Source: Candidatus Saccharimonadota bacterium (GTDB lineage: Bacteria; Patescibacteriota; Saccharimonadia; Saccharimonadales; JAGQNJ01). Taken from it: a DNA stretch of 64,000 nt. The position numbers and the translations under genes were made by a program. Below are positions 1 to 64,000 of the stretch, piece after piece; the stretch's first letter is position 1, and each line of letters starts with the position of its first letter. The notes below the pieces were generated by a model. That model was not told where the DNA came from and ran no database searches. It was given only the letters and a program-made list of their open reading frames with translations. The DNA lies in NCBI GenBank assembly GCA_036826295.1, contig DAISWO010000001.1, forward strand, positions 18,068 through 82,067, in the 5' to 3' direction.

Positions 1-392
1 TCTTCGTTTGTATCTAGAATGATGAATCTGTAGCCCTTAACAATTTTTGAGTAGTAAGGCTCGCTCATGCCAAGTTGTTTTATAACTTCCTTAGGATTGC
101 CAATTAATTCGTAATTTGCTCCATAAAAATCATGATTGCCAAGCACCTGCCAAATCTCGTTTTTACTACTATCGCAAATCGGCATTACCGTCTCAAAACT
201 TTTTGCGTCCTGGTCAATCAAATCCCCTAAATGAACAACAAACTCGAGATTATGCTTATCAAAAAATTCAACAGCATCCTTGAGTTTTGACTTTGCCAAT
301 CGATAACGACGATCAAACAAACCATCATCCAGATCTGGATAGTCCGCATACTGACAATCGCTCATTATGCCAAAAGAAAATATAGGCTTCAT
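1..392 (-). CDS. calcineurin-like metallophosphoesterase, 3'-truncated by window edge
   Basis: Not in ORF track because it runs off the window. Reverse-strand translation from the ATG at complement 390-392 gives MKPIFSFGIMSDCQYADYPDLDDG...VVHLGDLIDQ...VLGNHDFYG, which carries the GDxxD and GNHD metal-binding motifs. It starts 2 nt after the stop of the upstream tRNA-ligase gene. Confidence 0.6.
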   Translation of the reverse strand, partial: MKPIFSFGIMSDCQYADYPDLDDGLFDRRYRLAKSKLKDAVEFFDKHNLEFVVHLGDLIDQDAKSFETVMPICDSSKNEIWQVLGNHDFYGANYELIGNPKEVIKQLGMSEPYYSKIVKGYRFIILDTNE

Positions 393-394
393 AA

Positions 395-1717
395 TTAGGG
401 AGTAAGGCGGTTTATATCGCGAGGGAAAAGTGTGGCTTCTTTGATGTTATTTAGCTTAAAAAGTTTTTCAACCAAACGTTCTAATCCTAATCCAAACCCA
501 CCATGTGGCGGCATACCATATTTGAAAGCGCTGAGGTACGGTGCATATCCTGGGTGATTTGGATCGCCACCCATCGCCTTAAGCTGAGCGATCAATTTTG
601 GATATTCGTGCTGTCGCATGCTAAGAGTAACAATTTCGACGCCCCTAAAAAGTAGATCAGCCCGCTGGGCGATATCCGGGTTTTGCTCATCAGCTTTATG
701 ATAAAACTTAAAGGTTTTACTCTTTGCAGACCAACCTACGACAAAGACTGCTTCACTTTGCTTATTCTTTTTTGCCCATTCACAAATAAATCTTTCCTCG
801 TCTGGACGCAAATCATCTTCTCCACGATAATCTTCTTTGAACTGTTTGAAGTACATCTCGTGGATTTCATCGATTGTAATTCTCGGGATATCTTGTGGTT
901 TTTCAGGTAAGTCAGCTTTAGCTACATTCCATTTCTTGAAAGCAGTCGCGTTATTCTTATAAGCATCATCAGAAACTCTAATTAACATGCCTCCAAGAAA
1001 ATCTTGTAGCTCCGGGAAAGTTACAAATCCCATCTCACAATCAACAGTCAAGAACTCCGTAAGATGACGGGTGGTAGCGCTAGGTTCGGCCCGATAGGTA
1101 GAGCCAATCTCTATTACGCGCTCAAAAACCCCAACCATCATTTGCTTATAAAATTGTGCAGACTGGGCAAGTACTGCTGTCTTTCCAAAATAATCTAGCG
1201 AAAAAACCTCTGCCCCACCTTCTGTAGCCTCTGCTAATAACTTGGGTGTGTGGATTTCTGTGAATTCGTTTTCTTTAGCATACGCCCGAATCGATTCGCA
1301 AACAGCTGATTTTACTTTGAAAATATCTTGTTCTTGTAAGTTTCTTAGTCCGATAGCACGGTTATCAAATAATGTGTCCAAGTTTTCGCTCTTATGTAGC
1401 AACGGTTTGTCTATTTCAATTGGAGGCTCGTCCGTTACTGGAACCAATACTGTAATTGAGGGATCATGTAGCTCGGCACCTGCTGGTGCTCGCTCTTCAA
1501 GCTTAACTGTTCCACTGACTTCTAGCACTGTCCCAATTTGCATGCCACGAAGCTTTTCACCCTCTTTCTTGTCCTGTATCACTACTTGCATCAAACCACT
1601 ACGATCACGCACATTGATAAACGTAAGCCCACCGAGCATTCGTTTTTTATGTAACCAACCTTGCATCGTTACAGCTTTACCGCTGTGACTCTTTGTTTCT
1701 TTAGCCAAAACTCTCAT
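395..1717 (-). CDS. class IIb aspartate/asparagine--tRNA ligase (archaeal/eukaryal-type, about 440 aa)
   Basis: N-terminal OB anticodon-binding fold (GWLHKKRMLGGLTFINVRDRSGLMQVVI). Class II motifs are FRGVEIVTLSMR and GMPPHGGFGLGLERLV. Size fits the short archaeal-type AspRS/AsnRS. Asp versus Asn specificity cannot be decided by eye. Confidence 0.85.
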   Translation of the reverse strand: MRVLAKETKSHSGKAVTMQGWLHKKRMLGGLTFINVRDRSGLMQVVIQDKKEGEKLRGMQIGTVLEVSGTVKLEERAPAGAELHDPSITVLVPVTDEPPIEIDKPLLHKSENLDTLFDNRAIGLRNLQEQDIFKVKSAVCESIRAYAKENEFTEIHTPKLLAEATEGGAEVFSLDYFGKTAVLAQSAQFYKQMMVGVFERVIEIGSTYRAEPSATTRHLTEFLTVDCEMGFVTFPELQDFLGGMLIRVSDDAYKNNATAFKKWNVAKADLPEKPQDIPRITIDEIHEMYFKQFKEDYRGEDDLRPDEERFICEWAKKNKQSEAVFVVGWSAKSKTFKFYHKADEQNPDIAQRADLLFRGVEIVTLSMRQHEYPKLIAQLKAMGGDPNHPGYAPYLSAFKYGMPPHGGFGLGLERLVEKLFKLNNIKEATLFPRDINRLTP

Positions 1718-1853
1718 TATTTTTCTCCTGTTAGATATTGTTGTTGCTGGTTGTTTGTGTGGGCCGATTGCAGAATAAATAAATTACCACCAGGTTAATC
1801 CCTGCCGGCCTGCCTATTATCATTATTCTGAAGATGCAACAACATAACTTTTG

Positions 1854-2930
1854 TTATTCTACCACTGTTTTATCGTCTAGTGAATCTTTTTTATCCGATT
1901 TTGTATCCTCAACTGCATTTTTATGTTTGTCTTCGTCTTTTTCGGCATCCTTAGTTGCAACGGCACGCAAATCATCGTAAGCATCGAACTCGTCAACTAT
2001 CTGTTTTCCCAAAATCTGCTCAATAATATCCTCTACTGATATCACCCCAACAATCTCTTCGAATTTATTCACGACCAAAAACAAGTGATGTTTGGTTTTT
2101 ATAAAAGCCTCTAAAACACCATTCAATGGTTGCGCTCGGTTAACGTAAAAAACGTCTTTTCGCATGATATCTTTAACGAAACCACCTGCCCGAGCACTGA
2201 TCAAATCACGCACGTAGAGTGTACCTACGATATTATCTGGACTGTCGTGCTTTACCGGAAAACGCGAATGACCAGATTTGTGTAGCTCGTCCATTAATAC
2301 CGGGCCAATCATGTCATGAGTACTAACCATTTTTATCATGCGTTTTGGAGTCATTACATCAGAGACTTTTTTATCACCAAACTGCAACGCATTCTCTACA
2401 ATAGTTAACTCCTGCTTATCGACGCGGTTGTCTGTTTGTTGCTTTTGTTGTTTGATTAATTCGACGATATCGGACTTTTCGTACAATCCTGTATGAATCG
2501 ATACAGGCAAGTGCTTCGTTACGAAATGCTTGATTCTACTAATGATTGGCTGAGCTCGCTCTAGGATCCAATGCACTAAAGGTGTTACTATCCGGACCGC
2601 ACGAAATGTATATCTTGAAGTATGTGATTTTGGTAGCCAAGCAAATGCAACAAACAAGATAGACATTACAATTATAAATGCCACAACCGATGGTAGATTA
2701 CTAGATATTAATACGAACAATAAACTACTACTTAACCCTATAAGCAACCACAGGAGAATGTCCACATCCATACCGTAACCCACTACTCTGTAAAGTAGTT
2801 TAGCTACTTCGTCTCCGGACCTTGCTTGACGACGAAGTTCCTTTGTCGAGACTCTTGAATACACTTTTTGCATAGAAATAACAAAAAGTAATAGTGCAGT
2901 TAGCACAAGTCCGATAATTATCATTAGCAT
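1854..2930 (-). CDS. CNNM/HlyC/CorC family transporter (DUF21 membrane domain + CBS pair + CorC_HlyC)
   Basis: Four N-terminal TM helices, then a CBS region (VSDVMTPKRMIKMV...GTLYVRDLI) and a C-terminal CorC-type domain with an acidic tail. Confidence 0.8.
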   Translation of the reverse strand: MLMIIIGLVLTALLLFVISMQKVYSRVSTKELRRQARSGDEVAKLLYRVVGYGMDVDILLWLLIGLSSSLLFVLISSNLPSVVAFIIVMSILFVAFAWLPKSHTSRYTFRAVRIVTPLVHWILERAQPIISRIKHFVTKHLPVSIHTGLYEKSDIVELIKQQKQQTDNRVDKQELTIVENALQFGDKKVSDVMTPKRMIKMVSTHDMIGPVLMDELHKSGHSRFPVKHDSPDNIVGTLYVRDLISARAGGFVKDIMRKDVFYVNRAQPLNGVLEAFIKTKHHLFLVVNKFEEIVGVISVEDIIEQILGKQIVDEFDAYDDLRAVATKDAEKDEDKHKNAVEDTKSDKKDSLDDKTVVE

Positions 2931-3017
2931 ATTAATATCTTACGCACCAAAGGGGCATTTTAAAAGTGTTTTAAATCAGTTATCATTAAATAACAGAAAC
3001 GGAGAAACAATAAGTAT

Positions 3018-3659
3018 ATGAGTAAACGATTTTTAATAATAATGGCAGCGCTGGTCGTAGTATTTTTCGGGGTAATTATAGTAAGCAAGAATAATGAGGA
3101 TGCTAGCACTCCCGGAGATAGTAATGCTGGAAGTAATCACATCAAAGGTAAAGGATCAGCAGGAGTCGAGATCGTGGAATTTGCCGACTTTCAGTGCCCA
3201 ACCTGCGCCCAATTCGATCCATTAGTGCAAGCTGTTGTGAAAAAATATAACGATCAAATCACCTTCCAATTTCGTCACTTTCCGTTAGTACAGATCCATC
3301 AAAATGCAATGATAGCTCATCGTTCTGCAGAGGCTTCGGGAAAACAAAACAAGTTTTGGCAAATGCATGATCTTTTGTTCGAAAGACAAGATATCTGGAA
3401 AGATTCTTCAAATGCAAAACTCGTAATGGAGGATTACGCCAGTGAGTTAGGTCTAAATGTCGATAAGTTCAAGTCTGATTTCGCTAGCACTCAGGTGAAC
3501 GATATCATTACCGCCGACATTAAAGCCGGTCAAGACGCCGGTGTATCTGGCACTCCGACATTTGTGATTGATGGCAAAAAACTTGATGATCTCCCGCGGG
3601 ATATCGAAAGCTTTAGTAAGCTAATCGATCAAGCTATAGCTGATAAAAAATCACAGTAG
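3018..3659 (+). CDS. DsbA-family thiol:disulfide oxidoreductase (membrane-anchored/secreted)
   Basis: N-terminal hydrophobic anchor and thioredoxin-fold active site FADFQCPTCAQF. GGAG RBS upstream (aacggagaaacaataagtATG). Confidence 0.8.
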   Translation: MSKRFLIIMAALVVVFFGVIIVSKNNEDASTPGDSNAGSNHIKGKGSAGVEIVEFADFQCPTCAQFDPLVQAVVKKYNDQITFQFRHFPLVQIHQNAMIAHRSAEASGKQNKFWQMHDLLFERQDIWKDSSNAKLVMEDYASELGLNVDKFKSDFASTQVNDIITADIKAGQDAGVSGTPTFVIDGKKLDDLPRDIESFSKLIDQAIADKKSQ

Positions 3660-3668
3660 TAGCAATAA

Positions 3669-4181
3669 TTATTGCTTGTCTTTATGCCGTGGGTCTATCG
3701 ACCCAGCTAGATCGAGAGGTGATTTTAACACTTTGCCGATAACCTGACCAGCAGACTTCAACGTATGTCGACGATTTTTTTCTGCTTTTATCTGAGTATG
3801 TAGTATATGGATAACGGGATCTGGTTGATCAGTATGATGATAATTTTTAAAATGATCATCTAGTTTATTCAGCTCATCGTCAGTTAAGGTGTCTAGGTCC
3901 ATAAACGAGTCACTGGCGCCTTTTGTATTTGCAATTAACTCATCTAATTTTAGATGGAGGCCCTTTGAGTCGCGATTCTGCGTATTTTGGATTAAGAACA
4001 CCATCAAAAAAGTAATAATCGTCGTGCCGGTGTTAATAACCAGTTGCCAGGTATCAGAAAAACCAAACATCGGGCCACTAACTCCCCAAATAACTACGAC
4101 AGACAACGCAATCAAAAATGCATAGGCGCTTCCAACGGCATTTGATATTTTTGCCGATATTTTTCTAAATAATTCTTTCAT
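3669..4181 (-). CDS. small membrane protein resembling the bacterial low-affinity iron permease family
   Basis: Two TM helices with the motif WQLVINTGTTIITFLMVFLIQNTQNRD, which is as I recall typical of that family. The family call is from memory. Confidence 0.5.
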   Translation of the reverse strand: MKELFRKISAKISNAVGSAYAFLIALSVVVIWGVSGPMFGFSDTWQLVINTGTTIITFLMVFLIQNTQNRDSKGLHLKLDELIANTKGASDSFMDLDTLTDDELNKLDDHFKNYHHTDQPDPVIHILHTQIKAEKNRRHTLKSAGQVIGKVLKSPLDLAGSIDPRHKDKQ

Positions 4182-4247
4182 ATAATTTATGTTTTTTACA
4201 GATTACCGTTAGCATTGTACAATACTTGCTAAAGGAATTAAATAAAC

Positions 4248-5936
4248 ATGCATAATAATATATTCGTAGAAATCTCGGCATTACTTGTTCTAAGTGCGGT
4301 AATTAGCTTGATAGTGAAGGCGCTGCGACAACCATTAATCATTGGCTATATTCTTACCGGCCTAATAGTTGGGCCTTCTCTGCTGAGTATCGTAAAATCT
4401 CCTGATACGATCGGTGTCCTTGGGACCTTTGGCGTTACCTTGTTATTGTTCATTGTTGGACTAGGTCTTAACCCTAAAGTGATCAAAGAGGTTGGAAAAG
4501 TTTCGCTGTTCACAGGCTTAGGGCAAGTTATAATCACCAGCCTTATAGGTTATTTCATTGTTATAGCACTGGGTTACAGCAAAATTGAAGCAGTTTACAT
4601 ATCGGTAGCACTGGCCTTTAGCAGTACAATTATTATCCTCAAATTGCTAAATGACAAACGCGAACAAAATAAACTGCACGGAAAAATCTCTATCGGCTTT
4701 CTACTGGTCCAAGATATTATTGCTGCGATTGCGCTTGTTATAGCATCCGCAAGCGGAAATGGTTCTTTGGGTTACGGAGGAGCACTAGAACTAGCAGCAA
4801 AAGGTATATTACTTGCCGTTTTTGTTTTTGCATTTTCACGATATTGTTTACGCCCCATGTCGTCTTTTTTATCAAAATCGCAAGAACTTTTATTTTTATT
4901 ATCGATAGCATGGGGATTTGGTATTGCAACTCTTTTTTACGAAATCGGCTTTTCGCTCGAAATAGGTGCGTTAATCGCCGGCGTATCACTTGCTTCAATG
5001 AACTACGCTCAGGAAGTAGGCACTAGATTACGACCGTTACGGGACTTTTTCTTAGTCATATTCTTTATAGCGCTCGGCTCTAATATTAACCTCGACACTA
5101 TCGGTCAAATCATCCCGCAAGCTATATTGCTTTCATTATTTGTCTTAATTGGAAATCCGCTAATTGTAATGACGATCATGGGCGTTCTTGGCTATACCAA
5201 GAAAACTGGATTCAAATCGGGTCTCGCTGTTGCGCAGATTAGTGAGTTCTCGTTAATTTTTATCCTGCTAGGTCAAAGCAATGGCCAAGTTAGCGACACT
5301 ACCGTAGCCCTAGTAACTGTAGTTGGCTTATCCACAATTGCCGTTTCGTCTTATATGATTACATATTCTGATGGCTTGTATCGCAACCTCGAAAGATACC
5401 TCAAGATTTTTGAACGAAAAAAAGTAAAAAAAGAGCTCGAGCGACATCATCGCTACGAAGCAGTATTATTTGGTTACAAACATGGTGGTAGTGAGTTTGT
5501 AAACGTGTTTGAAAAAATTGCTAAAAAGTATATTGTTGTCGACTACGACCCAGAGGCTATCGAACGTATGGAAAAACAAAATATTCCTTACGTTTATGGT
5601 GACGCCACGGACCCAGAAATGTTTGACGAGATAAATTTAGAACACGCAAAAATTGTAGTGTCAGTAATTAGTGATTACAGGACTAATCTCGGACTTTTAG
5701 AAATGCTAGAAAAAATTAACCCAAGCGCAGTAATGATTTGTCACGCCGAAAATATTCATGAAGCAGTAGATCTTTATGGGCTAGGAGCTAGCTACGTTGT
5801 AATGCCTCACCTTGTCGGCAACCAAAAGATTAGCTTATTCTTACGAAAAAACGGCTTTAATAAAGCAGAATTTAGAAAGTTCAAGAATGGCCACTTGAGT
5901 TATTTGCAATCTCACTTTGAAGAAACTTTAGAATAA
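4248..5936 (+). CDS. CPA2 cation:proton antiporter with C-terminal RCK/TrkA-N domain (Kef-type)
   Basis: N-terminal Na+/H+-exchanger membrane domain with many TM helices and a GxGxxG-less RCK-like C-terminus (IVVDYDPEAIERMEKQNIPYVYGDATDPE). Confidence 0.8.
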   Translation: MHNNIFVEISALLVLSAVISLIVKALRQPLIIGYILTGLIVGPSLLSIVKSPDTIGVLGTFGVTLLLFIVGLGLNPKVIKEVGKVSLFTGLGQVIITSLIGYFIVIALGYSKIEAVYISVALAFSSTIIILKLLNDKREQNKLHGKISIGFLLVQDIIAAIALVIASASGNGSLGYGGALELAAKGILLAVFVFAFSRYCLRPMSSFLSKSQELLFLLSIAWGFGIATLFYEIGFSLEIGALIAGVSLASMNYAQEVGTRLRPLRDFFLVIFFIALGSNINLDTIGQIIPQAILLSLFVLIGNPLIVMTIMGVLGYTKKTGFKSGLAVAQISEFSLIFILLGQSNGQVSDTTVALVTVVGLSTIAVSSYMITYSDGLYRNLERYLKIFERKKVKKELERHHRYEAVLFGYKHGGSEFVNVFEKIAKKYIVVDYDPEAIERMEKQNIPYVYGDATDPEMFDEINLEHAKIVVSVISDYRTNLGLLEMLEKINPSAVMICHAENIHEAVDLYGLGASYVVMPHLVGNQKISLFLRKNGFNKAEFRKFKNGHLSYLQSHFEETLE

Positions 5937-6508
5937 AGCTGGTTGTCTAAGATATAAGACTGAACAAGAGGATCTAGGTAGTCTTCGCTGTTAGGCAGTG
6001 CGTTTTTTGCGATCGTTGATGATACGGTCGACCAAACCGTAGGTAGAACAACGTAGCGAGCTCCATAATTCGTAGTCAGTTTTTCTAGTTTGTTTTCAAC
6101 ATCTTGTCTATCGGCATTGTCACGGAGCACAACACAAAGATGAAAATTATTTAATAGTTTTTCAAGTTCTGGCCAATTCGGAATATGACTAAGTAGATCT
6201 GAACCAAAAATATACCAATACTCACCTTCTGGATATTTGTCTCGCAAAAAAACTAAAGTATTCTTCGTCGTTATATTTTCTGTTTTTAAATCCGTAACAA
6301 TAATTGATCCGGTGTCTTCAGTAGCGAGTTCTAGCATTTTTAATCTGTCATTAAGAGGCGCAACTTCCTGTTTTCTGTGTGGTGAACTTTCAATAAACAA
6401 ATGAATCTTGTCCAAACTACATTTTTCCATTGCCGCACGACATGCTTCTATATGACCAAAATGAACGGGGTCAAAAGTCCCGCTAAAAACGCCAATTCGA
6501 CTATTCAT
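5912..6508 (-). CDS. nadD: nicotinate-nucleotide adenylyltransferase
   Basis: Motif GVFSGTFDPVHFGH (HxGH nucleotidyltransferase). The ORF track starts at a GTG at 6526; I prefer the internal ATG (MNSRIGVF...), which has a GAAGGGA RBS 9 nt upstream. Confidence 0.8.
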   Translation of the reverse strand: MNSRIGVFSGTFDPVHFGHIEACRAAMEKCSLDKIHLFIESSPHRKQEVAPLNDRLKMLELATEDTGSIIVTDLKTENITTKNTLVFLRDKYPEGEYWYIFGSDLLSHIPNWPELEKLLNNFHLCVVLRDNADRQDVENKLEKLTTNYGARYVVLPTVWSTVSSTIAKNALPNSEDYLDPLVQSYILDNQLYSKVSSK

Positions 6509-6802
6509 CAATGGGTGTCCCTTCACAGCATCCAGGCTTCGCCTTATGAGACAAACCTACGGTTTTTCTCATCGTGCCGGCAAAATGGAATACATTTTGG
6601 TCGGACTTCTCTTTTCCCTTAAACATCTAATCCCAAACCTTCACAACATTTTGTGGGCATCTTGCACTTTGGGCACAAAAAATGGCCATGAACCGATTCT
6701 ATAGGGTAATGTCCGCAACTGTCGCAACATAGTTCAGGGATTACTTTATTTTGTGACATAGGTTTATTATACGGTGTTTTTTGTTCTATGCGTTCAGATG
6801 CG

Positions 6803-8392
6803 TTAAGATTTGCAGGATTTGCCAACGTGATAAAAAGTACCCTTTACCACTCTGGTTTTAGCATTTTTTTCGCCACATTTAGGACAAGATTTTGAGACAA
6901 ATTCACAGTCTTTAACATCATTATTTTCTGTAGAATCATTCGTTTTGCCACCAAATATATCCTGAGTGCCTATTTCATCACTCAAATTATTTTCCAATTC
7001 ACTAGGTTGGCTTAGTTTCGTAACGCCTCCACACGATCCATGAGATCTACCGGCCTGTACACCTGCATTTATTCCTCCGACCAAATTTCGAATTAAGTCA
7101 TGGTGGGGTATTATTGGTCGGCCCGAAATATTGGGTTTTGTACCTTGACTATCGAAAAAAATAGTATCTGGTCGATAATCTACTGAAGTTTCTCTTTCCT
7201 GTGCCGAGGTTTGACCTTCCCCGCCGTCGCGTATTTTTTCTACTAGCCCGTATCTTACCATTTGTTCTAACGTTGAAATATCGTCCGCACTCAGCTTCTT
7301 GCTATTACTTATCCGCCACAAGTGCTGCCTGATTTCAGTATCAATTTTATCTAGTTTCATTGCTTCTCGCGCGAATAATTGTATCTGTACAGTGTTTTTT
7401 CCAGTTACGAGACTAACCGCGAGCGGTTCATACATATCATTAAAGACCTGATCTACTAAATCAGCATTATCAATTATTATTTCTTCAACCGATTCTCTCT
7501 CTTGTGTATCTGGGACCAGCTCGTAGTACTCAGTTCTAATGCTTTTAGCAAAATCCTCAAACTCATCATCATCCAACTCTTTAATTAACGCGTAGTCTAA
7601 CCAATTATCTGTCGTTTCGTCTTCGGGGATTTCGATATCTTGCTTGTTCCATAATGCACGCCACTTATCCTTTTCGCTCCCATCTACCGACAAAGTTAGG
7701 GTTGATAAACTTCCGTCTTTATTTCTATGGTATGCCTGCATGTATCCTAGGCCTTTTTGATAATTGAGCTCTTCCCAGAAATCATCACCATCTCTGCTCA
7801 TAGCTTCAACCGGTTCCAAACTTACCACTATTCTTGTATTAGGTAGCTCGATGTTGGCCATCATCTCATCAACAAATTCGGCATTACGCTCGTCAGCTTT
7901 ATCCCGCACATGTTGTGTCAACATTCTAGAATCTTCTATTGCTGCCTGCTTTGATTTCTCGGCACCATCTTTCACAAGTTTAACAACAGGAGTAATACCA
8001 TCATAAGCAACCACGTGTCCGTCCTTAAAGTCAAAGACATCCCTTCTAGTGACCTCTAAGCGTTCGCCTTTTTCTTCATCACCTTTGAGCATTTCTCCAA
8101 TTGACGATGTAAATTCTTGAAAAAGCTGGTTTCGTGGATTTTCAATATCTTGACCTATTAACGCTGCTCGACCCAGTGCTTCTAGGGCCCGTGTAGAGCG
8201 GGCATATTGTGATTCTATTGGGTCTTGGACCCTGTCTTGTGCACTCACAAAACTGTCGTTATTAATCGGAATCACCTCTGCAAGTGGTCCACCATGGACT
8301 GCAATTTGTGACGAACCAATCTCGTATTCCAAACCAACAACTAGTGCCAAGTCTTGTTGTGTCTGATCTGGAAATTGTATAACTTCACCCAT
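6803..8392 (-). CDS. hypothetical acidic protein with C-terminal CPKCGEK zinc-ribbon-like motif
   Basis: Long uninterrupted ORF with no recognisable catalytic motif. The C-terminal CxxC...C cluster reads CEFVSKSCPKCGEKNAKTRVVKGTFYHVGKSCKS. Confidence 0.5.
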   Translation of the reverse strand: MGEVIQFPDQTQQDLALVVGLEYEIGSSQIAVHGGPLAEVIPINNDSFVSAQDRVQDPIESQYARSTRALEALGRAALIGQDIENPRNQLFQEFTSSIGEMLKGDEEKGERLEVTRRDVFDFKDGHVVAYDGITPVVKLVKDGAEKSKQAAIEDSRMLTQHVRDKADERNAEFVDEMMANIELPNTRIVVSLEPVEAMSRDGDDFWEELNYQKGLGYMQAYHRNKDGSLSTLTLSVDGSEKDKWRALWNKQDIEIPEDETTDNWLDYALIKELDDDEFEDFAKSIRTEYYELVPDTQERESVEEIIIDNADLVDQVFNDMYEPLAVSLVTGKNTVQIQLFAREAMKLDKIDTEIRQHLWRISNSKKLSADDISTLEQMVRYGLVEKIRDGGEGQTSAQERETSVDYRPDTIFFDSQGTKPNISGRPIIPHHDLIRNLVGGINAGVQAGRSHGSCGGVTKLSQPSELENNLSDEIGTQDIFGGKTNDSTENNDVKDCEFVSKSCPKCGEKNAKTRVVKGTFYHVGKSCKS

Positions 8393-8674
8393 AAAAAATC
8401 CCTGCAGTCTAGATGGGCAGGGAAAAACAGAATTTTTGCTCCTGCTCGGGAGACTTTTAGTATCGTGTCTGGCTTAACCCATGTGAGACAAAAACTACGT
8501 TTTTTTCTCAGCGCGCAGGAAACGAAATGAATTCGTTTGTCTGGCTGCTCTTTTTTTCCTTATGAGCAATGAATATTACAGTTGCGGCACAGCTTGGGAT
8601 TTTCACCCAAATTCCGATGTTTGTTTGTTAAGGTCTATATTTTATCACGATGGTAAATAACTTGTCGTTGTTTT

Positions 8675-9481
8675 TTATGTCATAGCTATGATAAGAATAG
8701 CTACCCCGAGCAATATTCGGTAATACGCAAAGATGTCTAGGGTGTGTCTCGCTAAAAACTTTAGTAAAAATTTGATAGCAATTATTCCGCTCACAAAAGC
8801 CGAAGCTATACCTACGAAAAATAATGTTGTTTGAGAGTTAATCGTGCCCAGCGCCGATTTTGTTAAAAGAGTATCGGCGATTGCCCCAAACATTATCGGT
8901 ATGCCCAGTAGGAACGAGAATCGAGTTGCTGCAACTCTATCCATACCTGCAAAAAGGCCAGTTGTTATTGTCGCGCCAGATCTAGAAACACCTGGTATGA
9001 TTGCCATTGCCTGGGCAAGACCGATTGCCAAGGCTTGCTTATTAGTCACAGACTCTAGATCCGATTTGTTTTTAAGATGTTTTGCATACCTCTCAGAAAA
9101 GAGCATAACAAACCCCATAATTATTAGCATTGTCGCAACGAGACTCGAAGATCTAAAAGTAGATTCGGCTGAATCTTTTAATAGATATCCAAAAATTGCT
9201 GCAGGAACAGTAGCCATAATAAGTAACCAAGCTAATTTGTATTGCTTGGCCTGTTTGTTGAAAACTGCCTTTGCTAGGACAAATATTTCTTTTCGGAAGT
9301 ATATTAAAAGAGCGCTAAGTGTACCGATATTTAAAGCCATATCAAATAAAAAACTTGCCTGAGCCGTCTCATTCACTCCAAGCCACTGATGAAATAATAT
9401 TAAGTGTCCAGAACTTGAAACCGGTATGAATTCGGTCAGACCCTGCACGATACCAAGGATAATTGCCTGAATAACTGTCAT
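8675..9481 (-). CDS. uppP: undecaprenyl-diphosphatase
   Basis: BacA/UppP signature LTEFIPVSSSGHLIL at the N-terminus and an eight-TM profile. Confidence 0.9.
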   Translation of the reverse strand: MTVIQAIILGIVQGLTEFIPVSSSGHLILFHQWLGVNETAQASFLFDMALNIGTLSALLIYFRKEIFVLAKAVFNKQAKQYKLAWLLIMATVPAAIFGYLLKDSAESTFRSSSLVATMLIIMGFVMLFSERYAKHLKNKSDLESVTNKQALAIGLAQAMAIIPGVSRSGATITTGLFAGMDRVAATRFSFLLGIPIMFGAIADTLLTKSALGTINSQTTLFFVGIASAFVSGIIAIKFLLKFLARHTLDIFAYYRILLGVAILIIAMT

Positions 9482-9943
9482 CTATTTATCCCCTTTTTTT
9501 AGTTTCAATTTACCTAGTCTCGGCATAAAACTACTCGATGCACCCTCTAATCCTAACACCTTCAAAGCCCCCGTCAGCACATATAATTCATCAATACTAC
9601 TCTGCATCGGCGCGCTCTCTTGCTCGACTTTTGAAAAATAATAATCTACTTTTTCGACCAGCCACTTTTCCTGAGCCTCTGTGACTTTGCCAGATTTTAT
9701 CGGCTTGATGTCTGCTGATTCGACAACTTCTAGCGAACGTGCAGATCTATCGCGTTTTTGTAAATGGCCTCTACTAATCAAATTATTAACATGTAGAGCA
9801 ACAGTTGCTACAGATGTGTAATTACAGCCCGTCATGATCTCTCGGTAACTCGGGCTATAGCCATGGGCTTTTATGAATTCATCAATAAACAGTAGCGTTT
9901 GTTGCTGTTTTTTAGTTGGCCTAACTTTCTTTTCTTCACTCAT
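9482..9943 (-). CDS. LexA-type winged-helix DNA-binding protein lacking the S24 peptidase domain
   Basis: N-terminus LTKKQQQTLLFIDEFIKAHGYSPSYREI...TSVATVALHVNNLISRGHL resembles the LexA DNA-binding domain. The C-terminus has no Ser/Lys peptidase motifs. Start overlaps the GtrA stop (ATGA). Confidence 0.55.
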   Translation of the reverse strand: MSEEKKVRPTKKQQQTLLFIDEFIKAHGYSPSYREIMTGCNYTSVATVALHVNNLISRGHLQKRDRSARSLEVVESADIKPIKSGKVTEAQEKWLVEKVDYYFSKVEQESAPMQSSIDELYVLTGALKVLGLEGASSSFMPRLGKLKLKKGDK

Positions 9944-10386
9944 GCGTGTGCTCTACTTACTTTATGTTCTCCACCAAAAACCCAGTATTTAAACCAAAGG
10001 TAATTCCAACCATAGAAAAATCCTGCCGACACAAATTGACCAATATATGGCGATAAGCCAAAGCTATCTTTCAAAATCCTGATAATCAAATAATCAATAA
10101 CAAAATTCCCTATGGTTAAGAAAAAATAGCGTTCGGTCACAATCGTTAATTTTTTGTGTTTGCGATGATCGCGAAATACCCATGACCGCTCAAGTATAAA
10201 GTTGACTGTTATTCCGGTAATATTGGCGATCAATTTTGCCCACCACAGACTAAGCCCTAGCACTTGATCGCAAACTGCAAACATCGCATATCCTGACCAA
10301 AACCACGCTCCGCCGGTAATAGAATAAGTAATTAGTCTATTGATCTCCGATTTAATCGATTTCATTTTTTGCTTGCTGATAGCCAT
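9940..10386 (-). CDS. GtrA-family small membrane protein (polyprenyl-P-sugar translocation-associated)
   Basis: About 150 aa with four TM helices and the typical pattern RLITYSITGGAWFWSGYAMF...GITVNFILERSWVF. Confidence 0.75.
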   Translation of the reverse strand: MAISKQKMKSIKSEINRLITYSITGGAWFWSGYAMFAVCDQVLGLSLWWAKLIANITGITVNFILERSWVFRDHRKHKKLTIVTERYFFLTIGNFVIDYLIIRILKDSFGLSPYIGQFVSAGFFYGWNYLWFKYWVFGGEHKVSRAHA

Positions 10387-10388
10387 AA

Positions 10389-11732
10389 CTATTTTGATTT
10401 TATTATACGCGGTTTATGCGCTGCGCGCTCAGAAAGCGCAATGCCCGCCAACCCCCACCACAACAACGACAACGTATCATCCATCCAGCCATGAGAGACC
10501 ATATTAATAACCGTAATTCCACAAAGTGACGCAAACAAAATTAACGCCAAAGTGTCGTTGCGTTTTTTATAAAGATTCATCGCTACAAAGATATTGATGG
10601 CAATTAGCGTTATCAAACCAAAAATACCAACTTCCTGAGCGATTTGTATATAGTAATTCTCAGAAATTTTAGCAGGTCTATCATTTCTTGCCGAAGCGGG
10701 ACCCGCGCTACCGGCGCCCTGCCCTAGCGGATGCCGGTACACATCCTTAAGGCCAGCAACTATTCCGGACTGGCGATTTTCGTTCGAGCTAACGGCCGAG
10801 CGAGATTTTTCATCAGAATGAAAGATCGTGTTTTGAATAAAGTCATTATTCTGTCCGATATATACTAAACCTAAAAATGAAAGCATCCCAAATGAGACGC
10901 CGTAGAGTAGCAACGTCCTTGAACGTTTATTCGTTAGTGACAAAAAGCCCACTACACCCAAGCTAACAACAGTCCCAAGCCATGCACTACGAGAAAAACT
11001 AAAGAACATAACGAAGATGCTTAAACAAAATAGGCTCAGTAGATATATTTGTTTGCTTGGATTTCTAGCTTTTGACCAAAGCGCTATGGTTGCAGTTAGG
11101 ATAAGCGTCAAATAGGCTCCTAATGGATTAGGCCCACGAAGCGTAGACTGCAACCTAATGTATGCTTCTTTACTGTCTACCGTGTGAATCGCCGGTATTG
11201 TGTCCTTTGAGTACCCAAAATTAGTTAAAAAATCATTTGGTAAAACAATTTTTTGCATAAGCCCAAACACGGTTACAATCATTGCGGGCCCTAGTAACGC
11301 GTATGCCCAGTATTTTTTTAGCAGTTTTGTTTTGCTAGAAATAATCAGCACCACATAAAAAAATGCTAGATAACGTAGATTGGCCAGCAACCCATAAATC
11401 GCCGCCTCAGAATTAACTAAATCCGCCCTATATCCCGCAATAGTTCGTAGAAGTGTAATCAGTAGATATAGTAATGTAAGTCTAAAAATAACCGAGCCAA
11501 GCAAACGCTTCTGAAGCCCTTTGTCTATTATCAATACATACATCGAATAAAGGAATAAAATGCATATTAAAATCTCTTTCCATATTCTAAAAACGTCAAT
11601 ATGGCCGTAGACAGATCCAGCCCATGTAGTAATAAGTGCATGAAATGGCAATACCGTAAACACAAACAGGCAGATCCACCCCATATATTCAGTAAGTCTA
11701 TCTGTTGATTTTACCAATGGTTTGATGCTCAT
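10389..11732 (-). CDS. O-antigen ligase/polymerase-like membrane protein (Wzy_C family)
   Basis: Polytopic membrane protein with a large loop carrying HPLGQGAGSAG...ENYYIQIAQEVGIFGL (Wzy_C H-x-lG-G-G and HN-Y-l-q-like motifs). The ORF track extends to 11816 and would overlap the divergent gene by 60 nt; I prefer the internal ATG (MSIKPL...). Confidence 0.6.
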   Translation of the reverse strand: MSIKPLVKSTDRLTEYMGWICLFVFTVLPFHALITTWAGSVYGHIDVFRIWKEILICILFLYSMYVLIIDKGLQKRLLGSVIFRLTLLYLLITLLRTIAGYRADLVNSEAAIYGLLANLRYLAFFYVVLIISSKTKLLKKYWAYALLGPAMIVTVFGLMQKIVLPNDFLTNFGYSKDTIPAIHTVDSKEAYIRLQSTLRGPNPLGAYLTLILTATIALWSKARNPSKQIYLLSLFCLSIFVMFFSFSRSAWLGTVVSLGVVGFLSLTNKRSRTLLLYGVSFGMLSFLGLVYIGQNNDFIQNTIFHSDEKSRSAVSSNENRQSGIVAGLKDVYRHPLGQGAGSAGPASARNDRPAKISENYYIQIAQEVGIFGLITLIAINIFVAMNLYKKRNDTLALILFASLCGITVINMVSHGWMDDTLSLLWWGLAGIALSERAAHKPRIIKSK

Positions 11733-11755
11733 AGATGATATGATTAATAGTATAT

Positions 11756-13192
11756 ATGAAGAACAACGCTTCGTTCCTGTATGGTTTATTTTTAATAATC
11801 GCCGACGTGGTCTCACTTATCTCAGCATTTGTACTAGCTTTTATTTTTAGAGTATCTTTAACAGATAAGCCCATTATTAATCCAGTTCCATCTAGAACTT
11901 ATTTTGGAATACTAATAATCCTAATACCCTTTTGGGTAATTATTTTTGCACTAATAGGCCTATACACCAGGAATATTTACGAGAACCGTTTTAGCGAGCT
12001 AGGCAGACTTTTTGTAGGTAGCACCATTGGCACGCTATTTGTCGTTGGAGTAGATTTTTTTGGCAGCCAGCCAATCTTTCCAGCGAAGTTAGTGCCCGTT
12101 TACGGCTTTTTGTTAACCTTCACCATTTTAGTGATAATGCGAAACCTAGTTAGGTTGGTTAGAAGAATACTGTTTTCGTACAACAAAGGGATTAGTAATG
12201 TACTAATCGTTGGTCATAACGAAGCAACTAACGAATTAGTCGACTGGTTGTCTGATCCAAAAAAATCTGGTTACAAGATAGTTGGAATTGTTGGCGAAGA
12301 TAAAAACACAAGTTATCCACCCGAAGTAAAAACATATAAAGATTTCAATAGCGCTACCAAATCTATTGGAGCAAACAATATTCACAGCATCATGCAAACA
12401 GAACTATACAAAGATTCCGAAAACAACAATGAGGTTCTTACATTCGCACAAAATAATCATATAGCTTATAGATTTATCCCCGGTAATTCTGAGCTGTTTG
12501 TAGGTAATATGGACGTAGAACTATTCCAATCATCCATTCCGATGATCGCCATCCATCAAACCGCCTTGATTGGCTGGGGACGAATAGCCAAAAGAATATT
12601 TGATCTGTTAGTATCGTTTATTTTTATAATTCTTTTGTCGCCAATTTATTTACTCTGCGCTCTAGCAATCTTTATTTTTGATCCGGGCTCCGTAATTTTT
12701 AAACAAAAACGTGTGACTAGGTATAATACAAAATTTACGATATACAAATTTCGTACTCACAAAAAGAAATTTAGCGGGTTATCGCCCGAACAAGCTTTTA
12801 AGAAAATGGGCAAGCCAGAGCTTGCTATTAAATACAGGGAGAACGGCGATCAGTTAGATCACGATCCTCGGGTGACCAAAGTCGGGCGTTTCTTGCGCAG
12901 TACCAGTCTTGACGAATTACCTCAGCTATTCAATGTCTTAAAAGGTGATATTAGTCTTGTCGGACCACGTGCTCTTGTGCCTGAAGAGATTGAAGAGGCC
13001 AAAGCTAAAAACAACATTGTCAGTGTCAAATCTGGCATCACAGGGTTTGCTCAAATTTCCGGACGAAAGGACATTCCGCCAGAAGAACGACGCAAGCTAG
13101 ATCTTTATTACGTTCAAAATTGGAGCTTTTGGTTAGACATCGTTATCCTGATAAAAACACTGCGAGTTTTGATTAACGTCCGGAGCTCCTAG
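11756..13192 (+). CDS. polyprenyl-phosphate hexose-1-phosphate transferase (WbaP-like initiating glycosyltransferase)
   Basis: N-terminal TM block, central CoA-binding-like domain and a C-terminal bacterial sugar transferase domain (PGSVIFKQKRV...LDELPQLFNVLKGDISLVGPRA). Confidence 0.85.
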   Translation: MKNNASFLYGLFLIIADVVSLISAFVLAFIFRVSLTDKPIINPVPSRTYFGILIILIPFWVIIFALIGLYTRNIYENRFSELGRLFVGSTIGTLFVVGVDFFGSQPIFPAKLVPVYGFLLTFTILVIMRNLVRLVRRILFSYNKGISNVLIVGHNEATNELVDWLSDPKKSGYKIVGIVGEDKNTSYPPEVKTYKDFNSATKSIGANNIHSIMQTELYKDSENNNEVLTFAQNNHIAYRFIPGNSELFVGNMDVELFQSSIPMIAIHQTALIGWGRIAKRIFDLLVSFIFIILLSPIYLLCALAIFIFDPGSVIFKQKRVTRYNTKFTIYKFRTHKKKFSGLSPEQAFKKMGKPELAIKYRENGDQLDHDPRVTKVGRFLRSTSLDELPQLFNVLKGDISLVGPRALVPEEIEEAKAKNNIVSVKSGITGFAQISGRKDIPPEERRKLDLYYVQNWSFWLDIVILIKTLRVLINVRSS

Positions 13193-13193
13193 T

Positions 13194-14294
13194 TTGAAAG
13201 TCGCTATTGTCCACGATTGGTTTTTAGAGGGCGGTGCTGAAAAAGTAGTCCTCGAGCTACACCACATGTATCCCGAGGCGCCCATTTATACGTCCTACTG
13301 CTCGCCCGCGTGGCGAGAAAAATTAGACAATACTGTCATCACTGGCTATCTACAACATTGGCCATTCTCAAAATTGCGCAAGTTTATCCCCCTGCTACGT
13401 CAACACTGGTTTGAGAATCTAGACTTTTCTGATTACGACCTAGTCATTAGTAGCTCGGGCGCCGAAGCAAAAGGCATAAAAGTACCAAAAAGTGTCATGC
13501 ATATTAACTATTGTCATGCCCCCACCCACTATTATTGGAACCGCTACTATGAGTACATAAAGAGCCCGGGGTTCGGCGTCTTCAATCCCCTTGCACGACT
13601 TGGGCTCAAGGTATTACTAAACCCTATTCGCAAATGGGATCTTAAGGCAGCCCAGCGACCCGACTATATGATAGCTAACTCAACTTTTACCTGTAACCAG
13701 ATAAAAAAGTATTACCACCGTGATTCGACCGTCATCCACCCACCAGTCGAGATAGGTAAATTCTTGCTCTCAGCTAACGGCTCACAGCTCTCAGCTAGAA
13801 ACGGTTTTATAATCACTGGCCGGCATGTTCCCTACAAACGATTTGATCTCGCCATCGAGGCCTGCAATCAACTCCAGCTACCCTTGAAGGTTTTAGGCAC
13901 TGGCCCAGAAACTAAAAAGCTTAAACGTCTGGCTGGACCGACTATTGATTTCAAAGGATATGTCTCTGACCAAGAAATTGTTACCCTTCTGCAATCTGCC
14001 GAAGCTTTCATCTTCCCCGGCCTTGACGACTTTGGCATCGCTCCCGTCGCCGCTATGGCCGCCGGTACACCAGTAATCGCCTATAAAGATGGTGGCTCGC
14101 TAGATTATATTGTCGAAGGTAAGACAGGACTATTCTTTAACAAACAAACCAGCTCGTCACTCGAAACAGCTCTACAAAATTTTAAAAAACATATTTTTAA
14201 CTCAGAACATATCAAAAATGAAGCGAAAGAATATGACCCTGTAATATTCAGACAAAAAATGCATGATTATATTGCTAAAGCTAGGAGGAGTTAA
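13194..14294 (+). CDS. GT4-family glycosyltransferase
   Basis: TTG start. N-terminus KVAIVHDWFLEGGAEKV and a C-terminal GT-B donor-binding region (FPGLDDFGIAPVAAMAAGTPVIA). Confidence 0.75.
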   Translation: MKVAIVHDWFLEGGAEKVVLELHHMYPEAPIYTSYCSPAWREKLDNTVITGYLQHWPFSKLRKFIPLLRQHWFENLDFSDYDLVISSSGAEAKGIKVPKSVMHINYCHAPTHYYWNRYYEYIKSPGFGVFNPLARLGLKVLLNPIRKWDLKAAQRPDYMIANSTFTCNQIKKYYHRDSTVIHPPVEIGKFLLSANGSQLSARNGFIITGRHVPYKRFDLAIEACNQLQLPLKVLGTGPETKKLKRLAGPTIDFKGYVSDQEIVTLLQSAEAFIFPGLDDFGIAPVAAMAAGTPVIAYKDGGSLDYIVEGKTGLFFNKQTSSSLETALQNFKKHIFNSEHIKNEAKEYDPVIFRQKMHDYIAKARRS

Positions 14295-14296
14295 TT

Positions 14297-16120
14297 ATGT
14301 GCGGAATCGTAGGCTACGTTGGTAATAAAGACGCACTTAGTCCGGTCCTTGATGGACTCGAAGCCCTAGAATACAGAGGTTATGATTCTGCCGGCGTAGC
14401 TATAATGCGCGATGGCAACATATCCTGTACTAAGCAAATTGGTGGTGTAGCAAATGTCGAAAAATTATTAAAAAATGAAGGTGAGTCAACTACTGCCATT
14501 GGTCACACGCGTTGGGCCACACACGGTGAACCTTCAGTGGCTAACGCTCACCCGCACTACAACAGCGCAAAGACTATATTTATTGTTCATAACGGCATTA
14601 TCGAAAACCATCAAGAGCTACGGGATAAACTAACTGCCAAGGGTTATACTTTTAGCACACAAACCGACACCGAAGTAATTCCTCATCTCATTGATTATCA
14701 TCTAAAAAAAGCTAATTCATTTGAGGCCGCCTTTTCGTCCGCCATCGCTGAGCTAAGAGGCGCATACGCTATTGTTGCTTTGTTCAAAGATGAACCCAAT
14801 ACTCTTTTTGCTGCACGTCTATCCAGCCCCCTAGTTATTGGTGTGGGCGACAACGAATATTATATTGCTTCGGACGCTTCCGCTATCATAGACAAAACCA
14901 AAAAAGTCGTTTATTTAGACGATTACGATATTGCTAAAATTACCCCTACTAATTTAGCTATAAATAATACTCGATCTCACCACGCCGAGGTTCGCCAAGA
15001 ACAAGTACTTGATTATGATACCGAGACAGCTAAACTTGGAAATTTTCCACATTTTATGCTGAAGGAAATATTTGATACACCGCAGACTCTGCAGGCGGCT
15101 ACCCGTGGCCGGATCAGGCCTAAAACCAACCAAGTCCAGCTAGGCGGGCTATTAAACGTTAAGGAGCAGCTACAATTCGTCGATCGCATTGTGATAGTAG
15201 CTTGTGGAACCTCCTATTATGCCGGCATGGTAGGTGAATATTTAATTGAAGAATTGTCTGGCATCCCGGTCGAAGTTCAGCTAGCATCAGAGTTTAAATA
15301 TCGCCACGAACCCTTCTCGCGCGGTACGGCTGTTTTAGCTATTTCACAATCTGGTGAAACGGCCGACACCATTGCAGCACTTAAGAAAGTTGAATCTTAT
15401 GGTGTATTACGTCTGGGGATCGTTAATGTTGTTGGCTCGACTATTGCTCGTATGACCGACGCCGGTGTCTACTGTCATGCTGGGCCAGAGCTATCTGTCG
15501 CTTCTACCAAAGCCTTTGTCGCACAAGTCACAGTACTAATAGAGATCGCCCTATTTCTTGGCAAAGAACGGACAAAAAACTTCAAACCCCTTTTGCACGA
15601 ACTTGCCAACCTAGATAAAAAAATCAAAAAAGTTTTAGATCAGGCTGAGAAGATCCAAGATATCGCTACCAAATACGCTAGCTACAAGAACTTTCTATAC
15701 ATTGGTCGTGGCTATGATTATCCCTGCGCAATGGAGGGAGCCCTAAAGCTAAAAGAGCTTTCCTATATCCACGCCGAAGGCTGTGCTGCCGGAGAGATGA
15801 AGCATGGACCGCTGGCGATGATTGACAAACATTTTCCCACTTTGGCCATAGCTACCGATTCAGAAATTATAGAAAAAACCCATTCTAACATCCAAGAAAT
15901 TCAAGCACGAAAAGGCAAAGTCATCGCGATAGGTATAGAGGGCGATACTCGATTAGAGCAACTAGCTGACGACTGCATATTTATACCTCGATCATTAACC
16001 CAAACACAACCCATATTAATAGCCGTGGTTGTTCAGCTATTTGCTTACTACATTTCAGTTAATAAAGGTCTAAACGTCGATAGGCCTCGAAACCTAGCAA
16101 AATCAGTTACAGTAGAATAG
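14297..16120 (+). CDS. glmS: glutamine--fructose-6-phosphate aminotransferase
   Basis: MCGIVGYVG Ntn-amidotransferase start and two SIS domains. AGGAGG RBS upstream. Confidence 0.95.
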   Translation: MCGIVGYVGNKDALSPVLDGLEALEYRGYDSAGVAIMRDGNISCTKQIGGVANVEKLLKNEGESTTAIGHTRWATHGEPSVANAHPHYNSAKTIFIVHNGIIENHQELRDKLTAKGYTFSTQTDTEVIPHLIDYHLKKANSFEAAFSSAIAELRGAYAIVALFKDEPNTLFAARLSSPLVIGVGDNEYYIASDASAIIDKTKKVVYLDDYDIAKITPTNLAINNTRSHHAEVRQEQVLDYDTETAKLGNFPHFMLKEIFDTPQTLQAATRGRIRPKTNQVQLGGLLNVKEQLQFVDRIVIVACGTSYYAGMVGEYLIEELSGIPVEVQLASEFKYRHEPFSRGTAVLAISQSGETADTIAALKKVESYGVLRLGIVNVVGSTIARMTDAGVYCHAGPELSVASTKAFVAQVTVLIEIALFLGKERTKNFKPLLHELANLDKKIKKVLDQAEKIQDIATKYASYKNFLYIGRGYDYPCAMEGALKLKELSYIHAEGCAAGEMKHGPLAMIDKHFPTLAIATDSEIIEKTHSNIQEIQARKGKVIAIGIEGDTRLEQLADDCIFIPRSLTQTQPILIAVVVQLFAYYISVNKGLNVDRPRNLAKSVTVE

Positions 16121-16124
16121 ATAC

Positions 16125-18480
<2,356 letters not shown>

Positions 18481-18486
18481 CTAAAC

Positions 18487-19065
18487 ATGGCAAAGGTAGC
18501 TACGACAGAATTTACTTCGCACAAAACTAACATTCCTGGATTGATTTTTTTTGATGTTACTAGCGTCGGTGATGATCGTGGCTGGTTTCAAGAAAAGTTT
18601 CATAAAGACAAGCTAGTAGAGGGCGGAATTCCTGAGGATTTTCAGGTAGTTCAGAACAGCCTGTCGTACAACAAGCAAAAAGGCGTTGTCCGAGGTTTGC
18701 ATGCAGAGCCGTGGGATAAATATATATCCGTCGTCAAAGGGAAAGTTTTTGCTGCATACGTAGATCTGCGAGAGGGCTCAAATTTTGGAAAGGTAGAAAC
18801 AATAGAAATTACACCAAACATAGCTGTATTTTTACCTGAAGGTGTTGCTAATTCTTTCCAAACCCTCGAGGATGAAACTTATTATCTCTACAGTGTAAAT
18901 AAGCACTGGACTGCTGACGATTACGACAAATATATGTTCGTGAACCTGGGCGATCCAGATCTAAATATTCAATGGCCTATCGCGCTGGAAGACTCTGTCA
19001 TGTCTGATCGGGATAAAAATCATCCACAGCTAAAGGATATAATTCCTATGAAAGTTGGTAACTAA
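18487..19065 (+). CDS. rfbC: dTDP-4-dehydrorhamnose 3,5-epimerase
   Basis: RmlC cupin signature (GLIFFDVTSVGDDRGWFQE...VRGLHAEPW). Confidence 0.9.
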   Translation: MAKVATTEFTSHKTNIPGLIFFDVTSVGDDRGWFQEKFHKDKLVEGGIPEDFQVVQNSLSYNKQKGVVRGLHAEPWDKYISVVKGKVFAAYVDLREGSNFGKVETIEITPNIAVFLPEGVANSFQTLEDETYYLYSVNKHWTADDYDKYMFVNLGDPDLNIQWPIALEDSVMSDRDKNHPQLKDIIPMKVGN

Positions 19066-19919
19066 TGAACCGATCAAAAATTCTAATTATAGGAGCCAAT
19101 GGGCAGCTTGGGCTAGCTCTTAAAGCACAGTATCCTGAAGCACAGACAGTTGATATTGACGAACTAGACATTACAGATAAAAAATCTGTCGAGAGTTATG
19201 ACTGGTCAAATGTTGATATCGTTCTGAATGCCGCTGCCTATACAAACGTAGATGGTGCCGAAACTGCAGAGGGTCGCGTAGCTGCATGGAAGGTCAATGC
19301 CGAAGCTCCGGGGCACATAAGCCATCCTGTCTGGCGAAATAACATAATTTTTGTTCATATTTCCACAGACTATGTTTTTGACGGTACAAAAAAAGAGCAT
19401 TTAGAAAACGAGGATTTTTCCCCACTTTCTGTTTATGGATCTTCGAAGGCTGCAGGAGATTTGCTAGTAACCGCGTGTGACAAGCACTATATAATGCGGA
19501 CTAGCTGGGTTATTGGCGAAGGCAAAAACTTTGTTCGCACCATGCTTGGCCTTGGTGAAAAAGGCATTAATCCAACTGTTGTTGATGATCAAGTCGGCCG
19601 TTTAACCTTCACTAGCGAGTTGGTGCGCGCAATCGACCACCTACTTACAACTAAATCCCCTTTTGGTACGTACAACATAACAAATGATGGTCGGTCAGCC
19701 AGCTGGGCAGAAATAACTCGTGAGATATTTGATAATGCTGGCTACGAGCTGGATGTAACTGGAACGACAACTGCTGAGTACTTTAAAGACAAAGAAGGTA
19801 TTGCTCCCCGCCCACTCAACAGCACACTAAATCTCAGTAAAATTCAAAGCACAAGTTTCAAATCTCGTGATTGGAAAGATGATTTGAAAGACTATATAAA
19901 AAAGGAGTTAGCAAAATGA
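19065..19919 (+). CDS. rfbD: dTDP-4-dehydrorhamnose reductase
   Basis: KILIIGANGQLG start and RmlD-like SDR. It is translationally coupled to the rfbC stop and 4-nt coupled to rfbA. Confidence 0.9.
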   Translation: MNRSKILIIGANGQLGLALKAQYPEAQTVDIDELDITDKKSVESYDWSNVDIVLNAAAYTNVDGAETAEGRVAAWKVNAEAPGHISHPVWRNNIIFVHISTDYVFDGTKKEHLENEDFSPLSVYGSSKAAGDLLVTACDKHYIMRTSWVIGEGKNFVRTMLGLGEKGINPTVVDDQVGRLTFTSELVRAIDHLLTTKSPFGTYNITNDGRSASWAEITREIFDNAGYELDVTGTTTAEYFKDKEGIAPRPLNSTLNLSKIQSTSFKSRDWKDDLKDYIKKELAK

Positions 19920-20773
19920 AAGGCATTATTCTAGCTGGTGGTTCGGGCACCAGACTATATCCCATTACTAAAGGCATCTCAAAACAGCTAATTCCAATTT
20001 ATGATAAGCCTATGGTTTACTACCCTCTTTCCACCCTGATGAGCGCGGGCTTAAAAGATATCTTAATAATTACTACTCCTCATGACCAAGCTCAGTTCAG
20101 AAATTTGCTAGGTGATGGTTCAGAAATTGGTATCAGCATTACTTATGCTGTCCAGCCTAGTCCAGGAGGTCTCGCGCAAGCATTTGTAATCGGCGAGGAG
20201 TTTATAGGTTCAGACAAAGTAGCTTTGGTGCTGGGCGACAATATTTTCTACGGAACACAAATGGGCGACAAGTTAGCAAAATACACAGATGTAGACGGCG
20301 GTGTTATATTTGGTGCGCCAGTATCAGACCCAGAACGTTACGGCGTCGTTGAATTTGATAAAGACATGAACGTAATTTCCATTCACGAAAAGCCTGAAGC
20401 CCCTAAGTCAAATTATGCTATACCTGGACTATACTTTTTCGACAACGATGTAATCGAGTATGCCAAACAGGCTCGTCCAAGTGCGCGTGGTGAAATTGAG
20501 ATTACTGAAATCCACAACTCCTATCTGCGAGCTGGCAAATTAAAAGTTAGCCTCCTTGACCGCGGTACGGCATGGCTAGATACCGGTACATTTGAGACCA
20601 TGAATCAAGCAGCCCAATTCGTTCAAGTGATCGAAGAACGCCAGGGTTTAAAAATTGGTTGCATCGAAGAAACTGCTTACAATCAGGGTTTTATAGATCA
20701 GAACCAATTGCTCAAGTTAGCAGAACCATTACAAAAGAGTGGTTACGGCAAATACCTAAAAAGTATAATTTGA
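19916..20773 (+). CDS. rfbA: glucose-1-phosphate thymidylyltransferase
   Basis: MKGIILAGGSGTRLYPIT nucleotidyltransferase start. Ends with a TGA stop. Confidence 0.95.
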   Translation: MKGIILAGGSGTRLYPITKGISKQLIPIYDKPMVYYPLSTLMSAGLKDILIITTPHDQAQFRNLLGDGSEIGISITYAVQPSPGGLAQAFVIGEEFIGSDKVALVLGDNIFYGTQMGDKLAKYTDVDGGVIFGAPVSDPERYGVVEFDKDMNVISIHEKPEAPKSNYAIPGLYFFDNDVIEYAKQARPSARGEIEITEIHNSYLRAGKLKVSLLDRGTAWLDTGTFETMNQAAQFVQVIEERQGLKIGCIEETAYNQGFIDQNQLLKLAEPLQKSGYGKYLKSII

Positions 20774-20781
20774 TTTGATTC

Positions 20782-22284
20782 CTAGTGTATAACAATATGT
20801 TTAAGTACATTCTGAGCATATGTATTGACCTGAACAACAGTTCTATTCTGCCAATACCACAGCGAATCAGCTCTAATTAAATACCCAACAATCCCCCCAC
20901 CCCAGATATAAAAAGTAAAGAATAGAACCAACAAGATCTTGCGTTGCTTTTCAGAATGGATCGAATATTTGAATGCTTCGATAAATACTAAAAACACTAA
21001 TAGTAATATTGGGTATATATATCGTGCTTGTACGGCTTGCGCTACTCCCAGCTTTTGATAAAGCTGAAAATTAAACAACCACAATACGACTATATAGATA
21101 GCGCTGACGAGAATAGATAAGCGAATATATGTCTTGGCCCATAATTTCTTGAAATATATTAGGGTAGAGAGAAGCCCGGCGACTAGCACCACATAAGCAA
21201 ATATTATCTGAGGGGGAGATATTGCCTTTCGAACAATCGGTCCGAACGGCTCATGTTCGGAGACTACTTCAGTTGGCGTATGGCTAAACGGAGCAAAATA
21301 ACCTCTCATAATTTTACTTGTCCAATGTTGAGTAAAACTTAACGGGTTGCCGTACAGCACATCCGATGACTTATTCTGTAAGTTGTTTCGATTTCGGTAC
21401 CATGGACCAAAATCTTCACAGACATATTCGGGCTGTATTCTGTCGCACATCGGCGCTACCGTTTTATATCGAACAAGATTTTGGACATGTCGCTCAATAA
21501 ACAACCCAGTTGACACTAAAAGCAGTGCAACTAGGCAAGTTACAACCAAGCCATTGGGTCGGGCTTTCCAAGCATCGACTAATAATTGTCTCGAGCGCCT
21601 ACCGTTCTTATTCCAAAAAGTAATGCTAATGAAAAAGAAGGATATGATAAAAATAGGCAGAAAATTATGCTTTACTAATGTTGTAAGCAACCCGACGCTA
21701 ACAAATAGAGTAGACTGAGTTAATAAATTTCCCTTCTGTCTTAAGATGTTGGTTCCGAGTATCAAATAATTTGCACTCATCAAAAACATTAAATTGTCAT
21801 AATTAATATGGGTAGCAATTAGCGGCACGATCATTGTTGATGCAAACGCTAAAAGAACTACGTTTATCGATCTTGGCGTGATTTTCCATGAATCAAACAA
21901 CTTTTTATACAGGGCTATTCCTGCAACTACTAATGAAATATTCAAAAACCTTAGGGCAATGATTAATCCCGTCTCGCTTTTTATGAATAAATTGAAGAGT
22001 CGGTAAGGAAAACTTAAAAGGTATGAATATAGATATGAAGGGTCTCTAGTTATATCGCCAAACAAACTTGCTTCTGGAGGTTGCTCACTAATAAATGGAC
22101 TCCATTGCTGAGCGTAAATTGATGTCATCCCATAATGAGCATATTCATCAAAGACCATGGGATATATAAAGCTAACGGCACCCCAAACTGTGTTTATTAT
22201 AAAAAAAACGACAACAAGCCAGAAAAACTTACCACTAGAGGTAAAATCATAAATTCGATTAATTCCATTCTTTATATGCTGCAT
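20782..22284 (-). CDS. polytopic membrane protein, putative GT-C-fold glycosyltransferase (DUF2142-like), paralog of 30268-31707
   Basis: More than 10 TM helices. The first extracytoplasmic loop carries DEYAHY, then SYLYSYLLSFP. The same motifs recur in ORF 30268-31707 as DEAYHY and SYLYHYLSSF. Confidence 0.55.
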   Translation of the reverse strand: MQHIKNGINRIYDFTSSGKFFWLVVVFFIINTVWGAVSFIYPMVFDEYAHYGMTSIYAQQWSPFISEQPPEASLFGDITRDPSYLYSYLLSFPYRLFNLFIKSETGLIIALRFLNISLVVAGIALYKKLFDSWKITPRSINVVLLAFASTMIVPLIATHINYDNLMFLMSANYLILGTNILRQKGNLLTQSTLFVSVGLLTTLVKHNFLPIFIISFFFISITFWNKNGRRSRQLLVDAWKARPNGLVVTCLVALLLVSTGLFIERHVQNLVRYKTVAPMCDRIQPEYVCEDFGPWYRNRNNLQNKSSDVLYGNPLSFTQHWTSKIMRGYFAPFSHTPTEVVSEHEPFGPIVRKAISPPQIIFAYVVLVAGLLSTLIYFKKLWAKTYIRLSILVSAIYIVVLWLFNFQLYQKLGVAQAVQARYIYPILLLVFLVFIEAFKYSIHSEKQRKILLVLFFTFYIWGGGIVGYLIRADSLWYWQNRTVVQVNTYAQNVLKHIVIH

Positions 22285-22360
22285 TTTTGTGAATATTACT
22301 ATACCTGATTTATAGATTCTTTACTGATATAATATAACCCTATACGAAAGGAGATCCGCG

Positions 22361-23716
22361 ATAAATAAAAAGACGATTACTATTATAGGTGCTGGTTACG
22401 TAGGGCTATCGACCGCTTCTCTACTATCAAATTCTGGCTACACTGTTTACCTAATCGATGTGAATAAGGATCGATTAGACACAATCAAGAGCGGAAAATC
22501 ATTTTTCTACGAACAAGGTATAGATCCGTTAATTGAGCTCGCGGTTAAAGAGAACCGTTTAATTCCATCTGATAGTTACGAAGAATCGATTCCAAACAGC
22601 GATGTCGTATTCTCATGCGTTGGGACTCCAGATAATCCTGACGGGAGCTCTAACCTCAGTTTTGTTCATCAAGCAGCTAGAAAAGCCAGCGAATTAATGA
22701 AGCCTGGTAGTATTTTCGTACAAAAGAGCACCGTACCCGTTGGCACTGGCATAGAGATTGAAACATCATTATCCTTTGAGAATAAAAGCATCTCGTACGT
22801 TTCAAACCCCGAATTTCTGAGAGAAGGGACAGCGATCTCTGACTCTTTATGGTTCGATCGTGTTGTTGTCGGTGGTAATAATTTAGATGCAAATAATAAA
22901 GTGATCAAGCTATATAAAGATCTAGAAAAACACCGCGCAGAAATTGCAAAAATATCAGGCCTTGTCGAACCAAAAAGTCACACCGGATCATACATTTCTA
23001 CTTCGCGAGATAGTGCAGAACTAATAAAAGTAACTGCTAATGCTTTCTTAGCATTAAAGATTTCGTTCGCTAATTCTATAGCCAAACTTGCAGATCAAAC
23101 TGGCGCCGATGTAGTAGAGGTAATGGACGGTATTGGTTCTGACAAGCGTATTGGTAGAGCTTTCTTAAACGCTGGACGTGGTTATGGTGGAGGATGTTTC
23201 CCTAAAGACGTTAGTGGACTAATCGCCAGCGCTGAGAAGCATGGTATCGACATGCAAATTATGACTGCTTCCACAGAAGTTAATGAATCAATGGCTGGAT
23301 ATATAGTAAATAAAGCAAAATCTAGCTTAGGAGAATTGAAAGACAAAAAAATTGCTGTACTGGGATTATCGTTTAAGGCTGGGACTAGTGACTCTAGACG
23401 TTCGCCCGGCATTAAGCTAGCCAATATTTTATCAAAAGAAGGGGCTCACGTAATTGCTCACGACCCAAAAGCCAACGATGAAGCGAAAGTAGATTTGAAT
23501 ACAAAAATTACTGTATCAAACTCTTTAGAATCTACTCTTGATAATGTTGACGGCGTATTTATAGCGACCGATTGGCCAGAATTTTTAAATACTAGTCCCT
23601 CTCAATATAAAAAACTAATGAAAGGCCAGTTATTTGTTGATGCAGTCAATGGTTTTAATATTAAAGAGATCGAGTCCGCTGGGTTACAATATATAGGTGT
23701 AGGAAGAGGTAAATAA
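22361..23716 (+). CDS. UDP-sugar 6-dehydrogenase family (UDP-glucose/UDP-ManNAc dehydrogenase), apparently with a non-canonical start codon
   Basis: Catalytic region FSCVGTPDNPDGSS, NPEFLREGTAI, GGGCFPKD. The ORF track starts at GTG 22460, but the in-frame upstream sequence encodes the obligatory Rossmann N-terminus KKTITIIGAGYVGLSTA. An AAAGGAG RBS (22347-22353) sits 7 nt before ATA 22361, and there is no in-frame ATG/GTG/TTG after the TGA at 22325. Confidence 0.8.
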   Translation: MNKKTITIIGAGYVGLSTASLLSNSGYTVYLIDVNKDRLDTIKSGKSFFYEQGIDPLIELAVKENRLIPSDSYEESIPNSDVVFSCVGTPDNPDGSSNLSFVHQAARKASELMKPGSIFVQKSTVPVGTGIEIETSLSFENKSISYVSNPEFLREGTAISDSLWFDRVVVGGNNLDANNKVIKLYKDLEKHRAEIAKISGLVEPKSHTGSYISTSRDSAELIKVTANAFLALKISFANSIAKLADQTGADVVEVMDGIGSDKRIGRAFLNAGRGYGGGCFPKDVSGLIASAEKHGIDMQIMTASTEVNESMAGYIVNKAKSSLGELKDKKIAVLGLSFKAGTSDSRRSPGIKLANILSKEGAHVIAHDPKANDEAKVDLNTKITVSNSLESTLDNVDGVFIATDWPEFLNTSPSQYKKLMKGQLFVDAVNGFNIKEIESAGLQYIGVGRGK

Positions 23717-23717
23717 C

Positions 23718-24668
23718 TTGAAACTAATAATACAAATCCCATGTTTGAACGAAGAGGCTACTTTGCCTGCGGTTCTGAAAACAATCCCAAAAAAGATCGA
23801 CGGTATTGACGAAATCACTACTTTAATTATTGATGATGGTTCAACTGATAAAACAATAGAAGTAGCAAAAAAACATGGCGTTAAGCACTTTGTAATCCAC
23901 TCCAAGAATATGGGGCTTGCCCGTTCATTTCATGACGGCATTCATTATGCGCTCAGTATAGGCGCAGATATTGTTGTTAATACAGATGGCGACAACCAAT
24001 ACCCACAAGAACAAATCAGTGACCTCGTTCAGCCAATACTAAGAGGCGAAGCAGAGATAGTCATTGGCGACAGGCAGACTTCAACCATTGAACACTTTTC
24101 CCCTATAAAAAAACTATTTCAACGGGTTGGTAGTAGCGTAGTTAACAAAGCGGCCGGGACAAGTTTACCAGACGCGGCCAGTGGCTTCCGCGCTTATTCA
24201 AAACAATCTTTGCTCCGACTAAATATCGTCACTCAGTTTAGCTACTGTATGGAAACAATTATCCAAGCTGGCAATAAACGTATTCCTATTACCAGTGTAA
24301 AGATCAAGACTAATCCTAAGACTCGCGAGTCCAGACTCTTTAAAAATATATGGCAACATATGTACAAATCCGGTTCTGCAATTTCAAGAAGCTATATCAT
24401 GTATAGGCCCCACCTGATTTTCATAACTCTTGGGGGCTTATTATTAATCGCCGGACTGATTCCATTTGTTAGATACGGGTACATATATATTACCGGTAAT
24501 CACGGTGGTGACCATATTCAATCACTTCTTCTTGGCGCAGTACTTATTTTTGCATCTATGATTGCGTTTGCTCTTACAGTAATCGCAGATTTAACACACA
24601 CTAATCGCACACTACTTGAAGACAGCCTAGAACGCATAAAAGAACTCCAATACAACGACAACGACTGA
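23718..24668 (+). CDS. GT2 polyprenyl-phosphate glycosyltransferase (GtrB/ArnC/DPM1-like)
   Basis: TTG start. GT-A N-terminus (IQIPCLNEEATL...LIIDDGSTDKT) with DxD, followed by two C-terminal TM helices as in GtrB-type enzymes. Confidence 0.8.
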   Translation: MKLIIQIPCLNEEATLPAVLKTIPKKIDGIDEITTLIIDDGSTDKTIEVAKKHGVKHFVIHSKNMGLARSFHDGIHYALSIGADIVVNTDGDNQYPQEQISDLVQPILRGEAEIVIGDRQTSTIEHFSPIKKLFQRVGSSVVNKAAGTSLPDAASGFRAYSKQSLLRLNIVTQFSYCMETIIQAGNKRIPITSVKIKTNPKTRESRLFKNIWQHMYKSGSAISRSYIMYRPHLIFITLGGLLLIAGLIPFVRYGYIYITGNHGGDHIQSLLLGAVLIFASMIAFALTVIADLTHTNRTLLEDSLERIKELQYNDND

Positions 24669-24673
24669 TTTAG

Positions 24674-24985
24674 TTACATATCATTGCTTGTCACGGGTCG
24701 AGTCAGAGCTTCATCCTCAAACACACATAAATTCTCGGAATCAACTTTTGCATAATAGGTTTTGAGATCTTTTTTTGGTACCTCGACTATTACTATATTT
24801 CTCGATACTTTAGTAGAGCTGAAACCTTCTTCGTCAAAATAACATGAGTTGTTTGTATCTTTATATAAAATGATCGTCTGGTTATTATCTGCACTTTTCC
24901 AAATAAAATAACCACCTATTATCAACACGACGCTAGCGATTATCAGAGCTATTATTTTATTGTTATTGTTTTTTACGTTTTTCAT
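24674..24985 (-). CDS. small membrane-anchored hypothetical protein
   Basis: 103 aa with a single N-terminal TM (IIALIIASVVLIIGGYFIW). Tightly packed between flanking genes; no motif recognised. Confidence 0.35.
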   Translation of the reverse strand: MKNVKNNNNKIIALIIASVVLIIGGYFIWKSADNNQTIILYKDTNNSCYFDEEGFSSTKVSRNIVIVEVPKKDLKTYYAKVDSENLCVFEDEALTRPVTSNDM

Positions 24986-24993
24986 ACGAAGTA

Positions 24994-26205
24994 TTATACT
25001 ATTGCGTTAGTGTTTTTTAGTGATTCGTTTTTTACAGATTCAATATTATTTTTAATTGAAGACTTGATCTTTTCATTATCCTTCTTAGTCATCTCATATA
25101 TCTTTCCGAGACTCTTTTCGTTAAGATTCTTCAGATCAATTGCGTATTTCTCTAGGCCAAATTGAGACAAAATCTCTTTATATTTATGACTCCAGCCAAT
25201 TACCCCAACCGGAACACCCACAGACAAGCTAGCAATCATGGCATGGAATCTAGACACCAGACAAGCCGATACGGTCGAGATGATATAGCGTTGAGCTTGG
25301 GCCGAAATCTCTTGGTTGAAAAATACTGTTTTATTTTTATCGTCGACTAGCTCAAAAATCTTTTTACATAACGGCAAGTCATTGTTATGAGGTTTTTCGG
25401 ACCCCTCTCTGGCTGCATGAGCCATAATGATAAATTTTTGATTTTCTAAATTTTTAGCATTAAGAAAATCAGCGATAACGCCCGCATAATCTACTCCCAA
25501 CTTATCACATTTTTTTTCAACCACTCGGCTGGGGCAAATTACTAAATAATTTTTATTCAACGAAGGTGAAAGTTTTGCTTTAGTTAATATTTTTTGGGCT
25601 ACTTTTTTCTCTTGTTCAGAAATTTTTAGCAAGAATGCGTAGTCTGATGCTGGTGTAACATTCGTTAGATTTAGTACTTGTAAATATTTTTTGGTTTGAG
25701 ATCCCCTGGCCATAATGTGGGTAATTCTAGGAAGAAGTAATTTTGAAAAAAATCTATTAATCGGGTTATTAAAGGGTCCCATCGCTTGGGCACATTTAAC
25801 AATCTTTTTATTCATCAGTATGGGTGGCAGGATACTGGCAACATTAAATATCAAAAACTTTTCTCTGCCATCAACAAAGCTTATTCCCGGTTCGTCTAAG
25901 TAAACATCACAGTCATAGAGCGCTTTAATATGATTGTTCTTTCTAATTACCGGCCTAAGTGGGATTAATATCTTATGTAGTAGAGCTAGTGGATTTACCA
26001 CCAATGCTAGATAAACCGGCTTTGTTGATAAAACACTAAGGTTCTTATATGTATTCTGCTTTCGATCTTTTTCAGGGTACAAACTAAACAGGGTAAACTC
26101 TGCTTTCTGATCCTTTGCAGTAATTGATTGAACGGACGCTTCCAGCATCGCAGCAGCACCCTTGTTACCATAAAATGCAGCCGAACCACCTATTACATAC
26201 TTCAC
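24994..26205 (-). CDS. polysaccharide pyruvyl transferase family protein
   Basis: N-terminus IGGSAAFYGNKGAAAML resembles the pyruvyl-transferase start (G-x-x-G-N-x-G-D/A-x-A). GT-B-like length of about 400 aa. Confidence 0.65.
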   Translation of the reverse strand: MKYVIGGSAAFYGNKGAAAMLEASVQSITAKDQKAEFTLFSLYPEKDRKQNTYKNLSVLSTKPVYLALVVNPLALLHKILIPLRPVIRKNNHIKALYDCDVYLDEPGISFVDGREKFLIFNVASILPPILMNKKIVKCAQAMGPFNNPINRFFSKLLLPRITHIMARGSQTKKYLQVLNLTNVTPASDYAFLLKISEQEKKVAQKILTKAKLSPSLNKNYLVICPSRVVEKKCDKLGVDYAGVIADFLNAKNLENQKFIIMAHAAREGSEKPHNNDLPLCKKIFELVDDKNKTVFFNQEISAQAQRYIISTVSACLVSRFHAMIASLSVGVPVGVIGWSHKYKEILSQFGLEKYAIDLKNLNEKSLGKIYEMTKKDNEKIKSSIKNNIESVKNESLKNTNAIV

Positions 26206-27122
26206 TTGCTCGCTCCTTTAGTTCTTAAAATTAAATAGAGAATCGCCAGGATCCCATCCGCAACTGTGGCATATAGTCTGGCTAGCAACGCCAATGCGAT
26301 GGCCTCCTCTGTAGAGAAGTAATTGCTTGCAAAAGCTACAATTACAGCCTCTCTAACCCCTAGCCCGCTCGGAACAAAAATGGCCATTATTCCAATAATT
26401 CCAGCCAACGTATATATCGAGCCTAATCCAATATACATATCAGGCGTGACTGGCAGAATCGATGCAGCTATAAACACAAACGCCACTGCCGTGATTATCC
26501 TAGGGATTAAAAACTTAACCACAAAAACTACTAGAGTCTTCGAGTCAAAGAAATATTCTTGACCAATTGTTTGATTACGGACTTTTTTGAGTACCGTGTT
26601 GAATATCCTATAAAAAGCTTTTTTACTTAGTAGTGGGAGGGCTAAAAGTCCCAACAAAAGTGGTGAAAACATCGACACGTTACTCGACACATCGCTAAAG
26701 AACAACCCCAGAACGGGCAGTGACAATATCAAAGAAGCCAATAACAAGAATATGTTCTCGTACATAAACGAAATCGACAGAACCTTTTTGCTGTGGCCAT
26801 TCTTAGTTCCCCAAGCGACTTTATTAACATAAGAACCAGCTTGGCCAGGGATATATTTTAATAACCATGACGAAGTATGCACCGCCAATGCTTCTTTTTT
26901 ACTAATAACTATGTTCAATCTCTTAAGTATCGCTCCCCACAATAATCCCGAATACAACACCGCCACAACTAACATGACTAGCCCAAAAAACGAATATATA
27001 TTGACCGAAAAATCTATGGTTTGTAAATTTGTCCAGTTGCGAACTAGCGCTCTACCAAAAAAGAATGTTGCTAGCAAAATCACTAACCAAGCTAAGACAG
27101 TTCTTATTCCAGTTTTTTTCAT
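26202..27122 (-). CDS. UPF0104 / lysylphosphatidylglycerol-synthase-TM-like (flippase-like) membrane protein
   Basis: About 300 aa with eight TM helices, no soluble domain and an arginine-rich N-terminus. A typical partner of GT2 enzymes in glycan loci; the family call is from memory. Confidence 0.5.
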   Translation of the reverse strand: MKKTGIRTVLAWLVILLATFFFGRALVRNWTNLQTIDFSVNIYSFFGLVMLVVAVLYSGLLWGAILKRLNIVISKKEALAVHTSSWLLKYIPGQAGSYVNKVAWGTKNGHSKKVLSISFMYENIFLLLASLILSLPVLGLFFSDVSSNVSMFSPLLLGLLALPLLSKKAFYRIFNTVLKKVRNQTIGQEYFFDSKTLVVFVVKFLIPRIITAVAFVFIAASILPVTPDMYIGLGSIYTLAGIIGIMAIFVPSGLGVREAVIVAFASNYFSTEEAIALALLARLYATVADGILAILYLILRTKGASK

Positions 27123-28207
27123 TTACTTATCTTATTGTAACTTCTTATCACGTCCAAAGATTTTTTCTGCGAGTATGGCACTTCCGCTTTCGGATCTGCA
27201 TAGCCAATCGCGATTAACATTATTGGCCGTTCATCAAATCTCAAGCCCAATAATTTTTGCATTTTAGCTTCCAGTGGTTCAAAATCTGGCCAGTTAATCA
27301 TGCAGGTAGAAATCCCCTTTGTTTCTAGTGCAAAAGCAAAGCTCATAGCTGAGAGCGAAGAGTCGACGTAGATAGCGTGTCGATCACGCGTACTAAAGTA
27401 TGAATCTAGCTTACCTACTAAAACCGCAATCGCCGGGACGTTATCGGCATAACCGGTCGTTCCAAATGGTGTATTCGCCACAATTTTTACCAGCTTTGGG
27501 TCATCGAATAATCTATACTCATATGGCAAGCGATTGCAGGCTGTTGGAGATTGTCGTGCAACCAACATCGCTTCATCAATATCATTTCGGCTAACTTTCT
27601 TCTTTAGAAACCAGCGAGCTGACCGTCTATACATACTTAGGGATAATAGCTGGTCGTAGCTTGGAAGGTCTTTTGGCTTCACTCTTACAAAAGGCGCGAT
27701 ATCTTGCGAGTCTGGTTTGTAGTCTTGTTTTTCAAACAGAGTTTGAGCTTTTACGATCTGTGGTGTTGGCTTCTTGATTGCCTCAAAATAGCGTTTTAGT
27801 ACATTGTTTGCCCAGTGCAGTTCAGACTCGTCATATGTAGACGGGTCTGCTTTGTGTTGATTAACTGATACTGCATAGACTTCGACTGTCTCTAGAATAT
27901 AGCCCTGGGAAAAAGTAGGTCTACGAGGTCGCATAATTAAAGCTTTTTCTAGACGGTGAATGTTCCGGCGCAACGCTATCCGAGATTTAGAATTTGCTTG
28001 CTTTAGATTAATATAGTAGTTTCTCTTGCCTTTTAATACCGCCCTCTGCTCACGCATAAACGGAAAAAAGAGTAACCAGTGAAACGGAATGCTAAGCAGG
28101 TACGTAAAGCTGAATATTCTTGCAACCGTCAAGTTAACCGTTCGCATCAATTTACGAACTATCTTTACGCCAAGAATTGTTTGTAGTAATTTCTTAATTT
28201 TCTTCAT
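27119..28207 (-). CDS. nitroreductase-family flavoprotein with N-terminal membrane/linker region
   Basis: C-terminal nitroreductase fold (RQSPTACNRLPYEYRLF...PAIAVLVGK...AIYVDSSLSAMSFAFALETKGISTCMIN). N-terminal hydrophobic segment. 4-nt overlap with both neighbours. Confidence 0.65.
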   Translation of the reverse strand: MKKIKKLLQTILGVKIVRKLMRTVNLTVARIFSFTYLLSIPFHWLLFFPFMREQRAVLKGKRNYYINLKQANSKSRIALRRNIHRLEKALIMRPRRPTFSQGYILETVEVYAVSVNQHKADPSTYDESELHWANNVLKRYFEAIKKPTPQIVKAQTLFEKQDYKPDSQDIAPFVRVKPKDLPSYDQLLSLSMYRRSARWFLKKKVSRNDIDEAMLVARQSPTACNRLPYEYRLFDDPKLVKIVANTPFGTTGYADNVPAIAVLVGKLDSYFSTRDRHAIYVDSSLSAMSFAFALETKGISTCMINWPDFEPLEAKMQKLLGLRFDERPIMLIAIGYADPKAEVPYSQKKSLDVIRSYNKISK

Positions 28208-28296
28208 GGTGTTCCAAATCCCACACTAGGGGCGATCTATATAATCTTATCAAACTTACTAATTATTTACATTCATTATGTCTATAATGGAACTGG

Positions 28297-30279
28297 ATGA
28301 ATATCGAGCAATCATTCAGGCGACTACGGAAATCAGTCTGGTTCTTTCCTTTTTTACTGTTTCTGTTATTTACGATTTTTGTATCGTTTAAAATTAGTGG
28401 TAGTTCAATCGGAATCTACGAGAGAATACTTCCAAGTCAGGGCGAAAGATCTTCAGTATTATACGGACGGCCGCAATCAATTCGCTCAGATGAATGGCTG
28501 GTATGGACTCAGCTAACTATTTCCCAGTCCGAGAATGGTTTTCCGCGATTTAACGAAGACCTAGGCACTGGCCGTGACTTAGCTCTTCACTTTGAAATAC
28601 CATCAAAAGATTGGTCTGCAGTATTTAAGCCTCATAATTGGGCATTCTTTATTCTGCCCTTAGAATATGCGTTCGCGTTCAAGTGGTGGTTCTTGGCATA
28701 CATTCTAATAATTGGTGCGTATTTATTCGCTACGAAACTTCTGGGTGGCAAATTCTTACTGTCCGCAATTATTAGTGTGGCTTTTGCATTAAGCCCGTTC
28801 ATACTCTGGTGGTACCAAACCCCTGTTTTAGGGCTGATTGGAATAGGATTCTTAATCATTCTGGCTTTCATACATATTATTAATGGCGCTCAACTCAAAC
28901 AAATTAACAATGTTGCTTTATCTAAATCAGTATCAATACTTTGGTTAGCATTTCTATTAATTTGGTTTAGCTTTATATTGTACCCACCGTTTCAAATATC
29001 GATCGCAATTGTTGTTACTTTTTACTGTTTTGGATATCTTATTCAGTATTTCACAAAAACGAAGACTACTTCGAAAACTATACTAGTAAAGTTAGCCCCA
29101 GTTTTTATTGCTTTACTTCTAACCATTTTAGCTGGGGTTATATTTATATATAGTCACCAAGATGCAATAAGTAAGATGAATGGTTCAGTTTACCCTGGAG
29201 ATAGAAATGTTGTTAGCGGTGGTCAAACACCTCTCACGACGTTGGGGGGGTTCTTGATGCCTCTTGTTCAAAGTGATTTCCGTAGCGCCAACTATTATTC
29301 TAACCAGAGCGAGGTCTCCAACTTTATAATTAGCGCGCCAATACTTTTGATACCATTAATTTGGATTTCTTTTATGGAGTATAAAAAGCGTCGAAAGATT
29401 GATTGGCGACTAATAACGATGATTATATGTACAACCCTAATTTTAGCTAGGATGTACATCCCTTTCGGGGATAGACTGTATAGACTACTGCTTTTAGATA
29501 AGGTTCCTCATGGGAGATTACTTATAGCTCTTGGTTTCTTGGGATTTTTGATGATAGTTCATTTCGTCGAAAAATCATACGAGCTTAGATTAGCCAAAAA
29601 ACAACATACTAAGTTTGCTCTCCTATATACTTCGACGGTTTTTCTCATGTTGTTATACGTAGGTTTTGAGGTAAAGAAATCTTACCCCTTATTCCTGCAA
29701 CATAACTATGAACTACTCATACTCGTAATGATAATGTCGGTATTTATTTTTTGCCTATCAATCGGCAAGCACCTTGTTGCCGCTTTAGCAGTACTAGCTA
29801 TCTCGTTATTTAGTAGCTTCCGAGCAATGCCGCTACAATCTGGATTAGGGCCATTGTACAAATCCAAAATTGTAGATCAAATTAATTCAAAATCCAACGA
29901 CCGAGATTCTTGGTTAGTCATTGGAAGCATTTACTACGAACATATACCGCTGCTCGCAAACAATGATTTACTTGGTGGAGTTCAACTTTATCCCGACAAA
30001 GATTACTGGATCAATCTGTTCGGTACGAACAACGAGTATAACTTCAACAGAAAAGCACACATTAATTTTATTTCTTCAAAAGATGCTGGCGAGATATCAC
30101 TTCCTCAGGGAAACCTAATTGTCATTAATATAAAAGATTGCTCTTCAAAGGTTTTAGAATCCGCCGATTATGTATTATCTGATCACAAATTAGTTCTGCC
30201 CTGCCTGACAGAAATTGAGATACCAGAAGACACTAAAACAACTCTTTACATGTACAAAAACACTAATTCAGTCAATTAA
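28297..30279 (+). CDS. large polytopic membrane protein, possible GT-C-like glycosyltransferase
   Basis: 660 aa with more than 12 TM helices. First loop has SDEW after TM1. C-terminal soluble domain. No firm family assignment. Confidence 0.45.
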   Translation: MNIEQSFRRLRKSVWFFPFLLFLLFTIFVSFKISGSSIGIYERILPSQGERSSVLYGRPQSIRSDEWLVWTQLTISQSENGFPRFNEDLGTGRDLALHFEIPSKDWSAVFKPHNWAFFILPLEYAFAFKWWFLAYILIIGAYLFATKLLGGKFLLSAIISVAFALSPFILWWYQTPVLGLIGIGFLIILAFIHIINGAQLKQINNVALSKSVSILWLAFLLIWFSFILYPPFQISIAIVVTFYCFGYLIQYFTKTKTTSKTILVKLAPVFIALLLTILAGVIFIYSHQDAISKMNGSVYPGDRNVVSGGQTPLTTLGGFLMPLVQSDFRSANYYSNQSEVSNFIISAPILLIPLIWISFMEYKKRRKIDWRLITMIICTTLILARMYIPFGDRLYRLLLLDKVPHGRLLIALGFLGFLMIVHFVEKSYELRLAKKQHTKFALLYTSTVFLMLLYVGFEVKKSYPLFLQHNYELLILVMIMSVFIFCLSIGKHLVAALAVLAISLFSSFRAMPLQSGLGPLYKSKIVDQINSKSNDRDSWLVIGSIYYEHIPLLANNDLLGGVQLYPDKDYWINLFGTNNEYNFNRKAHINFISSKDAGEISLPQGNLIVINIKDCSSKVLESADYVLSDHKLVLPCLTEIEIPEDTKTTLYMYKNTNSVN

Positions 30280-31707
30280 TCTATTATAAGAAGGACTATA
30301 CCAGTCACTATTGGAGCCTCGTATAAATGTCATAGCTGGTAGGTGTGCCAATATAAGCATAATTGCTATAGTAGTCCATACTATAAAAAATACATTTCTT
30401 TTATTTTCGGGTAATCTTTGGTCGGCTCTCAGAATAATCACCGCTACGATATAAAAAATAAACACCGCAACCGGTATTAGGTATCTGCCTTGATAAGCGA
30501 AACGTTTTCCGTAGTTTAGTAATGTCAGCAAATTAAAAATATAGAGCACTGCAATATACGCAAATACAAGGGTATACAGATAGTATTGATGAAACGCTTT
30601 GAATAACCTTTTTCTCGGTAGTAGGAGCGTACTTACAAAAGCAACCATACTAATCGCAGCCACAAACTCGCTAGCTGTTGTACTCATAATTTTTTTATGT
30701 CCTAGATAGAAGAATAAGTTGTTGTACATGCTGTAGAACCACATACCAGTATGAGTAAACGGATTTTCTTTATTTATAAAACTAATCTTGTTGACGCCAT
30801 TGAAAATATCTTTCTGATCGTAATTTCGAGCATATAAAGCGTTGGTAACACACTCTTCTCTAGAGAATAATTTCACACAACCTGGCTGTACGTTTCCGTA
30901 CTTTATGATATTTAAGCCAAACCGTTCTAGCGCCATAACTGTTCCTAGAGTAGCGAAAAGTATTATTAGAATCGTGCCAATGGAAAATTTAAGATGTTTT
31001 TTTATGTCTGCCTTTAGCAGCGTTTTTCTATATTTTGAAATCAAAAAGTACCCTGCGATCAAAAGCCCCAATCCAACCGTTGGCAGAAAAGTATACTTCG
31101 TCAAACATGTAAATACACCGAAAATATATGACATTAGAAAATCTTGGATACGCCTTTTTTTTACATACCGAATCGAATATAGCAAGAATACCGCGAATAG
31201 TAGATTTGCTAAGTTATCGTAGTTAATCGATGAGGCAAGCCACACAAACATGCCTACAAAAGTAAGCGACATAATCGATAGATTTTTCAAAGCCTCATTG
31301 TCGCTAACCTCGTCCAGACATTTCTTAAGAAAAGCGATAGTTAGTATCGCGAGCACAACACTTTGCATTCGCAACATTAAAACTTGTGTTTCAACATTAC
31401 CAGAAATATTTTTGATTGCCCTCAAACTGAAACTAGACAGGTAATGATAAAGGTAGCTAGCACTTCGGTTCAAAGTTCTGACTTCAGCTATTGAATCTGG
31501 TGATTGCTGACTAATTATGGGTCCAGCAAAAGCTCCTTGGTTAGAATAGTAGTCGATAGCAGAATAATGATAGGCTTCATCAGGGGGTATGCCGAATTTA
31601 ATCGAAAATGAAAAGAATAACGCCTGTACCGCAAACAACGCTACCACTATCCACAGGAAATATTTACTACTAACTAATTTGATTATTTTATTTCGTAAGC
31701 TTTTCAA
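30268..31707 (-). CDS. polytopic membrane protein, putative GT-C-fold glycosyltransferase (DUF2142-like), paralog of 20782-22284
   Basis: Motifs PPDEAYHY and SYLYHYLSSF match the DEYAHY and SYLYSYLLSFP of ORF 20782-22284. More than 10 TM helices. Confidence 0.55.
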   Translation of the reverse strand: MKSLRNKIIKLVSSKYFLWIVVALFAVQALFFSFSIKFGIPPDEAYHYSAIDYYSNQGAFAGPIISQQSPDSIAEVRTLNRSASYLYHYLSSFSLRAIKNISGNVETQVLMLRMQSVVLAILTIAFLKKCLDEVSDNEALKNLSIMSLTFVGMFVWLASSINYDNLANLLFAVFLLYSIRYVKKRRIQDFLMSYIFGVFTCLTKYTFLPTVGLGLLIAGYFLISKYRKTLLKADIKKHLKFSIGTILIILFATLGTVMALERFGLNIIKYGNVQPGCVKLFSREECVTNALYARNYDQKDIFNGVNKISFINKENPFTHTGMWFYSMYNNLFFYLGHKKIMSTTASEFVAAISMVAFVSTLLLPRKRLFKAFHQYYLYTLVFAYIAVLYIFNLLTLLNYGKRFAYQGRYLIPVAVFIFYIVAVIILRADQRLPENKRNVFFIVWTTIAIMLILAHLPAMTFIRGSNSDWYSPSYNRLID

Positions 31708-33211
31708 TGTTTTCTATTATATCCTTATTCTCACCTTTTGCTAATGTCCATAACGACGCAGTAATTAACGCTAATCCAGTCAGAATCGCTACTAGCACAA
31801 TATATAATAACAACCCATTAAAGCCATTTTGGTTTAGCCCCTTAATGATTACGTTATCAACACCGCCCAGTGAAAAATCTTTTTTTACCAGCATCCAAGA
31901 CAGATTAATAATTACCAGGCATATGCCTAAACCAACTACACAAGAAACTAATAGCCCTCTTAGCTTCTTTATGCTAAGTAGCCCATAACACATCAACAGA
32001 CCGACAGGCAATAACGAAGGTATTACATAGCGGACATTCATTGCTCCGTATCCTGTGGCATGAATTATTTGTTGAATCCACAATAGTGCCACCTGAAATG
32101 AGAACATCATAACAACAAATATTTCTTTATTGTTAAGATTCCTGCGTTTTCTAAATGCCCAGACTCCGGCTAATCCAACAGAGCCAACAAAAACAATTAC
32201 CGATAGTTTTTTATTTGAAATTTGTTTACTAAAGTAAACGTCTGCAAACTTCCACGAATCCCCATACAAATTATCGGCTAGTAAAGTCCAGGTTCTAGTG
32301 TTAGAGACTACCGAACCTAGCGGTCTATACTCTCTCCCTTGGGCCTTCACCCAATCTTGAGGACCAGACCTATACCAGTTGCCACTAATTGTCTGATTTC
32401 TATGATAGAACCATCCGATACCGGATAGAACAACTACGACTATGACTATGATCGCGGTCAGACTCTGTTGCAGTCTTTTCCGAAAGTTTTTGTTTGAATG
32501 TAGCCATGTTCCAACTAACACAGCAAAAAGGCTTGGAATCATAGTCGCTAAAAAAGTTGCCCTCGAAGACATTCCAATCAAAGAAACTATCGCGAGCCCT
32601 ACTATTAATCTAGTGTTCGGGCCTTTTAATATGATGAGCCCGGAAAGTGTCATGCTTACTACCGAGGCCAAAAGCACTAGGATATCGTTCATTATTAGAG
32701 ACGATATCTTTATGAATGGCACAATCGAAATAATCAAGGCTGGAAGCGCAACAGCAAACTGAGCCTTCTTTTCTCCCCCAAAGACCCAGCCAGCCCAAGA
32801 AAGAGCAACCACTGATAATAATGCGACTAGTAGAGTTATAAATCTAGCGCTGAAAATAGCTCTGTTAAAGTGTCCTTTACTGAAATTGTAGCCTATAGTC
32901 GGTGCGATTAGAGTGTAGTACAGTGGTGGATGTTGCGATACAAATTGTACGTTCCTGCGGGGAATAAATGGCGCAAGAGTACCTTCCTTAAATTTTGGTA
33001 AGCGACCATTATATACTTGCCAGGCATAATCAATATGTCCAACAGAATCTCCACCTAAATATTTATAAGGTATAGTTGATAAATATAGTCCGCCAATAGA
33101 TACGAGACACAGGATAACTCCACTCAAACCCAATACTACCCTTCTGTCTACATTTTTGATCCAGTCCGTATTACTGATATTACTAATTCTTCGGTGGAGT
33201 CTAAATTTCAT
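31688..33211 (-). CDS. polytopic membrane protein, putative ArnT/PMT-like GT-C glycosyltransferase
   Basis: 507 aa with more than 11 TM helices. The first periplasmic loop (LGGDSVGHIDYAWQVYNGRLP) resembles the aspartate-containing loop of ArnT/PMT_2 enzymes. The family call is tentative. Confidence 0.5.
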   Translation of the reverse strand: MKFRLHRRISNISNTDWIKNVDRRVVLGLSGVILCLVSIGGLYLSTIPYKYLGGDSVGHIDYAWQVYNGRLPKFKEGTLAPFIPRRNVQFVSQHPPLYYTLIAPTIGYNFSKGHFNRAIFSARFITLLVALLSVVALSWAGWVFGGEKKAQFAVALPALIISIVPFIKISSLIMNDILVLLASVVSMTLSGLIILKGPNTRLIVGLAIVSLIGMSSRATFLATMIPSLFAVLVGTWLHSNKNFRKRLQQSLTAIIVIVVVVLSGIGWFYHRNQTISGNWYRSGPQDWVKAQGREYRPLGSVVSNTRTWTLLADNLYGDSWKFADVYFSKQISNKKLSVIVFVGSVGLAGVWAFRKRRNLNNKEIFVVMMFSFQVALLWIQQIIHATGYGAMNVRYVIPSLLPVGLLMCYGLLSIKKLRGLLVSCVVGLGICLVIINLSWMLVKKDFSLGGVDNVIIKGLNQNGFNGLLLYIVLVAILTGLALITASLWTLAKGENKDIIENIEKLTK

Positions 33212-33305
33212 TTTATCCTTTTTAAAAGTCTACTATTTATTGTATAAAGAATCTAATCATTAGCATTGACTCAATCTGTTATTTTTGTTATAGTTGATAT
33301 GTTGT

Positions 33306-33881
33306 ATGAAAAATAAAAAATATCGTTCAGGCTATAAAACTAATTCAAAAAAAACTACGATTCTTGTGGTTGTGGTGGCTTTAGTGTTGGGAGGTTTAGT
33401 TTGGTGGTTTTTGTTACGAAGTGATAATGACCAGCCTACAACACCCGCTGATGTTAGCGGAAGTAGTGAAGACGTGGTGATTAATCCTCCAAGTGAAGAT
33501 GATACCGATACTAACAATGCGGTTAAAGACGAGCTGCCGTCTCAAAACGATTCACAAACCCCTGCCTCTGCTGGTAATCCTGAGATAAATAATGTAAGTG
33601 TGGTTATTACTAATTGGGGGCAGTCCGATTCGGGTTCAAAATTCGAAGTAGGTGCGTATGCACAAATTCTTGAAGCAAGCGGGAAATGCAAATTAACTAT
33701 GAAAAAGGGCTCAACAACATTAACTGGAAGCAGCGCAGCTGTTCAGAATCCAACAACCATGAGTTGTGGAGCACTATCAGTCCCCTACGCAAAAGTATCT
33801 CCAGGGACCTGGTCGACTACAGTCCAATACATATCGTCAAAATCAACCGGCTCTACAACTAAACAAATCAAGGTAGAATAA
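33306..33881 (+). CDS. membrane-anchored Ser/Thr-rich extracellular protein (hypothetical)
   Basis: Start chosen at MKNKKY. One TM (ILVVVVALVLGGLVWWFLL), then an acidic S/T/P-rich linker and a small beta-rich domain. 5 nt upstream of the next secreted protein. Confidence 0.4.
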   Translation: MKNKKYRSGYKTNSKKTTILVVVVALVLGGLVWWFLLRSDNDQPTTPADVSGSSEDVVINPPSEDDTDTNNAVKDELPSQNDSQTPASAGNPEINNVSVVITNWGQSDSGSKFEVGAYAQILEASGKCKLTMKKGSTTLTGSSAAVQNPTTMSCGALSVPYAKVSPGTWSTTVQYISSKSTGSTTKQIKVE

Positions 33882-33885
33882 GTCT

Positions 33886-35628
33886 ATGCGTTTAAGATTG
33901 CCTAAAAGAAACTTCCTCTTAGCGTTATTCGTCCTTTTTATTACTAGTATGGTGTTTGTACAGGCACAGACAGAGACCACCGCAAGCGCATTATCTGGCA
34001 GTCAGTTTAATAGGGGTAATATAATTAGTGATTCACTATTTTACAGAGAGTCAAGCATGTCTGTATCTAGTATTCAAAGCTTCTTAAACCGTAAAGTTCC
34101 GGTTTGTGATACAAACGGTTCAGAGATGCACAGTACCGGCGTCACTCGGGCAGAATACGGACGGTCGAAAGGCGTACCCCCTCCATACCGTTGTTTAAAG
34201 TCGCGACTTTTGTCCACACAGTCAAAAAAAGCGTCTACCGGCCTGTGTAAGGCTTTATCTGCAAAAACTGGTCAGACTGCAGCGAAGATAATTTACAGTG
34301 TGTCCAAGGCTTGCGGTATAGACAGTAAGGTTTTACTGGTCATGCTTCAAAAAGAACAAGCGTTAATTACAGATGAATGGCCATGGCCGAACCAATACCG
34401 TATAGCAATGGGTTACGGATGCCCTGATACGGCGCCTTGTGATACACAATATTATGGGTTTTTTAATCAGGTTTACAATGCTGCTAGCCAAATGAAACGA
34501 TATGCCAAAAGCCCAAGCTCATTTAACTATCGATCAGGCAGAACCAATTATATTCAGTACAACCCTAACGCTTCTTGCGGCGGAAGAAATGTGTACATAG
34601 AGAATAAAGCAACTGCTGGGCTGTATAACTACACCCCTTATACACCCAACGCTGCAACCCTAGCCGCTGACTTCGGTGAGGAAGCGCCCTGTGGTGCTTA
34701 CGGTAATAAGAATTTCTGGTGGTACTACAATACATGGTTTGATAGCCCCCAAATTACTCAGAACTATTCCCTAATTGAGTGTAGTGGAGAGAAGTATTTG
34801 GTAGAGCGTTTTATAAAGATGAAAAGGCCGCTTACGGCTGACGCAATTGCAGCCTGGGGATTTGAAGAAGATGAATTTGTCGACAACAGTTATCGGTGTG
34901 TTTATACATCCTACGCAATCCCACTTAACTGGCTGGTTAGATCTAGGGCTACTAAGCAATTATACATAACCGATTCGCAGAGTCAGTGGAAACTTCAAAG
35001 TCTATCTATTGCGCGAGCTTGGGGTCTAGATGATTTATATAACAATTATTCTGCGGTTCCACAGCTTCAAGGAGCAACCCTTAAAGACTTAGCAATTTTC
35101 ACATCTACACCACGATTAACTAAGTCGGCTAATACTGGCAAGGTTTACCTCATGGACCAGGGAATTTTACACCACATAAAAGGTACGTTGACTGGTTCTG
35201 TTGACTCATCCAGCCTATCTCTAGTTCGTGGTTACGATTCAGTCCCGATGGCAACTTTCTCAGGATCACTCCTGAGTGATTTAAAAGACGCTAATAGCGC
35301 GATAGATAACTCAATTAACGCAGGATTCAGTAGCGGCGGTAAATTCTATGCATTTGATCACGGAAAGATCAGATGGATAAAGCCTAGCTACTATCCAGGA
35401 AGATGGGAGGACATCGACACATTGACAGGACCTAGCCTACACCCTGATTTTATTAGCGTATCTGTGCAGGCAGCACCTCTTGCCCACGGATTTAGAAGAG
35501 ACGGCACATATTACTACGTTGGCGCTAATGGAGAAATTACAACGTCAACAAACCAAACACAAGCCCGACAATGGGGTGGAGACACAACTCCAATAATTAC
35601 TTACTTATTGCGCAGCAAGCTCCTTTAA
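33886..35628 (+). CDS. secreted hypothetical protein (signal peptide, Cys-rich N-domain)
   Basis: Signal peptide (LLALFVLFITSMVFVQAQT) and multiple paired Cys. No catalytic motif recognised. Confidence 0.5.
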   Translation: MRLRLPKRNFLLALFVLFITSMVFVQAQTETTASALSGSQFNRGNIISDSLFYRESSMSVSSIQSFLNRKVPVCDTNGSEMHSTGVTRAEYGRSKGVPPPYRCLKSRLLSTQSKKASTGLCKALSAKTGQTAAKIIYSVSKACGIDSKVLLVMLQKEQALITDEWPWPNQYRIAMGYGCPDTAPCDTQYYGFFNQVYNAASQMKRYAKSPSSFNYRSGRTNYIQYNPNASCGGRNVYIENKATAGLYNYTPYTPNAATLAADFGEEAPCGAYGNKNFWWYYNTWFDSPQITQNYSLIECSGEKYLVERFIKMKRPLTADAIAAWGFEEDEFVDNSYRCVYTSYAIPLNWLVRSRATKQLYITDSQSQWKLQSLSIARAWGLDDLYNNYSAVPQLQGATLKDLAIFTSTPRLTKSANTGKVYLMDQGILHHIKGTLTGSVDSSSLSLVRGYDSVPMATFSGSLLSDLKDANSAIDNSINAGFSSGGKFYAFDHGKIRWIKPSYYPGRWEDIDTLTGPSLHPDFISVSVQAAPLAHGFRRDGTYYYVGANGEITTSTNQTQARQWGGDTTPIITYLLRSKLL

Positions 35629-35644
35629 GTAGGTTCCCTTTGTG

Positions 35645-37543
35645 CTATTTCACATCTAATCTTGCGCTGGCGATATCTTTCCTAAATTCTGGGTGATAAT
35701 AGGGGTCATTTTTAATTAGTGGTCTCCACCTTTTTAGCATCATTTTTATTTCTTTATCAAACTCACTCAAGTCGCGAACTTTTGATCCGGGTTGCCCGAC
35801 TGATACAGATTCATGATGATAAAGTTCAACGTGTGGTAAATAGACGTTTCTCCAACCCTTTTCAAACAGTTTTAAACACATATCGACATCGTTAAAGGCA
35901 ATCCTATATTTCTCATCAAAGCCATTTACCTTGTTAAATTTATCTGCTGATACCATTACGCAAGCTGCAGTAACTGCAGTAAGATCTCTTGTTCCGCCTA
36001 CATACGTCAACATGGCAGGATCTTGTGGCGGGTTTACAGCAAATGCAGGGTAATAATGCCCTGCTATACCTGGCGTTCCATCCAATCCACCAACACCCAA
36101 AATGATACCGCCATGCTGCAATTTGCCATCAGGATAGAGTAATTTACAGCCGACCGCACCAATATCTTTCTGCTGGGCATACCCTAACATATCCTCTACC
36201 CAGCTTGGAGTTATAACTTCTGTATCGTTATTTAAAAATAGTAGGTACTCTCCTCTTGCCTTTTTGGCACCAAAGTTACAAACCGACGCAAAGTTAAACT
36301 TCTTGGTCCATTTAATAACTCGAGAGTTTGGAATCAGTTTTTTATATTCATCGTATAACTCCCACACCTTTGGATCACTAGACCCAGTGTCGGCAACAAT
36401 AACTTCGATTTTATTATAACCAGGGTTTTTATTAATAGACTCAAGACAGCGTTTAATATAAGCGTATTGATCTTTTGTTGGAATAATTATTGAAACCTTC
36501 GGATTGTTTTTTACTTTATATCTTACCTTCCACATAGAAAACGGTATTTGCCATCTAATATCAGCATCATATCCTCGTTGCTTTATGTCATCCTCAAGTG
36601 CTTTTTTCTGATTAATATATGCATAGTTCTTCGATGATGGAGCCTGTGCTGTCGAATTGGTAGATTTTCGCCAACTGTACAATACTTTGGGTATATGGGT
36701 AATCTGACTAGTTTGTCTACTCACTCTTAAGAATAAATCCCAGTCTTGTGTGCCTTCGTAACCTTTCCGGAAACCTCCCACTTTTTCGACTAGACTCCGG
36801 CGCAAAACCGCAAAATGAGTAATATAGTTGATTGAACGAAGAAATTCTGGACTCCAGTCAGGTTTGAAGAATGGTTCAGTATGTTTTCTCCCTTCCTCAT
36901 CAATTTTGTCTTCATCGGTGTATATAAAGTCCGTGTCGGGGTTTTCGTTAAGTGATTTTACCACTTCAAACAGTGCATTCGGCCACAAAATATCATCATG
37001 ATCTAGTAATGCTATAAACTCTCCGTTTGCTATAGCTAGGGCAGAATTTGAAGCTTCGCAAATATGACCATTCTTTTGTCTCTTAACTAAGTTTATTCTT
37101 TTGTCGGTCTTACAGTACTCTTCGATTATCGCAACAACCTCTTCGTTCGTAGAAGCATCATCTGCAATACAAAGCTGCCAATTATCGTATGACTGATTCA
37201 GTACTGACGTTATGCATTCTCGAAGATGTACCGAGCTAGTATTGAATGTAGGCACTAATACACTAATCAATGGTCTATATTTAAATTTGTATTGTTGTTG
37301 CTCAATAAGCAATTTATTACTTGGGTAATGCTCTTTGAACCATTTTTTATATTCAACTTTGCGTAGATTTGCTGTATGTTTAGTAGTCATATAGCTTTCA
37401 GTGAAAATCAGTAATTTCGAATAAAAGGGTATCCGCCGAGTATATCTATTCACAAATATCTGGTGTCCGTTGATTTTCAAATATAGTAATCTCATCGATT
37501 GTGCGCGAAAAACTCTTAATATTTTATAGTCTAGGTTTATCAT
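35645..37543 (-). CDS. two-domain GT2 glycosyltransferase
   Basis: Two tandem GT-A modules, each with a DxD: ISVLVPTFNTS...CIADDAST and VSIIIPTKDQ...VIVADTGSSDP. 1-nt overlap with the upstream gene stop. Confidence 0.8.
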   Translation of the reverse strand: MINLDYKILRVFRAQSMRLLYLKINGHQIFVNRYTRRIPFYSKLLIFTESYMTTKHTANLRKVEYKKWFKEHYPSNKLLIEQQQYKFKYRPLISVLVPTFNTSSVHLRECITSVLNQSYDNWQLCIADDASTNEEVVAIIEEYCKTDKRINLVKRQKNGHICEASNSALAIANGEFIALLDHDDILWPNALFEVVKSLNENPDTDFIYTDEDKIDEEGRKHTEPFFKPDWSPEFLRSINYITHFAVLRRSLVEKVGGFRKGYEGTQDWDLFLRVSRQTSQITHIPKVLYSWRKSTNSTAQAPSSKNYAYINQKKALEDDIKQRGYDADIRWQIPFSMWKVRYKVKNNPKVSIIIPTKDQYAYIKRCLESINKNPGYNKIEVIVADTGSSDPKVWELYDEYKKLIPNSRVIKWTKKFNFASVCNFGAKKARGEYLLFLNNDTEVITPSWVEDMLGYAQQKDIGAVGCKLLYPDGKLQHGGIILGVGGLDGTPGIAGHYYPAFAVNPPQDPAMLTYVGGTRDLTAVTAACVMVSADKFNKVNGFDEKYRIAFNDVDMCLKLFEKGWRNVYLPHVELYHHESVSVGQPGSKVRDLSEFDKEIKMMLKRWRPLIKNDPYYHPEFRKDIASARLDVK

Positions 37544-38628
37544 TATATTCTGTTTTTCTTAAGAAAACTTGTTTTATTTAATGATTTTTTAACTCTGTTC
37601 CTTGCTTTCCAAACTCTTGACGACTGTATAAGCCTAAGCTGTTCTCTTGTTTCCTTGAGTTCTCTATCCTTCATGAGTAGGGTTATATTCACTTTGTGAA
37701 CTTCACTAGCTTTTTTATCACAAAGCGCCTTCAAGTTTTGAAAAACTTGATACTGTGCATTTAAGAATAGTCCGTCTTGACTGGGGATACTTTCTACTAC
37801 TTTTTCTACTAAGTGAGTATTCTGCTCTTCATCAATTCTATTTATATCATTAATTGCACTGCCTATGTGTTCATAGATTATCTTTCGATAGTTTGGGCTA
37901 TCCCCAAATAGTTTTAATAACTCTGTGAATAATTGAATGTGTTCGACGGAATATTTTTTCCAGATCTCGTCAATGTTATTAACTGAGTTCCACCAAATTC
38001 CGCCAGGGTGTCTTCTATACACGGACATGACATTATCTATAAATCCAATCTTACCATTATTTGCATGGTACAGGTGCAGATACCAATCAAGTGGCAATAT
38101 ATTTTCTGGTAAATTATCGTATTCTTGTCTACGGTACATTACCGAATTTGTTTGTATGAAATTGTTCTTTAGTAGTTCTGCTAGCGTGAAGTTATCTAGT
38201 GTTTCGTCAGGGAATATATGGTTTTTTTTAGTATTTTCGAATTCTACTTTAACTGGGTGGAAACAGAGCGAACAATCAATATGGCTGTCCAAGTAATCTA
38301 CTTGTTTTTGTAGCTTGTTCGAGTCTGTCCAATAATCATCTCCCTCACAGATAGCTAAATATTTTGCTTTTGACTTTCTCAGCACATCATATAAGTTCTT
38401 TTGAGGGCCAATATTCTGTTTTCGTAAAATCGGCTTGAACATATTTGGGTATTTTTTAGTATATTCTTGAATTATTCTAGGTGTATTGTCTTTTGAACTG
38501 TCGTCTCCAATAATAATCTCAAATCTAAAATTTGTTTTTTGTCTTACAAATCCTTCTAGTGTGCGACGAATATATTTTTCCTGATTATATGAAATCGAAA
38601 CAATACTAACCTTGGTAGTATCTCTCAT
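37543..38628 (-). CDS. GT2 glycosyltransferase
   Basis: VSIVSISYNQEKYI...IIIGDDSSKDNT...ICEGDDYWTD (GT-A fold with DxD/ED motifs). Coiled-coil C-terminus. Confidence 0.8.
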   Translation of the reverse strand: MRDTTKVSIVSISYNQEKYIRRTLEGFVRQKTNFRFEIIIGDDSSKDNTPRIIQEYTKKYPNMFKPILRKQNIGPQKNLYDVLRKSKAKYLAICEGDDYWTDSNKLQKQVDYLDSHIDCSLCFHPVKVEFENTKKNHIFPDETLDNFTLAELLKNNFIQTNSVMYRRQEYDNLPENILPLDWYLHLYHANNGKIGFIDNVMSVYRRHPGGIWWNSVNNIDEIWKKYSVEHIQLFTELLKLFGDSPNYRKIIYEHIGSAINDINRIDEEQNTHLVEKVVESIPSQDGLFLNAQYQVFQNLKALCDKKASEVHKVNITLLMKDRELKETREQLRLIQSSRVWKARNRVKKSLNKTSFLKKNRI

Positions 38629-39758
38629 AATGTTCGCTCAGACTTTTCGATTATTGATACTATATTATGTAGAACCTTCTTACTCACTTCATGATGTGCT
38701 GGAAGCGACAGCACTCTGCTACAAATGTCGTCTGTCGTGCTCAAACTCATAGCTCTTTCATATTTTTTGAATGCACTCTGCTTGTGCAGTGCAGGGTTAT
38801 AATACCGATTCGCCTCAACACCGCTTGATCTTAGTGCCCGGAATGCTCTTGAAGCCTGATTCTGATCCTTTGCTAATGCAGATACGAAACAAACAGACGA
38901 TTGATTGGTGTTATCCTGAAATACATATCCAAGAGGCGATAGCTTATCTATAAACATTTGTTGTACTTGTTGTCTTTGTGTTACAGAAGATTCGATGTTC
39001 GTAAGACGCCATAGCCCTATAGCGGCGTTAATTTCCTGTAGCTTTCCGTTGAGGCCAATATCGTTAACTTCGCGTTTATCGTTAAATCCAAAGTTCTCTA
39101 AAGATTTGAGTTTAGTAATTAGTTTTTTTGAGCGACCGACAATAGCGCCTCCCTCGCCTATACCAAATGGTTTTGTGGCATGAAACGAGAATATCTCACA
39201 ATCGCCCCTAGCCCCCAAAAGATAGCCGTCTTTATATCGTGAACCGAATCCGGCAGCCGAATCAATTACAAGAGGTAAGTTATGTTTAGTGGCTAGTTTT
39301 TCCCAGTTATCTATTTCTGGAGCTCCGACTCCAAAGACATTACAGAATATAATGCCTACTACTTCATCTGGATGATCATTGACGTATTGTTCCGCCTCAG
39401 GTAGTTTCATCTGCCATGATTTTTCGTTTATATCAACAAATACAGGCTTCAGTCCACACCACTCTATCGCTTCTGCAACTGCCGCAAAAGTAAAAGACGG
39501 TATCAAAACTTTTGTCTTAGTATCAGTCTTTCTTGGAATCATCAAGGCTTTCACAGCTAAAACTAACCCAAGTGTAGCGTTGGCAACTGTCGCTACATGG
39601 GTTTGTTGACCGATGAAATCCTCTAGTTTTTTAGAAAAATTCTGTTCTTGGGGGCCAAAGTTTGTGAACCAATTTGATTCAACTATTGTTTCGTATGCTC
39701 GACTTATTTCCCGCGCATTTGGCATTACGGGTTTGATGAATGGAATTTTAAATTTCAC
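38625..39758 (-). CDS. DegT/DnrJ/EryC1/StrS-family PLP-dependent sugar aminotransferase
   Basis: Family-typical N-terminus (IPFIKPVMPNAREI...ESNWFTNFGPQE) and an SFHATKPF region holding the lysine that binds PLP. Confidence 0.85.
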   Translation of the reverse strand: MKFKIPFIKPVMPNAREISRAYETIVESNWFTNFGPQEQNFSKKLEDFIGQQTHVATVANATLGLVLAVKALMIPRKTDTKTKVLIPSFTFAAVAEAIEWCGLKPVFVDINEKSWQMKLPEAEQYVNDHPDEVVGIIFCNVFGVGAPEIDNWEKLATKHNLPLVIDSAAGFGSRYKDGYLLGARGDCEIFSFHATKPFGIGEGGAIVGRSKKLITKLKSLENFGFNDKREVNDIGLNGKLQEINAAIGLWRLTNIESSVTQRQQVQQMFIDKLSPLGYVFQDNTNQSSVCFVSALAKDQNQASRAFRALRSSGVEANRYYNPALHKQSAFKKYERAMSLSTTDDICSRVLSLPAHHEVSKKVLHNIVSIIEKSERTL

Positions 39759-40380
39759 GCAACCAACCCTCGTTTTGACCAGTCTTGCGTGCTGGCGTAC
39801 CTACATATACAGAGTTTTCTTCCTCTATGCTATCTAGTACAACCGCGCCAGCACCAATAACCGCACCCGATGCGATATTGATATCATTACTTAATATAGC
39901 GCCGATTCCAACAAACACACCATCTCCTAATACAACATCGCCGGCGATATGAACTCCAGGACTTATAGTAACGTATTTACCTATTTCACAATTATGCGAT
40001 ACTGTTGATGCGATATTTATGATCGTGTGTTTACCGATTACAATATCCGTAGTTAGTATTGCTCCAGGGGACACTATGCAGCCCCCTCCAAACTTTACGC
40101 TAGAATCAACAATTGCGTGTGGCGACACAACATCAATATACTCATGTCCTGGCCACTTATCCACTAATTCCTTTCGAGCCCCTGGAGCACCTATTGCTGC
40201 CACTACAGGTGTGTTTCTCTCGCTTTCACTAGGGTCGGTCAAGTCGACTTGTGCATCTTCACTCAAATACACACGATCAACAGCTCTGAAAATCACTTCA
40301 CTTCCAAAACCATATGATTGTACCTCATTCGCCTGGCTTCCATTGCCAAGGATTCCAAAACTTACAGGCATTTCGCTCAT
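39748..40380 (-). CDS. PglD/NeuD-like hexapeptide-repeat sugar N-acetyltransferase
   Basis: N-terminal Rossmann-like start (FGILGNGSQANEV) and C-terminal left-handed beta-helix repeats (IGKHTIINIASTVSHNCEIGKYVTISPGVHIAGDVVLGDGVFVGIGA). Confidence 0.75.
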   Translation of the reverse strand: MSEMPVSFGILGNGSQANEVQSYGFGSEVIFRAVDRVYLSEDAQVDLTDPSESERNTPVVAAIGAPGARKELVDKWPGHEYIDVVSPHAIVDSSVKFGGGCIVSPGAILTTDIVIGKHTIINIASTVSHNCEIGKYVTISPGVHIAGDVVLGDGVFVGIGAILSNDINIASGAVIGAGAVVLDSIEEENSVYVGTPARKTGQNEGWLREI

Positions 40381-40383
40381 CGT

Positions 40384-41127
40384 CTATTCTCCTTTACTTA
40401 CTACATATAACCTAGACTTAAAAGTTATTCCGTTTTTCAAAAAATCTATGACACCAAGATTCCAAAACCTATATACCTTAACCCTAAACCCTGCTTTTTT
40501 TATTCTATTAATGAACTCTTTTCTTTCATATAATCTAACATGATCATCCTGGGCAAACCTGCGTATACGTTCTTTTTTATTAGTAACCGATACGCCTTCG
40601 TCTTGAATACCGACCTTATTAATGATGGGTGTCATTAATATTCCGCGACCATTGGGTTTTAAAACCCTATTTAACTCAGACATTGCTTTTTGATCGTCGT
40701 TTACATGCTCTAGTACGTGTGAACATATAAAAAAGTCGAACATATTATCCTTGTATCCTGACATATTTGTAATATCTACCTTGTCATCAACGCCCTTTGC
40801 GTAAAGATCTGCGGATCTATAATAATTTGACAGGCCTCGTAAGTAACCCTCTAGTCGGGCTGGGGGGGCAAAATCTAGTATCTTTGTTTTTTTTGTTATG
40901 TTTTCGAATTTATCAATATAGAGTTTATACATCCGATCGCGGTCTGACGAAGAACAATTTGGACACGAATATGTCTTATAGCTAAGAGTTTCGAAATCAG
41001 CAAGGCTAAAAGGAAAGCCTTCTTCGCGTAAGGTTTTTCCTAGTCCATCTTCAATTGACTGAAATTCGACTTTTTCATCACACAAATTGCAACGACGCAA
41101 AGCTCGGATTGGATTGATTTTTACCAT
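40384..41127 (-). CDS. class I SAM-dependent methyltransferase with N-terminal Cys4 zinc ribbon
   Basis: Motif I ILDFAPPARLE and a post-I region FDFFICSHVLEHVNDDQKAMSELNRVLKPNGRGIL (Methyltransf_11-like). The N-terminus has CNLCDEK...CPNCSS. Confidence 0.75.
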   Translation of the reverse strand: MVKINPIRALRRCNLCDEKVEFQSIEDGLGKTLREEGFPFSLADFETLSYKTYSCPNCSSSDRDRMYKLYIDKFENITKKTKILDFAPPARLEGYLRGLSNYYRSADLYAKGVDDKVDITNMSGYKDNMFDFFICSHVLEHVNDDQKAMSELNRVLKPNGRGILMTPIINKVGIQDEGVSVTNKKERIRRFAQDDHVRLYERKEFINRIKKAGFRVKVYRFWNLGVIDFLKNGITFKSRLYVVSKGE

Positions 41128-41252
41128 AAATATATTGTACAGCCTTTTCCAACTATAAATCTACAAATAGATAGTATTACGACTAAATCTCGTTCTAGTT
41201 TATTACATGTATGTTTTATTAGAAGTTGGTAGTGTGTAGAATATTAAGAAGG

Positions 41253-42026
41253 ATGTTTGGAAAAAGAAAAAAACAAGATAAAATTCCTTGCTATGTTCTA
41301 GTTTTCGACCAAATAGACATAATAAGAAAGTCCTTGGACTTTCTAGTAAGGTTTACCGATAAACTTGATATTATTGTTATTGAGAATCCTAGTCCTAACA
41401 CACCAAAAATTCGCAATATAATTGATACCCTAGGCCACAATAAGCTACTGAAACAATATTATTTATTCGAAAAAAACATCACCAATAACGCATACGACAT
41501 CGTTCTCTCTAAGGATATTTCAAAAATTAGAAAACACAATTATGTAATGTTCACTGATGGTGATCTAACATGTGACAACGATAATTGGCTAACTGAAGAA
41601 ACTGGTATCTTAGAATATAATAATGACGTGTTTGCGTGCGGAATTTCTTTGGAAAAATCAAACCTTCCATTAAAGTCTTTTCCTGACGCAAAAAATTGGA
41701 TACCTAAAGATATTGATGAAAAGGATGACTATTTTGAAGCATTCACAGGTGGTCACCTTTTACTTTTCAGAGGAAAAGAATTTGCCTCATTTCTTGAATG
41801 GAAAAAGTTAAACAAGCAGGTGTTTATTGATAGTGTTATGCACAAATATTGTCATGAAAACCTAAGTAAAAAATGGGCAAGAACAAAGCATGCGGAGGCT
41901 TATCACCATACTTGGGATCTTTATAAATACAAGGATAACCCCTATACGAAACTAAAAATTAAAAAAGGATTCGAAAACACCTGGAAACATAACGATACCG
42001 CCAACTACGTCTTAAAAAATTACTAG
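41253..42026 (+). CDS. hypothetical protein (possible glycosyltransferase-like fold)
   Basis: ORF of about 260 aa with VIENPS and DGD motifs. Start ambiguous (TTG 41226 or ATG 41253). No confident family. Confidence 0.35.
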   Translation: MFGKRKKQDKIPCYVLVFDQIDIIRKSLDFLVRFTDKLDIIVIENPSPNTPKIRNIIDTLGHNKLLKQYYLFEKNITNNAYDIVLSKDISKIRKHNYVMFTDGDLTCDNDNWLTEETGILEYNNDVFACGISLEKSNLPLKSFPDAKNWIPKDIDEKDDYFEAFTGGHLLLFRGKEFASFLEWKKLNKQVFIDSVMHKYCHENLSKKWARTKHAEAYHHTWDLYKYKDNPYTKLKIKKGFENTWKHNDTANYVLKNY

Positions 42027-42032
42027 TACCAC

Positions 42033-43172
42033 TTATTTCCAATTATTGGGAAGCTTAAGCGCGCCGCCTCTAGTGCTATCTTCAGGACTTTTTACTACAA
42101 ATTTAATAATGTCTTTTCCTATAGCCAAAGCAGACCGATCTTCTGCCCTACACAGAGCACTAGTCATTTGATATACCCCGGTATTTAGTGCTGAAGTGGC
42201 CAAAGAATACGATATCTTACCATTTCCAACGAGAGGCTCGCTTGTTGGGGTAGTCAGTTCAGCAATAGAGATACCATCACGAATTATAGAAAATCCTATA
42301 TACATTTTTACCTTATTGTATGATTTGTATTTAAACAATAATTTAATTTGATCGTCTGTTTGTTCAATCATTCTTGATTCAAGCATGTGTTTTTGTGATA
42401 ATTTTAGTCCTGTGTCTTTAGGTACATCAATATTCTCAAGTTTGTATAATTCTGCTATTTCTGAGGCCGGACCTTTACGTGTAATATTTCCATTTACCAT
42501 ATAAATCGCTTCATCACAGAATCTAGTTATTGCCGACATGTCGTGAGAAACAAAGACAACAGTTTTTTTATCTTTTTTTAGTTTCTTAAAATAATTGAAG
42601 CATTTTTGCTGGAAAGCCGAGTCCCCAACCGCCAATACTTCGTCGATTAACAGTATGTCACTCTTGGCTCTTATCGCAATTGAAAACGCTAACCGAACTT
42701 GCATTCCAGAAGAATAATTCTTGAGTTTTTGGTCCATGAACTTTTTTAGTTCGGCAAATTCTACAATTTCGTCATACATTTCTGACATTTCTTTACGATT
42801 AAAACCTAGTAGTGCGCCATTTAGAAAAACGTTTTCTCTTCCAGTCAGCTCGGGATTGAATCCTACGCCCAGTTCTATAAATGGCGTAAGCTTTCCGTTA
42901 ATAGTAACCCCTCCACTAGTCGGGCTATAAATACCAGCTAGTATTTTAAGCAGGGTGCTTTTTCCGCTACCATTACGGCCTACTATCCCAAAGAATTCGC
43001 CTTGTTTTATATCAAACGAAATATCGTTAAGTACCTTTTGTTTTTCGTAGCTTTGCCTTCTAAAAAAACTTACAAAGGCGCTCTTTATTGAACTACGTTT
43101 TTCGTGCGGCAGCTTAAAAACTTTCGATAAACCTTCTACTTTAATCGCAATTTCGCTACTACTGTCGTTCAT
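42033..43172 (-). CDS. wzt: O-antigen/teichoic-acid-type ABC exporter ATP-binding protein with C-terminal extension
   Basis: Walker A GIVGRNGSGKSTLLKIL, signature YSSGMQVRLAFS and Walker B ILLIDEVLAVGD, plus roughly 130 extra C-terminal residues as in Wzt carbohydrate-binding domains. Confidence 0.85.
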   Translation of the reverse strand: MNDSSSEIAIKVEGLSKVFKLPHEKRSSIKSAFVSFFRRQSYEKQKVLNDISFDIKQGEFFGIVGRNGSGKSTLLKILAGIYSPTSGGVTINGKLTPFIELGVGFNPELTGRENVFLNGALLGFNRKEMSEMYDEIVEFAELKKFMDQKLKNYSSGMQVRLAFSIAIRAKSDILLIDEVLAVGDSAFQQKCFNYFKKLKKDKKTVVFVSHDMSAITRFCDEAIYMVNGNITRKGPASEIAELYKLENIDVPKDTGLKLSQKHMLESRMIEQTDDQIKLLFKYKSYNKVKMYIGFSIIRDGISIAELTTPTSEPLVGNGKISYSLATSALNTGVYQMTSALCRAEDRSALAIGKDIIKFVVKSPEDSTRGGALKLPNNWK

Positions 43173-43973
43173 CTATATATTCTCCGCAAAATACTTTGAC
43201 TCTTTCTTGAAATACCATACTCCAAGTATAAAAGTTGCAAAAGTAATAGCTACAGGGATTAATGCATAAGGCCCACCTTCGAAAACTTTCCACACCGTTA
43301 GCGTGTCGTGCGTCACTAATTCGTAGCGGGCGTCTTGAACAGTCTGAGCAACTGGATTTAGTAACATAACTTTTTGGACCGTAACGTTAGTAATTAATGA
43401 TAGTGGGTAGAGTATCGGTGTTGCGTAAAAACCCGCCTGCAATAATACCTCCCAAATATAACTAACATCCCTATATTTAACGAACGCGGTCGACAAAAGT
43501 AATGCTACACCTAGAGAAAATATGTACAGTTGAAGAAGTGTTAGAGGAAAAAGAACCGAAGTACTCAATAAATCAACTTGATTAATTAGCATAAAAATTA
43601 ATACAACAAGCAAGTTGAGTCCAACATTTATTAAACCAGATATACTACTTGATAATACGATTATCCACCTGGGGATTTTTATTTTTCTAATCAAATCGCC
43701 TCTACCGACAATCGACCCTAGACCCTGAGATGTAATCTCAGTAAAAAAGTTCCACATTACTATACCTAGCAATAAGTAGATCGGGTAGTGTGGTATGTTA
43801 CCCCCAAGTCGTAAAAACTTAACAAAAACAATATATAATATCAAAAAAATAAAAAGCGGCCTGAGAAGTGACCAGGCATAGCCAAGAACTGAGCCCTGAT
43901 AGCGAAGCTTAAAGTCTGTCCTGACTAGCTCAGCAAGCAGTGCCCGATTCTGTTTTGAATATATATGTTTCAT
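43173..43973 (-). CDS. wzm: ABC-2 type polysaccharide exporter permease
   Basis: 266 aa with six TM helices. N-terminus LVRTDFKLRYQGSVLGYAWSLLRPL is typical of Wzm/TagG. It immediately precedes wzt. Confidence 0.8.
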   Translation of the reverse strand: MKHIYSKQNRALLAELVRTDFKLRYQGSVLGYAWSLLRPLFIFLILYIVFVKFLRLGGNIPHYPIYLLLGIVMWNFFTEITSQGLGSIVGRGDLIRKIKIPRWIIVLSSSISGLINVGLNLLVVLIFMLINQVDLLSTSVLFPLTLLQLYIFSLGVALLLSTAFVKYRDVSYIWEVLLQAGFYATPILYPLSLITNVTVQKVMLLNPVAQTVQDARYELVTHDTLTVWKVFEGGPYALIPVAITFATFILGVWYFKKESKYFAENI

Positions 43974-44013
43974 GCAGTTAGTTAGGTTCTATTATAGAAT
44001 AGAGGGTAGTTAT

Positions 44014-44997
44014 ATGAAAACTAATATCGCCGTTGTAATTCCCAACTGGAATGGTAAGCATTATCTTAAGGGTTGTATTGACTCTTTGCTAAGTCAATCA
44101 ATTAAAGTAACCATCATTGTTGTGGATAATGGGTCCGTTGATGGATCACCCGAATATATTGAGCAGAATTTTCCACAAGTAAAACTCATTAAATTAACTA
44201 GTAATCACGGTTTCACTGGAGGCGTAAACGCTGGTATCAAAGACGCAATAAAAACCGACCAAGAATTTGTTGCCCTGTTTAATAACGATGCTGTCGCAGA
44301 TAAGCATTGGCTAGAAAATTTGGTTACGGCGATGACAGCCCATAAACGGGTGGGGATAGTAACCGGAAAGTTCATGAGGGACGATAAGCAACATCTGGAT
44401 AGTACTGGGGACTTTTTGACTACCACAGGATTGCCTTACCCTAGAGGACGCAATGAAGTGGACAAAGGGCAGTATGATAAATCCAATTATGTTTTTGGTG
44501 CTACTGGCGGGGCGAGTCTTTATCGTGTCGAAATGCTAAAACAGATTGGTTTGTTTGATGAAAAGTTCTTTGCATATTTTGAGGATGTCGATATTAGCTT
44601 TCGGGCTCAACTGGCCGGCTGGAAAGTGTATTATGAGCCTAAAGCAATCGCCTATCATAAGGTTGGCGGGACAAGTTCTAAACTGGGGTCGTTTTCTCGC
44701 TACCATAGCACCAAAAACTTTCACCTTTTATTCTTGAAAAACATGCCTGGAATGTTGTTCTGGAAGTACTTCCCACTTGCTGTTTTACAAAGTTTTCGCA
44801 TGGCCGTTGGGTCAATTGTTCACGGACAATATTTGACCCATCTGAAGGGCTACTTCGCCGCAGTAATCCTCTTGCCGCACTGCATAATCGAGAGAAGAAA
44901 GATACAAAAAAGTCGGAAAGTCTCAACAGCATATATTGACAGCATGTTAGTTCATGGCCGAGCACCAAAACCCGATAAATATAAGTCCATTTCATAA
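44014..44997 (+). CDS. GT2 glycosyltransferase
   Basis: IAVVIPNWNGKHYL...IIVVDNGSVDGS (GT-A, DxD). Start moved to the ATG with a GAGGG RBS; the track ORF begins 42 nt earlier. Confidence 0.8.
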   Translation: MKTNIAVVIPNWNGKHYLKGCIDSLLSQSIKVTIIVVDNGSVDGSPEYIEQNFPQVKLIKLTSNHGFTGGVNAGIKDAIKTDQEFVALFNNDAVADKHWLENLVTAMTAHKRVGIVTGKFMRDDKQHLDSTGDFLTTTGLPYPRGRNEVDKGQYDKSNYVFGATGGASLYRVEMLKQIGLFDEKFFAYFEDVDISFRAQLAGWKVYYEPKAIAYHKVGGTSSKLGSFSRYHSTKNFHLLFLKNMPGMLFWKYFPLAVLQSFRMAVGSIVHGQYLTHLKGYFAAVILLPHCIIERRKIQKSRKVSTAYIDSMLVHGRAPKPDKYKSIS

Positions 44998-45051
44998 ACA
45001 AACATATAGTTATAGATTTTTCTCGCTAGTATTTGTTGATTTATCGTCTAA

Positions 45052-45279
45052 TTAGTTGTCGTTTTGTATGACTTGTTCAACCTCAAAAAAAGCGCCCGCA
45101 ATTTCTATGCCTGAGCTAATTCCTTGACTGTCTATTCCCATAGATCTTCGATATTCAATTAAAGCATCGGTGTATTGTCCGACAAAAGCTGATCGATCTA
45201 CAGTGGTGTCGCCGTAAGGGCTTACATTATCTACAAAATCGTGAAATGACGGTGGACGAGATGGTGGGGCTGTTTCCAT
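45052..45279 (-). CDS. small hypothetical protein (75 aa)
   Basis: The ATG is preceded by GAAGGAGAAAC, a strong RBS with good spacing. No recognisable domain. Confidence 0.35.
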   Translation of the reverse strand: METAPPSRPPSFHDFVDNVSPYGDTTVDRSAFVGQYTDALIEYRRSMGIDSQGISSGIEIAGAFFEVEQVIQNDN

Positions 45280-45322
45280 GTTTCTCCTTCGTTAGTAATA
45301 TGCAGTATAGTATAAATCAATC

Positions 45323-46414
45323 ATGAAGCATATTGTTATTGATGCTAGGGAGTCGGGGACTAGTACCGGCAGATACATCGACAAGCTAATCGAATATCTG
45401 GCTAAAGAAAAGCCGGCTTATAAAGTTACTGTATTGACAGCACCAAAACGGGTTGATTTCATTGAATCTATTGCGCCAAAGTTTTTGACCGTTGTTTCGC
45501 CCGTGAAAGAATTCACCTTCAGCGAACAAACACGGTTGCTAGAACAAATTAAAAAGCTGAAGCCTGATTTAGTGCATTTTGGTATGACTCAACAACCAAT
45601 CCTTTATCGTGGAAAAACAATAACTACCGTTCACGATCTGACTACTGCGAGATTCAAAAACCCTGCTAAAAACCCATTGGTGTTTTGGGTCAAACAAAAG
45701 GTGTACCGCGTTGTCATAAAAATCGTGGCTAGAAAATCCGAGACCATTATTACGCCATCTGAATACGTTAAAGATGACTTAGCAAAATTCGCCAAGATTA
45801 ATTCTAGGAAGATCGAAGTCACTTACGAGTCGGCAGATAAAATTACCGAGGCTAGTGAAGCGATTGAAGAGCTTGTAGATAAACAGTTCTTGTTATACGT
45901 CGGACGACCTCAACCACACAAGAATTTAGATCGGTTAATCGAGGCTTTTGTTAGCTTGCAACAAAAACACCCTGACCTACACCTAGTACTCGCGGGAAAG
46001 AAAGATGCCCTCTACTGGCAATTAGAAAAACACGTAAAAAACCAAAAATTAGAAAATGTAATATTTACGGATTTTGTATCAGAAGGACAATTAAAGTGGT
46101 TATACGAGAATACCGCTTGCTACGTCTTCCCGTCACTCAGCGAAGGCTTTGGCCTACCAGCGCTTGAAGCGATGGTTCACGGCGCGCCGGTGGCGTCCAG
46201 CAACGCTACTTGCCTGCCAGAAATCTATAAAGATTCGGCAGAGTATTTTAGCCCTACCGATATCGATTCAATGACCACAGCGATAGAGAAGATCCTAACA
46301 AATAAAAATCTCTCAGATAAACTTCGCGAGCGAGGCAAGAAACTTGCCGCTAGTTATTCGTGGCAACGCATGGCCAAAAAAACCCTAGAAATATACAAAT
46401 CAACATTAGACTGA
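45323..46414 (+). CDS. GT4-family glycosyltransferase
   Basis: GT-B fold with C-terminal FPSLSEGFGLPALEAMVHGAPVA (E-x7-E region of retaining GT4). Confidence 0.8.
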   Translation: MKHIVIDARESGTSTGRYIDKLIEYLAKEKPAYKVTVLTAPKRVDFIESIAPKFLTVVSPVKEFTFSEQTRLLEQIKKLKPDLVHFGMTQQPILYRGKTITTVHDLTTARFKNPAKNPLVFWVKQKVYRVVIKIVARKSETIITPSEYVKDDLAKFAKINSRKIEVTYESADKITEASEAIEELVDKQFLLYVGRPQPHKNLDRLIEAFVSLQQKHPDLHLVLAGKKDALYWQLEKHVKNQKLENVIFTDFVSEGQLKWLYENTACYVFPSLSEGFGLPALEAMVHGAPVASSNATCLPEIYKDSAEYFSPTDIDSMTTAIEKILTNKNLSDKLRERGKKLAASYSWQRMAKKTLEIYKSTLD

Positions 46415-46443
46415 TTGACGTCTAGACGCTAAAACGCTATAAT
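46415..46443 (+). promoter_or_regulatory. sigma70-like promoter TTGACG-17 nt-TATAAT for the toxin-antitoxin operon, probably leaderless
   Basis: TTGACG at 46415-46420, 17-nt spacer containing the palindrome TCTAGA, TATAAT at 46438-46443. The ATG of the antitoxin lies only 6 nt after the -10 and has no RBS. Confidence 0.5.
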
Positions 46444-46449
46444 GTCATC

Positions 46450-46683
46450 ATGAGCAGTAACGATACTAAAACCACACTTTATCTGAGCCCAAACGTACGT
46501 CGAGCGTTAAAAAAACGCGTCATAGACACCAACCAAACGATGTCTGAATACGTTAATCGAGCTGTGGCATTTGCTATCGCAGAAGATCTTGAAGATATAG
46601 AGGCAATAGAAGAACGTCGAAATGAACCGACAGAATCACTAGATAATTTTTTAGAATCACTGAAAAAAGATGGCCTTATATAG
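46450..46683 (+). CDS. type II antitoxin (RelB/DinJ/ParD-like)
   Basis: 77 aa; acidic C-terminus. Overlaps the downstream RelE/ParE-like gene by 14 nt. Confidence 0.55.
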   Translation: MSSNDTKTTLYLSPNVRRALKKRVIDTNQTMSEYVNRAVAFAIAEDLEDIEAIEERRNEPTESLDNFLESLKKDGLI

Positions 46684-46933
46684 GGTTGAGATAAATAGGC
46701 GGGTTAGGAAGAAAGACCTCCCCGCCATACCAGCAAAATCTAGAGCAAGAATTGTGCTCCGTATAAAAAAATTAGCTCAAGATCCGTACCCGACAGATTC
46801 AATCCAACTAAAAGGGCGCAACGAACGACGCATCAGACAAGGTGATTATAGGATCCTTTATTTGGTGCAAGAAGATATTGTGACTGTATTCGTCATAAAA
46901 GTTGGGCACCGAAAAGAAATTTATCGAAAATAG
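46670..46933 (+). CDS. RelE/ParE-family toxin
   Basis: 87 aa with a conserved C-terminus (DYRILYLVQEDIVTVFVIKVGHRKEIY). Confidence 0.7.
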   Translation: MALYRVEINRRVRKKDLPAIPAKSRARIVLRIKKLAQDPYPTDSIQLKGRNERRIRQGDYRILYLVQEDIVTVFVIKVGHRKEIYRK

Positions 46934-46936
46934 TTG

Positions 46937-47407
46937 TTAATCTTCTTTTGGTTTGATGATTACGTGGCGCTCTCGGCCTTCTCCGGCTGATTCTGAGCTC
47001 AAACCTTCATCATCTGCTAGTTTATGAATCGTCCGTCTATCAGCGGCGTTCATAGGCCTTAGGGACATTGGTTCTTTAGATTCTTTTACTTTATTAACCC
47101 ATTCTTGTGCGTGGCTAGTTAGTTGTTCGGCGCGTTGCTTCTTATAATCAGCAATATCGACATGCACCCTGCTCTGTTCGAACCCCTGACTCCTGAGTGC
47201 ATTAGATACCATGAATTGAATGGCGCGAATTGTTTCGCCCCTTGCTCCAATCAAAAAGCCATTAAGGTGGGTTGAAGGAACGTGGAGCTCGATGATGTCA
47301 TCTTCGTTAACCGTGGCATGTACGTCAGTGTTAAGGCCAAAAAAGGATAGCATATCCTCTAGGTACTTCTGTGCGTAAATTGATGCTTCTTCTAAAGTCT
47401 TGGTCAT
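46937..47407 (-). CDS. jag: Jag/KhpB RNA-binding protein (KH + R3H)
   Basis: KH-like region (GFLIGARGETIRAIQFMV) and an R3H-like C-terminus (LRPMNAADRRTIHKLA). Positioned after yidC as in rnpA-yidC-jag operons. Confidence 0.8.
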   Translation of the reverse strand: MTKTLEEASIYAQKYLEDMLSFFGLNTDVHATVNEDDIIELHVPSTHLNGFLIGARGETIRAIQFMVSNALRSQGFEQSRVHVDIADYKKQRAEQLTSHAQEWVNKVKESKEPMSLRPMNAADRRTIHKLADDEGLSSESAGEGRERHVIIKPKED

Positions 47408-48330
47408 CGCTTCTTCCTCCGTTTCTTATTTTTATTCTTCTTAGGTGTTGGCTTTTTTACCACCTCTGCTTCCTTGGCTACTTTGGCTCGCTGTTTGGCG
47501 GATGGTTTATCGGCAAGTTCTTCTAGTTCTTCTTCGTCTTTATTAAGCACCCTGTTTTGCTGGAACAATGCGACGAGTCCACTAGTGAACCAATATAGAG
47601 ACAAGGCGGCAGGTAGGCCGATTGTGAAAATAAAAATCATGGCTGGGATTAAAAACTTGGTGCTACGTCCAATGGCAGAATTTACCTCAGATTGATCTGC
47701 CTGCTTGCCACTTCCAGCGTCTTTTAGAATATCGCGTAGCTTACGAGAGTTCTCGTCTGTTGGCATCAGCTGTTTGCTCTGATAATACTGAGTTATCGCA
47801 CTACCAACCACTAACAGGAATGCCGGAAAATAAAATCCCTCTGGGCCAATTGCTGGCCTAGTCAAATCGATTAGCCCAACTAGCGTTGCGTCAAACCGTG
47901 AAATATCCACAGCTAGATCTTTAATAGCGCCGAGGTTGTGGATGGCAGGATAGGTAAAATCAACCAGGCTATGCGGATCCTTAATAATCCTATTAAGGAC
48001 GCTGTACAGCGATAGGAAAATTGGTAACTGTACGAGCAACAAACCTACCGAGGCGAACGGATTAATCTCTTTTTCTTTATAGAGCGCCATTACCATGGTT
48101 GACTCTTTTGTGCGATCACCTTTAGCTTCTTTTTTAATCCTCTTTAGCTCGGGCTGAAGCTCGCGCATAGCCTTAGCGTGGTGGAGCTGTTTTTTAACTA
48201 GTGGCCACATCGCTAATCGCACCAATATAGTGAAAATAACGATTACAACGCCGAAGTTATGGCCTGGCAGTAACGCATAAATAAAAACCAGTAGGTTAAA
48301 AACTGGTTGAACTATAAGTGTAGTAAACAT
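47404..48330 (-). CDS. yidC: membrane protein insertase YidC (short Gram-positive type)
   Basis: LVRLAMWPL...QLHHAKAMRELQPELKRIKKE signature and a basic C-terminal tail. Confidence 0.9.
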   Translation of the reverse strand: MFTTLIVQPVFNLLVFIYALLPGHNFGVVIVIFTILVRLAMWPLVKKQLHHAKAMRELQPELKRIKKEAKGDRTKESTMVMALYKEKEINPFASVGLLLVQLPIFLSLYSVLNRIIKDPHSLVDFTYPAIHNLGAIKDLAVDISRFDATLVGLIDLTRPAIGPEGFYFPAFLLVVGSAITQYYQSKQLMPTDENSRKLRDILKDAGSGKQADQSEVNSAIGRSTKFLIPAMIFIFTIGLPAALSLYWFTSGLVALFQQNRVLNKDEEELEELADKPSAKQRAKVAKEAEVVKKPTPKKNKNKKRRKKR

Positions 48331-48446
48331 AGAATCTCCTTGGTCCTCATTCTGCCACCGCGAGCTCTCTTTTTGGCCGCTTAATTTAAGAGTTTAATTG
48401 CAGAATAGACTAGTAATATAATAGCATGCTACGTCTACAAAAGTTT

Positions 48447-48791
48447 TTAGACTAGTTTGGCATTCTTCAGTAACTGCTCAATCATTTGTTTGAGATCAAT
48501 AGCCGGCATTTCAGCTACCGAGTCGTCAAAAATAGTAATAATCATATCGGCGTTTGACGAAAACTCTGGAATCTTTAATCTAACTATCTCAAAAATACGA
48601 CGCCGGATACGATTGCGCCCCACAGCTGATTTGTGTACTTTCTTACTAATAACTACAGCAATACGTGAACTGTCGCGCTTAGTGTTTAACACAAATTTTA
48701 GGCTTAAGGGGCCACTGCGAACCGTTTGACCACGGCTGTAGGTACTTCGTAAACTGTTATACCCGTGAAAACGGTTTTTTCTATTGATCAT
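48447..48791 (-). CDS. rnpA: ribonuclease P protein component
   Basis: 114 aa basic protein with a KKVHKSAVGRNRIRRRIFE motif. Sits between rpmH and yidC. Confidence 0.85.
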   Translation of the reverse strand: MINRKNRFHGYNSLRSTYSRGQTVRSGPLSLKFVLNTKRDSSRIAVVISKKVHKSAVGRNRIRRRIFEIVRLKIPEFSSNADMIITIFDDSVAEMPAIDLKQMIEQLLKNAKLV

Positions 48792-48822
48792 ATGTAAACT
48801 CGACGTAGCTATTTTCTAGAAT

Positions 48823-48960
48823 TTAGCGGCTAAGTAGTTTTCGGCCTTTGTTTCGGCGCCGTTTTAATACGTTTTTTCCCGAAGTTGTCGACATGCGTTT
48901 GAAAAACCCGTGAACACGCGATCGTTTGCGTTTTTTTGGTTGAAATGTCCTTTTTGGCAT
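48823..48960 (-). CDS. rpmH: 50S ribosomal protein L34
   Basis: Below the 60-aa ORF cutoff. Reverse-strand translation gives [45 protein letters not shown], the L34 consensus (MKRTFQP...HGFR.RM.T..GR.VL..RR.KGRK.L). TAA stop. Confidence 0.9.
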
Positions 48961-49292
48961 AGGTGTTACTTTATTGTAGTTGGCCTCTGTAGTCAAGAGA
49001 AGAAATCAAAGACCGTGCTTCTGGAGAGTTTGGCGTCAAATAAACAATATTTTGCCACGATATTCAATACTTTATCCACTGAAACTGATTGGTTATCCAC
49101 AAAACTCAAGGTGTTAGCTGTGTCTGTGTATAACTTTTAATCTGTTCGGCGGTTTTTGTTACATTTTTGTTGTTATTAATGTTTAGCCTGTGGAAAAACT
49201 ACCTCCAGACTGGTATAGTTATCTCTACATTTACATTGTGTGTGAGCGGTGTGTTAATAACTTAAGATTAACTTTCATGGAGGGTAACAGGA
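48961..49292. promoter_or_regulatory. putative oriC / dnaA promoter region (rpmH-dnaA intergenic) with DnaA boxes and AT-rich unwinding candidate
   Basis: Perfect TTATCCACA at 49093-49101 and TTATCCACT at 49072-49080, with a weaker TGTGGAAAA at 49190-49198. AT-rich stretch 49150-49190 (ttttgttacatttttgttgttattaatgttt). Confidence 0.6.
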
Positions 49293-50648
49293 GTGCAGGA
49301 TAATCTGTGGCAAGCGGTTTTAGGAGAGATCGAGATGTCTGTCTCTCAAGGAAATTTTGCAACTTGGTTTAAAAACACCCATCTGCTAGAACATTCGGAA
49401 AGCGAAGTTGTAATTGGGGTGCCTAACATCTTTATCAAACAACAGTTAGAGCGAAAGTTTAACGATTTGTTGTCTGACGTACTGTCCAAGAATGGGTTAT
49501 CTAGCGCCGTTATTACATATAAAATTCACTCCCCTGCAAAACTCCACAACACCACCGATTACGACGACCCGGTAATTGTGAGGACTAGTGGTGGCTCGGC
49601 AAAAAGTCAGAGCGCCTTGGCCCACAGCTATCGTAGGGGACTAAATGAAAAATATACTTTCGATACTTTTATTGTAGGATCGGGCAACGAGCTAGCCTAT
49701 GCAACCTGTCAGGCCATTGCCGCACTCCCGGGCAAAAAATATAATCCGGTTTTTTTGTACGGCGGGGTTGGAATAGGCAAAACCCACCTTGCAGAAGCTG
49801 TTGGCAACGAAGTTGTGGCCAATAATCCCGATGCCAAGGTCATTTATGTTAGCAGTGAGCAGTTTGTTCAAGAATTTTTAGATGCTATTAGATACAAGAA
49901 GAATACTGACTTTGCTGGCTATTATCGTTCGGCTGACGTATTAATTGTTGACGACATTCAGTTCATTGCTGGTAAAGAAAAGACTCAAGAAGAATTTTTT
50001 CATACTTTTAATGCCCTTCATCAGGCTAACAAACAAATTATTATAACCAGCGATATGGCACCTAAAGACGTGCCAACACTAGAAGACCGGTTGCGATCGA
50101 GGTTCTCTATGGGTATGAGCGTCGATATGCAAATCCCTGATTTTGAGACACGTTGTGCAATCGTACAGACAAAAGCCGAAGCTCAATCTTTCGAGCTATC
50201 TCAACCAGTCGTCGAAGTACTAGCAGATAACGTTAGGACAAACATTAGGGAGCTAGAAGGAGCACTAAACCAACTTGTAGCAATGTGTGAGATGAAAGGC
50301 GTCGAGCCCGACGTAGAGCTCGCAAAATCAGTTATTGGAGCAAGTAGATCAAGAGCAAAACATATATCCTCTAAATCAGTTATTGATAAAACTGCTAAGT
50401 ACTTCGGCATATCTATGGACGATATTATGAGCCCGAAACGCGATAAAGATATTGTTATGCCAAGGCAAATATCGATGTTTTTACTGCGGAGCGAACTGCA
50501 CTTAAGCTTTCCTAAGATTGCAAGAGAACTTGGTCGAAAAGACCACACCACCGCCATACACTCAGTTGATAAGGTTGAAAAAATATTAAGTAATGACTCA
50601 TCACTACAGGCCGCTATTAATGAAATCAGGGAGAGAATCTATGCTTAA
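49293..50648 (+). CDS. dnaA: chromosomal replication initiator protein DnaA
   Basis: AAA+ Walker A LYGGVGIGKTHL, Walker B LIVDDIQF and a C-terminal HTH (ARELGRKDHTTAIHSV). Confidence 0.95.
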   Translation: MQDNLWQAVLGEIEMSVSQGNFATWFKNTHLLEHSESEVVIGVPNIFIKQQLERKFNDLLSDVLSKNGLSSAVITYKIHSPAKLHNTTDYDDPVIVRTSGGSAKSQSALAHSYRRGLNEKYTFDTFIVGSGNELAYATCQAIAALPGKKYNPVFLYGGVGIGKTHLAEAVGNEVVANNPDAKVIYVSSEQFVQEFLDAIRYKKNTDFAGYYRSADVLIVDDIQFIAGKEKTQEEFFHTFNALHQANKQIIITSDMAPKDVPTLEDRLRSRFSMGMSVDMQIPDFETRCAIVQTKAEAQSFELSQPVVEVLADNVRTNIRELEGALNQLVAMCEMKGVEPDVELAKSVIGASRSRAKHISSKSVIDKTAKYFGISMDDIMSPKRDKDIVMPRQISMFLLRSELHLSFPKIARELGRKDHTTAIHSVDKVEKILSNDSSLQAAINEIRERIYA

Positions 50649-50899
50649 ATTTGTTATTTTGGCTGTGCAAAGACTGACTCAAAGCTGTGCAGAAGCCTGT
50701 GTAAAGAGCTTTGAAAAGCCTGTGATTGTGAGTGTTGTTAATTACACCATCCACAAAATCGTAGGGTTTTACGGGGACTTATTAGACCTTTATAAACAAG
50801 CCATAATGGCGAAACAACAGGTTGAAAAAAATCTTATACACATTATCTACAGGCCTTATAACAACAACATTCTAAGTATTTAAAAAAGGAGTTATTATT
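50649..50899. promoter_or_regulatory. dnaA-dnaN intergenic region with DnaA-box-like elements and four CTGTG-N-AAAG-type direct repeats
   Basis: Near-boxes ccATCCACA (50748-50756) and TTATCTACA (50833-50841). Repeats gctgtgcaaag / gctgtgcagaag / cctgtgtaaagag / cctgtgattgtg between 50661 and 50730. AAGGAG RBS for dnaN at 50886-50891. Confidence 0.45.
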
Positions 50900-51991
50900 A
50901 TGGATTTAAAATTAACCCAAGAAAACCTAAGCAAAGCCCTGAGCATTGTTGCTCGAGTTGCCAGTGGACGTAGCACCTTACCAATCCTAAGCAACATCCT
51001 TCTTAAGACGAATGCTAACAGGTTACAACTTTCAGCTACCAATCTTGACATCGCCATAACAGAATTTGTTGGGGCAAAAGTTACTAAAGAGGGTTCGATT
51101 ACGGTGCCAGCTAGATTGATGCAGGACTTTGTTTCTAACTTGCCTTCAGGTACTGTAAGCCTTTCTCAAAAAGATAATCGACTTGATATTAAAACCGAAA
51201 ATTACAGCTCTACACTTAACGGTATCTCGGCCGAAGACTTCCCCGTTATGCCTTTAATTGCTGAAGGGAAACAATGGGAAATCAGTTCTATTGTGTTAAA
51301 AAAAGCTTTTCAACAAGTGGTCGGTGCGGCTTCGAGTGACGACGCAAGACCGATTTTAACTGGCGTATTTCTCTCATCCCACGACAAAAAACTCTTCATA
51401 GCGGCCACTGATAGCTACCGACTAGCTGAAAAAACCATCGACAATATAACAGATGAAATAAAAATGCTCATACCTGTGAATGCCGCTCAGGAGTTGTTGC
51501 GAGTATTGGACGATACTGACGACAAAGTAAAGATAACCAGCGACGGTCAACAGGTAAGGTTCCAGACTTCAAAGACTGAATTAATTGCCCGTATGATCGA
51601 GGGAGAATACCCAGATTATCAGAAATTAATCCCAAACAAATTTGAGCGCACTGCTACAGCAGATCGGTCTGAACTTATTAATATCACAAAAGTCTCTAGT
51701 CTGTTCGCCAGAGAAAGTGCCGGCAGTATTATTTTAAAACTCGAAAAAGATAATGGGAAGATTACCGTCGCCTCGGTCGCCTCTCAGGTAGGAGAAAACA
51801 GTTCTAGTGCAACCGCCAAAGTTTGCGCCGACGGCGAGCTTACCCTAAACTCCAGATACCTACTAGAGGGTCTGCAGGCACTCGAAGGCAACCAAGTAGA
51901 GATTAACTTTAGTGACAAACTAGATCCGCTACTACTACGAAATCCAAAAAATAAAGATTATCTTCACATAGTAATGCCGCTTAAGAGCTAG
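50900..51991 (+). CDS. dnaN: DNA polymerase III beta sliding clamp
   Basis: Three-domain, roughly 360-aa clamp. N-terminus MDLKLTQENLSKALSIVARV. Confidence 0.95.
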   Translation: MDLKLTQENLSKALSIVARVASGRSTLPILSNILLKTNANRLQLSATNLDIAITEFVGAKVTKEGSITVPARLMQDFVSNLPSGTVSLSQKDNRLDIKTENYSSTLNGISAEDFPVMPLIAEGKQWEISSIVLKKAFQQVVGAASSDDARPILTGVFLSSHDKKLFIAATDSYRLAEKTIDNITDEIKMLIPVNAAQELLRVLDDTDDKVKITSDGQQVRFQTSKTELIARMIEGEYPDYQKLIPNKFERTATADRSELINITKVSSLFARESAGSIILKLEKDNGKITVASVASQVGENSSSATAKVCADGELTLNSRYLLEGLQALEGNQVEINFSDKLDPLLLRNPKNKDYLHIVMPLKS

Positions 51992-52007
51992 CGGCTTTAT
52001 AATAAGA

Positions 52008-53072
52008 GTGATGATTACAAGTATTAGGCTTCAGAATTTTAGGTCGTATAAAGATAGCGCCTTTGAGTTTGAGTCTGGCACTAATATTATTGTTGGCCCA
52101 AACGCTAGCGGTAAGACCAACCTATTAGAGTCTGTTTACTATGTTTGTAGCATGGGAGCTTTTCGTTCGTCAGACCACCACAACATACAGACCGGCAAAA
52201 ACTGGGCAAGGATTGACGCCACTACTGACGATAATCAAAGACGGACCCTAAAACTAACCGAAGAGAATGGTCGAGTTAATAAAAACTTTGAGATTGATGA
52301 AGTAGTTAAAAAACGGCCAACAGCTAAAGAATCTATCCCAGTAGTATTGTTTGAGCCCAACCAACTATATGAATTAGTTACCTCCCCAGAAGAGCGCCGA
52401 AGTTTTATTGATAGTCTAGCGTGCCAAATCTATCCAGAGAATACAGTGGCGATCAGTAGTTATAAGCGGGCCTTATCACAACGTAATAGACTATTAAAAA
52501 TGGGGCGCAAGGACGCAGAGCAGTCGATTTTTGCTTGGAATATAAGGCTATCGGAGTTTGCCGAGACCATCGTTACTAGACGCCTAGAGCTTATAGAAGA
52601 GCTTAATAAAACCCTAGCTGAAAACTACACAGAGATTGCTGGCGACAAGTATCTGCTAATTGTAGGCTATCAGTCAAAAATAGCTAGCGCGTCTAACTAC
52701 GCCACTAGGTTGCTTCAGGCGCTAGAACAAAACCTAGAAAAAGATTTAGCGCGAGGCTTTACTTCTGTTGGACCACACAGAGACGACCTTTTACTAGAGC
52801 TTAATAACAATGATGTTCGTAGCTTTGCATCCAGAGGCGAGACTCGCACCGCCATACTCGCCTTAAAAAAATGCGAGACTACACTACTCGAACAAAAAAC
52901 AGGAAAAAAACCTATTTTACTATTTGATGACGTGTTTAGTGAACTGGATGGAAAAAGACGAAAACTATTAACCGGATTTTTGAGCACCAATCAAACACTT
53001 ATCACTACAACCGACGCCGACATTATCGATAAATCCTATGCCCAAAAAACCCAGCTGATCAAGTTAAAGTGA
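52008..53072 (+). CDS. recF: DNA replication and repair protein RecF
   Basis: Walker A GPNASGKTNLLE, signature-like region and Walker B LLFDDVFSELD. TGA stop. Confidence 0.9.
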   Translation: MMITSIRLQNFRSYKDSAFEFESGTNIIVGPNASGKTNLLESVYYVCSMGAFRSSDHHNIQTGKNWARIDATTDDNQRRTLKLTEENGRVNKNFEIDEVVKKRPTAKESIPVVLFEPNQLYELVTSPEERRSFIDSLACQIYPENTVAISSYKRALSQRNRLLKMGRKDAEQSIFAWNIRLSEFAETIVTRRLELIEELNKTLAENYTEIAGDKYLLIVGYQSKIASASNYATRLLQALEQNLEKDLARGFTSVGPHRDDLLLELNNNDVRSFASRGETRTAILALKKCETTLLEQKTGKKPILLFDDVFSELDGKRRKLLTGFLSTNQTLITTTDADIIDKSYAQKTQLIKLK

Positions 53073-54398
53073 GCCCTCTTGCCTCTCGATCATTACCCAT
53101 GTTTTATTCAGTTGATTAACGTCACAGACACAGGTATCTTTTAAAATACCAACAGTCTTACTTACAATATTTTTCGTTTTATTGTTATCTGCAGTCATTA
53201 CAACCGAGCTGTTCATAATACTATAGTCAAATGTGTATTGATCGTGTCTGACGGGCACCTTAGGCAGATTGTAACTTTTAACATTATTAATAATATCTTT
53301 ATCCGAATATACTACCATACGGTTGTTATTGGTTAATGATAGTAATATCAAAGGATTCTTTGAAGCAACAATTATTTTTGATACTGGATCGATTATCTTC
53401 GAACCAGAATGATCTATTTCAACAATTTGTTTCTCGCCGTTATTCAGGTCGTATATTTCAACTTTATCAGGCTTAGAAATTTTATTAAACGTAACGATAT
53501 GACCGTTATAGGTATCAGAATAGCCTTCGATAGGCGTGTAAGATTTTTCTTCACCTGTTACTAAATCCCGTATTTTTATGTCGTGGTTAGACCCCTTTTC
53601 TTCATTATGCTCTACTACGCCACCTTCGTCTCCAGAGATGGATTCATTTATTGGAGAGTATATTAATTTGTTTGTATGTTTGTCTAAAGTAACCCCAATA
53701 GCACTATTTATAATTTTTTTAATTGACGATCCATCATGCTCATAGACAGCGCCCGCATAGTCAGTAAGGTATATTCTTTCCCCGACAGAGCCAATAATTT
53801 TCCTTGCCGCTATATCATTAACAAGCGAGCGATACTTCCCTGAATCCTCCTTAATCAACATATCTACCTTTTCCCCAGACGACAATAAAAAAACAATACC
53901 TTTTTTGGTTAGAATTCCATCTATTACAGAATTATATTTGGGAGGAAACGCAGCTTTAATAGAATTGCTAGTTATTAAAAACCAAGCTTGTTTGTTGTAT
54001 CTAGGCGGTTCACTACCACTTAGGTAGTTGTTCAATAGTTGGCTGTTAGGCGGGTAATAGTAGGATCTAACTAGGAGTTTATTATCTAAACCTGAAACTT
54101 TGTCAACATTATATAGAGGAAAGTCGTCGGTGAGTAGCTTGGTATTTAAAAAATCTTTATCATTAGCAAGATTCAACACAGCACTAGAAGAGCCAGTAAA
54201 GAATCCTAATTCTTTTGAATCTTTTGAATAATCAAAGTTGTCGATTCTCGCAATGTTTGTTGCTGCAATATCACTAGAACGCAATCTATAATCATCAACG
54301 TCCTCGCTCTTCCTCAATAAAGATACCAAAATAAGCAATATACACATAAATGTTAATAGTATTGATACTAAAATTACCACTCTTTTTTTATTCATCAA
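53064..54398 (-). CDS. membrane-anchored extracellular hypothetical protein (last gene of the T4SS-like operon)
   Basis: N-terminal TM (VVILVSILLTFMCILLILVSLL), then roughly 400 aa of predicted extracellular, beta-rich sequence. Function unknown. Confidence 0.45.
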   Translation of the reverse strand: MMNKKRVVILVSILLTFMCILLILVSLLRKSEDVDDYRLRSSDIAATNIARIDNFDYSKDSKELGFFTGSSSAVLNLANDKDFLNTKLLTDDFPLYNVDKVSGLDNKLLVRSYYYPPNSQLLNNYLSGSEPPRYNKQAWFLITSNSIKAAFPPKYNSVIDGILTKKGIVFLLSSGEKVDMLIKEDSGKYRSLVNDIAARKIIGSVGERIYLTDYAGAVYEHDGSSIKKIINSAIGVTLDKHTNKLIYSPINESISGDEGGVVEHNEEKGSNHDIKIRDLVTGEEKSYTPIEGYSDTYNGHIVTFNKISKPDKVEIYDLNNGEKQIVEIDHSGSKIIDPVSKIIVASKNPLILLSLTNNNRMVVYSDKDIINNVKSYNLPKVPVRHDQYTFDYSIMNSSVVMTADNNKTKNIVSKTVGILKDTCVCDVNQLNKTWVMIERQEGSL

Positions 54399-54407
54399 AC
54401 TTCCTCC

Positions 54408-56102
54408 TTAATACCAATTAAAAGCATGCGAGTGTTCAAGAGCACGACATGGCGTTTGATATCTACCTGCAATATAGTCTAGGCCCCAGGTTATCTGGGT
54501 TCGTGGATTAGTACGCCAGTCAGGGCCTGCAGTCGCCATTTTCCCACCAGGCTTAGATTGAGGCAAACCATAAGCGTCATCCTCTTCTTCGGTTATGGTT
54601 TCGCTTCCATTAAGAGATCCGTCTCCGTTGGTGTCGTTATTGCCTTCAGCGTCATTGATTGCAAGATGATTCCAGCTAGACTCTCTGGTCCATAGCTCTA
54701 ACAAACAACCCCACTCTGACCCGGTCCAACCCCTTTCTGCAGCCATAGACTCGCCAAGTTTTTTATTTTCATCTGGCGTACCACCACTTCCACCATATTG
54801 TGGGCTCCCGCAATTATCCACGTTAGTAAACCCACCAGTTTTTACAGCCTCAATAATTTTATTTAGGTATGTGTCTCCAACATCACTTTTTCTACCTGGG
54901 CTAATTAGGTGATGTGACAATACTCCCTTTAGATCACCCACATTAGTGTCGGTCTCCATCCCATATTTTTGGATAATATACGATACTGTTTTAGCAACAG
55001 CAGCTGCCTGGACAGGGTTATTATTAATCTCTTGTTCTGCTGTTTCAACCGTCCCATCACTACCTGCGGCAATTTCTATACCAATTGTTTTGCTATTGGC
55101 GTTTGAAGCGTGAGCAGTTAGGGTTGCTAGATCATCCACTAATTGATATACCGTTCCCGATCCATCGATGTATAACTGAACCGACAGCCCCCTGCCACCA
55201 ATAATAGAAATAAAATCTTCTACACTAGTGTTCGGAGATCCGCCGGTCCAGTGCAGAACTACACCTGTTGGCTGTATGGGTGGTCCAGAGAAAGGAGCTG
55301 GCGATATCTTTTGGATAAAATCTCCTGATACTTCTCCGTTAGTTTGAGGCGCGCTCGTGTCGATGGTGGCCGTAGTACCTGTTGATCGTGTTGCTGGTGC
55401 TTCGCCAACCTCGCCAGCCAACCACTTAGATTTCTTATCGTAACCAGCATCGGTATGATGCACACCATCTTCAAGGTAAGGATACTTTTCGGGATTACTA
55501 GTGACCTCTTCCTCCCAGTTCAGTATGGTATATTCAAGGTCTTCAGACCGGCTTTCGATCAATCGGTTTACCTCGTCGTTTCCTAAAAATGAAGGGTCAA
55601 TAAACGCACCATCTTTAACATGTACATTTACCCAGTAGACTTTAGCAGTGGGCGCTTTATCCTTAATTTTTTCAATTAACTCAGGGATTTTTTGTTCAAG
55701 ATCGGTTTCAGGGTTTGTGCCTAGGGCTACTACGATCGCATCACTTTCGGCGACTGTGTCTTTATCTTCCTCGATCTTAGGTAATGAGTCTCCAATATTG
55801 AACCCATTAGTAGCTTGAATATCAGGACTACCCCAACCTTTGTCTTCTAGTTTCGAAACTAGACTGCCCTTTTCTCGCATCCCTACGGTTAACGAGTCAC
55901 CAATCATATATATATTTGCACCCAAATCTGATGCGTCTTCTTCACATTCGTTGTCTATATCAAACCTAAGGCTCCCCCCGTCGATAACTTGTTTTTGTTC
56001 CGTACTTAAAGCTATTGCGACGTTTGATGCGCCGGAAACATAATTGAAGAATAAAACCCCAAGGATTAGCAGTGTTGATATTCTCAAAAATAACCTATTC
56101 AT
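54408..56102 (-). CDS. secreted trimodular cell-wall hydrolase: SGNH/GDSL esterase + amidase_2 (N-acetylmuramoyl-L-alanine amidase/PGRP) + SLT-like lytic transglycosylase
   Basis: Signal peptide MNRLFLRISTLLILGVLFF. GDSL block IYMIGDSLTVGM and SGNH block V of the same esterase, DGVHHTDAGY. Amidase_2-like region VVLHWTGGSPN...SVQLYIDGSGTVYQLVDD...IGIEIAAG. C-terminal WGCLLELWTRESSWN...AYGLPQS matches the E-S...GLMQ-type transglycosylase motif. Start set at the ATG 2 nt after the upstream stop (TAG-TA-ATG); the track ORF begins 30 nt earlier inside the upstream gene. Confidence 0.7.
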   Translation of the reverse strand: MNRLFLRISTLLILGVLFFNYVSGASNVAIALSTEQKQVIDGGSLRFDIDNECEEDASDLGANIYMIGDSLTVGMREKGSLVSKLEDKGWGSPDIQATNGFNIGDSLPKIEEDKDTVAESDAIVVALGTNPETDLEQKIPELIEKIKDKAPTAKVYWVNVHVKDGAFIDPSFLGNDEVNRLIESRSEDLEYTILNWEEEVTSNPEKYPYLEDGVHHTDAGYDKKSKWLAGEVGEAPATRSTGTTATIDTSAPQTNGEVSGDFIQKISPAPFSGPPIQPTGVVLHWTGGSPNTSVEDFISIIGGRGLSVQLYIDGSGTVYQLVDDLATLTAHASNANSKTIGIEIAAGSDGTVETAEQEINNNPVQAAAVAKTVSYIIQKYGMETDTNVGDLKGVLSHHLISPGRKSDVGDTYLNKIIEAVKTGGFTNVDNCGSPQYGGSGGTPDENKKLGESMAAERGWTGSEWGCLLELWTRESSWNHLAINDAEGNNDTNGDGSLNGSETITEEEDDAYGLPQSKPGGKMATAGPDWRTNPRTQITWGLDYIAGRYQTPCRALEHSHAFNWY

Positions 56103-56104
56103 TA

Positions 56105-59011
56105 CTATCTCCCATTTACCGACCAGTGCCAAGGTTCGCTCGGCAGATTAAAGAACCCATAGGTTGCAGCATTTGCGGACAACCATATATAGCATGCGGT
56201 CCCACGCGATCGGCAATTATCGAAGTCAATAGCTAAACCTCTTTCATGATTAGATGTGCCGGGTATTGCAGTCGGGACCCTGCAAGATGATGGCGATGCG
56301 TTATATATGTCCGGACATCCGTTTATTATGCGTAACTGAATTTGTCTAGCGTTGCTTCTCCAGCAAGAACCAGTCAATGTCACTCCATCAGCCGCCGCCG
56401 CCGCGATCATAGCGTTAGCATTTGCGGCTATACTCTTATGACAACCCGAACTGAGCCCAGTAACCGGTTCAATATCTGCTTCGGTAACAACTCCGTCTGG
56501 AAGAGGACCATTAGCCCCTGGTGTCGAACTTGATTTGCTCTGGTCTGGTAATCCTAATTCATCGCATGCGGATTCGTCGGCGCCCTCATAGCACACGGCT
56601 GATTTTGCGGTAATTGTGTCGGAGAGGTAGAAGCGATATTTTTTTAGCTTTATTTTTTCGGTCTCGTTAATACCAACACCGGCGCATTTCTCTGGTATGT
56701 CTTTATAATTAACTGCTTCAGTGGTTTGGATTTTTCCTGTTGTGCTGATTGTGGTCTTAAAACACTTTTCGCCGTACTTTCTGTTCATTTCCTTCAAAAG
56801 TTCAAAATTATTCTTTTCCATTTCTTTGGCTATGTCGTAAGGGTTCTCAAAAGTCTCATCTCTTTGTTCGTCTAGGCTGAAGCCGTATTCTGGGAAGCCA
56901 TAGTCGTAGTCAACTGATGCAGCTTTTGTCTTGCCGCCGAAGATATTGCCAAAATTAGTGAATATATTGCTGAAGTTCTTTAGTGGTGCTTGTAGGCCAT
57001 AAGACAGAGTTGATGAGGTTGCAAAATAATTCGGGTTATTAAACACTGATGAGGCGAATAACGAGTTAGTTTCTTTAGGGTCTAAATAGCGGGCGTATAG
57101 ACTCTTGGTCTTCATGTCGTAGCGCTCTAACTCTTTGCGCTTATAGTCTAGGGCAATTTCTTCTTCAGGCTGTAGCTCTCTTCCGCCAAAACTCAGAGCA
57201 TTATCATTAGCATTTAATCGATTCCCAAAGTTAACGCAGTTACCCCACTGCGGACCATCGGCACATTGCAGTGCCGCCCCCGCCAACCAATTAACAAGCG
57301 AATCTACATAATCGGATCCTAGTACGCCCGCTCCAATAAATATAGCGTTCACTGTGGCTGAAGCTGCGGCTGCCGATGCTCCTCCAGAAATGAATGCAAC
57401 GACCCCGTCAAGGACATCGGAAACGCCTATACAGGCACTACCCACGCAAGCATTCAGATCTATCAATACATCACAAGCTGTCTGGCCTGTTGGAAGGGCA
57501 TTGATAAGGTCATTAATAACCGTAAAAAGTGGTGGATTCTCTTTACCGGGTTTAGAACTGGCTGGTAAATCTGCTGGTTTAACTCGCTGCCCCTCATTTT
57601 CTCCTTTGGTGGCAGTTCGTTCACCGATTTGATCTTGACCGAGTTCTGCCTGGATACTATCTGCGGAAAAGGCGCTAAGCTTACCTATGTCAGTATCGCC
57701 CATAAATCTAGTAAACAATGCACCCATTTCGTCTGAGGTAACGTCTTGATCACCGAACTGAACTTGAGAACCTAAGGCTAGGCCATCAAGACCAATTCTC
57801 ATTAGAGGAATAACAAGTTCCGCCTGTCGGATAGCTTCCATAGAGCCACCGATCTGATCAATGTTACAGATGAGCTCATAGAGGCCCACTGCACCAACCG
57901 TTCCCGCTACAGCACCAATTATTTTACCTTTAACTCCTGATGGTGTATCTGCATCCAGGCCATCGGGGGCGTTCCGACGAATATTATCTCTTGTATCGGC
58001 GTCTATTTGGTCTTGAGATGGGGGTGGTTTGGCTCTATCGGGGGCTGATACCCCAGTTTTTACACGCTCGTCATGATGCTGTTTTACGGATTTGGTGTAG
58101 TCAACTATTGACTCACCGGCTTCTCGATAAAAGTTTTGTAATGGGTGAAACCCCCCAGCGTAGCGCTTTTTAGACAGCCTGTGGGTAATAGCGTTTGAGA
58201 TACCATCTTCGCTTATTGCTATTCTTAAGTCGTCAGTCATAGTACGGATTCCGGTTCGACTGCCAAACCCCCTCGGCGCATCGATCTGCTTTAATCTGCC
58301 GTCTCCTGAACTACTGTAACCTTTGGCTTTTAATTCGTCGAAAGCACTTTTGCCTTTAGGCGTATCAGTATCAAAAGTAAAACTAGTCAGAACTTTATTA
58401 CTATAATTTGGGGTAATACCAAGATCTTTCAGTCTGGTGTCAACCTTTTTAGCGTATTTATTGCCAATTGCACCGAGGTTATTGTCTATACCGTTACCAC
58501 GAGCATATCGCCATAAGCGAGTTAGACGTCCGTCTTGCATATTGGCGTTATTCTCGTGGTGAAACGGCCCCATAAGACTTGCCATATGAACAAATGCTAG
58601 TGGACCACTGGCGGTCATTAATATCCCTAGGATACCCCCGATGCCTAAGATTCCTGCAACGCCACCAGCGGCTTGTTTTTTAGTAATCTTTCCACGAAAA
58701 CGCCCGCTTTTTTTGCCATTGCTAGTGTCTTTAAAGAATCCTGAATTGTTATTATTATCATCTCCGTGTGAGATTGCCTTATTGTCGAGTAATTTACTTG
58801 CTTCGTCTTTTCCGGCTCGGTAGGGAGAGCTGTCGTAGCCTAATTTTTCGCGCTTGGCTATATCTTCTGCGGCCCCGTTGTGAGCCTCACGGTCCATAGC
58901 GTCTTCTTGGTCTTTATGGATGCCCATTAATTCTCGGAGTTTATCGTCAGAGATATTATTATCGCCGGCAAGGCTTTTGTCCTCAGTTTTTTCTGGATCG
59001 TAGACTGACAT
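56105..59011 (-). CDS. large polytopic membrane protein with C-terminal M15 (VanY-like) peptidoglycan peptidase domain; possible VirB6-like T4SS channel component
   Basis: 968 aa with several Gly/Ala-rich TM segments (AGGVAGILGIGGILGILMTASGPLAF, KIIGAVAGTVGAVGLYELI, VVAFISGGASAAAASATVNAIFIGAGVLG). The C-terminus carries VanY/M15 zinc motifs (GTSNHERGLAIDFD and SEPWHW). Confidence 0.6.
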   Translation of the reverse strand: MSVYDPEKTEDKSLAGDNNISDDKLRELMGIHKDQEDAMDREAHNGAAEDIAKREKLGYDSSPYRAGKDEASKLLDNKAISHGDDNNNNSGFFKDTSNGKKSGRFRGKITKKQAAGGVAGILGIGGILGILMTASGPLAFVHMASLMGPFHHENNANMQDGRLTRLWRYARGNGIDNNLGAIGNKYAKKVDTRLKDLGITPNYSNKVLTSFTFDTDTPKGKSAFDELKAKGYSSSGDGRLKQIDAPRGFGSRTGIRTMTDDLRIAISEDGISNAITHRLSKKRYAGGFHPLQNFYREAGESIVDYTKSVKQHHDERVKTGVSAPDRAKPPPSQDQIDADTRDNIRRNAPDGLDADTPSGVKGKIIGAVAGTVGAVGLYELICNIDQIGGSMEAIRQAELVIPLMRIGLDGLALGSQVQFGDQDVTSDEMGALFTRFMGDTDIGKLSAFSADSIQAELGQDQIGERTATKGENEGQRVKPADLPASSKPGKENPPLFTVINDLINALPTGQTACDVLIDLNACVGSACIGVSDVLDGVVAFISGGASAAAASATVNAIFIGAGVLGSDYVDSLVNWLAGAALQCADGPQWGNCVNFGNRLNANDNALSFGGRELQPEEEIALDYKRKELERYDMKTKSLYARYLDPKETNSLFASSVFNNPNYFATSSTLSYGLQAPLKNFSNIFTNFGNIFGGKTKAASVDYDYGFPEYGFSLDEQRDETFENPYDIAKEMEKNNFELLKEMNRKYGEKCFKTTISTTGKIQTTEAVNYKDIPEKCAGVGINETEKIKLKKYRFYLSDTITAKSAVCYEGADESACDELGLPDQSKSSSTPGANGPLPDGVVTEADIEPVTGLSSGCHKSIAANANAMIAAAAADGVTLTGSCWRSNARQIQLRIINGCPDIYNASPSSCRVPTAIPGTSNHERGLAIDFDNCRSRGTACYIWLSANAATYGFFNLPSEPWHWSVNGR

Positions 59012-59048
59012 TTATTCTACCCTCTAGTGCCTAAAGTCATTTCAATCA

Positions 59049-60977
59049 TTATATCGCAGGTGGAGTACTTATTGGACTTAAGTTGATATTGCCCTGACCG
59101 TCTTTAATAACTCCTTTGGAGTCAAGGTCTTGGATCTCTTCGGGGTTGGTGGTGATTAGGCTAGTCTCGGTATCACTGGCTGCAATCTGTATGTGCACAT
59201 GATTCTGACCGGCAAAGAACAAGCCTTGACCAATAGGAAACTGACTTAATCGCTTTGCCTCATTCTCGGTAAGCTTAAAGACGTCGGCCAGCATATCAAC
59301 TGCTGACGGAGACTGCTTTAGTAGCAGTTGCAGAGAAGCGTTGGCTACAATTGCCCGACCTAGACGTGATCCAATAAAATCTTCTACATCCTGAGTAATA
59401 GTGGTTATGCCCAAGTTATATTTTCGGGCCCGCTTAGCCAGAGAAAACATAAAGTTAGCAGAATCTTCATATCGCATTATCTGCCAAGCCTCATCAATAA
59501 TTAAGATACGTTTTTTCATGTCGGATTTGGTGATATTCCAAATATGGTTGAGCACGATATACATAGCTACAGGTCGGAGTTCGTCCTCTAGATCGCGAAC
59601 GTTAAAGACTACCATTTGGTTTTTCATCTCAATATTGGATTGCTGAGAGAATATGCCAGCAAATGTACCGCTAGTGTATTTTCGTAGGCGTTGTGCCAGC
59701 TGTGGGCCGGTGCCTCCCATGTGTAGCAGGGTATCGTACAAATCAGTAATGGTAGGCGGTATAGAATTATGGGTAAGTGGGTCTTGGGTTATTCCTGCCT
59801 TGGCATACGTTTCAATTAATGCGGCGTCTAAATCAGCCTCTTCGACTGGTGATAATGCTGGCGCTGATGTACCGCCACTAGATTGCGATGCTAGCATCTG
59901 AGCCTGCGCCCCACCCATCATCAATCTCAATAGCCCATGTAATGTTATTAGGTTGCTACGTAGTGCGTTATCGGCCTCGTCAGTATCAATGACTTTAGGC
60001 AAGTCGAACGGGTTGATTCGTGTATTAGAGTTTAAGCTTAGTCGGACATAGGCGCCAGCGACTGCTTCACACATCCTTTGGTATTCGTTCTCAGGATCAA
60101 CTATCACAATCTCTGTGCCAAACATCATAGAACGAAGTGCTTCTAGCTTAACGGCAAAAGATTTTCCGGCACCAGATTTTGCGAACACCACGGCGTTGCC
60201 GTTTTCTAGACTAAAGCGATCAAATATAACCAGTCCAGAGTTATGCATATTTATCCCATAAAGCACGCCGTCATCTTGGCTGAGGTCGGCGCTAGTGAAT
60301 GGGAAGCTGGTACTGGCAGCACCAGTGCTCATGTTACGCCTAATCTCTAGCTGATCGGTAAATTGAGGTACGGTACTAGCTAGCGCTTGCTCTTGTTGTG
60401 AAGTAGCGGGTTTTGAATAGACTAGTTGTTGGCCAAGCATAGACTCAACCTTATGTGCTATATACTCGAGCTCGTCTAGGCTATTGCCATAAATAGTAAA
60501 GTAAAAGCCAATCCTAAAAAAGCGCTCTTCGCCAACTTGGAGCTTGTCGCGAATTTCTTCAGCATCGGTAATTGCAGCTTGTTTGCCGGGGTCACGGACT
60601 CGGCCCTTTTCTTCGTCGATCTGAATTCCGGCTTCCATTTGCGATACTTTTTTACGCAGACTTTCCATAACTAGTCGGCTTTCAACAGGATAAATAAACA
60701 TTGAGATGTCGATTATCTCGTCAAGGTTGATTAGCCCACTGGTCCAGCCGGTAGTTAGTGAACGTGGATATCCAAAAACATAGTACGTGCGGGCAAAGCG
60801 ACTACCAATCTGAAAGTGAGTGCTACTCAGCTCTACCGAGCTTGGGGCGATAAAATCGCGAAGTGCAGTTACGCCCTTTCTATAAATTTCGCCGACTTCT
60901 TGCTCTTCGCGTCGGCGCTGAGCTTCAGCTAGCTCTTTAGGATCGGTAATGGCTTTTTTGCCGCTAAATAGACCCAT
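59049..60977 (-). CDS. VirB4-family type IV secretion ATPase (TraE/PrgJ/TcpF-like)
   Basis: VirB4 N-region ALRDFIAPSSVELSSTHFQIGSRFARTYYVFGYPRS, Walker A VVFAKSGAGKSFAV and Walker B ILIIDEAWQIM. About 640 aa, as in Gram-positive VirB4 homologs. Confidence 0.85.
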   Translation of the reverse strand: MGLFSGKKAITDPKELAEAQRRREEQEVGEIYRKGVTALRDFIAPSSVELSSTHFQIGSRFARTYYVFGYPRSLTTGWTSGLINLDEIIDISMFIYPVESRLVMESLRKKVSQMEAGIQIDEEKGRVRDPGKQAAITDAEEIRDKLQVGEERFFRIGFYFTIYGNSLDELEYIAHKVESMLGQQLVYSKPATSQQEQALASTVPQFTDQLEIRRNMSTGAASTSFPFTSADLSQDDGVLYGINMHNSGLVIFDRFSLENGNAVVFAKSGAGKSFAVKLEALRSMMFGTEIVIVDPENEYQRMCEAVAGAYVRLSLNSNTRINPFDLPKVIDTDEADNALRSNLITLHGLLRLMMGGAQAQMLASQSSGGTSAPALSPVEEADLDAALIETYAKAGITQDPLTHNSIPPTITDLYDTLLHMGGTGPQLAQRLRKYTSGTFAGIFSQQSNIEMKNQMVVFNVRDLEDELRPVAMYIVLNHIWNITKSDMKKRILIIDEAWQIMRYEDSANFMFSLAKRARKYNLGITTITQDVEDFIGSRLGRAIVANASLQLLLKQSPSAVDMLADVFKLTENEAKRLSQFPIGQGLFFAGQNHVHIQIAASDTETSLITTNPEEIQDLDSKGVIKDGQGNINLSPISTPPAI

Positions 60978-60979
60978 AT

Positions 60980-61840
60980 CTATAAATCCTGCTCGATACT
61001 AGGTTTTGGGGCGTGCCCCGGACCTTTTACGATTACTGGTGCGGACACATCATCAAAATTATGCAATTGCTGTCTAGTAGCGGTATCGGGGTTATAAAAG
61101 TCATAATACAGTTCGATTAATTCCTGCGTATCAAGAGGTACAGACTTTACTCCGCATTGTTCGAGACCTGCGATTACGGCTTGGATCCGGTTTCGAAGCT
61201 CATCTTTTGCTTCGGCAAGGACTTGCTCGGTAACCACCACCTGAGGTTGCTTTGATTTGTTAAGCATACTCGACAACCCGGTAAAAAAATTCTTACTCTG
61301 CGTTATGGCGCGTTTAACTGAGACATTAGAGAAGAATGGCACAACGATATAAAAATATTTGTCCATAATATTTGATTCGGTAGATAGGTCAGTAATGTAA
61401 TCGATATAATCATCCATCAATATACCGAGAAGCATGTTGTCTTCTTGGCTTCTTGTTTTTGCCAGCTTGTCTAGGTACGGACGGATATCGACTTTTTGTG
61501 ATCGGATAAAGATTTGAATATCAAAATATAGTGAGTTTAGAAATGCTTGATAACCAGCCTCCACCGATTCTTGTTCCCCGGCGCTCATTAAATCAAAGTT
61601 AATACTTTTTGCCATAACGACAGAGCGAAAAGATCCATCGTTCATGATAACAATGCCGTCACGGATCTCTGCAATCTGTAACATATTCTGTGTACTAGCT
61701 GGATTTGCCTTTGGCTTAGCCGGTTGTTGAGCTGGGGCTGGTGCGCGGGTCGCGGCTTTTGCAGGCTGAACTACGCCTTGTACTGGTGGCTGGGCTGTTT
61801 GGGTTGGTGTCTGGGGTGGTTGGTTCATATTAGGATTCAT
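60980..61840 (-). CDS. T4SS-associated protein with Pro/Gln-rich N-terminus (possibly a separately encoded VirB4 N-terminal-like domain)
   Basis: The stop TAG is followed by AT and then the VirB4 ATG (translational coupling). The region LQIAEIRDGIVIMNDGSFRSVVMAKSINFDLMSAGEQESVEAGYQAFLNSLYFDIQIF resembles the extreme N-terminus of long Gram-positive VirB4 proteins. The first roughly 50 aa are P/Q/A-rich. Confidence 0.4.
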   Translation of the reverse strand: MNPNMNQPPQTPTQTAQPPVQGVVQPAKAATRAPAPAQQPAKPKANPASTQNMLQIAEIRDGIVIMNDGSFRSVVMAKSINFDLMSAGEQESVEAGYQAFLNSLYFDIQIFIRSQKVDIRPYLDKLAKTRSQEDNMLLGILMDDYIDYITDLSTESNIMDKYFYIVVPFFSNVSVKRAITQSKNFFTGLSSMLNKSKQPQVVVTEQVLAEAKDELRNRIQAVIAGLEQCGVKSVPLDTQELIELYYDFYNPDTATRQQLHNFDDVSAPVIVKGPGHAPKPSIEQDL

Positions 61841-61986
61841 ACGATAGAAACCAGATTAATTTTGTATGCTGCTTTTGTGACCATAAAGTAATCAATCCCT
61901 GTCTTGGTATTTTTGTCATGGATTGGGTAGTGTTTAGTTTTATCGAGATTCATTAGTTTGCCCACCAATAGGCTGATTCGATGTTA

Positions 61987-62955
61987 CTAATGTAGAGATA
62001 CGACTACCTCATCATCTGTATCACCGTTGCTAACTTCAGAGTCTTGCGTTACATCAATTTCTGAAGAAAGCTTACGCTTATTAACACCGTTAAGTATATC
62101 AGGAACTGCCGGTGGTGTCATCGGTTGTTTTGTTGTATTTTGCGAAGTGGTCTGTGTTGTCGTCTGTGGCGTTGCATATGCAGGGGTGTCTTGCCTTGCA
62201 GGGCTAGATTTCAAAATGATTCTTGGTGCCGGCGCAGATACTCTGGCTGGACTTGAGTTAGGTACTGAAGGCGTTACAAGATTAGGCGTAACGATTTGGT
62301 TGTTCTCAGCAATACTTTGCATGTTAGACAACAATTGCTGACGGCGGATTAACTCGGACTCATCAACCATGTTTGTTAGCTGGGCTGCAAGGGGATTGGA
62401 GGTTGAAGTGTTAAGCATATCAGCTGCCGGCTTAATTGCGGCTAAGGCGTCATCTTCGGGGGTTTTTTGGATCTCTAGTAACCGGTCGTTATTTTGCTGG
62501 TCCTCAAGTCGCCGGTTGCCGGGAACTACGTTTTTAACAATCCAGCCACGAGTATCCATAGTGTTGGCAAGTGTTTTGAGTCGGCTATTTACCTCTGATT
62601 TACTCAACCCATCAGAATAATGTTTTTCAATCTTTTTAGGCACAGTAACTTTTACTAGGTGTTCAATGCCCTCTTGGTCCCAAAGACGTTTTTTAGTGAA
62701 TAGAAAGAAGCGTACTTTTCCCAGTAGCCATATCTCTGATGATTGATCACGACCAAAAGGGGCGGCCAGCAGTAAAAAGAAAATTAGTGGAGGGATTAAC
62801 GGAATAGTCATAAACCATAAATTCTCCTTTATGAAAAAGAATCCTACAAAACCAATAGTTACAACTATCGACGCATAGATAAATTGACGCAGTGTAAATG
62901 GGCCTAGAAGTTTGTCTTCTGCCTCAATATCTTGGATTACTTTATACTCTGCCAT
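61987..62955 (-). CDS. PrgI-family (VirB3-like) T4SS membrane protein with long Thr/Gln/Pro-rich C-terminal extension
   Basis: N-terminus MAEYKVIQDIEAEDKLLGPFTLRQFIY followed by two TM helices matches the PrgI/VirB3 pattern (Y-x-IP-x-DI...GLTxRQ) as I recall it. Roughly 200 extra low-complexity C-terminal residues. Confidence 0.55.
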   Translation of the reverse strand: MAEYKVIQDIEAEDKLLGPFTLRQFIYASIVVTIGFVGFFFIKENLWFMTIPLIPPLIFFLLLAAPFGRDQSSEIWLLGKVRFFLFTKKRLWDQEGIEHLVKVTVPKKIEKHYSDGLSKSEVNSRLKTLANTMDTRGWIVKNVVPGNRRLEDQQNNDRLLEIQKTPEDDALAAIKPAADMLNTSTSNPLAAQLTNMVDESELIRRQQLLSNMQSIAENNQIVTPNLVTPSVPNSSPARVSAPAPRIILKSSPARQDTPAYATPQTTTQTTSQNTTKQPMTPPAVPDILNGVNKRKLSSEIDVTQDSEVSNGDTDDEVVVSLH

Positions 62956-63028
62956 ACTTACATATTAGCAAAAGCGGAATAATTTTGTTTATTAAAAAAG
63001 CTAAGCCTGCACTAACAAAACATTTCTT

Positions 63029-64000
63029 TTAGTTATTGCTTGTGTTGTTAGAGTCGATTCTGCGCGTTCTATTCCCTTCCCAGCGGAATTGTGGGTTTAC
63101 TTCTGTAGGTGTTGGCTTTCTCTCTAGTTTTTTGACAATCCTGCGAGGTAAAGCTGCTTTTGCTTCGGCCTTCTTTCGGGCTAAGTTGGCGTCGGCGTCA
63201 AATCTAGCATCTTCACGGTGCGCCTCTTTCCAAACTCTCCGTATTTCTTTATCGGTTTTTTTTCGTACCTCTCTGTCAGCTTTTCGTTTAGCTCGTTCTT
63301 TTACTTCTCGCTCATGAAGTTCGAATTCTTTTTTTGACTCATCGGCTTTTTCTCGGTGTTTACGAGCTTTTTCTCGTGCCTTAACGCTGTCTCTGCCGTA
63401 TATTCCACCAGGTTCTTGAAGTAATTCACCGGCTTTTTTGGTCACAAATTCCTCAACCTTAACTACGCGTGTTCTATTTCTCTCTGTTGTACCGGCTTTC
63501 GCAACTTGTTGCACTACTCTTTCGCCGTGTCTGTTGGTACTCGTAACAAAGCCGCTAGACTTTGTAGCTTTGATACGAAGTTGTTTTCTTTCCATGTCTT
63601 CTCTAGTGATTGCTTTACTACGGAACTGTTCTTTGACCTCACTTAGTCTTTGGCGTTGTCGAAGCCATGGCTTGATTCCGGCCGTTTGGTTTGAGCTTTT
63701 TCCTGATTTACTTTTGAGTACTCGTTGTTCGCCAAGCTTTCTTGCTCGTGCGTGAACACGATTTTCGACAAATTCCTCAAATTTATTTTTGGCAGGGACT
63801 TGCTCGACAATCTTTTCTGTTTTTTCCCATGCACCGCCGGGCCCCCGGACAACTACCTTATCAACTACATTTGCAATTCCCTGCGCCTCTACCTTATCAA
63901 CACCAATTACTTTGGCAATTAATAGTCCGCCTAGTTGTCGGTAGAATTTTGACCTATGTTTATCTCTTTCAGATTTAGCTGTGGATTCGACGGCTATTCT
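63029..64000 (-). CDS. highly charged Lys/Arg/Glu-rich protein, 5'-truncated by window edge (longer than ORF-track entry)
   Basis: The track lists 63029-63595 from an internal Met. My translation of the reverse strand from 64000 down to 63596 is stop-free and in frame (...RIAVESTAKSERDKHRSKFYRQLGGLLIAKVIGVDKVEAQGIANVVDKVVVRGPGGAWEKTEKIVEQVPAKNKFEEFVENRVHARARKLGEQRV...EDMERKQLRI...), so the CDS runs off the window. Confidence 0.5.
   Translation of the reverse strand, partial: RIAVESTAKSERDKHRSKFYRQLGGLLIAKVIGVDKVEAQGIANVVDKVVVRGPGGAWEKTEKIVEQVPAKNKFEEFVENRVHARARKLGEQRVLKSKSGKSSNQTAGIKPWLRQRQRLSEVKEQFRSKAITREDMERKQLRIKATKSSGFVTSTNRHGERVVQQVAKAGTTERNRTRVVKVEEFVTKKAGELLQEPGGIYGRDSVKAREKARKHREKADESKKEFELHEREVKERAKRKADREVRKKTDKEIRRVWKEAHREDARFDADANLARKKAEAKAALPRRIVKKLERKPTPTEVNPQFRWEGNRTRRIDSNNTSNN

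Follow-up and report, generated by a model that had tools for sequence, protein, structure and literature searches.

A region at about 8675–46414 of the window (the whole stretch analysed, 64,000 nucleotides from a MAG of Candidatus Saccharibacteria) probably encodes, at an estimated probability of about 0.7, a transmembrane glycosylation system with multiple components, of the 'three-component' type, as such systems are defined in PMC8035078 and PMC11127046, which would be the extracytoplasmic arm of a supercluster, ~37 kb long, for glycans of the cell envelope. The region is wider than that of the original prediction, every ORF of which was present at its coordinates, and the gene order in the window places its genes in more than one operon (Table 1). 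The core of that prediction, a polyprenyl-phosphate-sugar-driven extracytoplasmic glycosylation with three to four GT-Cs, is borne out by the GT-C folds, the invariant loop residues and the linkage to GtrB-like genes. The results were obtained at the level of family and fold assignments, residue conservation and gene linkage across genomes.

Table 1. Position, strand and evidence for the genes of the glycan supercluster
Feature	Position	Strand	Evidence and remarks
UppP/BacA undecaprenyl-diphosphate phosphatase	8675..9481	-	PF02673, 279.5 bits; lipid-carrier recycling
LexA-like winged-helix protein	9482..9943	-	153 aa, PF01726, E 2.7e-11; candidate cluster regulator
GtrA-family small membrane protein, candidate polyprenyl-P-sugar flippase	9940..10386	-	PF04138, 72.7 bits (cutoff 26.1)
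Wzy_C-family polytopic protein, polymerase or ligase type	10389..11816	-	PF04932, 53.7 bits
Initiating polyprenyl-phosphate hexose-1-phosphate transferase (PGT, WbaP/WcaJ type)	11756..13192	+	PF02397, 203.8 bits; TIGR03025, 358 bits (cutoff 295.6)
GT4 glycosyltransferase	13194..14294	+	PF00534/PF13439; second sugar of the lipid-linked primer
Precursor supply: GlmS, GlmM, RmlB, RmlC, RmlD, RmlA	14297..20773	+	Pfam matches
GT-C A	20782..22284	-	500 aa; PMT_2/DUF2142-related; loop-1 motif D46-E47-H50
UDP-glucose 6-dehydrogenase family enzyme (TuaD/AglM-like)	22361..23716	+	TIGR03026, 332.8 bits (cutoff 189.8)
GT2, candidate polyprenyl-phosphate sugar synthase (DPMS/GtrB/ArnC type)	23718..24668	+	PF00535, E 9e-21
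103-aa protein, one N-terminal TM helix	24674..24985	-	No family match; kept in locus L001 at 59% identity
Polysaccharide pyruvyl transferase (CsaB/WcaK-like)	24994..26205	-	PF04230, 89.2 bits
PF03706 (MprF flippase-domain-like) membrane protein, second flippase candidate	26202..27122	-	57.8 bits (cutoff 33.4)
Nitroreductase-family protein	27119..28207	-	PF00881; first gene of the operon, ahead of PF03706 and pyruvyl transferase
GT-C D	28297..30279	+	660 aa; DUF7657 membrane domain and DUF7654 extracytoplasmic C-terminal domain (304.8 and 50.5 bits)
GT-C B	30268..31707	-	479 aa; PMT_2 family, PF13231, 33.7 bits (cutoff 26.1); motif D43-E44
GT-C C	31688..33211	-	507 aa; D55 invariant, plus H59, D61, Y62
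S1, membrane-anchored	33294..33881	+	Acidic Ser/Thr-rich linker and conserved C-terminal domain; start may be ATG at 33306
S2, secreted	33886..35628	+	Conserved, cysteine-rich N-terminal domain of ~300 aa; variable C-terminal half
ABC-transporter-dependent glycan module	35645..46414		Pfam and NCBIfam matches

The GT-C-fold proteins and their first-loop residues

All the acidic motifs originally quoted for the polytopic proteins were found, namely VFDEYAHY in A (D46, E47), PDEAYHY in B (D43, E44), GGDSVGHIDYAW in C (D55, H59, D61) and RSDEW in D (D65, E66). Each is located in the long loop directly following TM1, predicted by the positive-inside rule to be extracytoplasmic because the N-termini are rich in lysine and arginine. 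D46/E47/H50 are invariant across 39 sequences of the A/B family, D55 across 59 of the C family and R63/D65/E66 across 48 of the D family. Since they are invariant across homologs, as anticipated in the original prediction, the acidic residues are, as judged from the alignments, not there by chance.

A and B, described earlier as clear paralogs, align with an E-value of 4e-30 and 25% identity across 444 aa, and the segments SYLYSYLLSFP of A and SYLYHYLSSF of B were confirmed; the ORF of B overlaps the end of that of C by 20 nt. The A/B and C families are homologous (hhalign 98.1–98.6%), and their alignment pairs D46 with D55, H50 with H59, D163 with D176 and R421-Y422 with R394-Y395. PF09913 is present in 25 of 120 homologs of A; A and C have no Pfam match of their own. 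The D family, also found in Actinomycetota, is unrelated in sequence to A, B and C. Searches including profiles gave no significant sequence match of A, C or D to any solved GT-C.

Superposition of the AF2 models of C and D (pLDDT 92.3 and 92.4, respectively) on solved structures by Foldseek returned GT-Cs as all of the top 33 matches for C, led by Pmt4 (TM 0.54/0.56), and as all of the top 12 PDB matches for D, comprising ArnT (E 1e-4), AftA, STT3, PglB, DPY19 and EmbA/B/C, the TM-scores of the GT-C matches being modest (0.39–0.56). Both models are thus GT-Cs and not transporters, and D, originally only a possible fourth GT-C, is a definite one. Structure models cover C and D, and the fold of A and B is assigned by homology to C, because B passes the PMT_2 profile, A is paralogous to B and the A/B family aligns with the C family. 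By sequence and modelling, each of the four polytopic proteins is a glycosyltransferase of GT-C fold.

Candidate donor synthase and flippases, and their genomic linkage

The candidate donor synthase possesses the two C-terminal TM helices ascribed to it (hydrophobic segments at about aa 233–251 and 271–289), and no other GT2 of the window has TM helices. Its closest solved relatives by PDB sequence match are DPMS (5mlz) and ArnC, and its best NCBIfam matches, which are partial, are AglJ, Dol-P-hexose transferase, PpgS, PgfS and ArnC, all of them polyprenyl-P sugar synthases. Profile searches matched GtrA to PF04138, GT2 to PF00535 and B to PMT_2, families named in the original prediction. The UDP-glucose 6-dehydrogenase gene (ugd) adjoins GT2 in loci L001, L002, L066, L133 and L154, and lies divergently beside it in L089; the GxGxxG motif of the enzyme is encoded before the GTG listed as its start (22460), and the gene probably starts at a non-canonical ATA/ATT upstream of that codon.

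Among 50 A-family loci with both flanks complete, a GT2 ortholog directly adjoins the A-family gene in 32, a PF03706 gene does so in 34, and both are adjacent in 27. GT2 orthologs adjoining GT-Cs are 55–88% identical; where compared at A loci, the identity of GT2 is 55–68% and that of A merely 30–44%. Some A-family loci (L004, L103, L104) contain PGT/GT4/Wzy_C, with no GT2 or flippase candidate near the A-family gene, and A-type cassettes often stand alone, without other glycan genes nearby. In L066 the genes rmlA-ugd-GT2 (69% identity)-C-like-D-like are colinear on one strand with gaps of 7–42 nt, and in L008 the order is B-C-nitroreductase-PF03706-pyruvyl transferase with GT2 alongside; the B-C pair is kept in L001 as well. 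A 2-TM GT2 lies within 6 kb of the D-family gene in 21 loci, and a GacI/GacJ-type pair does so in others; in nine of ten D-family cases checked, a small 3-TM protein follows the short GT2. The linkage of D to GtrB-type or GacI/GacJ-type synthases extends over Saccharibacteria and Actinomycetota, including Cellulomonas and Pengzhenrongella. Co-occurrence with GtrB-like genes, another expectation of the original prediction, is therefore found for every GT-C type.

The GtrA-family protein was correctly recognized from the outset; it is encoded 13 kb from GT2 on the opposite strand, and the genes conserved beside it are PGT/GT4 (L001, L002), not GT2. Judging from gene neighbourhoods, the PF03706 type, absent from the original prediction, accompanies the A-type GT-C of relatives more consistently than GtrA does; the PF03706 protein of the window belongs to a different subfamily from the one flanking A-type genes elsewhere. 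The order nitroreductase-PF03706-pyruvyl transferase is kept in L001, L008 and L096. GtrA belongs to a WzyC-GtrA-wHTH-UppP operon, in which UppP/BacA is the last gene with zero gap to the gene upstream; the winged-helix protein lacks a peptidase domain, and its gene has the same position in L001, L002, L004, L103, L104, L107 and L113. The Wzy_C ORF as listed overlaps the 5' end of PGT by 61 nt; translation probably begins at M29 (11732), and the homolog in L001 has 447 aa.

In the proposed scheme, for which we infer the donor lipid, donor sugar, direction of transfer, identity of the flippase and acceptor, the GT2 would transfer sugar from a nucleotide sugar to polyprenyl phosphate at the cytoplasmic face. 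The GtrA-family protein, the PF03706 protein or both would then carry the lipid-linked sugar to the outer face, and the four GT-C-fold enzymes would consume it outside the membrane, relying for catalysis on the Asp or Asp-Glu that stands invariantly where the first extracytoplasmic loop begins.

Proposed acceptor and alternative readings

The likeliest acceptors would be one or more rhamnose-containing glycopolymers built by the surrounding PGT/GT4/Wzy_C and GT2/Wzm-Wzt genes. The PGT-GT4 pair is kept in relatives, and the GlmS–RmlA block covers the routes to UDP-GlcNAc and dTDP-L-rhamnose. The ABC-transporter-dependent module consists of a double GT2, a GT2, a DegT aminotransferase, a NeuD/VioB-type acetyltransferase and a methyltransferase, followed by a GT2-like protein, a Wzt-like ATPase, a Wzm-like permease, a GT2 and a GT4; the order D-(S1)-S2-GT2-GT2x2-Wzt-Wzm is kept in many Saccharibacteria. 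Of the acceptors first suggested, a glycopolymer of the wall or envelope fits this context of PGT, GT4, Wzy_C, rmlABCD, GT2s and Wzm/Wzt better than T4SS proteins do.

By analogy with mycobacterial arabinan/mannan assembly, the four GT-Cs might instead synthesize the main chain, successively extending or branching a polymer outside the membrane with one polyprenyl-P-monosaccharide, the product of the GT2, as sole donor. This unlikely alternative agrees with the single conserved donor synthase for four GT-Cs, with AftA, AftB, EmbA/B/C and PimE among the structural matches, with the occurrence of the D family in Actinomycetota too and with the frequent isolation of A-type cassettes from other glycan genes. 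However, two complete cytoplasmic routes (PGT/GT4/Wzy_C, and GT2s with Wzm/Wzt) already account for a backbone, and the searches placed none of the proteins in the Emb/Aft/Mpt families by sequence; sequence does not separate polymerase from decorating roles.

The adjacent S1 and S2 are Ser/Thr-rich, as originally noted, with Ser+Thr contents of 24% and 18% that are the two highest of the window (median 12%). This richness, the Ser/Thr-rich linker of S1, the constant company of S1-S2 with D, the match of C to Pmt4, the membership of B in PMT_2 and the Asp-Glu pair in loop 1 of A, B and D are all consistent with protein O-glycosylation, in which at least one GT-C would glycosylate Ser/Thr residues of S1, S2, pilins or T4SS components; for pilins of Saccharibacteria, O-glycosylation has been predicted. 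Such a role is nevertheless unlikely, given that PMT_2 also takes in ArnT-like lipid and glycan transferases, that searches of the GT-Cs detected neither MIR nor any other domain specific to PMTs, that the gene context is polysaccharide assembly and that conservation in S1 and S2 falls on folded domains rich in cysteine rather than on the linker. The S2 N-terminal domain, with the invariant motifs QKE, CPDTAxCD, YTPYxPN and YGNxNF, looks enzyme-like; S2 has no Pfam or PDB relative. The C-terminal domain of S1 is kept beside D-family genes, Actinomycetota included, and the pair accompanies D across phyla, including Cellulomonas and Actinotalea. From this conservation, S1 and S2 look more like components or conserved partners of D than simple acceptor substrates.

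With its extracytoplasmic domain and S1/S2 partners, D is also the GT-C to which en-bloc transfer would especially apply. In this reading some GT-Cs would move or ligate complete lipid-linked oligosaccharides or polysaccharides to the wall or to a different polymer, much as has been proposed for WpsJ in the dual-chain pathway of Lactococcus, or as an oligosaccharyltransferase does. D lies between two assembly modules, and in relatives directly beside ABC-transporter-dependent GT2 genes; the structural matches include STT3, PglB and AglB, and the DUF2142 polytopic proteins of Streptococcus thermophilus rgp loci, for which attachment of side chains to rhamnan has been proposed, offer a parallel. 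Pfam and NCBIfam searches found no LCP ligase gene in the window; however, such a gene adjoins an A-type cassette in L090, which makes it probable that ligation depends on LCP and that its gene lies elsewhere. Since, moreover, D-family genes are consistently tied to monosaccharide-type polyprenyl-P-sugar synthases (GtrB-type or GacI/GacJ-type) and the Wzy_C protein is on hand for ligase or polymerase roles, en-bloc transfer is quite improbable. Finally, a reading of A–D as transporters, or as membrane proteins of another non-glycosyltransferase kind, with coincidental acidic motifs, as the missing sequence matches to solved GT-Cs and, for A and C, to Pfam might allow, is close to refuted by the Foldseek lists of C and D, headed by GT-Cs and with transporters only far down (probability <0.5, TM <0.2), by the invariance of the motifs in homologs and by the systematic linkage to polyprenyl-P-sugar synthases.

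Under the preferred reading, glycosylation of envelope glycopolymers, several GT-Cs, evolving faster and setting linkage or acceptor specificity, would share a single conserved donor synthase. In Southlakia epibionticum a D-like gene and the neighbouring GT2 and GtrA-like genes are non-essential, which limits the importance that can be claimed for the system and does not address its mechanism. The kind of system is already known, and it yields testable candidates for the almost unstudied cell surface of a Saccharibacterium with a tiny genome.

Fold and family assignment of the polytopic membrane proteins

Four large membrane proteins, designated A, B, C and D, had been predicted to be GT-C glycosyltransferases working with a GtrA protein and a GtrB-like GT2, and all the open reading frames and motifs named in that prediction are present in the window (see the table). 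Each of the four has ~9–13 hydrophobic segments and a Lys/Arg-rich N-terminus as judged from hydropathy, in agreement with the helical models of C and D; all are polytopic, N-in proteins with at least eight TM helices, which is the topology of the GT-C superfamily. Since the N-termini are positively charged, loop 1 is predicted to lie on the outer side of the membrane. Just past TM1 this long loop carries acidic residues, the acidic motif (DxD or modified) used here for recognising a GT-C being that of PMC8035078. Asp46, Glu47 and His50 are invariant in 39 sequences of the A/B family, Asp55 in 59 of the C family, and Arg63, Asp65 and Glu66 in 48 of the D family.

Coordinates of the features discussed (window positions, except where another locus is named)
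Feature	Position	Strand	Description
529-aa protein	6803-8392		acidic, non-membrane; C-terminal Cys cluster (CxxC-containing)
Envelope glycan gene block	~8675-46414		contains the GT-C system
Wzy_C–UppP operon	8675-11816	-	tightly packed
GtrA	9940-10386	-	flippase candidate, 148 aa
Met29 of Wzy_C	11732		probable start
A	20782-22284	-	GT-C
TGATATAAT	22325-22333		upstream of Ugd
AAGGAG	22348-22353		upstream of Ugd
ATA (or ATT)	22361 (or 22376)		probable non-canonical start of Ugd
GTG	22460		first ATG/GTG/TTG of Ugd
Ugd	22361-23716	+	UDP-glucose dehydrogenase
GT2	23718-24668	+	donor-synthase candidate
103-aa protein	24674-24985		one N-terminal TM helix, two cysteines
Nitroreductase–PF03706–pyruvyl transferase operon	24994-28207		
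PF03706 protein	26202-27122	-	MprF-flippase-like
D	28297-30279	+	GT-C, DUF7657/DUF7654
B	30268-31707	-	GT-C, PMT_2
C	31688-33211	-	GT-C
S1	33294-33881	+	secreted/membrane-anchored, Ser/Thr-rich
S2	33886-35628	+	secreted, Ser/Thr-rich
dnaA-dnaN-recF	49.3-53.1 kb		
dnaA, dnaN, recF and T4SS-like cluster	49293-64000		
TraG/VirB4-like ATPase	59049-60977		in T4SS-like cluster
Tandem DUF7657 genes, GT2 and small membrane protein	L007: 8001-12027 and 451-1531		related locus
Sulfate adenylyltransferase/APS kinase and CysQ-like genes	L008: 8935-11348		related locus
PF03706–GT-C–GT2 cassette	L098: 5093-8447		related locus
PF03706–GT-C–GT2 cassette	L123: 5025-8459		related locus

The paralogy of A and B holds at 25% identity (E 4e-30). 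B scores 33.7 bits with PMT_2 (PF13231) against a gathering threshold of 26.1; A, C and D lie below that threshold, and A and C have no Pfam match even at E 10, some of their homologues matching PMT_2 or PMT. No match to DUF2142 (PF09913) was obtained for A, nor any to the YfhO-type PF09586 for A–D. Of 120 listed homologues of A, 25 carry a precomputed PF09913 assignment and others PMT_2, PMT or GT22, and A is thus a relative of the DUF2142 family, not a scoring member. Because single-sequence and profile searches of the PDB with A/B, C and D returned nothing, even at E 10, the fold was assigned from homologue alignments and structure prediction.

The model of C, built on an alignment of 59 sequences, has a mean pLDDT of 92.3, and its best 33 PDB matches are all GT-C enzymes, including Pmt4 (TM 0.54/0.56), ArnT, DPY19, STT3, AftB, PglB, AglB, ALG9, EmbC, ALG3 and AftA; the first match outside this fold has a probability of 0.47 and a TM of 0.17. 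In profile-profile comparison the A/B family is related to the C family with 98.6% probability over 365 columns, in a register that pairs Asp46 with Asp55, His50 with His59, Asp163 with Asp176 and Arg421-Tyr422 with Arg394-Tyr395. From this homology and the PMT_2 match of B we infer that A and B are GT-C enzymes as well. D belongs to DUF7657 (304.8 bits, cutoff 26) and DUF7654 (50.5 bits, cutoff 27), and its model (48 sequences, mean pLDDT 92.4) has only GT-C proteins, namely ArnT, AftA, STT3, PglB, DPY19 and EmbA/B/C, as its best 12 PDB matches. The possibility that D is a fourth paralogue of A, B and C was rejected, the profile-profile probability being 4–12%; without such similarity, D makes the window the site of two unrelated GT-C families. 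A literature search found nothing on DUF7657 and nothing connecting Saccharibacteria with GT-C enzymes. The GT-C interpretation of the original prediction thus holds, the models of C and D being GT-C-like and the loop-1 acidic residues invariant across homologues.

Candidate donor synthase and flippases, and their linkage to the GT-C genes

The GT2 described as GtrB-like matches PF00535 and has the expected two C-terminal hydrophobic helices. No other GT2 of the window has TM segments, and the others, which also lack a GacJ-like partner, were rejected as donor synthases. Among proteins of known structure, those closest in sequence to the GtrB-like GT2 are the dolichol-phosphate mannose synthase of Pyrococcus (E 7e-10) and ArnC (three entries), and its best partial NCBIfam matches, all of them polyprenyl-phosphate sugar synthases, are the archaeal AglJ (the best), Dol-P-hexose transferase, PpgS, PgfS and ArnC, with no NCBIfam equivalog cutoff reached. 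By its architecture, GT2 is a candidate C55-P-sugar synthase. The 103-aa protein, encoded on the opposite strand and convergent with GT2, 5 nt past its stop codon, was rejected as a GacJ/DUF2304-type activator owing to its single TM helix and the lack of a DUF2304 match; it is 59% identical to its counterpart in the related locus L001 and matches no family.

In the window the genes of the system are close to each other within one glycan supercluster, but do not form one operon, and one relative (~70% identity) carries the same cluster. The anticipated co-occurrence of GT-C genes with GtrB-like genes was seen in relatives around A-, B/C- and D-type genes, and speaks for GT2 as the partner of the GT-Cs. 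In a Saccharimonadales MAG (L066), rmlA, ugd, a GT2 orthologue (69% identity), a C-like and a D-like GT-C gene follow one another on one strand with gaps of 7–42 nt, while at locus L008 orthologues of B (44% identity) and C precede genes for a nitroreductase, a PF03706 protein and a pyruvyl transferase, with a GT2 orthologue (71%) alongside. A metagenome scan with the A family returned 80 loci, and adjacency was counted in the 50 flanked on each side by 1.1 kb or more: a GT2 orthologue is directly adjacent in 32, a PF03706 gene in 34 and both in 27. The latter represent the complete form of a recurrent cassette (L089–L170, with L098 and L123 as examples) consisting of a divergent PF03706 gene, an A-type GT-C gene and a convergent DPMS-like GT2 gene that often overlaps by a few bases. 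All eight PF03706 genes checked next to A-type genes score above the Pfam threshold (53–77 bits), and precomputed Pfam calls agree at L089 and L090.

Such systematic linkage to GT2s of the polyprenyl-P-sugar synthase type gives indirect support to the view that the GT-Cs would use a polyprenyl-phosphate-linked donor. Furthermore, at A-type loci the GT2 is 55–68% identical to that of the window and the adjoining A-type proteins 30–44%, and the higher conservation of GT2 would fit a conserved donor with diversifying transferases. With regard to the sugar, Ugd ends 2 nt before GT2 and adjoins it in several relatives, for which reason a uronic-acid donor is conceivable (cf. Rhizobium RgtE, PMC7663294); as Ugd is missing nearby in most related GT2–GT-C cassettes, polyprenyl-P-glucuronate is proposed with low confidence. 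At L008, GT2 and Ugd are separated by genes for a sulfate adenylyltransferase/APS kinase and for a CysQ-like phosphatase, a hint of sulfated glycans in some Saccharibacteria.

Two flippase candidates are encoded. The predicted GtrA protein is indeed a small multi-TM member of its family (PF04138, 72.7 bits against 26.1), and its gene is found 13 kb from GT2, linked to those of the initiating phosphoglycosyltransferase (PGT) and a GT4. The PF03706 gene (57.8 bits, threshold 33.4) is situated 1.5 kb from GT2; this family is absent from the flippase classes named for bacteria in PMC8035078 and PMC11127046.

Gene content of the locus and the probable secreted partners of D

The window, whose proteins are matched at 100% identity by hypothetical proteins of a Candidatus Saccharibacteria (TM7) MAG, has a G+C content of ~40% and contains neither tRNA genes nor Rfam matches; promoter-like sites occur at chance level and are uninformative, and terminator-like sites exceed shuffles. 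The envelope glycan block, as recognised by Pfam and NCBIfam, encodes in map order UppP, a LexA-like winged-helix protein, GtrA, a Wzy_C protein, PGT (TIGR03025, 358 bits) and GT4; GlmS, GlmM, RmlB, RmlC, RmlD, RmlA, A, a UDP-glucose dehydrogenase-family enzyme (Ugd) and the GT2 with TM helices; the 103-aa single-TM protein, a pyruvyl transferase, the PF03706 protein, a nitroreductase-family protein, D, B and C; S1, S2, a double GT2, a GT2, a DegT aminotransferase, a NeuD/VioB-type acetyltransferase and a methyltransferase; and, finally, a GT2-like gene product, a Wzt/Wzm-like ABC transporter, a GT2 and a GT4. The first four form a minus-strand operon (Wzy_C, GtrA, winged-helix protein, UppP; gaps of 2, -4 and 0 nt), divergent from that of PGT and GT4. 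The winged-helix protein lacks an S24 peptidase domain and keeps its position in the operon in distant Saccharibacteria. The listed Wzy_C reading frame runs 61 nt into the PGT gene, so that translation probably begins at Met29 instead. The gene for Ugd probably starts at a non-canonical codon, the NAD-binding GxGxxG motif (IIGAGYVGL) being encoded upstream of the first ATG, GTG or TTG and AAGGAG being followed by ATA (or ATT). The order nitroreductase–PF03706–pyruvyl transferase is kept in three related loci (L001, L008 and L096). Outside the block, the 529-aa protein has no significant family match, its sole hit being a weak NCBIfam match below cutoff. At the other end of the window, dnaA, dnaN and recF adjoin a T4SS-like cluster, which encodes a TraG/VirB4-like ATPase, a protein with a VanY domain and an amidase/GDSL protein. 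The essential T4SS genes of Southlakia epibionticum have the low locus tags SEML1_0006–0019 (PMC10633639).

A genome scan with the D family returned 80 loci, mostly from Saccharibacteria, including cultured Nanosynbacter strains, and a few from other Patescibacteria and from Actinomycetota. The latter, the phylum that hosts cultured Saccharibacteria, are represented by Micromonospora, Cellulomonas, Actinotalea, Pengzhenrongella and Kineosporiaceae. In 21 loci a GT2 of 314–330 aa with C-terminal TM helices (two helices in 20 of them) is encoded at most 6 kb from D. Other loci have near D a GT2 of 227–259 aa, followed in nine of ten checked by a protein of 114–132 aa with three TM helices, which is by its appearance the GacI/GacJ arrangement described for Und-P-GlcNAc synthesis (PMC8035078). 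A GtrA-like gene is divergent from D in five loci. Locus L007 contains two tandem DUF7657 GT-C paralogues together with a GT2 (237 aa) and a DUF2304-like small membrane protein of the GacI/GacJ type.

The commonest order in Saccharibacterial D loci is D-(S1)-S2-GT2-double GT2-Wzt-Wzm, from which the window deviates by the insertion of B and C between D and S1. The original prediction had proposed the adjacent proteins S1 and S2 as acceptors; they exceed all other proteins of the window in Ser/Thr content, yet their position is not incidental, since they are conserved beside D. The S1–S2 pair accompanies DUF7657 GT-C genes in Saccharibacteria and also in Cellulomonas and Actinotalea (loci L007, L016, L029, L073, L074, L081 and L088); in these two genera and in an Actinomycetes MAG, where the pair adjoins D, S2 is 40–46% and D 25–30% identical. 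Conserved in S1 is the C-terminal domain, and in S2 the N-terminal ~300 residues, which have invariant Gln155-Lys156-Glu157, CPDTAxCD, YTPYxPN and YGNxNF motifs and several invariant cysteines and resemble an extracellular enzyme or binding domain held together by disulfide bonds. For S2, Pfam at E 10 and PDB searches by sequence and profile gave only chance matches; one S2 homologue has lectin-like C-terminal repeats. S1 and S2 are regarded here as probable partners of D, and could still be acceptors.

Proposed mechanism, related systems and significance

The original prediction is borne out, and refined, by the family and fold assignments, the invariant residues and the gene linkage. In the proposed mechanism, GT2 would make a polyprenyl-monophosphate sugar at the inner face of the membrane, GtrA and/or the PF03706 protein would flip it, and the four GT-Cs would transfer the sugar outside the membrane through the loop-1 aspartate, as in other GT-Cs. 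The acceptors would be glycopolymers from two cytoplasmic routes, one via PGT, GT4 and Wzy_C with recycling of the carrier by UppP, the other via GT2s and Wzm/Wzt, with an amino-sugar branch and the methyltransferase. Alternatively, the GT-Cs may act in PMT-like protein O-glycosylation, for which the Asp-Glu pair in loop 1 of A, B and D would speak, but none of the window's proteins matches PF02366 or MIR. They might also synthesise the main chain of a glycan outside the membrane, although the cytoplasmic routes already supply backbones, or ligate glycans en bloc.

The arrangement fits, as far as its genes indicate, the definition of a three- or multi-component transmembrane glycosylation system (PMC8035078, PMC11127046). 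Gram-positive examples are CsdAB/CsdCD/CsdEF of L. lactis with the single GtrA-type CflA, GtlA/GtcA/GtlB of Listeria, CsbB/GtcA/YfhO of B. subtilis and GacI/GacJ/GacK/GacL of S. pyogenes (PMC8035078). Common features are a membrane-linked C55-P-sugar GT2, a small GtrA-family flippase candidate, several GT-Cs that decorate wall polymers or, in the window, would do so, a position in or near a rhamnose-polysaccharide cluster and, in relatives, GacI/GacJ-type pairs beside D-family genes; in its context the locus resembles the rhamnan-decoration systems of Lactococcus and Streptococcus. The Lactococcus pairs, however, have one GT-A per GT-C, whereas the window apparently has one synthase for four GT-Cs; it also differs in having no YfhO among its GT-Cs, an extra PF03706 flippase candidate and a DUF7657 protein (D), and in belonging to a monoderm CPR epibiont. 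The DUF2142 proteins of S. thermophilus rgp loci, proposed GT-Cs acting on rhamnan, are comparable in view of PF09913 in homologues of A, the rhamnose-polysaccharide cluster and GT2 neighbours, although A is below any Pfam threshold and the streptococcal function is also only proposed (PMC9746298). The phage-encoded GtrA-GtrB-Gtr(type) O-antigen glucosylation of Shigella and Salmonella (PMC11127046) has the same three roles (GtrA, GtrB-like GT2 with two TM helices, GT-C), but the window lacks a compact gtrABC operon or prophage context, its acceptor cannot be O antigen, and by sequence none of its GT-Cs could be placed in the phage Gtr(type) families.

Rhizobium RgtE is a bactoprenyl-phosphate GalA synthase (PMC7663294), and a published annotation table labels Saccharibacterial GT-Cs 'RgtA/B/C/D-like'. 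As in the Rgt system, one polyprenyl-P-sugar synthase would serve several PMT_2/ArnT-like GT-Cs in the window; the position of Ugd beside GT2 makes a uronic-acid donor conceivable here. The ArnT-like RgtA-D/F work with RgtE on LPS core and lipid A; these acceptors are absent in a monoderm, and only a minority of related loci have Ugd next to GT2. Mycobacteria and corynebacteria possess DPA-, DPM- and PpgS-dependent arrays of GT-Cs (Emb, Aft, Mpt, PimE, Rv3779) and the GtrA-family Rv3789. Like these, the window would combine one lipid-linked donor for many GT-Cs with a GtrA-family flippase candidate; C and D structurally match AftA, AftB, Emb and PimE, and the D family is common to Actinomycetota. 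In contrast to the mycobacterial arrays, cytoplasmic routes in the window already supply backbones; none of its GT-Cs could be assigned by sequence to the mycobacterial GT families, and it lacks a UbiA-type DPPR synthase gene.

In archaea, a triad of arCOG00899 (MprF-flippase-like), arCOG00563 (PMT/STT3-like) and an AglD-like GT2 was predicted in 2015 (PMC5898192). It corresponds to the PF03706 protein, PMT_2-like GT-C and DPMS-like GT2 of the relatives, and the window's GT2 is itself matched best by an archaeal NCBIfam family, AglJ; the triad itself, however, is only predicted, and in the window PF03706 is in an operon with the nitroreductase and pyruvyl transferase, and GtrA is also present. 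In a bolder reading, PF03706, and not GtrA, Wzx, MATE or SMR, may be the default lipid-sugar flippase of Saccharibacteria, its cassette with A-type GT-C and DPMS-like GT2 would be a bacterial counterpart of the archaeal triad, and the DUF7657 GT-C with S1 and S2, the latter contributing a new enzyme-like domain, may constitute a dedicated extracytoplasmic machine. We consider this combination unlikely to be correct as a whole.

Transposon sequencing data from S. epibionticum were compared with the cassette and window genes by family assignment. There, SEML1_0400 (PMT_2 GT-C) was scored GD/ES/ES, SEML1_0241 (PF03706) and RfbA both NE/ES/ES, and SEML1_0705, 0876, 0877, 0880, 0882 and 0883 (other GT-Cs, GtrA-like, GT2) NE; a D-like 656-aa protein and its GT2 and GtrA neighbours are non-essential (PMC10633639). 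The structure-based annotation table for this organism contains several GT-C-fold proteins, GtrA-like proteins and a PF03706 protein, undiscussed in the main text. As part of the bolder reading, which we consider unlikely, the essential scores of SEML1_0241 and SEML1_0400 would mean that the PF03706 cassette, to which they are alike by family, may produce something that the envelope cannot do without.

As organisms attached to Actinobacteria, Saccharibacteria have a surface chemistry that is, to our knowledge, almost wholly uncharacterised; a recent study terms their glycosylation processes "unexplored", and the lineage is without any characterised system of this kind. As the kind of system is well known, the value of the locus lies in its candidates and context rather than in a new principle. 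It provides a parts list for envelope glycans, comprising two cytoplasmic assembly routes and an extracytoplasmic arm of one donor synthase and four GT-Cs; judging from the genes, rhamnose, uronic acid, N-acetylated 4-amino-6-deoxyhexose, pyruvyl and methyl groups can be made. New are the fold and likely role of DUF7657/DUF7654 as a GT-C, the conserved secreted S1–S2 pair of the DUF7657 family, common to Actinomycetota, and the PF03706–GT-C–GT2 cassette widespread in relatives, and the candidates are directly testable in two genetically tractable Saccharibacteria. If the unlikely combination of a PF03706 default flippase with a D-S1-S2 machine were true, the sharing of D, S1 and S2 would fit with genes having been exchanged between the epibiont and its host phylum Actinomycetota and with their surface glycans being related.

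Follow-up and report, generated by a model that had tools for sequence, protein, structure and literature searches.

Exchanged wall-cutting enzymes beside a conserved VirB4 in the origin-proximal type IV secretion locus of Saccharimonadales

We found that species of Saccharimonadales have exchanged catalytic modules in both enzyme-bearing proteins of a chromosomal type IV secretion system (T4SS), while its VirB4 ATPase is conserved above DnaA. The region studied, 53064-64000 of the window (the whole 64-kb stretch of DNA that was analysed), is very probably the promoter-distal half of a vertically inherited, origin-proximal T4SS in a Saccharibacterium (Saccharimonadia, Patescibacteria/CPR), orthologous to SEML1_0004-0019 of Southlakia epibionticum. 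Reading it as a non-conjugative T4SS is correct, but both the system and that reading are already published (PMC7427843, PMC10633639, PMC12102498, PMC12857230); what is added here is the mix-and-match make-up of the wall-cutting enzymes. A T4SS in TM7x was first noted by McLean et al. 2020 (PMC7427843), and the orthologous T4SS genes of S. epibionticum ML1 (SEML1_0004-0019) are essential for epibiotic growth according to Tn-seq (Wang et al. 2023, Cell; PMC10633639). By extrapolation from that one cultured relative, the system may be essential for the organism studied here as well.

An operon convergent on recF

Seven co-directional minus-strand ORFs occupy 53064-64000 (ORF listing) and form the near-gapless operon that the original prediction had described, with gaps of 9, 2, 37, 2, 146 and 73 nt from the 444-aa gene upward. 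Its placement beside dnaA-dnaN-recF was likewise borne out by ORFs and translations: these genes (+) converge on the operon (-), and the 3′ end of recF overlaps the 444-aa gene by 9 nt.

47404-48330, yidC, on the other side of dnaA from the T4SS operon (ORF and translation)
48447-48791, rnpA, also on that other side of dnaA (ORF and translation)
49293-50648, + strand, dnaA (ORF and translation)
50900-51991, + strand, dnaN (ORF and translation; precomputed Pfam match on the contig)
52008-53072, + strand, recF (ORF and translation; precomputed Pfam match on the contig)
53064-54398, - strand, anchored extracytoplasmic protein of 443/444 aa, last gene of the operon, with a single hydrophobic segment at 3-32
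54408-56102, - strand, secreted wall hydrolase of 564 aa with three modules (PF13472, PF01510, NF052397)
54411-54608, - strand, its lytic-transglycosylase-like (Apf C-terminal-like) module (NF052397, 1.5e-25)
54876-55274, - strand, its Amidase_2 module, an N-acetylmuramoyl-L-alanine amidase (PF01510, 6.2e-15)
55437-55904, - strand, its SGNH/GDSL esterase module (Lipase_GDSL_2 PF13472, 6.5e-9)
56105-59011, - strand, 968-aa membrane protein with a C-terminal M15 (VanY/LdcB-like, LAS-fold) zinc peptidase (VanY PF02557, 4e-10)
59049-60977, - strand, C-terminal ATPase-bearing part of VirB4, 642 aa (NF045971 conju_CD1110, 2.7e-103)
60980-61840, - strand, TrsD-like protein of 286 aa (NF041427 TrsD/TraD, 2.6e-8)
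61987-62955, - strand, PrgI/VirB3-like membrane protein of 322 aa (PF12666, 3.3e-9, above cutoff)
63029-64000, - strand, charged (K/E/R-rich) soluble protein, 3′ 324 codons of 446 aa, frame open to the window end

The genes assigned to the module within this span stand, but its supposed end at 64000 does not, because full-contig gene calls carry the operon ~8 kb further. Beyond the window we used ENA contig NODE_29, which is identical to the window over 11 kb with 0 mismatches, and examined 9 kb of it past the window end. The gene for the charged 446-aa protein reaches window-equivalent position 64369; the protein has no hydrophobic segment and no Pfam or NCBIfam match, and BLAST matches it in only 2 of 80 loci compared, those of the two closest relatives. 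Further upstream lie a 601-aa polytopic protein, six VirB2-like pilin genes (PF18895 T4SS_pilin), NCBIfam matches to Mbov_0395 pilin-like proteins, and an HSP20 gene. The 601-aa protein is a VirB6-like candidate with a precomputed TrbL_3 match, which was not reproduced in current Pfam or NCBIfam, where the protein had no match.

A conserved engine in a fixed chromosomal place

The PrgI/VirB3 and VirB4 assignments of the original prediction were reproduced by Pfam and NCBIfam profiles. The PrgI domain spans residues 5-90 (nt 62686-62943), includes a hydrophobic hairpin (hydrophobic segments at 22-69) and is followed by a long S/T/P/Q-rich tail. VirB4 scores 346.7 bits against NF045971 (cutoff 325) and also matches P-loop_TraG (8e-28) and AAA_10 (1.5e-12). 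The gene 2 nt upstream of virB4 had been described as a coupled P/Q-rich ORF; the coupling and the P/Q-rich N-terminus hold, but the remainder is TrsD-like (NF045971 positions 2-119, 6.2e-6; NF045975, 9.2e-8; precomputed PF26593 TraC-like). Because this remainder is homologous to the N-terminal domain of VirB4, VirB4 is split here into two coupled genes. With VirB4 above the curated CD1110 cutoff and PrgI and TrsD present, the system is MPF_FATA-like, in agreement with the Gram-positive type originally proposed. A search of GTDB species genomes gave at least 572 relatives of VirB4, and 78 of the 80 VirB4 matches listed, at 76-96% identity, are titled Saccharibacteria, Saccharimonadales/Saccharimonadia or Patescibacteria, the other two bearing other MAG labels; the guess of an epibiotic small-genome bacterium was thus a good one.

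Comparison with loci from 80 other Saccharimonadales species, a synteny check that the original prediction had proposed, showed that nearly all share this layout and its chromosomal position: HSP20, pilins, VirB6-like protein, PrgI, TrsD, VirB4, a ~1000-aa protein, hydrolase, variable protein(s) and recF-dnaN-dnaA. The neighbours of the dnaA/dnaN/recF context recur in 53-67 of the 80 loci, PrgI orthologues in 71 (median identity 41%, BLAST) and the TrsD-like protein in 79 (median 61%). VirB4 is hyper-conserved, with a median identity of 78.6% against 65% for DnaA, 57% for DnaN and 46% for RecF, while both enzyme proteins diverge to a median of 28% each.

The locus resembles that of Southlakia in lying directly after dnaA-dnaN-recF and converging on recF, in a cluster that lacks any recognisable relaxase or coupling protein, and in its order of exported proteins, multi-domain hydrolase, ~1000-1100-aa M15/DD-peptidase protein, VirB4, TrsD-like protein, PrgI, large membrane T4SS protein and pilin array. 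SEML1_0006 has two lysozyme-like domains and a cysteine protease, and SEML1_0007 (1113 aa) a DD-peptidase domain at its C-terminus (PMC10633639, text, Tables S1/S2). The Southlakia hydrolase combines glucosaminidase, phage-tail lysozyme and cysteine protease, whereas that of the window combines SGNH esterase, Amidase_2 and a lytic-transglycosylase-like domain; the terminal genes are prealbumin-like/BT0923-like and PEGA there and a single 444-aa protein without detectable family here. Protein-by-protein orthology is drawn from position and domains rather than from sequence alignment.

The available text of a survey (Quinonero-Coronel et al. 2025, Microb Genom; PMC12102498) describes Patescibacteria T4SSs with pilin arrays and TrsD, near dnaA and without a relaxase. 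With its Patescibacteria VirB4 clade the locus shares an MPF_FATA-related VirB4, TrsD, PrgI/VirB3, VirB6 (here a candidate), VirB2-like pilins (arrays of 2-11 in the survey), the lack of a relaxase, and a location near dnaA, dnaN, rnpA and rpmH. With the MPF_FATA systems compared (PrgH-PrgL of pCF10, Tra of pIP501, Trs of pGO1, Tcp of pCW3 and CD1110 of CTn2) it shares the CD1110-family VirB4, PrgI, a multi-domain wall hydrolase adjoining virB4, TrsD before the VirB4 ATPase as in pGO1, and the absence of outer-membrane core components (PMC12102498). It differs in having VirB2-like pilins, a fixed chromosomal position and a second enzyme-bearing membrane protein, in lacking relaxase, T4CP and oriT, in that Pfam/NCBIfam profile searches identified no VirB8-like component at the locus, and in carrying SGNH esterase, Amidase_2 and M15 instead of the SLT and CHAP pair of monoderm VirB1.

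Exchangeable wall-cutting enzymes

In known systems the wall hydrolase is encoded next to virB4: PrgK is LytM-SLT-CHAP, TraG of pIP501 is SLT-CHAP, and TcpG is glucosaminidase-NlpC/P60. The earlier view that Gram-positive T4SSs carry one wall hydrolase understates them, since monoderm VirB1-like proteins are two-domain, pairing a lytic transglycosylase with a CHAP amidohydrolase/peptidase (PMC12102498, available text); the extras here are the SGNH esterase and a further membrane protein that bears an enzyme. The same text reports few VirB1 homologues and suggests that glycosidases/peptidases downstream of virB4 may fill the role; it does not describe the systematic exchange of modules at the two positions that follow virB4 or the ~1000-aa scaffold family.

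The 968-aa scaffold belongs to a family of 857 clusters at E<=1e-30 and has a charged N-terminus and a ~700-residue, cysteine-rich, mostly helical body, which has no relative among solved structures. It had been called polytopic; membrane segments are present, but only ~3-4 hydrophobic ones. The predicted C-terminal M15/VanY peptidase was confirmed at residues 857-964 (nt 56120-56443), with the M15 fold and intact catalytic motifs. Its sequence is compatible with DD- or LD-carboxypeptidase or L-Ala-D-Glu endopeptidase activity. Compared with VanY/LdcB/VanXY (MEROPS M15, LAS-fold) and the phage endolysins LysB4 and Ply500, the M15 domain here is the tail of a ~850-residue scaffold without a solved homologue.

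The hydrolase begins with a hydrophobic segment and a Sec-type signal peptide; the public gene call starts at ATG 56102 (564 aa), and the ORF extends to TTG 56132 (574 aa). Its SGNH-esterase and Amidase_2 assignments were reproduced, and the catalytic motifs are intact (GDSL, GTNP, DGVHH, LHWTGG, SHH..D, RESSWN). The C-terminus had been called SLT-like; Pfam SLT (PF01464) matches it weakly (E = 0.098), in contrast to the strong NF052397 match to an aggregation-promoting-factor C-terminal-like domain with the E-S motif RESSWN. The last gene encodes, as predicted, a membrane-anchored protein with one N-terminal anchor and a large extracytoplasmic part. It has no match in Pfam or NCBIfam, only 4 proteins among 5.8 billion searched, and BLAST matches in 2 of the 80 loci. 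In other loci its slot holds Big_5, PEGA or CarboxypepD_reg proteins, or proteins without a Pfam match. Between one and three rapidly evolving proteins, anchored or exported, fill it; it is a slot of fast turnover.

Across 74 loci the hydrolase slot (+2) most commonly carries Phage_lysozyme2 (44), GDSL_2 (22), M23 (13), CHAP (10), Amidase_3 (9) or C39_2 (8), and more rarely NlpC/P60 (7), Glucosaminidase (6), SLT_2 (5), SLT (4), Amidase_2 (3) or GH3 (2). The scaffold C-terminus bears VanY in 23 of 75 loci and elsewhere Amidase_2, GDSL, M23, EEP, GDPD, M14, CHAP or alginate lyase; in L038, L059, L042 and L007 SGNH or Amidase_2 occupies it. In all architectures seen, a glycan-cutting activity is paired with one that cuts peptide or amide bonds. 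In the relative L004, whose VirB4 and DnaN are 96% and 88% identical to those of the window, the hydrolase is SGNH-GH3-Phage_lysozyme2 versus SGNH-Amidase_2-LT-like in the window, and the third gene is non-homologous to the 444-aa gene.

Proposed function and alternatives

A conserved engine, comprising the PrgI/VirB3 anchor and a VirB4 split into the TrsD-like N-terminal protein and the 642-aa ATPase, is followed by an envelope-cutting module: a ~1000-aa scaffold presenting an exchangeable enzyme on its extracytoplasmic C-terminus (here the M15 zinc peptidase), a Sec-secreted multi-module hydrolase, and variable anchored or exported proteins. We propose that the machine does not conjugate but builds a pilus or channel where the epibiont touches its host, and that the enzymes open peptidoglycan, letting it cross the wall. 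The SGNH esterase would probably strip the O-acetyl groups by which lytic transglycosylases are blocked; the amidase and M15 peptidase would cut stem peptides, and the lytic-transglycosylase-like domain would cut glycan strands. SGNH domains are chemically promiscuous, and de-O-acetylation of peptidoglycan is an assumption. The cargo may be effectors moving out, or nucleotides or other nutrients moving in.

An ordinary ICE with relaxase, T4CP and integrase outside the window is scarcely credible, although the components are homologous to ICE/plasmid conjugation proteins (CD1110, Mbov_0397 and TrsD families; Mbov_0395 pilin-like) and GC at 54-62 kb (0.43-0.46) slightly exceeds the window mean of ~0.40. 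Position and neighbours are constant in nearly all of the 80 species, which excludes an ordinary ICE, and VirB4 conservation exceeding that of DnaA also argues against it. As the original prediction had stated for the window, profile searches found no relaxase, coupling protein or integrase in its 37 ORFs; the search it had proposed beyond 64 kb gave none in the next 9 kb, which hold T4SS genes, pilins and HSP20 only, and recF-dnaN-dnaA form the other flank. No tRNA gene was found within the 64-kb window. Among thousands of Patescibacteria genomes the survey detected relaxases in just 103, rarely near virB4, and it reports many distant T4CP homologues in Patescibacteria (PMC12102498, available text). 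A T4CP gene may lie elsewhere in the genome. The fixed position and the missing mobility genes support the earlier guess of a non-conjugative chromosomal T4SS of an epibiont. An uptake device like Helicobacter ComB or archaeal Ced, importing host nucleic acids or nucleotides while the hydrolases clear both walls, is unlikely. It would suit Saccharibacteria, which lack nucleotide synthesis; ComEC-dependent competence is dispensable in Southlakia, with the T4SS proposed as route (PMC11665869; PMC12857230), and a 2026 preprint on another lineage describes feeding on host RNA and possible T4SS pili (10.64898/2026.06.21.733656). VirB4 matches the archaeal DNA-import ATPases CedB (8.2e-14) and CedD (7.9e-6), both far under cutoffs, but this is generic P-loop similarity, and no DNA-binding or nuclease component was recognised at the locus by Pfam/NCBIfam.

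A serious contender, somewhat short of an even chance, is that the M15 scaffold and hydrolase are a VirB1-like assembly aid for the cell's own peptidoglycan only, their diversity being neutral turnover of equivalent modules. The two-domain wall hydrolases of monoderm systems (PMC12102498, available text) fit this, as do a glycan cutter and a peptide/amide cutter in every architecture, expected of a generic hole-puncher. The genes for the VirB6-like protein, PrgI, VirB4, hydrolase and anchored protein follow the same order as prgH-I-J-K-L of pCF10. Own-wall chemistry, however, should stay stable among close relatives, whereas L004 differs in modules and third gene; GDPD, alginate lyase, EEP and GH3 modules are atypical for self-wall remodelling; and two enzyme-bearing proteins exceed the needs of known systems.

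The additions to the published locus are the contrast in rate between VirB4 and the enzymes, the module swapping, and a scaffold body without a solved structural relative. In known T4SSs the wall on which VirB1-like enzymes act is, to our knowledge, that of the donor itself, which counts against a host-directed role. Relaxed constraint, arms races with inhibitors made by the host, or own-wall variation are other possible causes of rapid enzyme turnover. The sole ground for a host-directed role is the pattern of diversification: because module sets change even from one close relative to the next, while the ATPase scarcely changes, we tentatively give nearly even odds that the host wall is at least part of the enzymes' target and that they would track host envelope chemistry.

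Operon layout and the secretion engine

Seven co-directional minus-strand ORFs had been predicted between 53064 and the window end, and the ORF listing contains all of them, with intergenic spacings of 9, 2, 37, 2, 146 and 73 nt. At the end of the operon, the gene for a 444-aa protein shares 9 nt with the 3′ end of recF, and rnpA and yidC lie on the far side of dnaA. Scans for promoters and terminators between 52.5 and 64 kb stayed at chance level and gave no operon boundaries, and Rfam and tRNA scans of the whole window returned nothing.

Genes of the T4SS operon and of the origin region
49293-53072, plus strand: dnaA, dnaN, recF
53064-54398, minus strand: 444-aa protein
54408-56132, minus strand: hydrolase (574-aa ORF; public gene call of 564 aa from an ATG at 56102)
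56105-59011, minus strand: 968-aa protein
59049-60977, minus strand: VirB4 (642 aa)
60980-61840, minus strand: TrsD-like protein (286 aa)
61987-62955, minus strand: PrgI (322 aa)
63029-64000 (frame open in the window), minus strand: 446-aa protein (size from the full contig)

We reproduced the PrgI call (PF12666, 3.3e-9), whose gene is directly upstream of the TrsD-like gene, and the VirB4 call (NF045971, CD1110; 2.7e-103, 346.7 bits against a curated cutoff of 325), with a further P-loop_TraG match in VirB4 (8e-28). The ORF between them had been described as P/Q-rich and coupled to virB4; the coupling stands, the gene being located 2 nt upstream of virB4, and the identity is corrected to a TrsD-like protein (NF041427, 2.6e-8) that aligns to positions 2-119 of CD1110 (NF045971). 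Because this protein is a homologue of the VirB4 N-terminal domain, VirB4 is split into two translationally coupled genes, as it is in pGO1.

At least 572 relatives of the window VirB4 were found in GTDB contigs, with one genome per species. Among the 80 relatives listed, which are 76-96% identical to it, the record titles of 78 name Saccharibacteria, Saccharimonadales/Saccharimonadia or Patescibacteria; the other two have different MAG labels. CD1110 is an MPF_FATA prototype, and this score and the nearest relatives point to membership in a Patescibacteria clade related to MPF_FATA. In the Patescibacteria survey, such a clade is placed beside MPF_FATA, with TrsD, PrgI, VirB6 and pilin arrays of 2-11 genes, lacking relaxases and having dnaA nearby (Quinonero-Coronel 2025, PMC12102498); a 2025 review restates this account (PMC12857230).

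A 133-kb ENA contig (NODE_29; locus L001) carries the PrgI gene and is identical, at 0 mismatches, to the final 11 kb of the window (window position = 72956 - L001 position). Past 64000, the remainder of the 446-aa gene is followed by genes for a 601-aa polytopic protein, two anchored proteins of ~297 aa, a divergent 186-aa anchored protein, six pilins and HSP20. The 601-aa protein, a VirB6-like candidate (L001 6696-8501; window-equivalent 64455-66260), has approximately five hydrophobic segments, and its homologues by position are between 588 and 1305 aa long. A precomputed table assigns it PF19590 TrbL_3 with no mark of weakness; hmmscan against current Pfam-A and NCBIfam gave nothing at E<=0.1, and the TrbL-like family profile matched PDB sequences at noise level only (HA2 coiled coils at E ~0.05). 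The tandem paralogues of 296 and 298 aa (L001 4809-6690; window-equivalent 66266-68147) have near-identical N-termini (MFNKKFAIFGA...) and a hydrophobic segment at each end; they matched no Pfam or NCBIfam family, and homologues occur in just 20-28 of the 80 comparison loci.

The six tandem PF18895 T4SS_pilin genes are located 4.8-7.7 kb past the window end (L001 1257-4104; window-equivalent 68852-71699). Their VirB2-like products match NF045849 with E-values from 2.8e-12 to 2.9e-6, of which the best alone exceeds the cutoff. NF045849 is the 'Mbov_0395 family pilin-like conjugal transfer protein' of Mycoplasma ICEs, and the window VirB4 also matches the Mycoplasma ICE ATPase family Mbov_0397 (1.7e-74). 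On these two matches, pilin-like proteins are not entirely missing from MPF_FATA-class systems, which contradicts the survey's assumption (PMC12102498).

The 444-aa protein, in a PrgL-like position, matched no Pfam or NCBIfam family and has only four homologues in the database. Family searches recognised no VirB8-like (NTF2-like) subunit, and for Southlakia the survey gives no structural homologue of VirB8 (PMC12102498).

Chromosomal setting of the locus

The absence of a relaxase, coupling protein or integrase was borne out by family scans of 37 window ORFs, and the HMM check past 64 kb found none in the next 9 kb; neither a relaxase with oriT nor a VirD4/TcpA-type coupling protein was found near the T4SS in the window and the 9 kb beyond. 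As to ICE hallmarks, there is no tRNA gene in the window and no integrase among the scanned ORFs. The 30 scanned window ORFs outside the operon are housekeeping genes or belong to a long region for surface-glycan biosynthesis.

Across the 80 loci of other Saccharimonadales species (L004-L083), the order is HSP20, pilin array, VirB6-like, PrgI, TrsD, VirB4, a ~1000-aa protein, hydrolase, one to three small exported proteins and recF-dnaN-dnaA, with pilin arrays in 53-56 of the 80. The sole exception to this order is L034, which could be a rearranged or second locus: its PrgI-TrsD-VirB4 genes are followed by unrelated genes instead of scaffold, hydrolase and recF-dnaN-dnaA, and its pilin genes lie on the other side. 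This near-invariant gene order shows that the genes form a vertically inherited core locus and not a mobile element. An integrative and conjugative element was rejected because the genes occupy the same site in nearly all 80 species and VirB4 is more conserved than DnaA. The original suggestion of a chromosomal, non-conjugative Gram-positive-type T4SS in an epibiotic small-genome bacterium was supported on every testable point.

The T4SS itself is already published, no new system is present in the window, and our comparative observation is incremental. A conserved region with VirB4, VirB6, VirB2 and an array of small secreted proteins was described across Saccharibacteria by McLean 2020 (PMC7427843). 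In Wang 2023 (PMC10633639), the Southlakia epibionticum cluster directly follows dnaA-dnaN-recF (tables), is nearest to Gram-positive conjugative systems and has pilins without recognisable coupling and relaxase proteins; SEML1_0006-0019 are essential in co-culture by Tn-seq. SEML1_0006 comprises two lysozyme-like domains and a cysteine protease, SEML1_0007 (1113 aa) ends in a Hedgehog/DD-peptidase domain, and SEML1_0008, 0009 and 0010 are VirB4, TrsD-like and PrgI (PMC10633639). The layout matches that of the window locus, in which a large peptidase (M15) protein and then a multi-module hydrolase likewise lie directly downstream of virB4. The survey also describes peptidase and lysozyme homologues directly downstream of virB4 as essential in Southlakia (PMC12102498). 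Essentiality for epibiotic growth is known from S. epibionticum Tn-seq alone (PMC10633639), and the window organism is an uncultured MAG.

The sources differ on the coupling protein: Wang 2023 recognises none in the cluster, Quinonero-Coronel 2025 describes a distant T4CP homologue that is non-essential and lies at another place in the ML1 genome, and in a 2025 FEMS review the locus is said to encode a VirD4-like component.

Elsewhere in the window, 8675-46414 (nearly 38 kb) forms one cell-surface glycan biosynthesis region, which is large relative to a ~1 Mb genome. It encodes BacA, a Wzy_C ligase/polymerase, an initiating sugar transferase, GlmS, PGM/PMM, RmlA/B/D-like proteins, UDP-glucose dehydrogenase, a pyruvyl transferase, a DegT aminotransferase, PMT_2, an ABC ATPase and at least eight glycosyltransferases. 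Four large ORFs in or beside it had no Pfam match at E<=0.001.

ORFs without a Pfam match, and a neighbour
6803-8392, minus strand: 529 aa
20782-22284, minus strand: 500 aa
31688-33211, minus strand: 507 aa
33886-35628, plus strand: 580 aa
28297-30279: DUF7657/DUF7654 neighbour near these ORFs

Two enzyme-bearing proteins downstream of virB4

The predicted VanY/M15 domain of the 968-aa protein was recovered at residues 857-964 (4e-10), and its motif, H922-x6-D929 plus H962, is invariant or nearly so across the family. Positive charges precede the first hydrophobic segment and the number of hydrophobic segments is probably odd; because of this combination, we infer that the M15 domain is outside the cell. 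A profile of 13 close homologues retrieved 857 clusters (50% identity) at E<=1e-30 among 1.84 billion representatives, most of them 900-1250 aa and covering profile positions ~50-830, the body, with the M15 tail present or absent. The AlphaFold model reached pLDDT 77.8 and pTM 0.70 with a 75-sequence alignment taken from the representatives search, whereas the shallow 13-sequence alignment gave an unusable model (pLDDT 45). The body was also considered as a VirB6/TrbL paralogue, which was rejected at an hhalign probability of 0.7% against the TrbL-like family.

The hydrolase has a signal peptide, and its predicted GDSL_2 (6.5e-9) and Amidase_2 (6.2e-15) domains were both detected again. Its C-terminus, originally called SLT-like, matches Pfam SLT only marginally (0.098); the strong match is to NF052397 (1.5e-25), 'aggregation-promoting factor C-terminal-like', and it contains RESSWN, the E-S motif known from family-1 lytic transglycosylases. 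The GDSL, GTN and DxxH motifs of the SGNH domain and the histidine and aspartate motifs of the Amidase_2 domain are intact. Judged by their catalytic motifs, all four domains (SGNH, Amidase_2, LT-like and M15) are intact and predicted to be enzymes. A phmmer search of the whole hydrolase against PDB sequences gave nothing at E<=0.01.

Module exchange and possible action on the host wall

Median identity to the window proteins, 80 loci
VirB4: 78.6%
DnaA: 65%
TrsD: 61%
DnaN: 57%
RecF: 46%
PrgI: 41%
VirB6-like: 33%
968-aa protein: 28% (BLAST-detectable in 41 loci)
Hydrolase: 28% (BLAST-detectable in 28 loci)

VirB4 is more conserved than DnaA, DnaN and RecF, whose genes lie within a few kb of it in each genome, although the loci were picked by VirB4 similarity, so that its figure, and hence the contrast, is somewhat inflated. 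By these identities, the ATPase engine ranks with the most strongly conserved proteins that these genomes encode. The 444-aa and 446-aa proteins were BLAST-detectable in the two closest relatives alone.

The first and second positions after virB4 (slots +1, the scaffold, and +2, the hydrolase) are occupied in 74-79 of the 80 loci, and we scanned these positional equivalents with Pfam.

Pfam domains in slot +2 (n=74)
Phage_lysozyme2: 44
GDSL_2: 22
M23: 13
CHAP: 10
Amidase_3: 9
C39_2: 8
NlpC/P60: 7
Glucosaminidase: 6
SLT_2: 5
SLT: 4
Amidase_2: 3
GH3: 2

The usual slot +2 protein combines one glycan cutter with one peptide or amide cutter, often plus an SGNH esterase; architectures include SGNH-GH3-lysozyme, SGNH-glucosaminidase, SGNH-x-M23, lysozyme-Amidase_3-NlpC/P60, GH3-lysozyme-M23 and lysozyme-C39. 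The C-terminal 350 residues of the scaffold contain VanY in 23 of 75 loci, and in others Amidase_2, GDSL, M23, EEP, GDPD, M14, CHAP or alginate lyase. Modules also move between scaffold and hydrolase: L038 and L059 have SGNH at this end of the scaffold, L042 and L007 have Amidase_2. Between L004 and the window, VirB4 is 96% and DnaN 88% identical, yet the hydrolases share the SGNH module only and the terminal genes are unrelated; wall-cutting modules change fast, even between near-identical engines. In the portions available to us, the published accounts describe neither a second enzyme-bearing component in the form of a large family of scaffolds whose C-terminal enzyme is exchangeable, nor the frequent SGNH esterase, nor quick module shuffling against a nearly frozen ATPase.

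Lytic transglycosylases need a free MurNAc C6-OH. The predicted SGNH domain, as an O-acetyl-peptidoglycan esterase, would free this group for them, the amidase would remove stem peptides, and trimming or cleavage of these would fall to the M15 peptidase, a plausible chemical logic drawn from established peptidoglycan enzymology.

What these enzymes act on can be read in two ways. The main rival reading, that they are purely self-directed and serve a VirB1-like role in assembly, is a serious one that we rate somewhat below an even chance. The operon does encode putative peptidoglycan-cleaving domains that are exported or, like the M15 domain on the scaffold, anchored, which is a VirB1-like feature, and PrgK, TraG and TcpG are examples of multi-domain wall hydrolases in monoderm T4SSs. 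The arsenal originally called unusual is partly ordinary, as monoderm VirB1-like proteins are, in the survey, two-domain enzymes with SLT and CHAP (PMC12102498); what goes beyond this is the second enzyme-bearing component and the SGNH esterase. Instead, the host wall may be at least part of what the enzymes act on, and they would then track the chemistry of the host envelope; from the module comparison, we give this close to an even chance.

A more specific form of this host-directed reading, which we offer tentatively and consider possible but on balance doubtful, is that both enzyme-bearing proteins form a host-range cassette that breaches the particular envelope of the host, so that the T4SS pilus or channel reaches the host membrane. 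The conserved scaffold, whose fold is not yet solved, would present an interchangeable enzyme at the epibiont-host contact, and its secreted partner would be a shuffled combination of modules that cleave glycans, peptides and esters.

A 2024 perspective calls the role of the saccharibacterial T4SS 'completely unknown', with effector delivery or nucleotide uptake as the candidates (PMC11665869); on this acknowledged question the module comparison offers a concrete handle. The ~1000-aa scaffold family, with hundreds of clusters and no solved homologue, is a clear structural target for monoderm T4SSs. If the modules act on the host wall, they would be candidate host-specificity determinants in a large uncultured lineage, testable biochemically on host sacculi. 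If the two proteins do form such a cassette, the pattern would be akin to polymorphic-toxin-style evolution on an essential T4SS, and the module combination would help to predict the hosts that an uncultured Saccharibacterium can parasitise.

Follow-up and report, generated by a model that had tools for sequence, protein, structure and literature searches.

A predicted three-module peptidoglycan hydrolase with an SGNH esterase domain in the T4SS operon of a Saccharibacteria epibiont

Results

A T4SS operon next to recF-dnaN-dnaA encodes a multi-modular hydrolase

The window, the whole 64-kb stretch of DNA analyzed here, contains genes in the order PrgI, TraC-like, VirB4, 968-aa VanY protein, hydrolase, 443-aa protein and recF-dnaN-dnaA, and the same order is found in relatives with as little as 47% identity. 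All features located in the following lie on the minus strand. The PrgI-family (VirB3-like) T4SS protein (positions 61987–62955; Pfam PrgI, 3.3e-9) is followed by the TraC-like T4SS protein (60980–61840), which weakly matches Pfam TraC_F_IV and is listed as PF26593 TraC-like in public gene calls, and by a VirB4-like T4SS ATPase (59049–60977; Pfam P-loop_TraG, 8e-28, and AAA_10). The VanY/M15 partner (56105–59011), assigned by a Pfam VanY match (E 4e-10) and by synteny, carries its peptidase domain at the C-terminus. The hydrolase gene is the second after VirB4, the genes being tightly spaced or overlapping, and this arrangement is kept in eight related loci. An association with T4SSs, raised in an earlier note on this DNA, is thus borne out by the PrgI, TraC-like and VirB4 genes that share the operon and by the conservation of their order across relatives. 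We take the operon to be a chromosomal, conjugation-type (Gram-positive-like) T4SS of an uncultured Candidatus Saccharibacteria (TM7) epibiont.

Downstream of the hydrolase, the 443-aa partner (53064–54395), which has an N-terminal hydrophobic segment, starts after an AAGGAGG ribosome-binding site 12 nt past the hydrolase stop codon. This protein had no match in Pfam, NCBIfam or PHROGs and diverges fast, with 58% identity in locus L007 and no match in locus L012. Scans of the 64-kb window for tRNAs and Rfam families gave no matches.

An uninterrupted open reading frame spans positions 54408–56132. The earlier note had given this full span to the hydrolase; the reading frame stands, on the minus strand, but the start does not, as the ATG at 56102–56100 is the likelier start codon. 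This ATG lies 5 nt past an SD-like GGGAGA hexamer (56108–56113) and 2 nt past the stop codon of the upstream gene, and on these grounds we rejected the TTG at 56132. The resulting coding sequence (54408–56102, stop codon 54408–54410) encodes 564 residues, and public annotations carry this 564-aa protein as well, in identical form on six contigs. The location of GGGAGA within the last codons of the upstream gene suggests that the hydrolase is translationally coupled to it.

The N-terminus of the hydrolase bears two Arg residues, a 15-residue hydrophobic core, which belongs to the only strongly hydrophobic segment of the protein, and an AIA/LS site. A hydropathy scan and motif reading fit a Sec signal peptide comprising residues 1–31 (56010–56102; MNRLFLRISTLLILGVLFFNYVSGASNVAIA, followed by LS). 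All motifs quoted earlier are present in the reading frame, i.e. IYMIGDSLTVGM with GDSL at residues 68–71, DGVHHT at 212–217, VVLHWTGG with H284, IGIEIAAG with E343, LWTRESSWN with E474-S475 and AYGLPQS at 510–516. With a hydrophobic N-terminus that fits a signal peptide and domain scores well outside the range of chance, the proposal of an export signal preceding three separate enzymatic modules is well supported, and the hydrolase appears to be an exported protein that unites an esterase with an amidase for the removal of stem peptides and a lysozyme-like domain for glycan cleavage.

The SGNH module resembles compact acetylesterases and is not of the Ape type

The SGNH/GDSL esterase domain (residues ~60–239; 55386–55925) scored 37.0 bits against Pfam Lipase_GDSL_2 (cut-off 32.9). 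Block I is represented by G68-D69-S70-L71, with GDS invariant in an alignment of seven orthologues (A1), in alignment A2 and in A4 (see below); block II by G100 (ATNGFN), at least 90% conserved in A2; block III by G128-T129-N130, invariant in A1 and A2; and block V by D212-G-V-H215, in which the His is invariant in A1 and the Asp is missing within A1 only from the degenerate P0006. In an alignment of 59 distant SGNH relatives (A4), the Ser, Gly, Asn and His are each at least 90% conserved. The earlier note had made its assignment depend on the catalytic Ser and His; both are present and conserved, as are the Gly, Asn and Asp. Blocks I–III and V, a score above the curated cut-off and a modeled SGNH fold place the module in the SGNH/GDSL hydrolase superfamily. 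The AF2 model is confident and comprises one compact CE3 (acetylesterase)-type domain, in which no lid or extra lipid-binding element is visible. The module is followed by a Ser/Thr/Ala-rich linker (residues ~240–276; 55275–55385), marked by pLDDT values that drop under 50 where the SGNH model ends and by poor conservation of its N-terminal half in A1, that runs on into the amidase domain through the conserved lead-in IQKIxPAPFxG.

Among solved structures, the C-terminal domain of OatA is the closest and also the sole significant PDB profile match, with a weak sequence link (E 1.8e-4); many generic acetylesterases score nearly level with OatA-C against the module. Tail SGNH esterases of phages, which target capsules or O-antigens, are also structurally similar.

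The earlier designation of the SGNH domain as Ape-type did not survive. A ~100-aa insertion (CBM35) straight after motif I is the hallmark of Ape1a/b (PMC1199599), whereas only ~30 residues lie between block I (residues 68–71) and block II (G100) of the present module. In addition, the neighbors of the hydrolase are T4SS genes and recF-dnaN-dnaA, not an OAP cluster with patA (MBOAT) and patB/ape2, and no AT3/OatA or MBOAT/PatA genes were found among the part of the window's reading frames that was scanned. With neither a CBM insertion nor an OAP cluster, the module was rejected as a member of Ape1.

Phage lysin-like amidase and C-terminal modules

The Amidase_2 module (residues ~277–409; 54876–55274), of the N-acetylmuramoyl-L-alanine amidase, AmpD/PGRP/T7-lysozyme type, scored 56.1 bits against PF01510 (cut-off 26; E 6e-15), with 127 of the 131 profile positions covered, and also matches PHROG endolysin families. 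H284, E343, H397/H398, K405 and D407 are invariant in the seven orthologues of A1. Presumably, they are placed where H34, E116, H154, K162 and D164 of AmpD would be, and we take their catalytic roles from what is known of AmpD and T7 lysozyme, making H284, H397 (or H398) and D407 candidate Zn ligands, alongside E343 and K405. A PDB sequence search with this domain returned chance-level matches only, and the assignment therefore rests on Pfam, PHROGs and the conserved residues.

The C-terminal module (residues ~443–564; 54411–54776) is predicted to be a lysozyme-like/SLT-type glycan-cleaving domain. It scored 89.5 bits against NCBIfam NF052397 (cut-off 40; E 1.5e-25) and features E474 as the candidate catalytic residue in a Glu-Ser motif, AYGLPQ at residues 510–515, WGLDY at 539–543 and the conserved Cys466 and Cys552. 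Its score against Pfam SLT (PF01464) is sub-threshold (12.7 bits versus 21.3), because an acidic insert of ~26 residues (DAEGNNDTNGDGSLNGSETITEEEDD; 54576–54653), delineated in alignment A1, separates the Glu-Ser from the AYGLPQ motif. The insert is absent from P0004 and P0005, and an insert-free homologue with 47% identity (P0029) passes Pfam SLT with 24.9 bits. The confident AF2 model shows a lysozyme-like fold in which the putative catalytic Glu ends a helix. The question of whether the C-terminal motif belongs to an SLT/lysozyme-like fold, on which the earlier reading also turned, is thus answered in its favor by the predicted fold, the conserved Glu-Ser and the insert-free homologue.

The C-terminal domain is 37–49% identical to endolysins and transglycosylases of Streptomyces phages and to Actinomyces and Streptomyces proteins, and it matches phage minor-tail and tape-measure lysin families (PHROGs). 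When the whole hydrolase was compared with phage and plasmid collections by tblastn, only the C-terminal domain found matches, the SGNH and amidase parts remaining unmatched; nothing in these collections pointed to a phage or plasmid as the source of the fusion as a whole.

SGNH relatives are fused to peptidoglycan hydrolase domains

The SGNH domain by itself gave no matches in a word-indexed search for homologues; an exhaustive phmmer search retrieved 566 protein clusters (representatives). In the 59 closest of these, the partner domains are PF18013 (30), M23 (12), VanY (8), GH3 (7) and Amidase_2 (2), and nearly all bear peptidoglycan hydrolase domains; partners unrelated to peptidoglycan (GH43, DUF346, Exo_endo_phos) occur as single cases only, and an AT3 or MBOAT acyltransferase membrane domain in none. 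This SGNH clade thus appears dedicated to wall hydrolases, and its fusions with peptidoglycan hydrolases are common in the Saccharibacteria lineage. Many of the relatives carry the SGNH domain in a large VanY protein or next to no other recognized domain, with no glycan cutter in the same chain, and the coupling of SGNH and lysozyme-like domains is therefore frequent but not obligatory. In the literature that we searched, no paper describes SGNH-plus-peptidoglycan-hydrolase fusions of Saccharibacteria, and none treats Saccharibacteria, peptidoglycan and O-acetylation together, be it for epibionts or hosts.

Module sets are exchanged at the hydrolase position

At the same position, related loci encode SGNH+glucosaminidase+SLT-like, M23+SGNH+PF18013, SGNH+GH3+PF18013, M23+SGNH, or Amidase_2+SLT-like alone. 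Different sets are found even in locus L012, whose DnaA and DnaN are 97% and 89% identical, and in locus L013, whose VirB4 is 96% identical; in these genomes, the position holds M23+SGNH+lysozyme or SGNH+GH3+lysozyme. As judged from these comparisons of predicted domains, the position is shown to hold interchangeable peptidoglycan-hydrolase module sets, even among close relatives, and the module set changes at a far higher pace than its flanking genes. The combination of SGNH, amidase and SLT-like modules is one of many sets that swap through one conserved position of the T4SS operon, a broader picture that the earlier note had not drawn.

Discussion

Tiny Saccharibacteria epibionts require a T4SS gene cluster to live on host bacteria (PMC10633639, PMC12102498); in S. 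epibionticum, the cluster SEML1_0006-0019 is essential (PMC10633639, PMC12102498), and no T4SS before that of Saccharibacteria had been shown to be indispensable to the survival of its own carrier bacterium (PMC12857230). The gene studied here very probably encodes a three-module, T4SS-linked peptidoglycan hydrolase and, as it resides within the T4SS operon, it would play the part that VirB1, PrgK, TraG (pIP501) and CwlT play in other T4SSs.

Based on the above results, we suggest, with a probability of roughly 55%, that it is a Sec-exported T4SS wall hydrolase whose SGNH module de-O-acylates and whose likelier target is the host wall. The Zn-dependent Amidase_2 module would cut stem peptides off MurNAc, and the lysozyme-like module would cleave the glycan strand via Glu474. 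The SGNH module, with a putative Ser70-His215-Asp212 triad and with Gly100 and Asn130 forming the oxyanion hole, would remove O-acyl groups from wall glycan. The likeliest target of the SGNH module is the 6-O-acetyl group of MurNAc, which keeps lysozymes and lytic transglycosylases from cutting and whose removal may license the neighboring glycan cutter. A role of the module as a wall-glycan de-O-acylase is probable, peptidoglycan de-O-acetylation is plausible, and a substrate restricted to O-acetyl-MurNAc is a tentative proposal that falls somewhat short of even odds. The earlier picture of a complete degrader of O-acetylated peptidoglycan is likewise a hypothetical one.

Which wall is attacked is a more delicate matter, and we give the host wall an even chance of being the main target. 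To our knowledge, all characterized T4SS hydrolases (VirB1, PrgK, TraG of pIP501 and CwlT) act on the wall of the donor itself, which makes the case for the host wall an indirect one. By analogy, the hydrolase might work on its own wall only, as a VirB1/PrgK-type space maker for the T4SS channel and pilus, with the SGNH module clearing the cell's own O-acetyl groups locally. That mode of action, discussed for the known enzymes in PMC12102498, agrees with the apparent translational coupling of the hydrolase inside the T4SS operon and with the proposal of Weadge et al. (2005) that local de-O-acetylation serves the insertion of pores and flagella. However, genomes with 89–97% identical housekeeping or T4SS proteins differ in their module sets, although their own walls should be nearly identical; the scanned part of the window's reading frames offered no enzyme of the AT3/OatA or MBOAT/PatA kind; and phage lysins, tail-associated ones among them, are similar to the amidase and C-terminal modules. 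We therefore consider an exclusive action on the own wall unlikely, albeit worth serious attention. Fast module turnover, together with the likeness of the amidase and C-terminal modules to phage lysins and of the C-terminal module also to actinobacterial transglycosylases, makes it likelier that the enzyme opens the wall of the actinobacterial host where the two cells touch than that it acts on the own wall alone.

A somewhat more doubtful alternative is that the SGNH module acts away from peptidoglycan, de-acylating a host capsule, wall polysaccharide or teichoic-acid-like glycan in the manner of phage tail-fiber SGNH esterases, or serving as a lipase/lysophospholipase on host lipids. Saccharibacteria cannot synthesize lipids. 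Yet the recognizable partners in the 59 nearest relatives are peptidoglycan enzymes, bar the single GH43, DUF346 and Exo_endo_phos cases, the best match in both sequence and structure is a peptidoglycan O-acetyl enzyme, and a compact CE3-type model with neither a lid nor a lipid-binding extra speaks against a lipase.

It is improbable that the protein is a feeding enzyme, which digests host peptidoglycan for amino sugars and amino acids and owes its place in the T4SS operon to co-regulation only. Some variants at the position do contain a GH3 β-N-acetylhexosaminidase (NagZ-like), an exo-acting enzyme typical of muropeptide catabolism, and Saccharibacteria rely on their hosts for building blocks (PMC10633639), but every relative examined keeps the gene in tight linkage with structural genes of the T4SS, and the presence of GlmS and GlmM genes in the window leaves no obvious gap in amino-sugar synthesis. 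Finally, we rejected as most improbable of all that the SGNH module modifies peptidoglycan as an O-acetyltransferase, like OatA-C, its closest solved relative, since OatA types receive acetyl from a fused AT3 and PatB from an MBOAT protein (PMC9487903), neither domain accompanies the 59 nearest relatives (PF01757 in 0 of 59), the hydrolase has a single N-terminal hydrophobic segment, and an exported soluble SGNH domain has no acetyl donor.

If the preferred reading of a host-directed wall hydrolase is carried further, the position after VirB4 could be pictured as a host-wall can-opener, with modules matched to the wall chemistry of the respective actinobacterial host and with the SGNH module as a trans-acting de-O-acetylase that disarms lysozyme resistance. 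We regard this extension as speculative and rather unlikely in full; if it were true, module swapping would be a determinant of epibiont host range, like the receptor-binding and lysin cassettes of phages. The dedicated wall-hydrolase position of the Saccharibacteria T4SS is a rapidly shuffled cassette, in which the esterase module, new to T4SS hydrolases in the literature searched, is a frequent component (566 matching clusters). Should the esterase strip O-acetyl groups from host peptidoglycan, this would account for the ability of an ultrasmall epibiont to get through lysozyme-resistant walls of actinobacteria and would provide a concrete candidate determinant of host specificity. An enzyme that attacks O-acetylated peptidoglycan with one polypeptide chain would also be of interest for enzybiotic design.

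Comparison with known systems

PrgK (pCF10), TraG (pIP501) and CwlT (ICEBs1) are likewise encoded in VirB4/PrgI/TraC-type clusters, exported and equipped with several wall-cleaving modules, including an SLT/lysozyme-like one. Their module sets (LytM+SLT+CHAP or muramidase+NlpC/P60) differ from the SGNH + Amidase_2 + Apf/SLT-like set seen here; an SGNH esterase was not found in any described T4SS hydrolase in the literature searched. Moreover, unlike those systems, the present operon is chromosomal and adjoins dnaA.

Closest in position is SEML1_0006 of Southlakia epibionticum ML1 (Wang et al. 2023, Cell; PMC10633639), which also has three hydrolase modules, follows VirB4 and a protein of ~1000–1100 aa with a DD-peptidase domain near recF-dnaN-dnaA, and is essential in Tn-seq for epibiotic growth (PMC10633639). 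The place of the 968-aa VanY protein is taken there by SEML1_0007, which is essential (Table S2, PMC10633639), and the T4SS of a relative is without a recognizable relaxase or coupling protein (PMC10633639). SEML1_0006 differs in its domains, combining a glucosaminidase, a phage-tail lysozyme (PF18013) and a Cys protease, with neither SGNH nor Amidase_2.

With respect to the esterase, Ape1 of Neisseria and Campylobacter, with its CBM35 insertion and patA/patB/ape OAP cluster, both absent here, is not the best structural or sequence match, and the present SGNH domain is fused to the hydrolases that it would serve. The OatA C-domain (S. aureus, 6VJP/6WN9; S. pneumoniae, 5UFY) is likewise a compact CE3-like SGNH domain and handles the 6-O-acetyl group of MurNAc, but it works as a transferase supplied by a fused AT3 membrane domain, which is absent here and in 59 of the 59 nearest relatives.

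Over its C-terminal ~120 residues, the hydrolase is homologous (37–49% identity) to the NF052397/phrog_12661 proteins, the actinobacterial and actinophage "transglycosylase SLT domain" proteins with an aggregation-promoting-factor C-terminal-like region; the Glu-Ser, AYG(I/L)PQ and WGLxY motifs and an NWY end are common to both; the hydrolase differs from them by its ~26-aa acidic insert and the fused amidase and esterase modules. Lastly, virion-associated lysins and tail-fiber SGNH esterases of phages follow the same logic, in that envelope-stripping modules are bundled for an attack on a target cell from its exterior. Matches of the amidase and C-terminal modules fall within PHROGs of endolysins, minor-tail and tape-measure proteins, and the SGNH module is structurally like tail-fiber esterases; in contrast to the phage lysins, however, the hydrolase has no phage genes nearby and is embedded in a cellular T4SS operon.

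Gene structure and domains of the hydrolase

An ORF scan showed that one long reading frame spans 54408..56132 of the window (minus strand). Reading of the sequence placed a GGGAGA hexamer at 56113-56108, the TAG stop of the upstream gene at 56107-56105 and an ATG at 56102, and public gene callers begin a 564-aa product, found identically on six public contigs, at the same ATG. As these observations agree, we assign the hydrolase gene to 54408-56102 (-). Residues 1-31, which comprise two Arg, a 15-residue hydrophobic core and an AIA|LS site and hold the protein's only strongly hydrophobic stretch in a hydropathy scan, look like a Sec signal peptide.

The motifs quoted in the earlier note were all recovered in the hydrolase, which belongs to the SGNH superfamily and has an Amidase_2 domain and a C-domain of the lysozyme-like/SLT-related NF052397 family. 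Amidase_2 was detected with Pfam at 56.1 bits (E 6e-15) and near-complete profile coverage, and phage endolysin families from PHROGs hit the same stretch. Residues H284, E343, H397/H398, K405 and D407 of this domain are invariant in an orthologue alignment; by analogy with AmpD and T7 lysozyme, they are the putative Zn ligands and the putative catalytic Glu and Lys. The lysozyme-like domain contains an acidic, Asn/Asp/Gly-rich insert, DAEGNNDTNGDGSLNGSETITEEEDD (residues 484-509; window 54576-54653 (-)), that is kept in five of seven orthologues and missing from P0004 and P0005. The structure models of the hydrolase domains were built on shallow alignments; in them the insert is modelled fairly confidently (block pLDDT 88-91). 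Its DxNxDG-like spacing is reminiscent of loops that bind Ca, for example the EF-hand of MltB/Slt35.

Operon context

Upstream of the hydrolase, on the same strand, lie genes for a PrgI-family protein, a TraC-like protein, a VirB4-like ATPase and a 968-aa protein with a C-terminal VanY/M15 domain; a TrbL_3 (VirB6-like) gene is found farther upstream in a public contig bearing the identical hydrolase. A 443-aa protein without family match is encoded downstream, followed by recF, dnaN and dnaA on the opposite strand. Gene order around the hydrolase is conserved in relatives as low as 47% identity, the related loci being Candidatus Saccharibacteria/Saccharimonadales MAGs. This operon corresponds to cluster SEML1_0006-0019 of Southlakia epibionticum ML1, a type IV secretion system (T4SS) cluster essential for epibiotic growth (PMC10633639), in which SEML1_0008 is VirB4 and SEML1_0007, of 1113 aa, carries a Hedgehog/DD-peptidase domain (Table S2 of PMC10633639). 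SEML1_0006, scored essential, occupies the same operon position as the hydrolase but has another domain set: glucosaminidase, phage-tail lysozyme and Cys-protease (PMC10633639 Table S2). This T4SS position and its general role are already published.

The VanY domain of the 968-aa protein (56105-59011 (-)) matches the phage tape-measure-protein family phrog_16823 (6.5e-12), while its other ~850 residues lack a family match. The 443-aa protein (53064-54395 (-)) carries a hydrophobic segment at its N-terminus and matched nothing in Pfam, NCBIfam or PHROGs. Its conservation is very poor, with 58% identity in the related locus L007 and no tblastn match in locus L012 despite a 97% identical DnaA, and it could act as a hypervariable partner to the hydrolase.

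Other features of the window

A small gene at 50641-50883 (+), 80 aa in public calls and without family match, lies between dnaA and dnaN and overlaps the dnaA end; ORFs of 74-117 aa are called at the same spot in L004, L014 and L015. A small overlapping gene pair (46450-46683 (+) and 46670-46933 (+)) between a GT4 glycosyltransferase and a KhpB/Jag-like gene has products of 77 aa (weak match to PF22180, RH3_dom) and 87 aa (a ParE-family toxin) in public calls for this locus; L012 has the pair and L004 lacks it. The window also has a large region for surface-polysaccharide biosynthesis (~10400-45000), which encodes a Wzy_C ligase/polymerase, a Bac_transf priming transferase, several GT2/GT4 enzymes, GlmS, GlmM, a dTDP-glucose-dehydratase-like enzyme, UDP-glucose dehydrogenase, a pyruvyl transferase, a DegT aminotransferase and a DUF7657/DUF7654 protein, together with 480-580-aa ORFs without family match (20782-22284, 30268-31707, 31688-33211 and 33886-35628).

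The hydrolase position is a shuffled cassette

Searches with the full-length hydrolase returned homologues of many architectures. Genomic context was checked for five of them, and all five occupy the hydrolase's operon position: P0015 (SGNH, glucosaminidase and the hydrolase's SLT-like C-domain), P0032 (SGNH, PF18013 lysozyme and M23), P0022 (SGNH, GH3 and PF18013), P0027 (Amidase_2 and C-domain only) and P0045 (SGNH and M23). In tblastn comparisons with the window (aa identity), the flanks of L012 are closely similar (DnaA 97%, DnaN 89%, YidC 92%), and its gene at the position has only the SGNH part in common with the hydrolase (57%). Locus L013, with VirB4 at 96% and the TraC-like protein at 89%, holds SGNH (62%), GH3 and PF18013 at the position. 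The architecture is unchanged in L007 (DnaA 90%), with SGNH at 67%, amidase at 92% and C-domain at 88%. The position is thus a cassette with rapid module exchange, and the distal operon genes (VanY protein, hydrolase and 443-aa protein) are evolving far more rapidly than the ATPase and housekeeping flanks.

An exhaustive phmmer search with the SGNH module against 1.84 billion cluster representatives yielded 566 proteins at E<=1e-3, 131 of them at E<=1e-10. A Pfam scan of the best 59 of the 566 found Lipase_GDSL_2 in 57, PF18013 in 30, M23 in 12, VanY in eight, GH3 in seven, C39_2 in four, glucosaminidase and Amidase_2 in two each, and Amidase_3, CHAP and M74 in one each; Acyl_transf_3 or MBOAT was found in none of the 59. 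With NCBIfam, the NF052397 C-domain additionally came up in three proteins. Judged from the best 59 of 566 matches, the module belongs to an SGNH clade dedicated to peptidoglycan-hydrolase proteins. The window's own trio of SGNH, Amidase_2 and C-domain is a minority form, accounting for six 90%-identity clusters among full-protein homologues and two of the 59 best SGNH relatives.

Of the larger proteins scanned, eight (1096-1296 aa) carry SGNH at approximately residues 815-1090, in four cases directly before a VanY domain (P0062, P0066, P0076 and P0080; 1204-1296 aa; from other lineages). As the alignment of P0066 to the 968-aa protein of the window covers the VanY domain as well as a collinear middle segment, the SGNH module seems to move between two adjacent T4SS genes, those of the VanY protein and the hydrolase.

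Affinities outside the lineage and proposed mechanism

Only the C-domain was matched by tblastn in phage and plasmid collections. It hit 156 phage records, 147 of which are Streptomyces phages in which the product bears an endolysin or transglycosylase annotation (37-49% identity), as well as actinobacterial replicons, best a G5-domain protein of Actinomyces oris (46.5%). PHROGs further linked it to phage minor-tail and tape-measure lysin families, and the SGNH model, built from a shallow alignment, resembles phage tail-fibre and tailspike esterases. As Actinobacteria are the hosts of cultivated Saccharibacteria (PMC10633639, PMC12857230), these affinities fit, and do not prove, an enzyme aimed at the actinobacterial wall.

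The hydrolase, an exported protein of three modules whose catalytic motifs are intact, is encoded in a conserved T4SS operon. Its SGNH module would take an O-acyl group off wall glycan, its amidase module would remove stem peptides and its lysozyme-like module would cut glycan strands via Glu474. The most economical SGNH substrate, we infer, is 6-O-acetyl-MurNAc, because that group blocks the kind of enzyme usually accompanying the module and because its nearest solved relative acts on the same group. A third reason lies in the acetyl donor: transfer depends on AT3 or MBOAT mechanisms (summarised in PMC9487903), and an exported domain with no such partner among the window ORFs scanned would lack a donor, so that hydrolysis is expected rather than transfer. 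Given the module turnover and phage-lysin affinities, we lean towards the host wall, rather than the cell's own, as the target. In a proposal by Weadge et al. (PMC1199599), the insertion of trans-envelope structures might be governed by local de-O-acetylation, an idea that an esterase fused to hydrolases would directly implement. The protein yields a clear, testable hypothesis on how CPR epibionts open host walls, with the chemistry inferred.

Comparison with known systems

The earlier note's Ape-type label for the SGNH module did not hold: the CBM35 insertion is absent and no OAP cluster (patA/patB/ape) lies within the ~64-kb window, ruling out an Ape1-type esterase. An OatA-type transferase is likewise ruled out, as the hydrolase has no AT3 domain. 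Literature searches returned no paper that connects Saccharibacteria to SGNH in the present setting and none combining Saccharibacteria, peptidoglycan and O-acetylation, and two T4SS papers (PMC12102498 and PMC12857230) do not mention an esterase in a T4SS hydrolase. Functionally, the hydrolase groups with T4SS-associated multidomain hydrolases such as PrgK, TraG of pIP501 and CwlT, and most closely with the Saccharibacteria operon position typified by SEML1_0006; new here are the esterase module and the extent of cassette shuffling.
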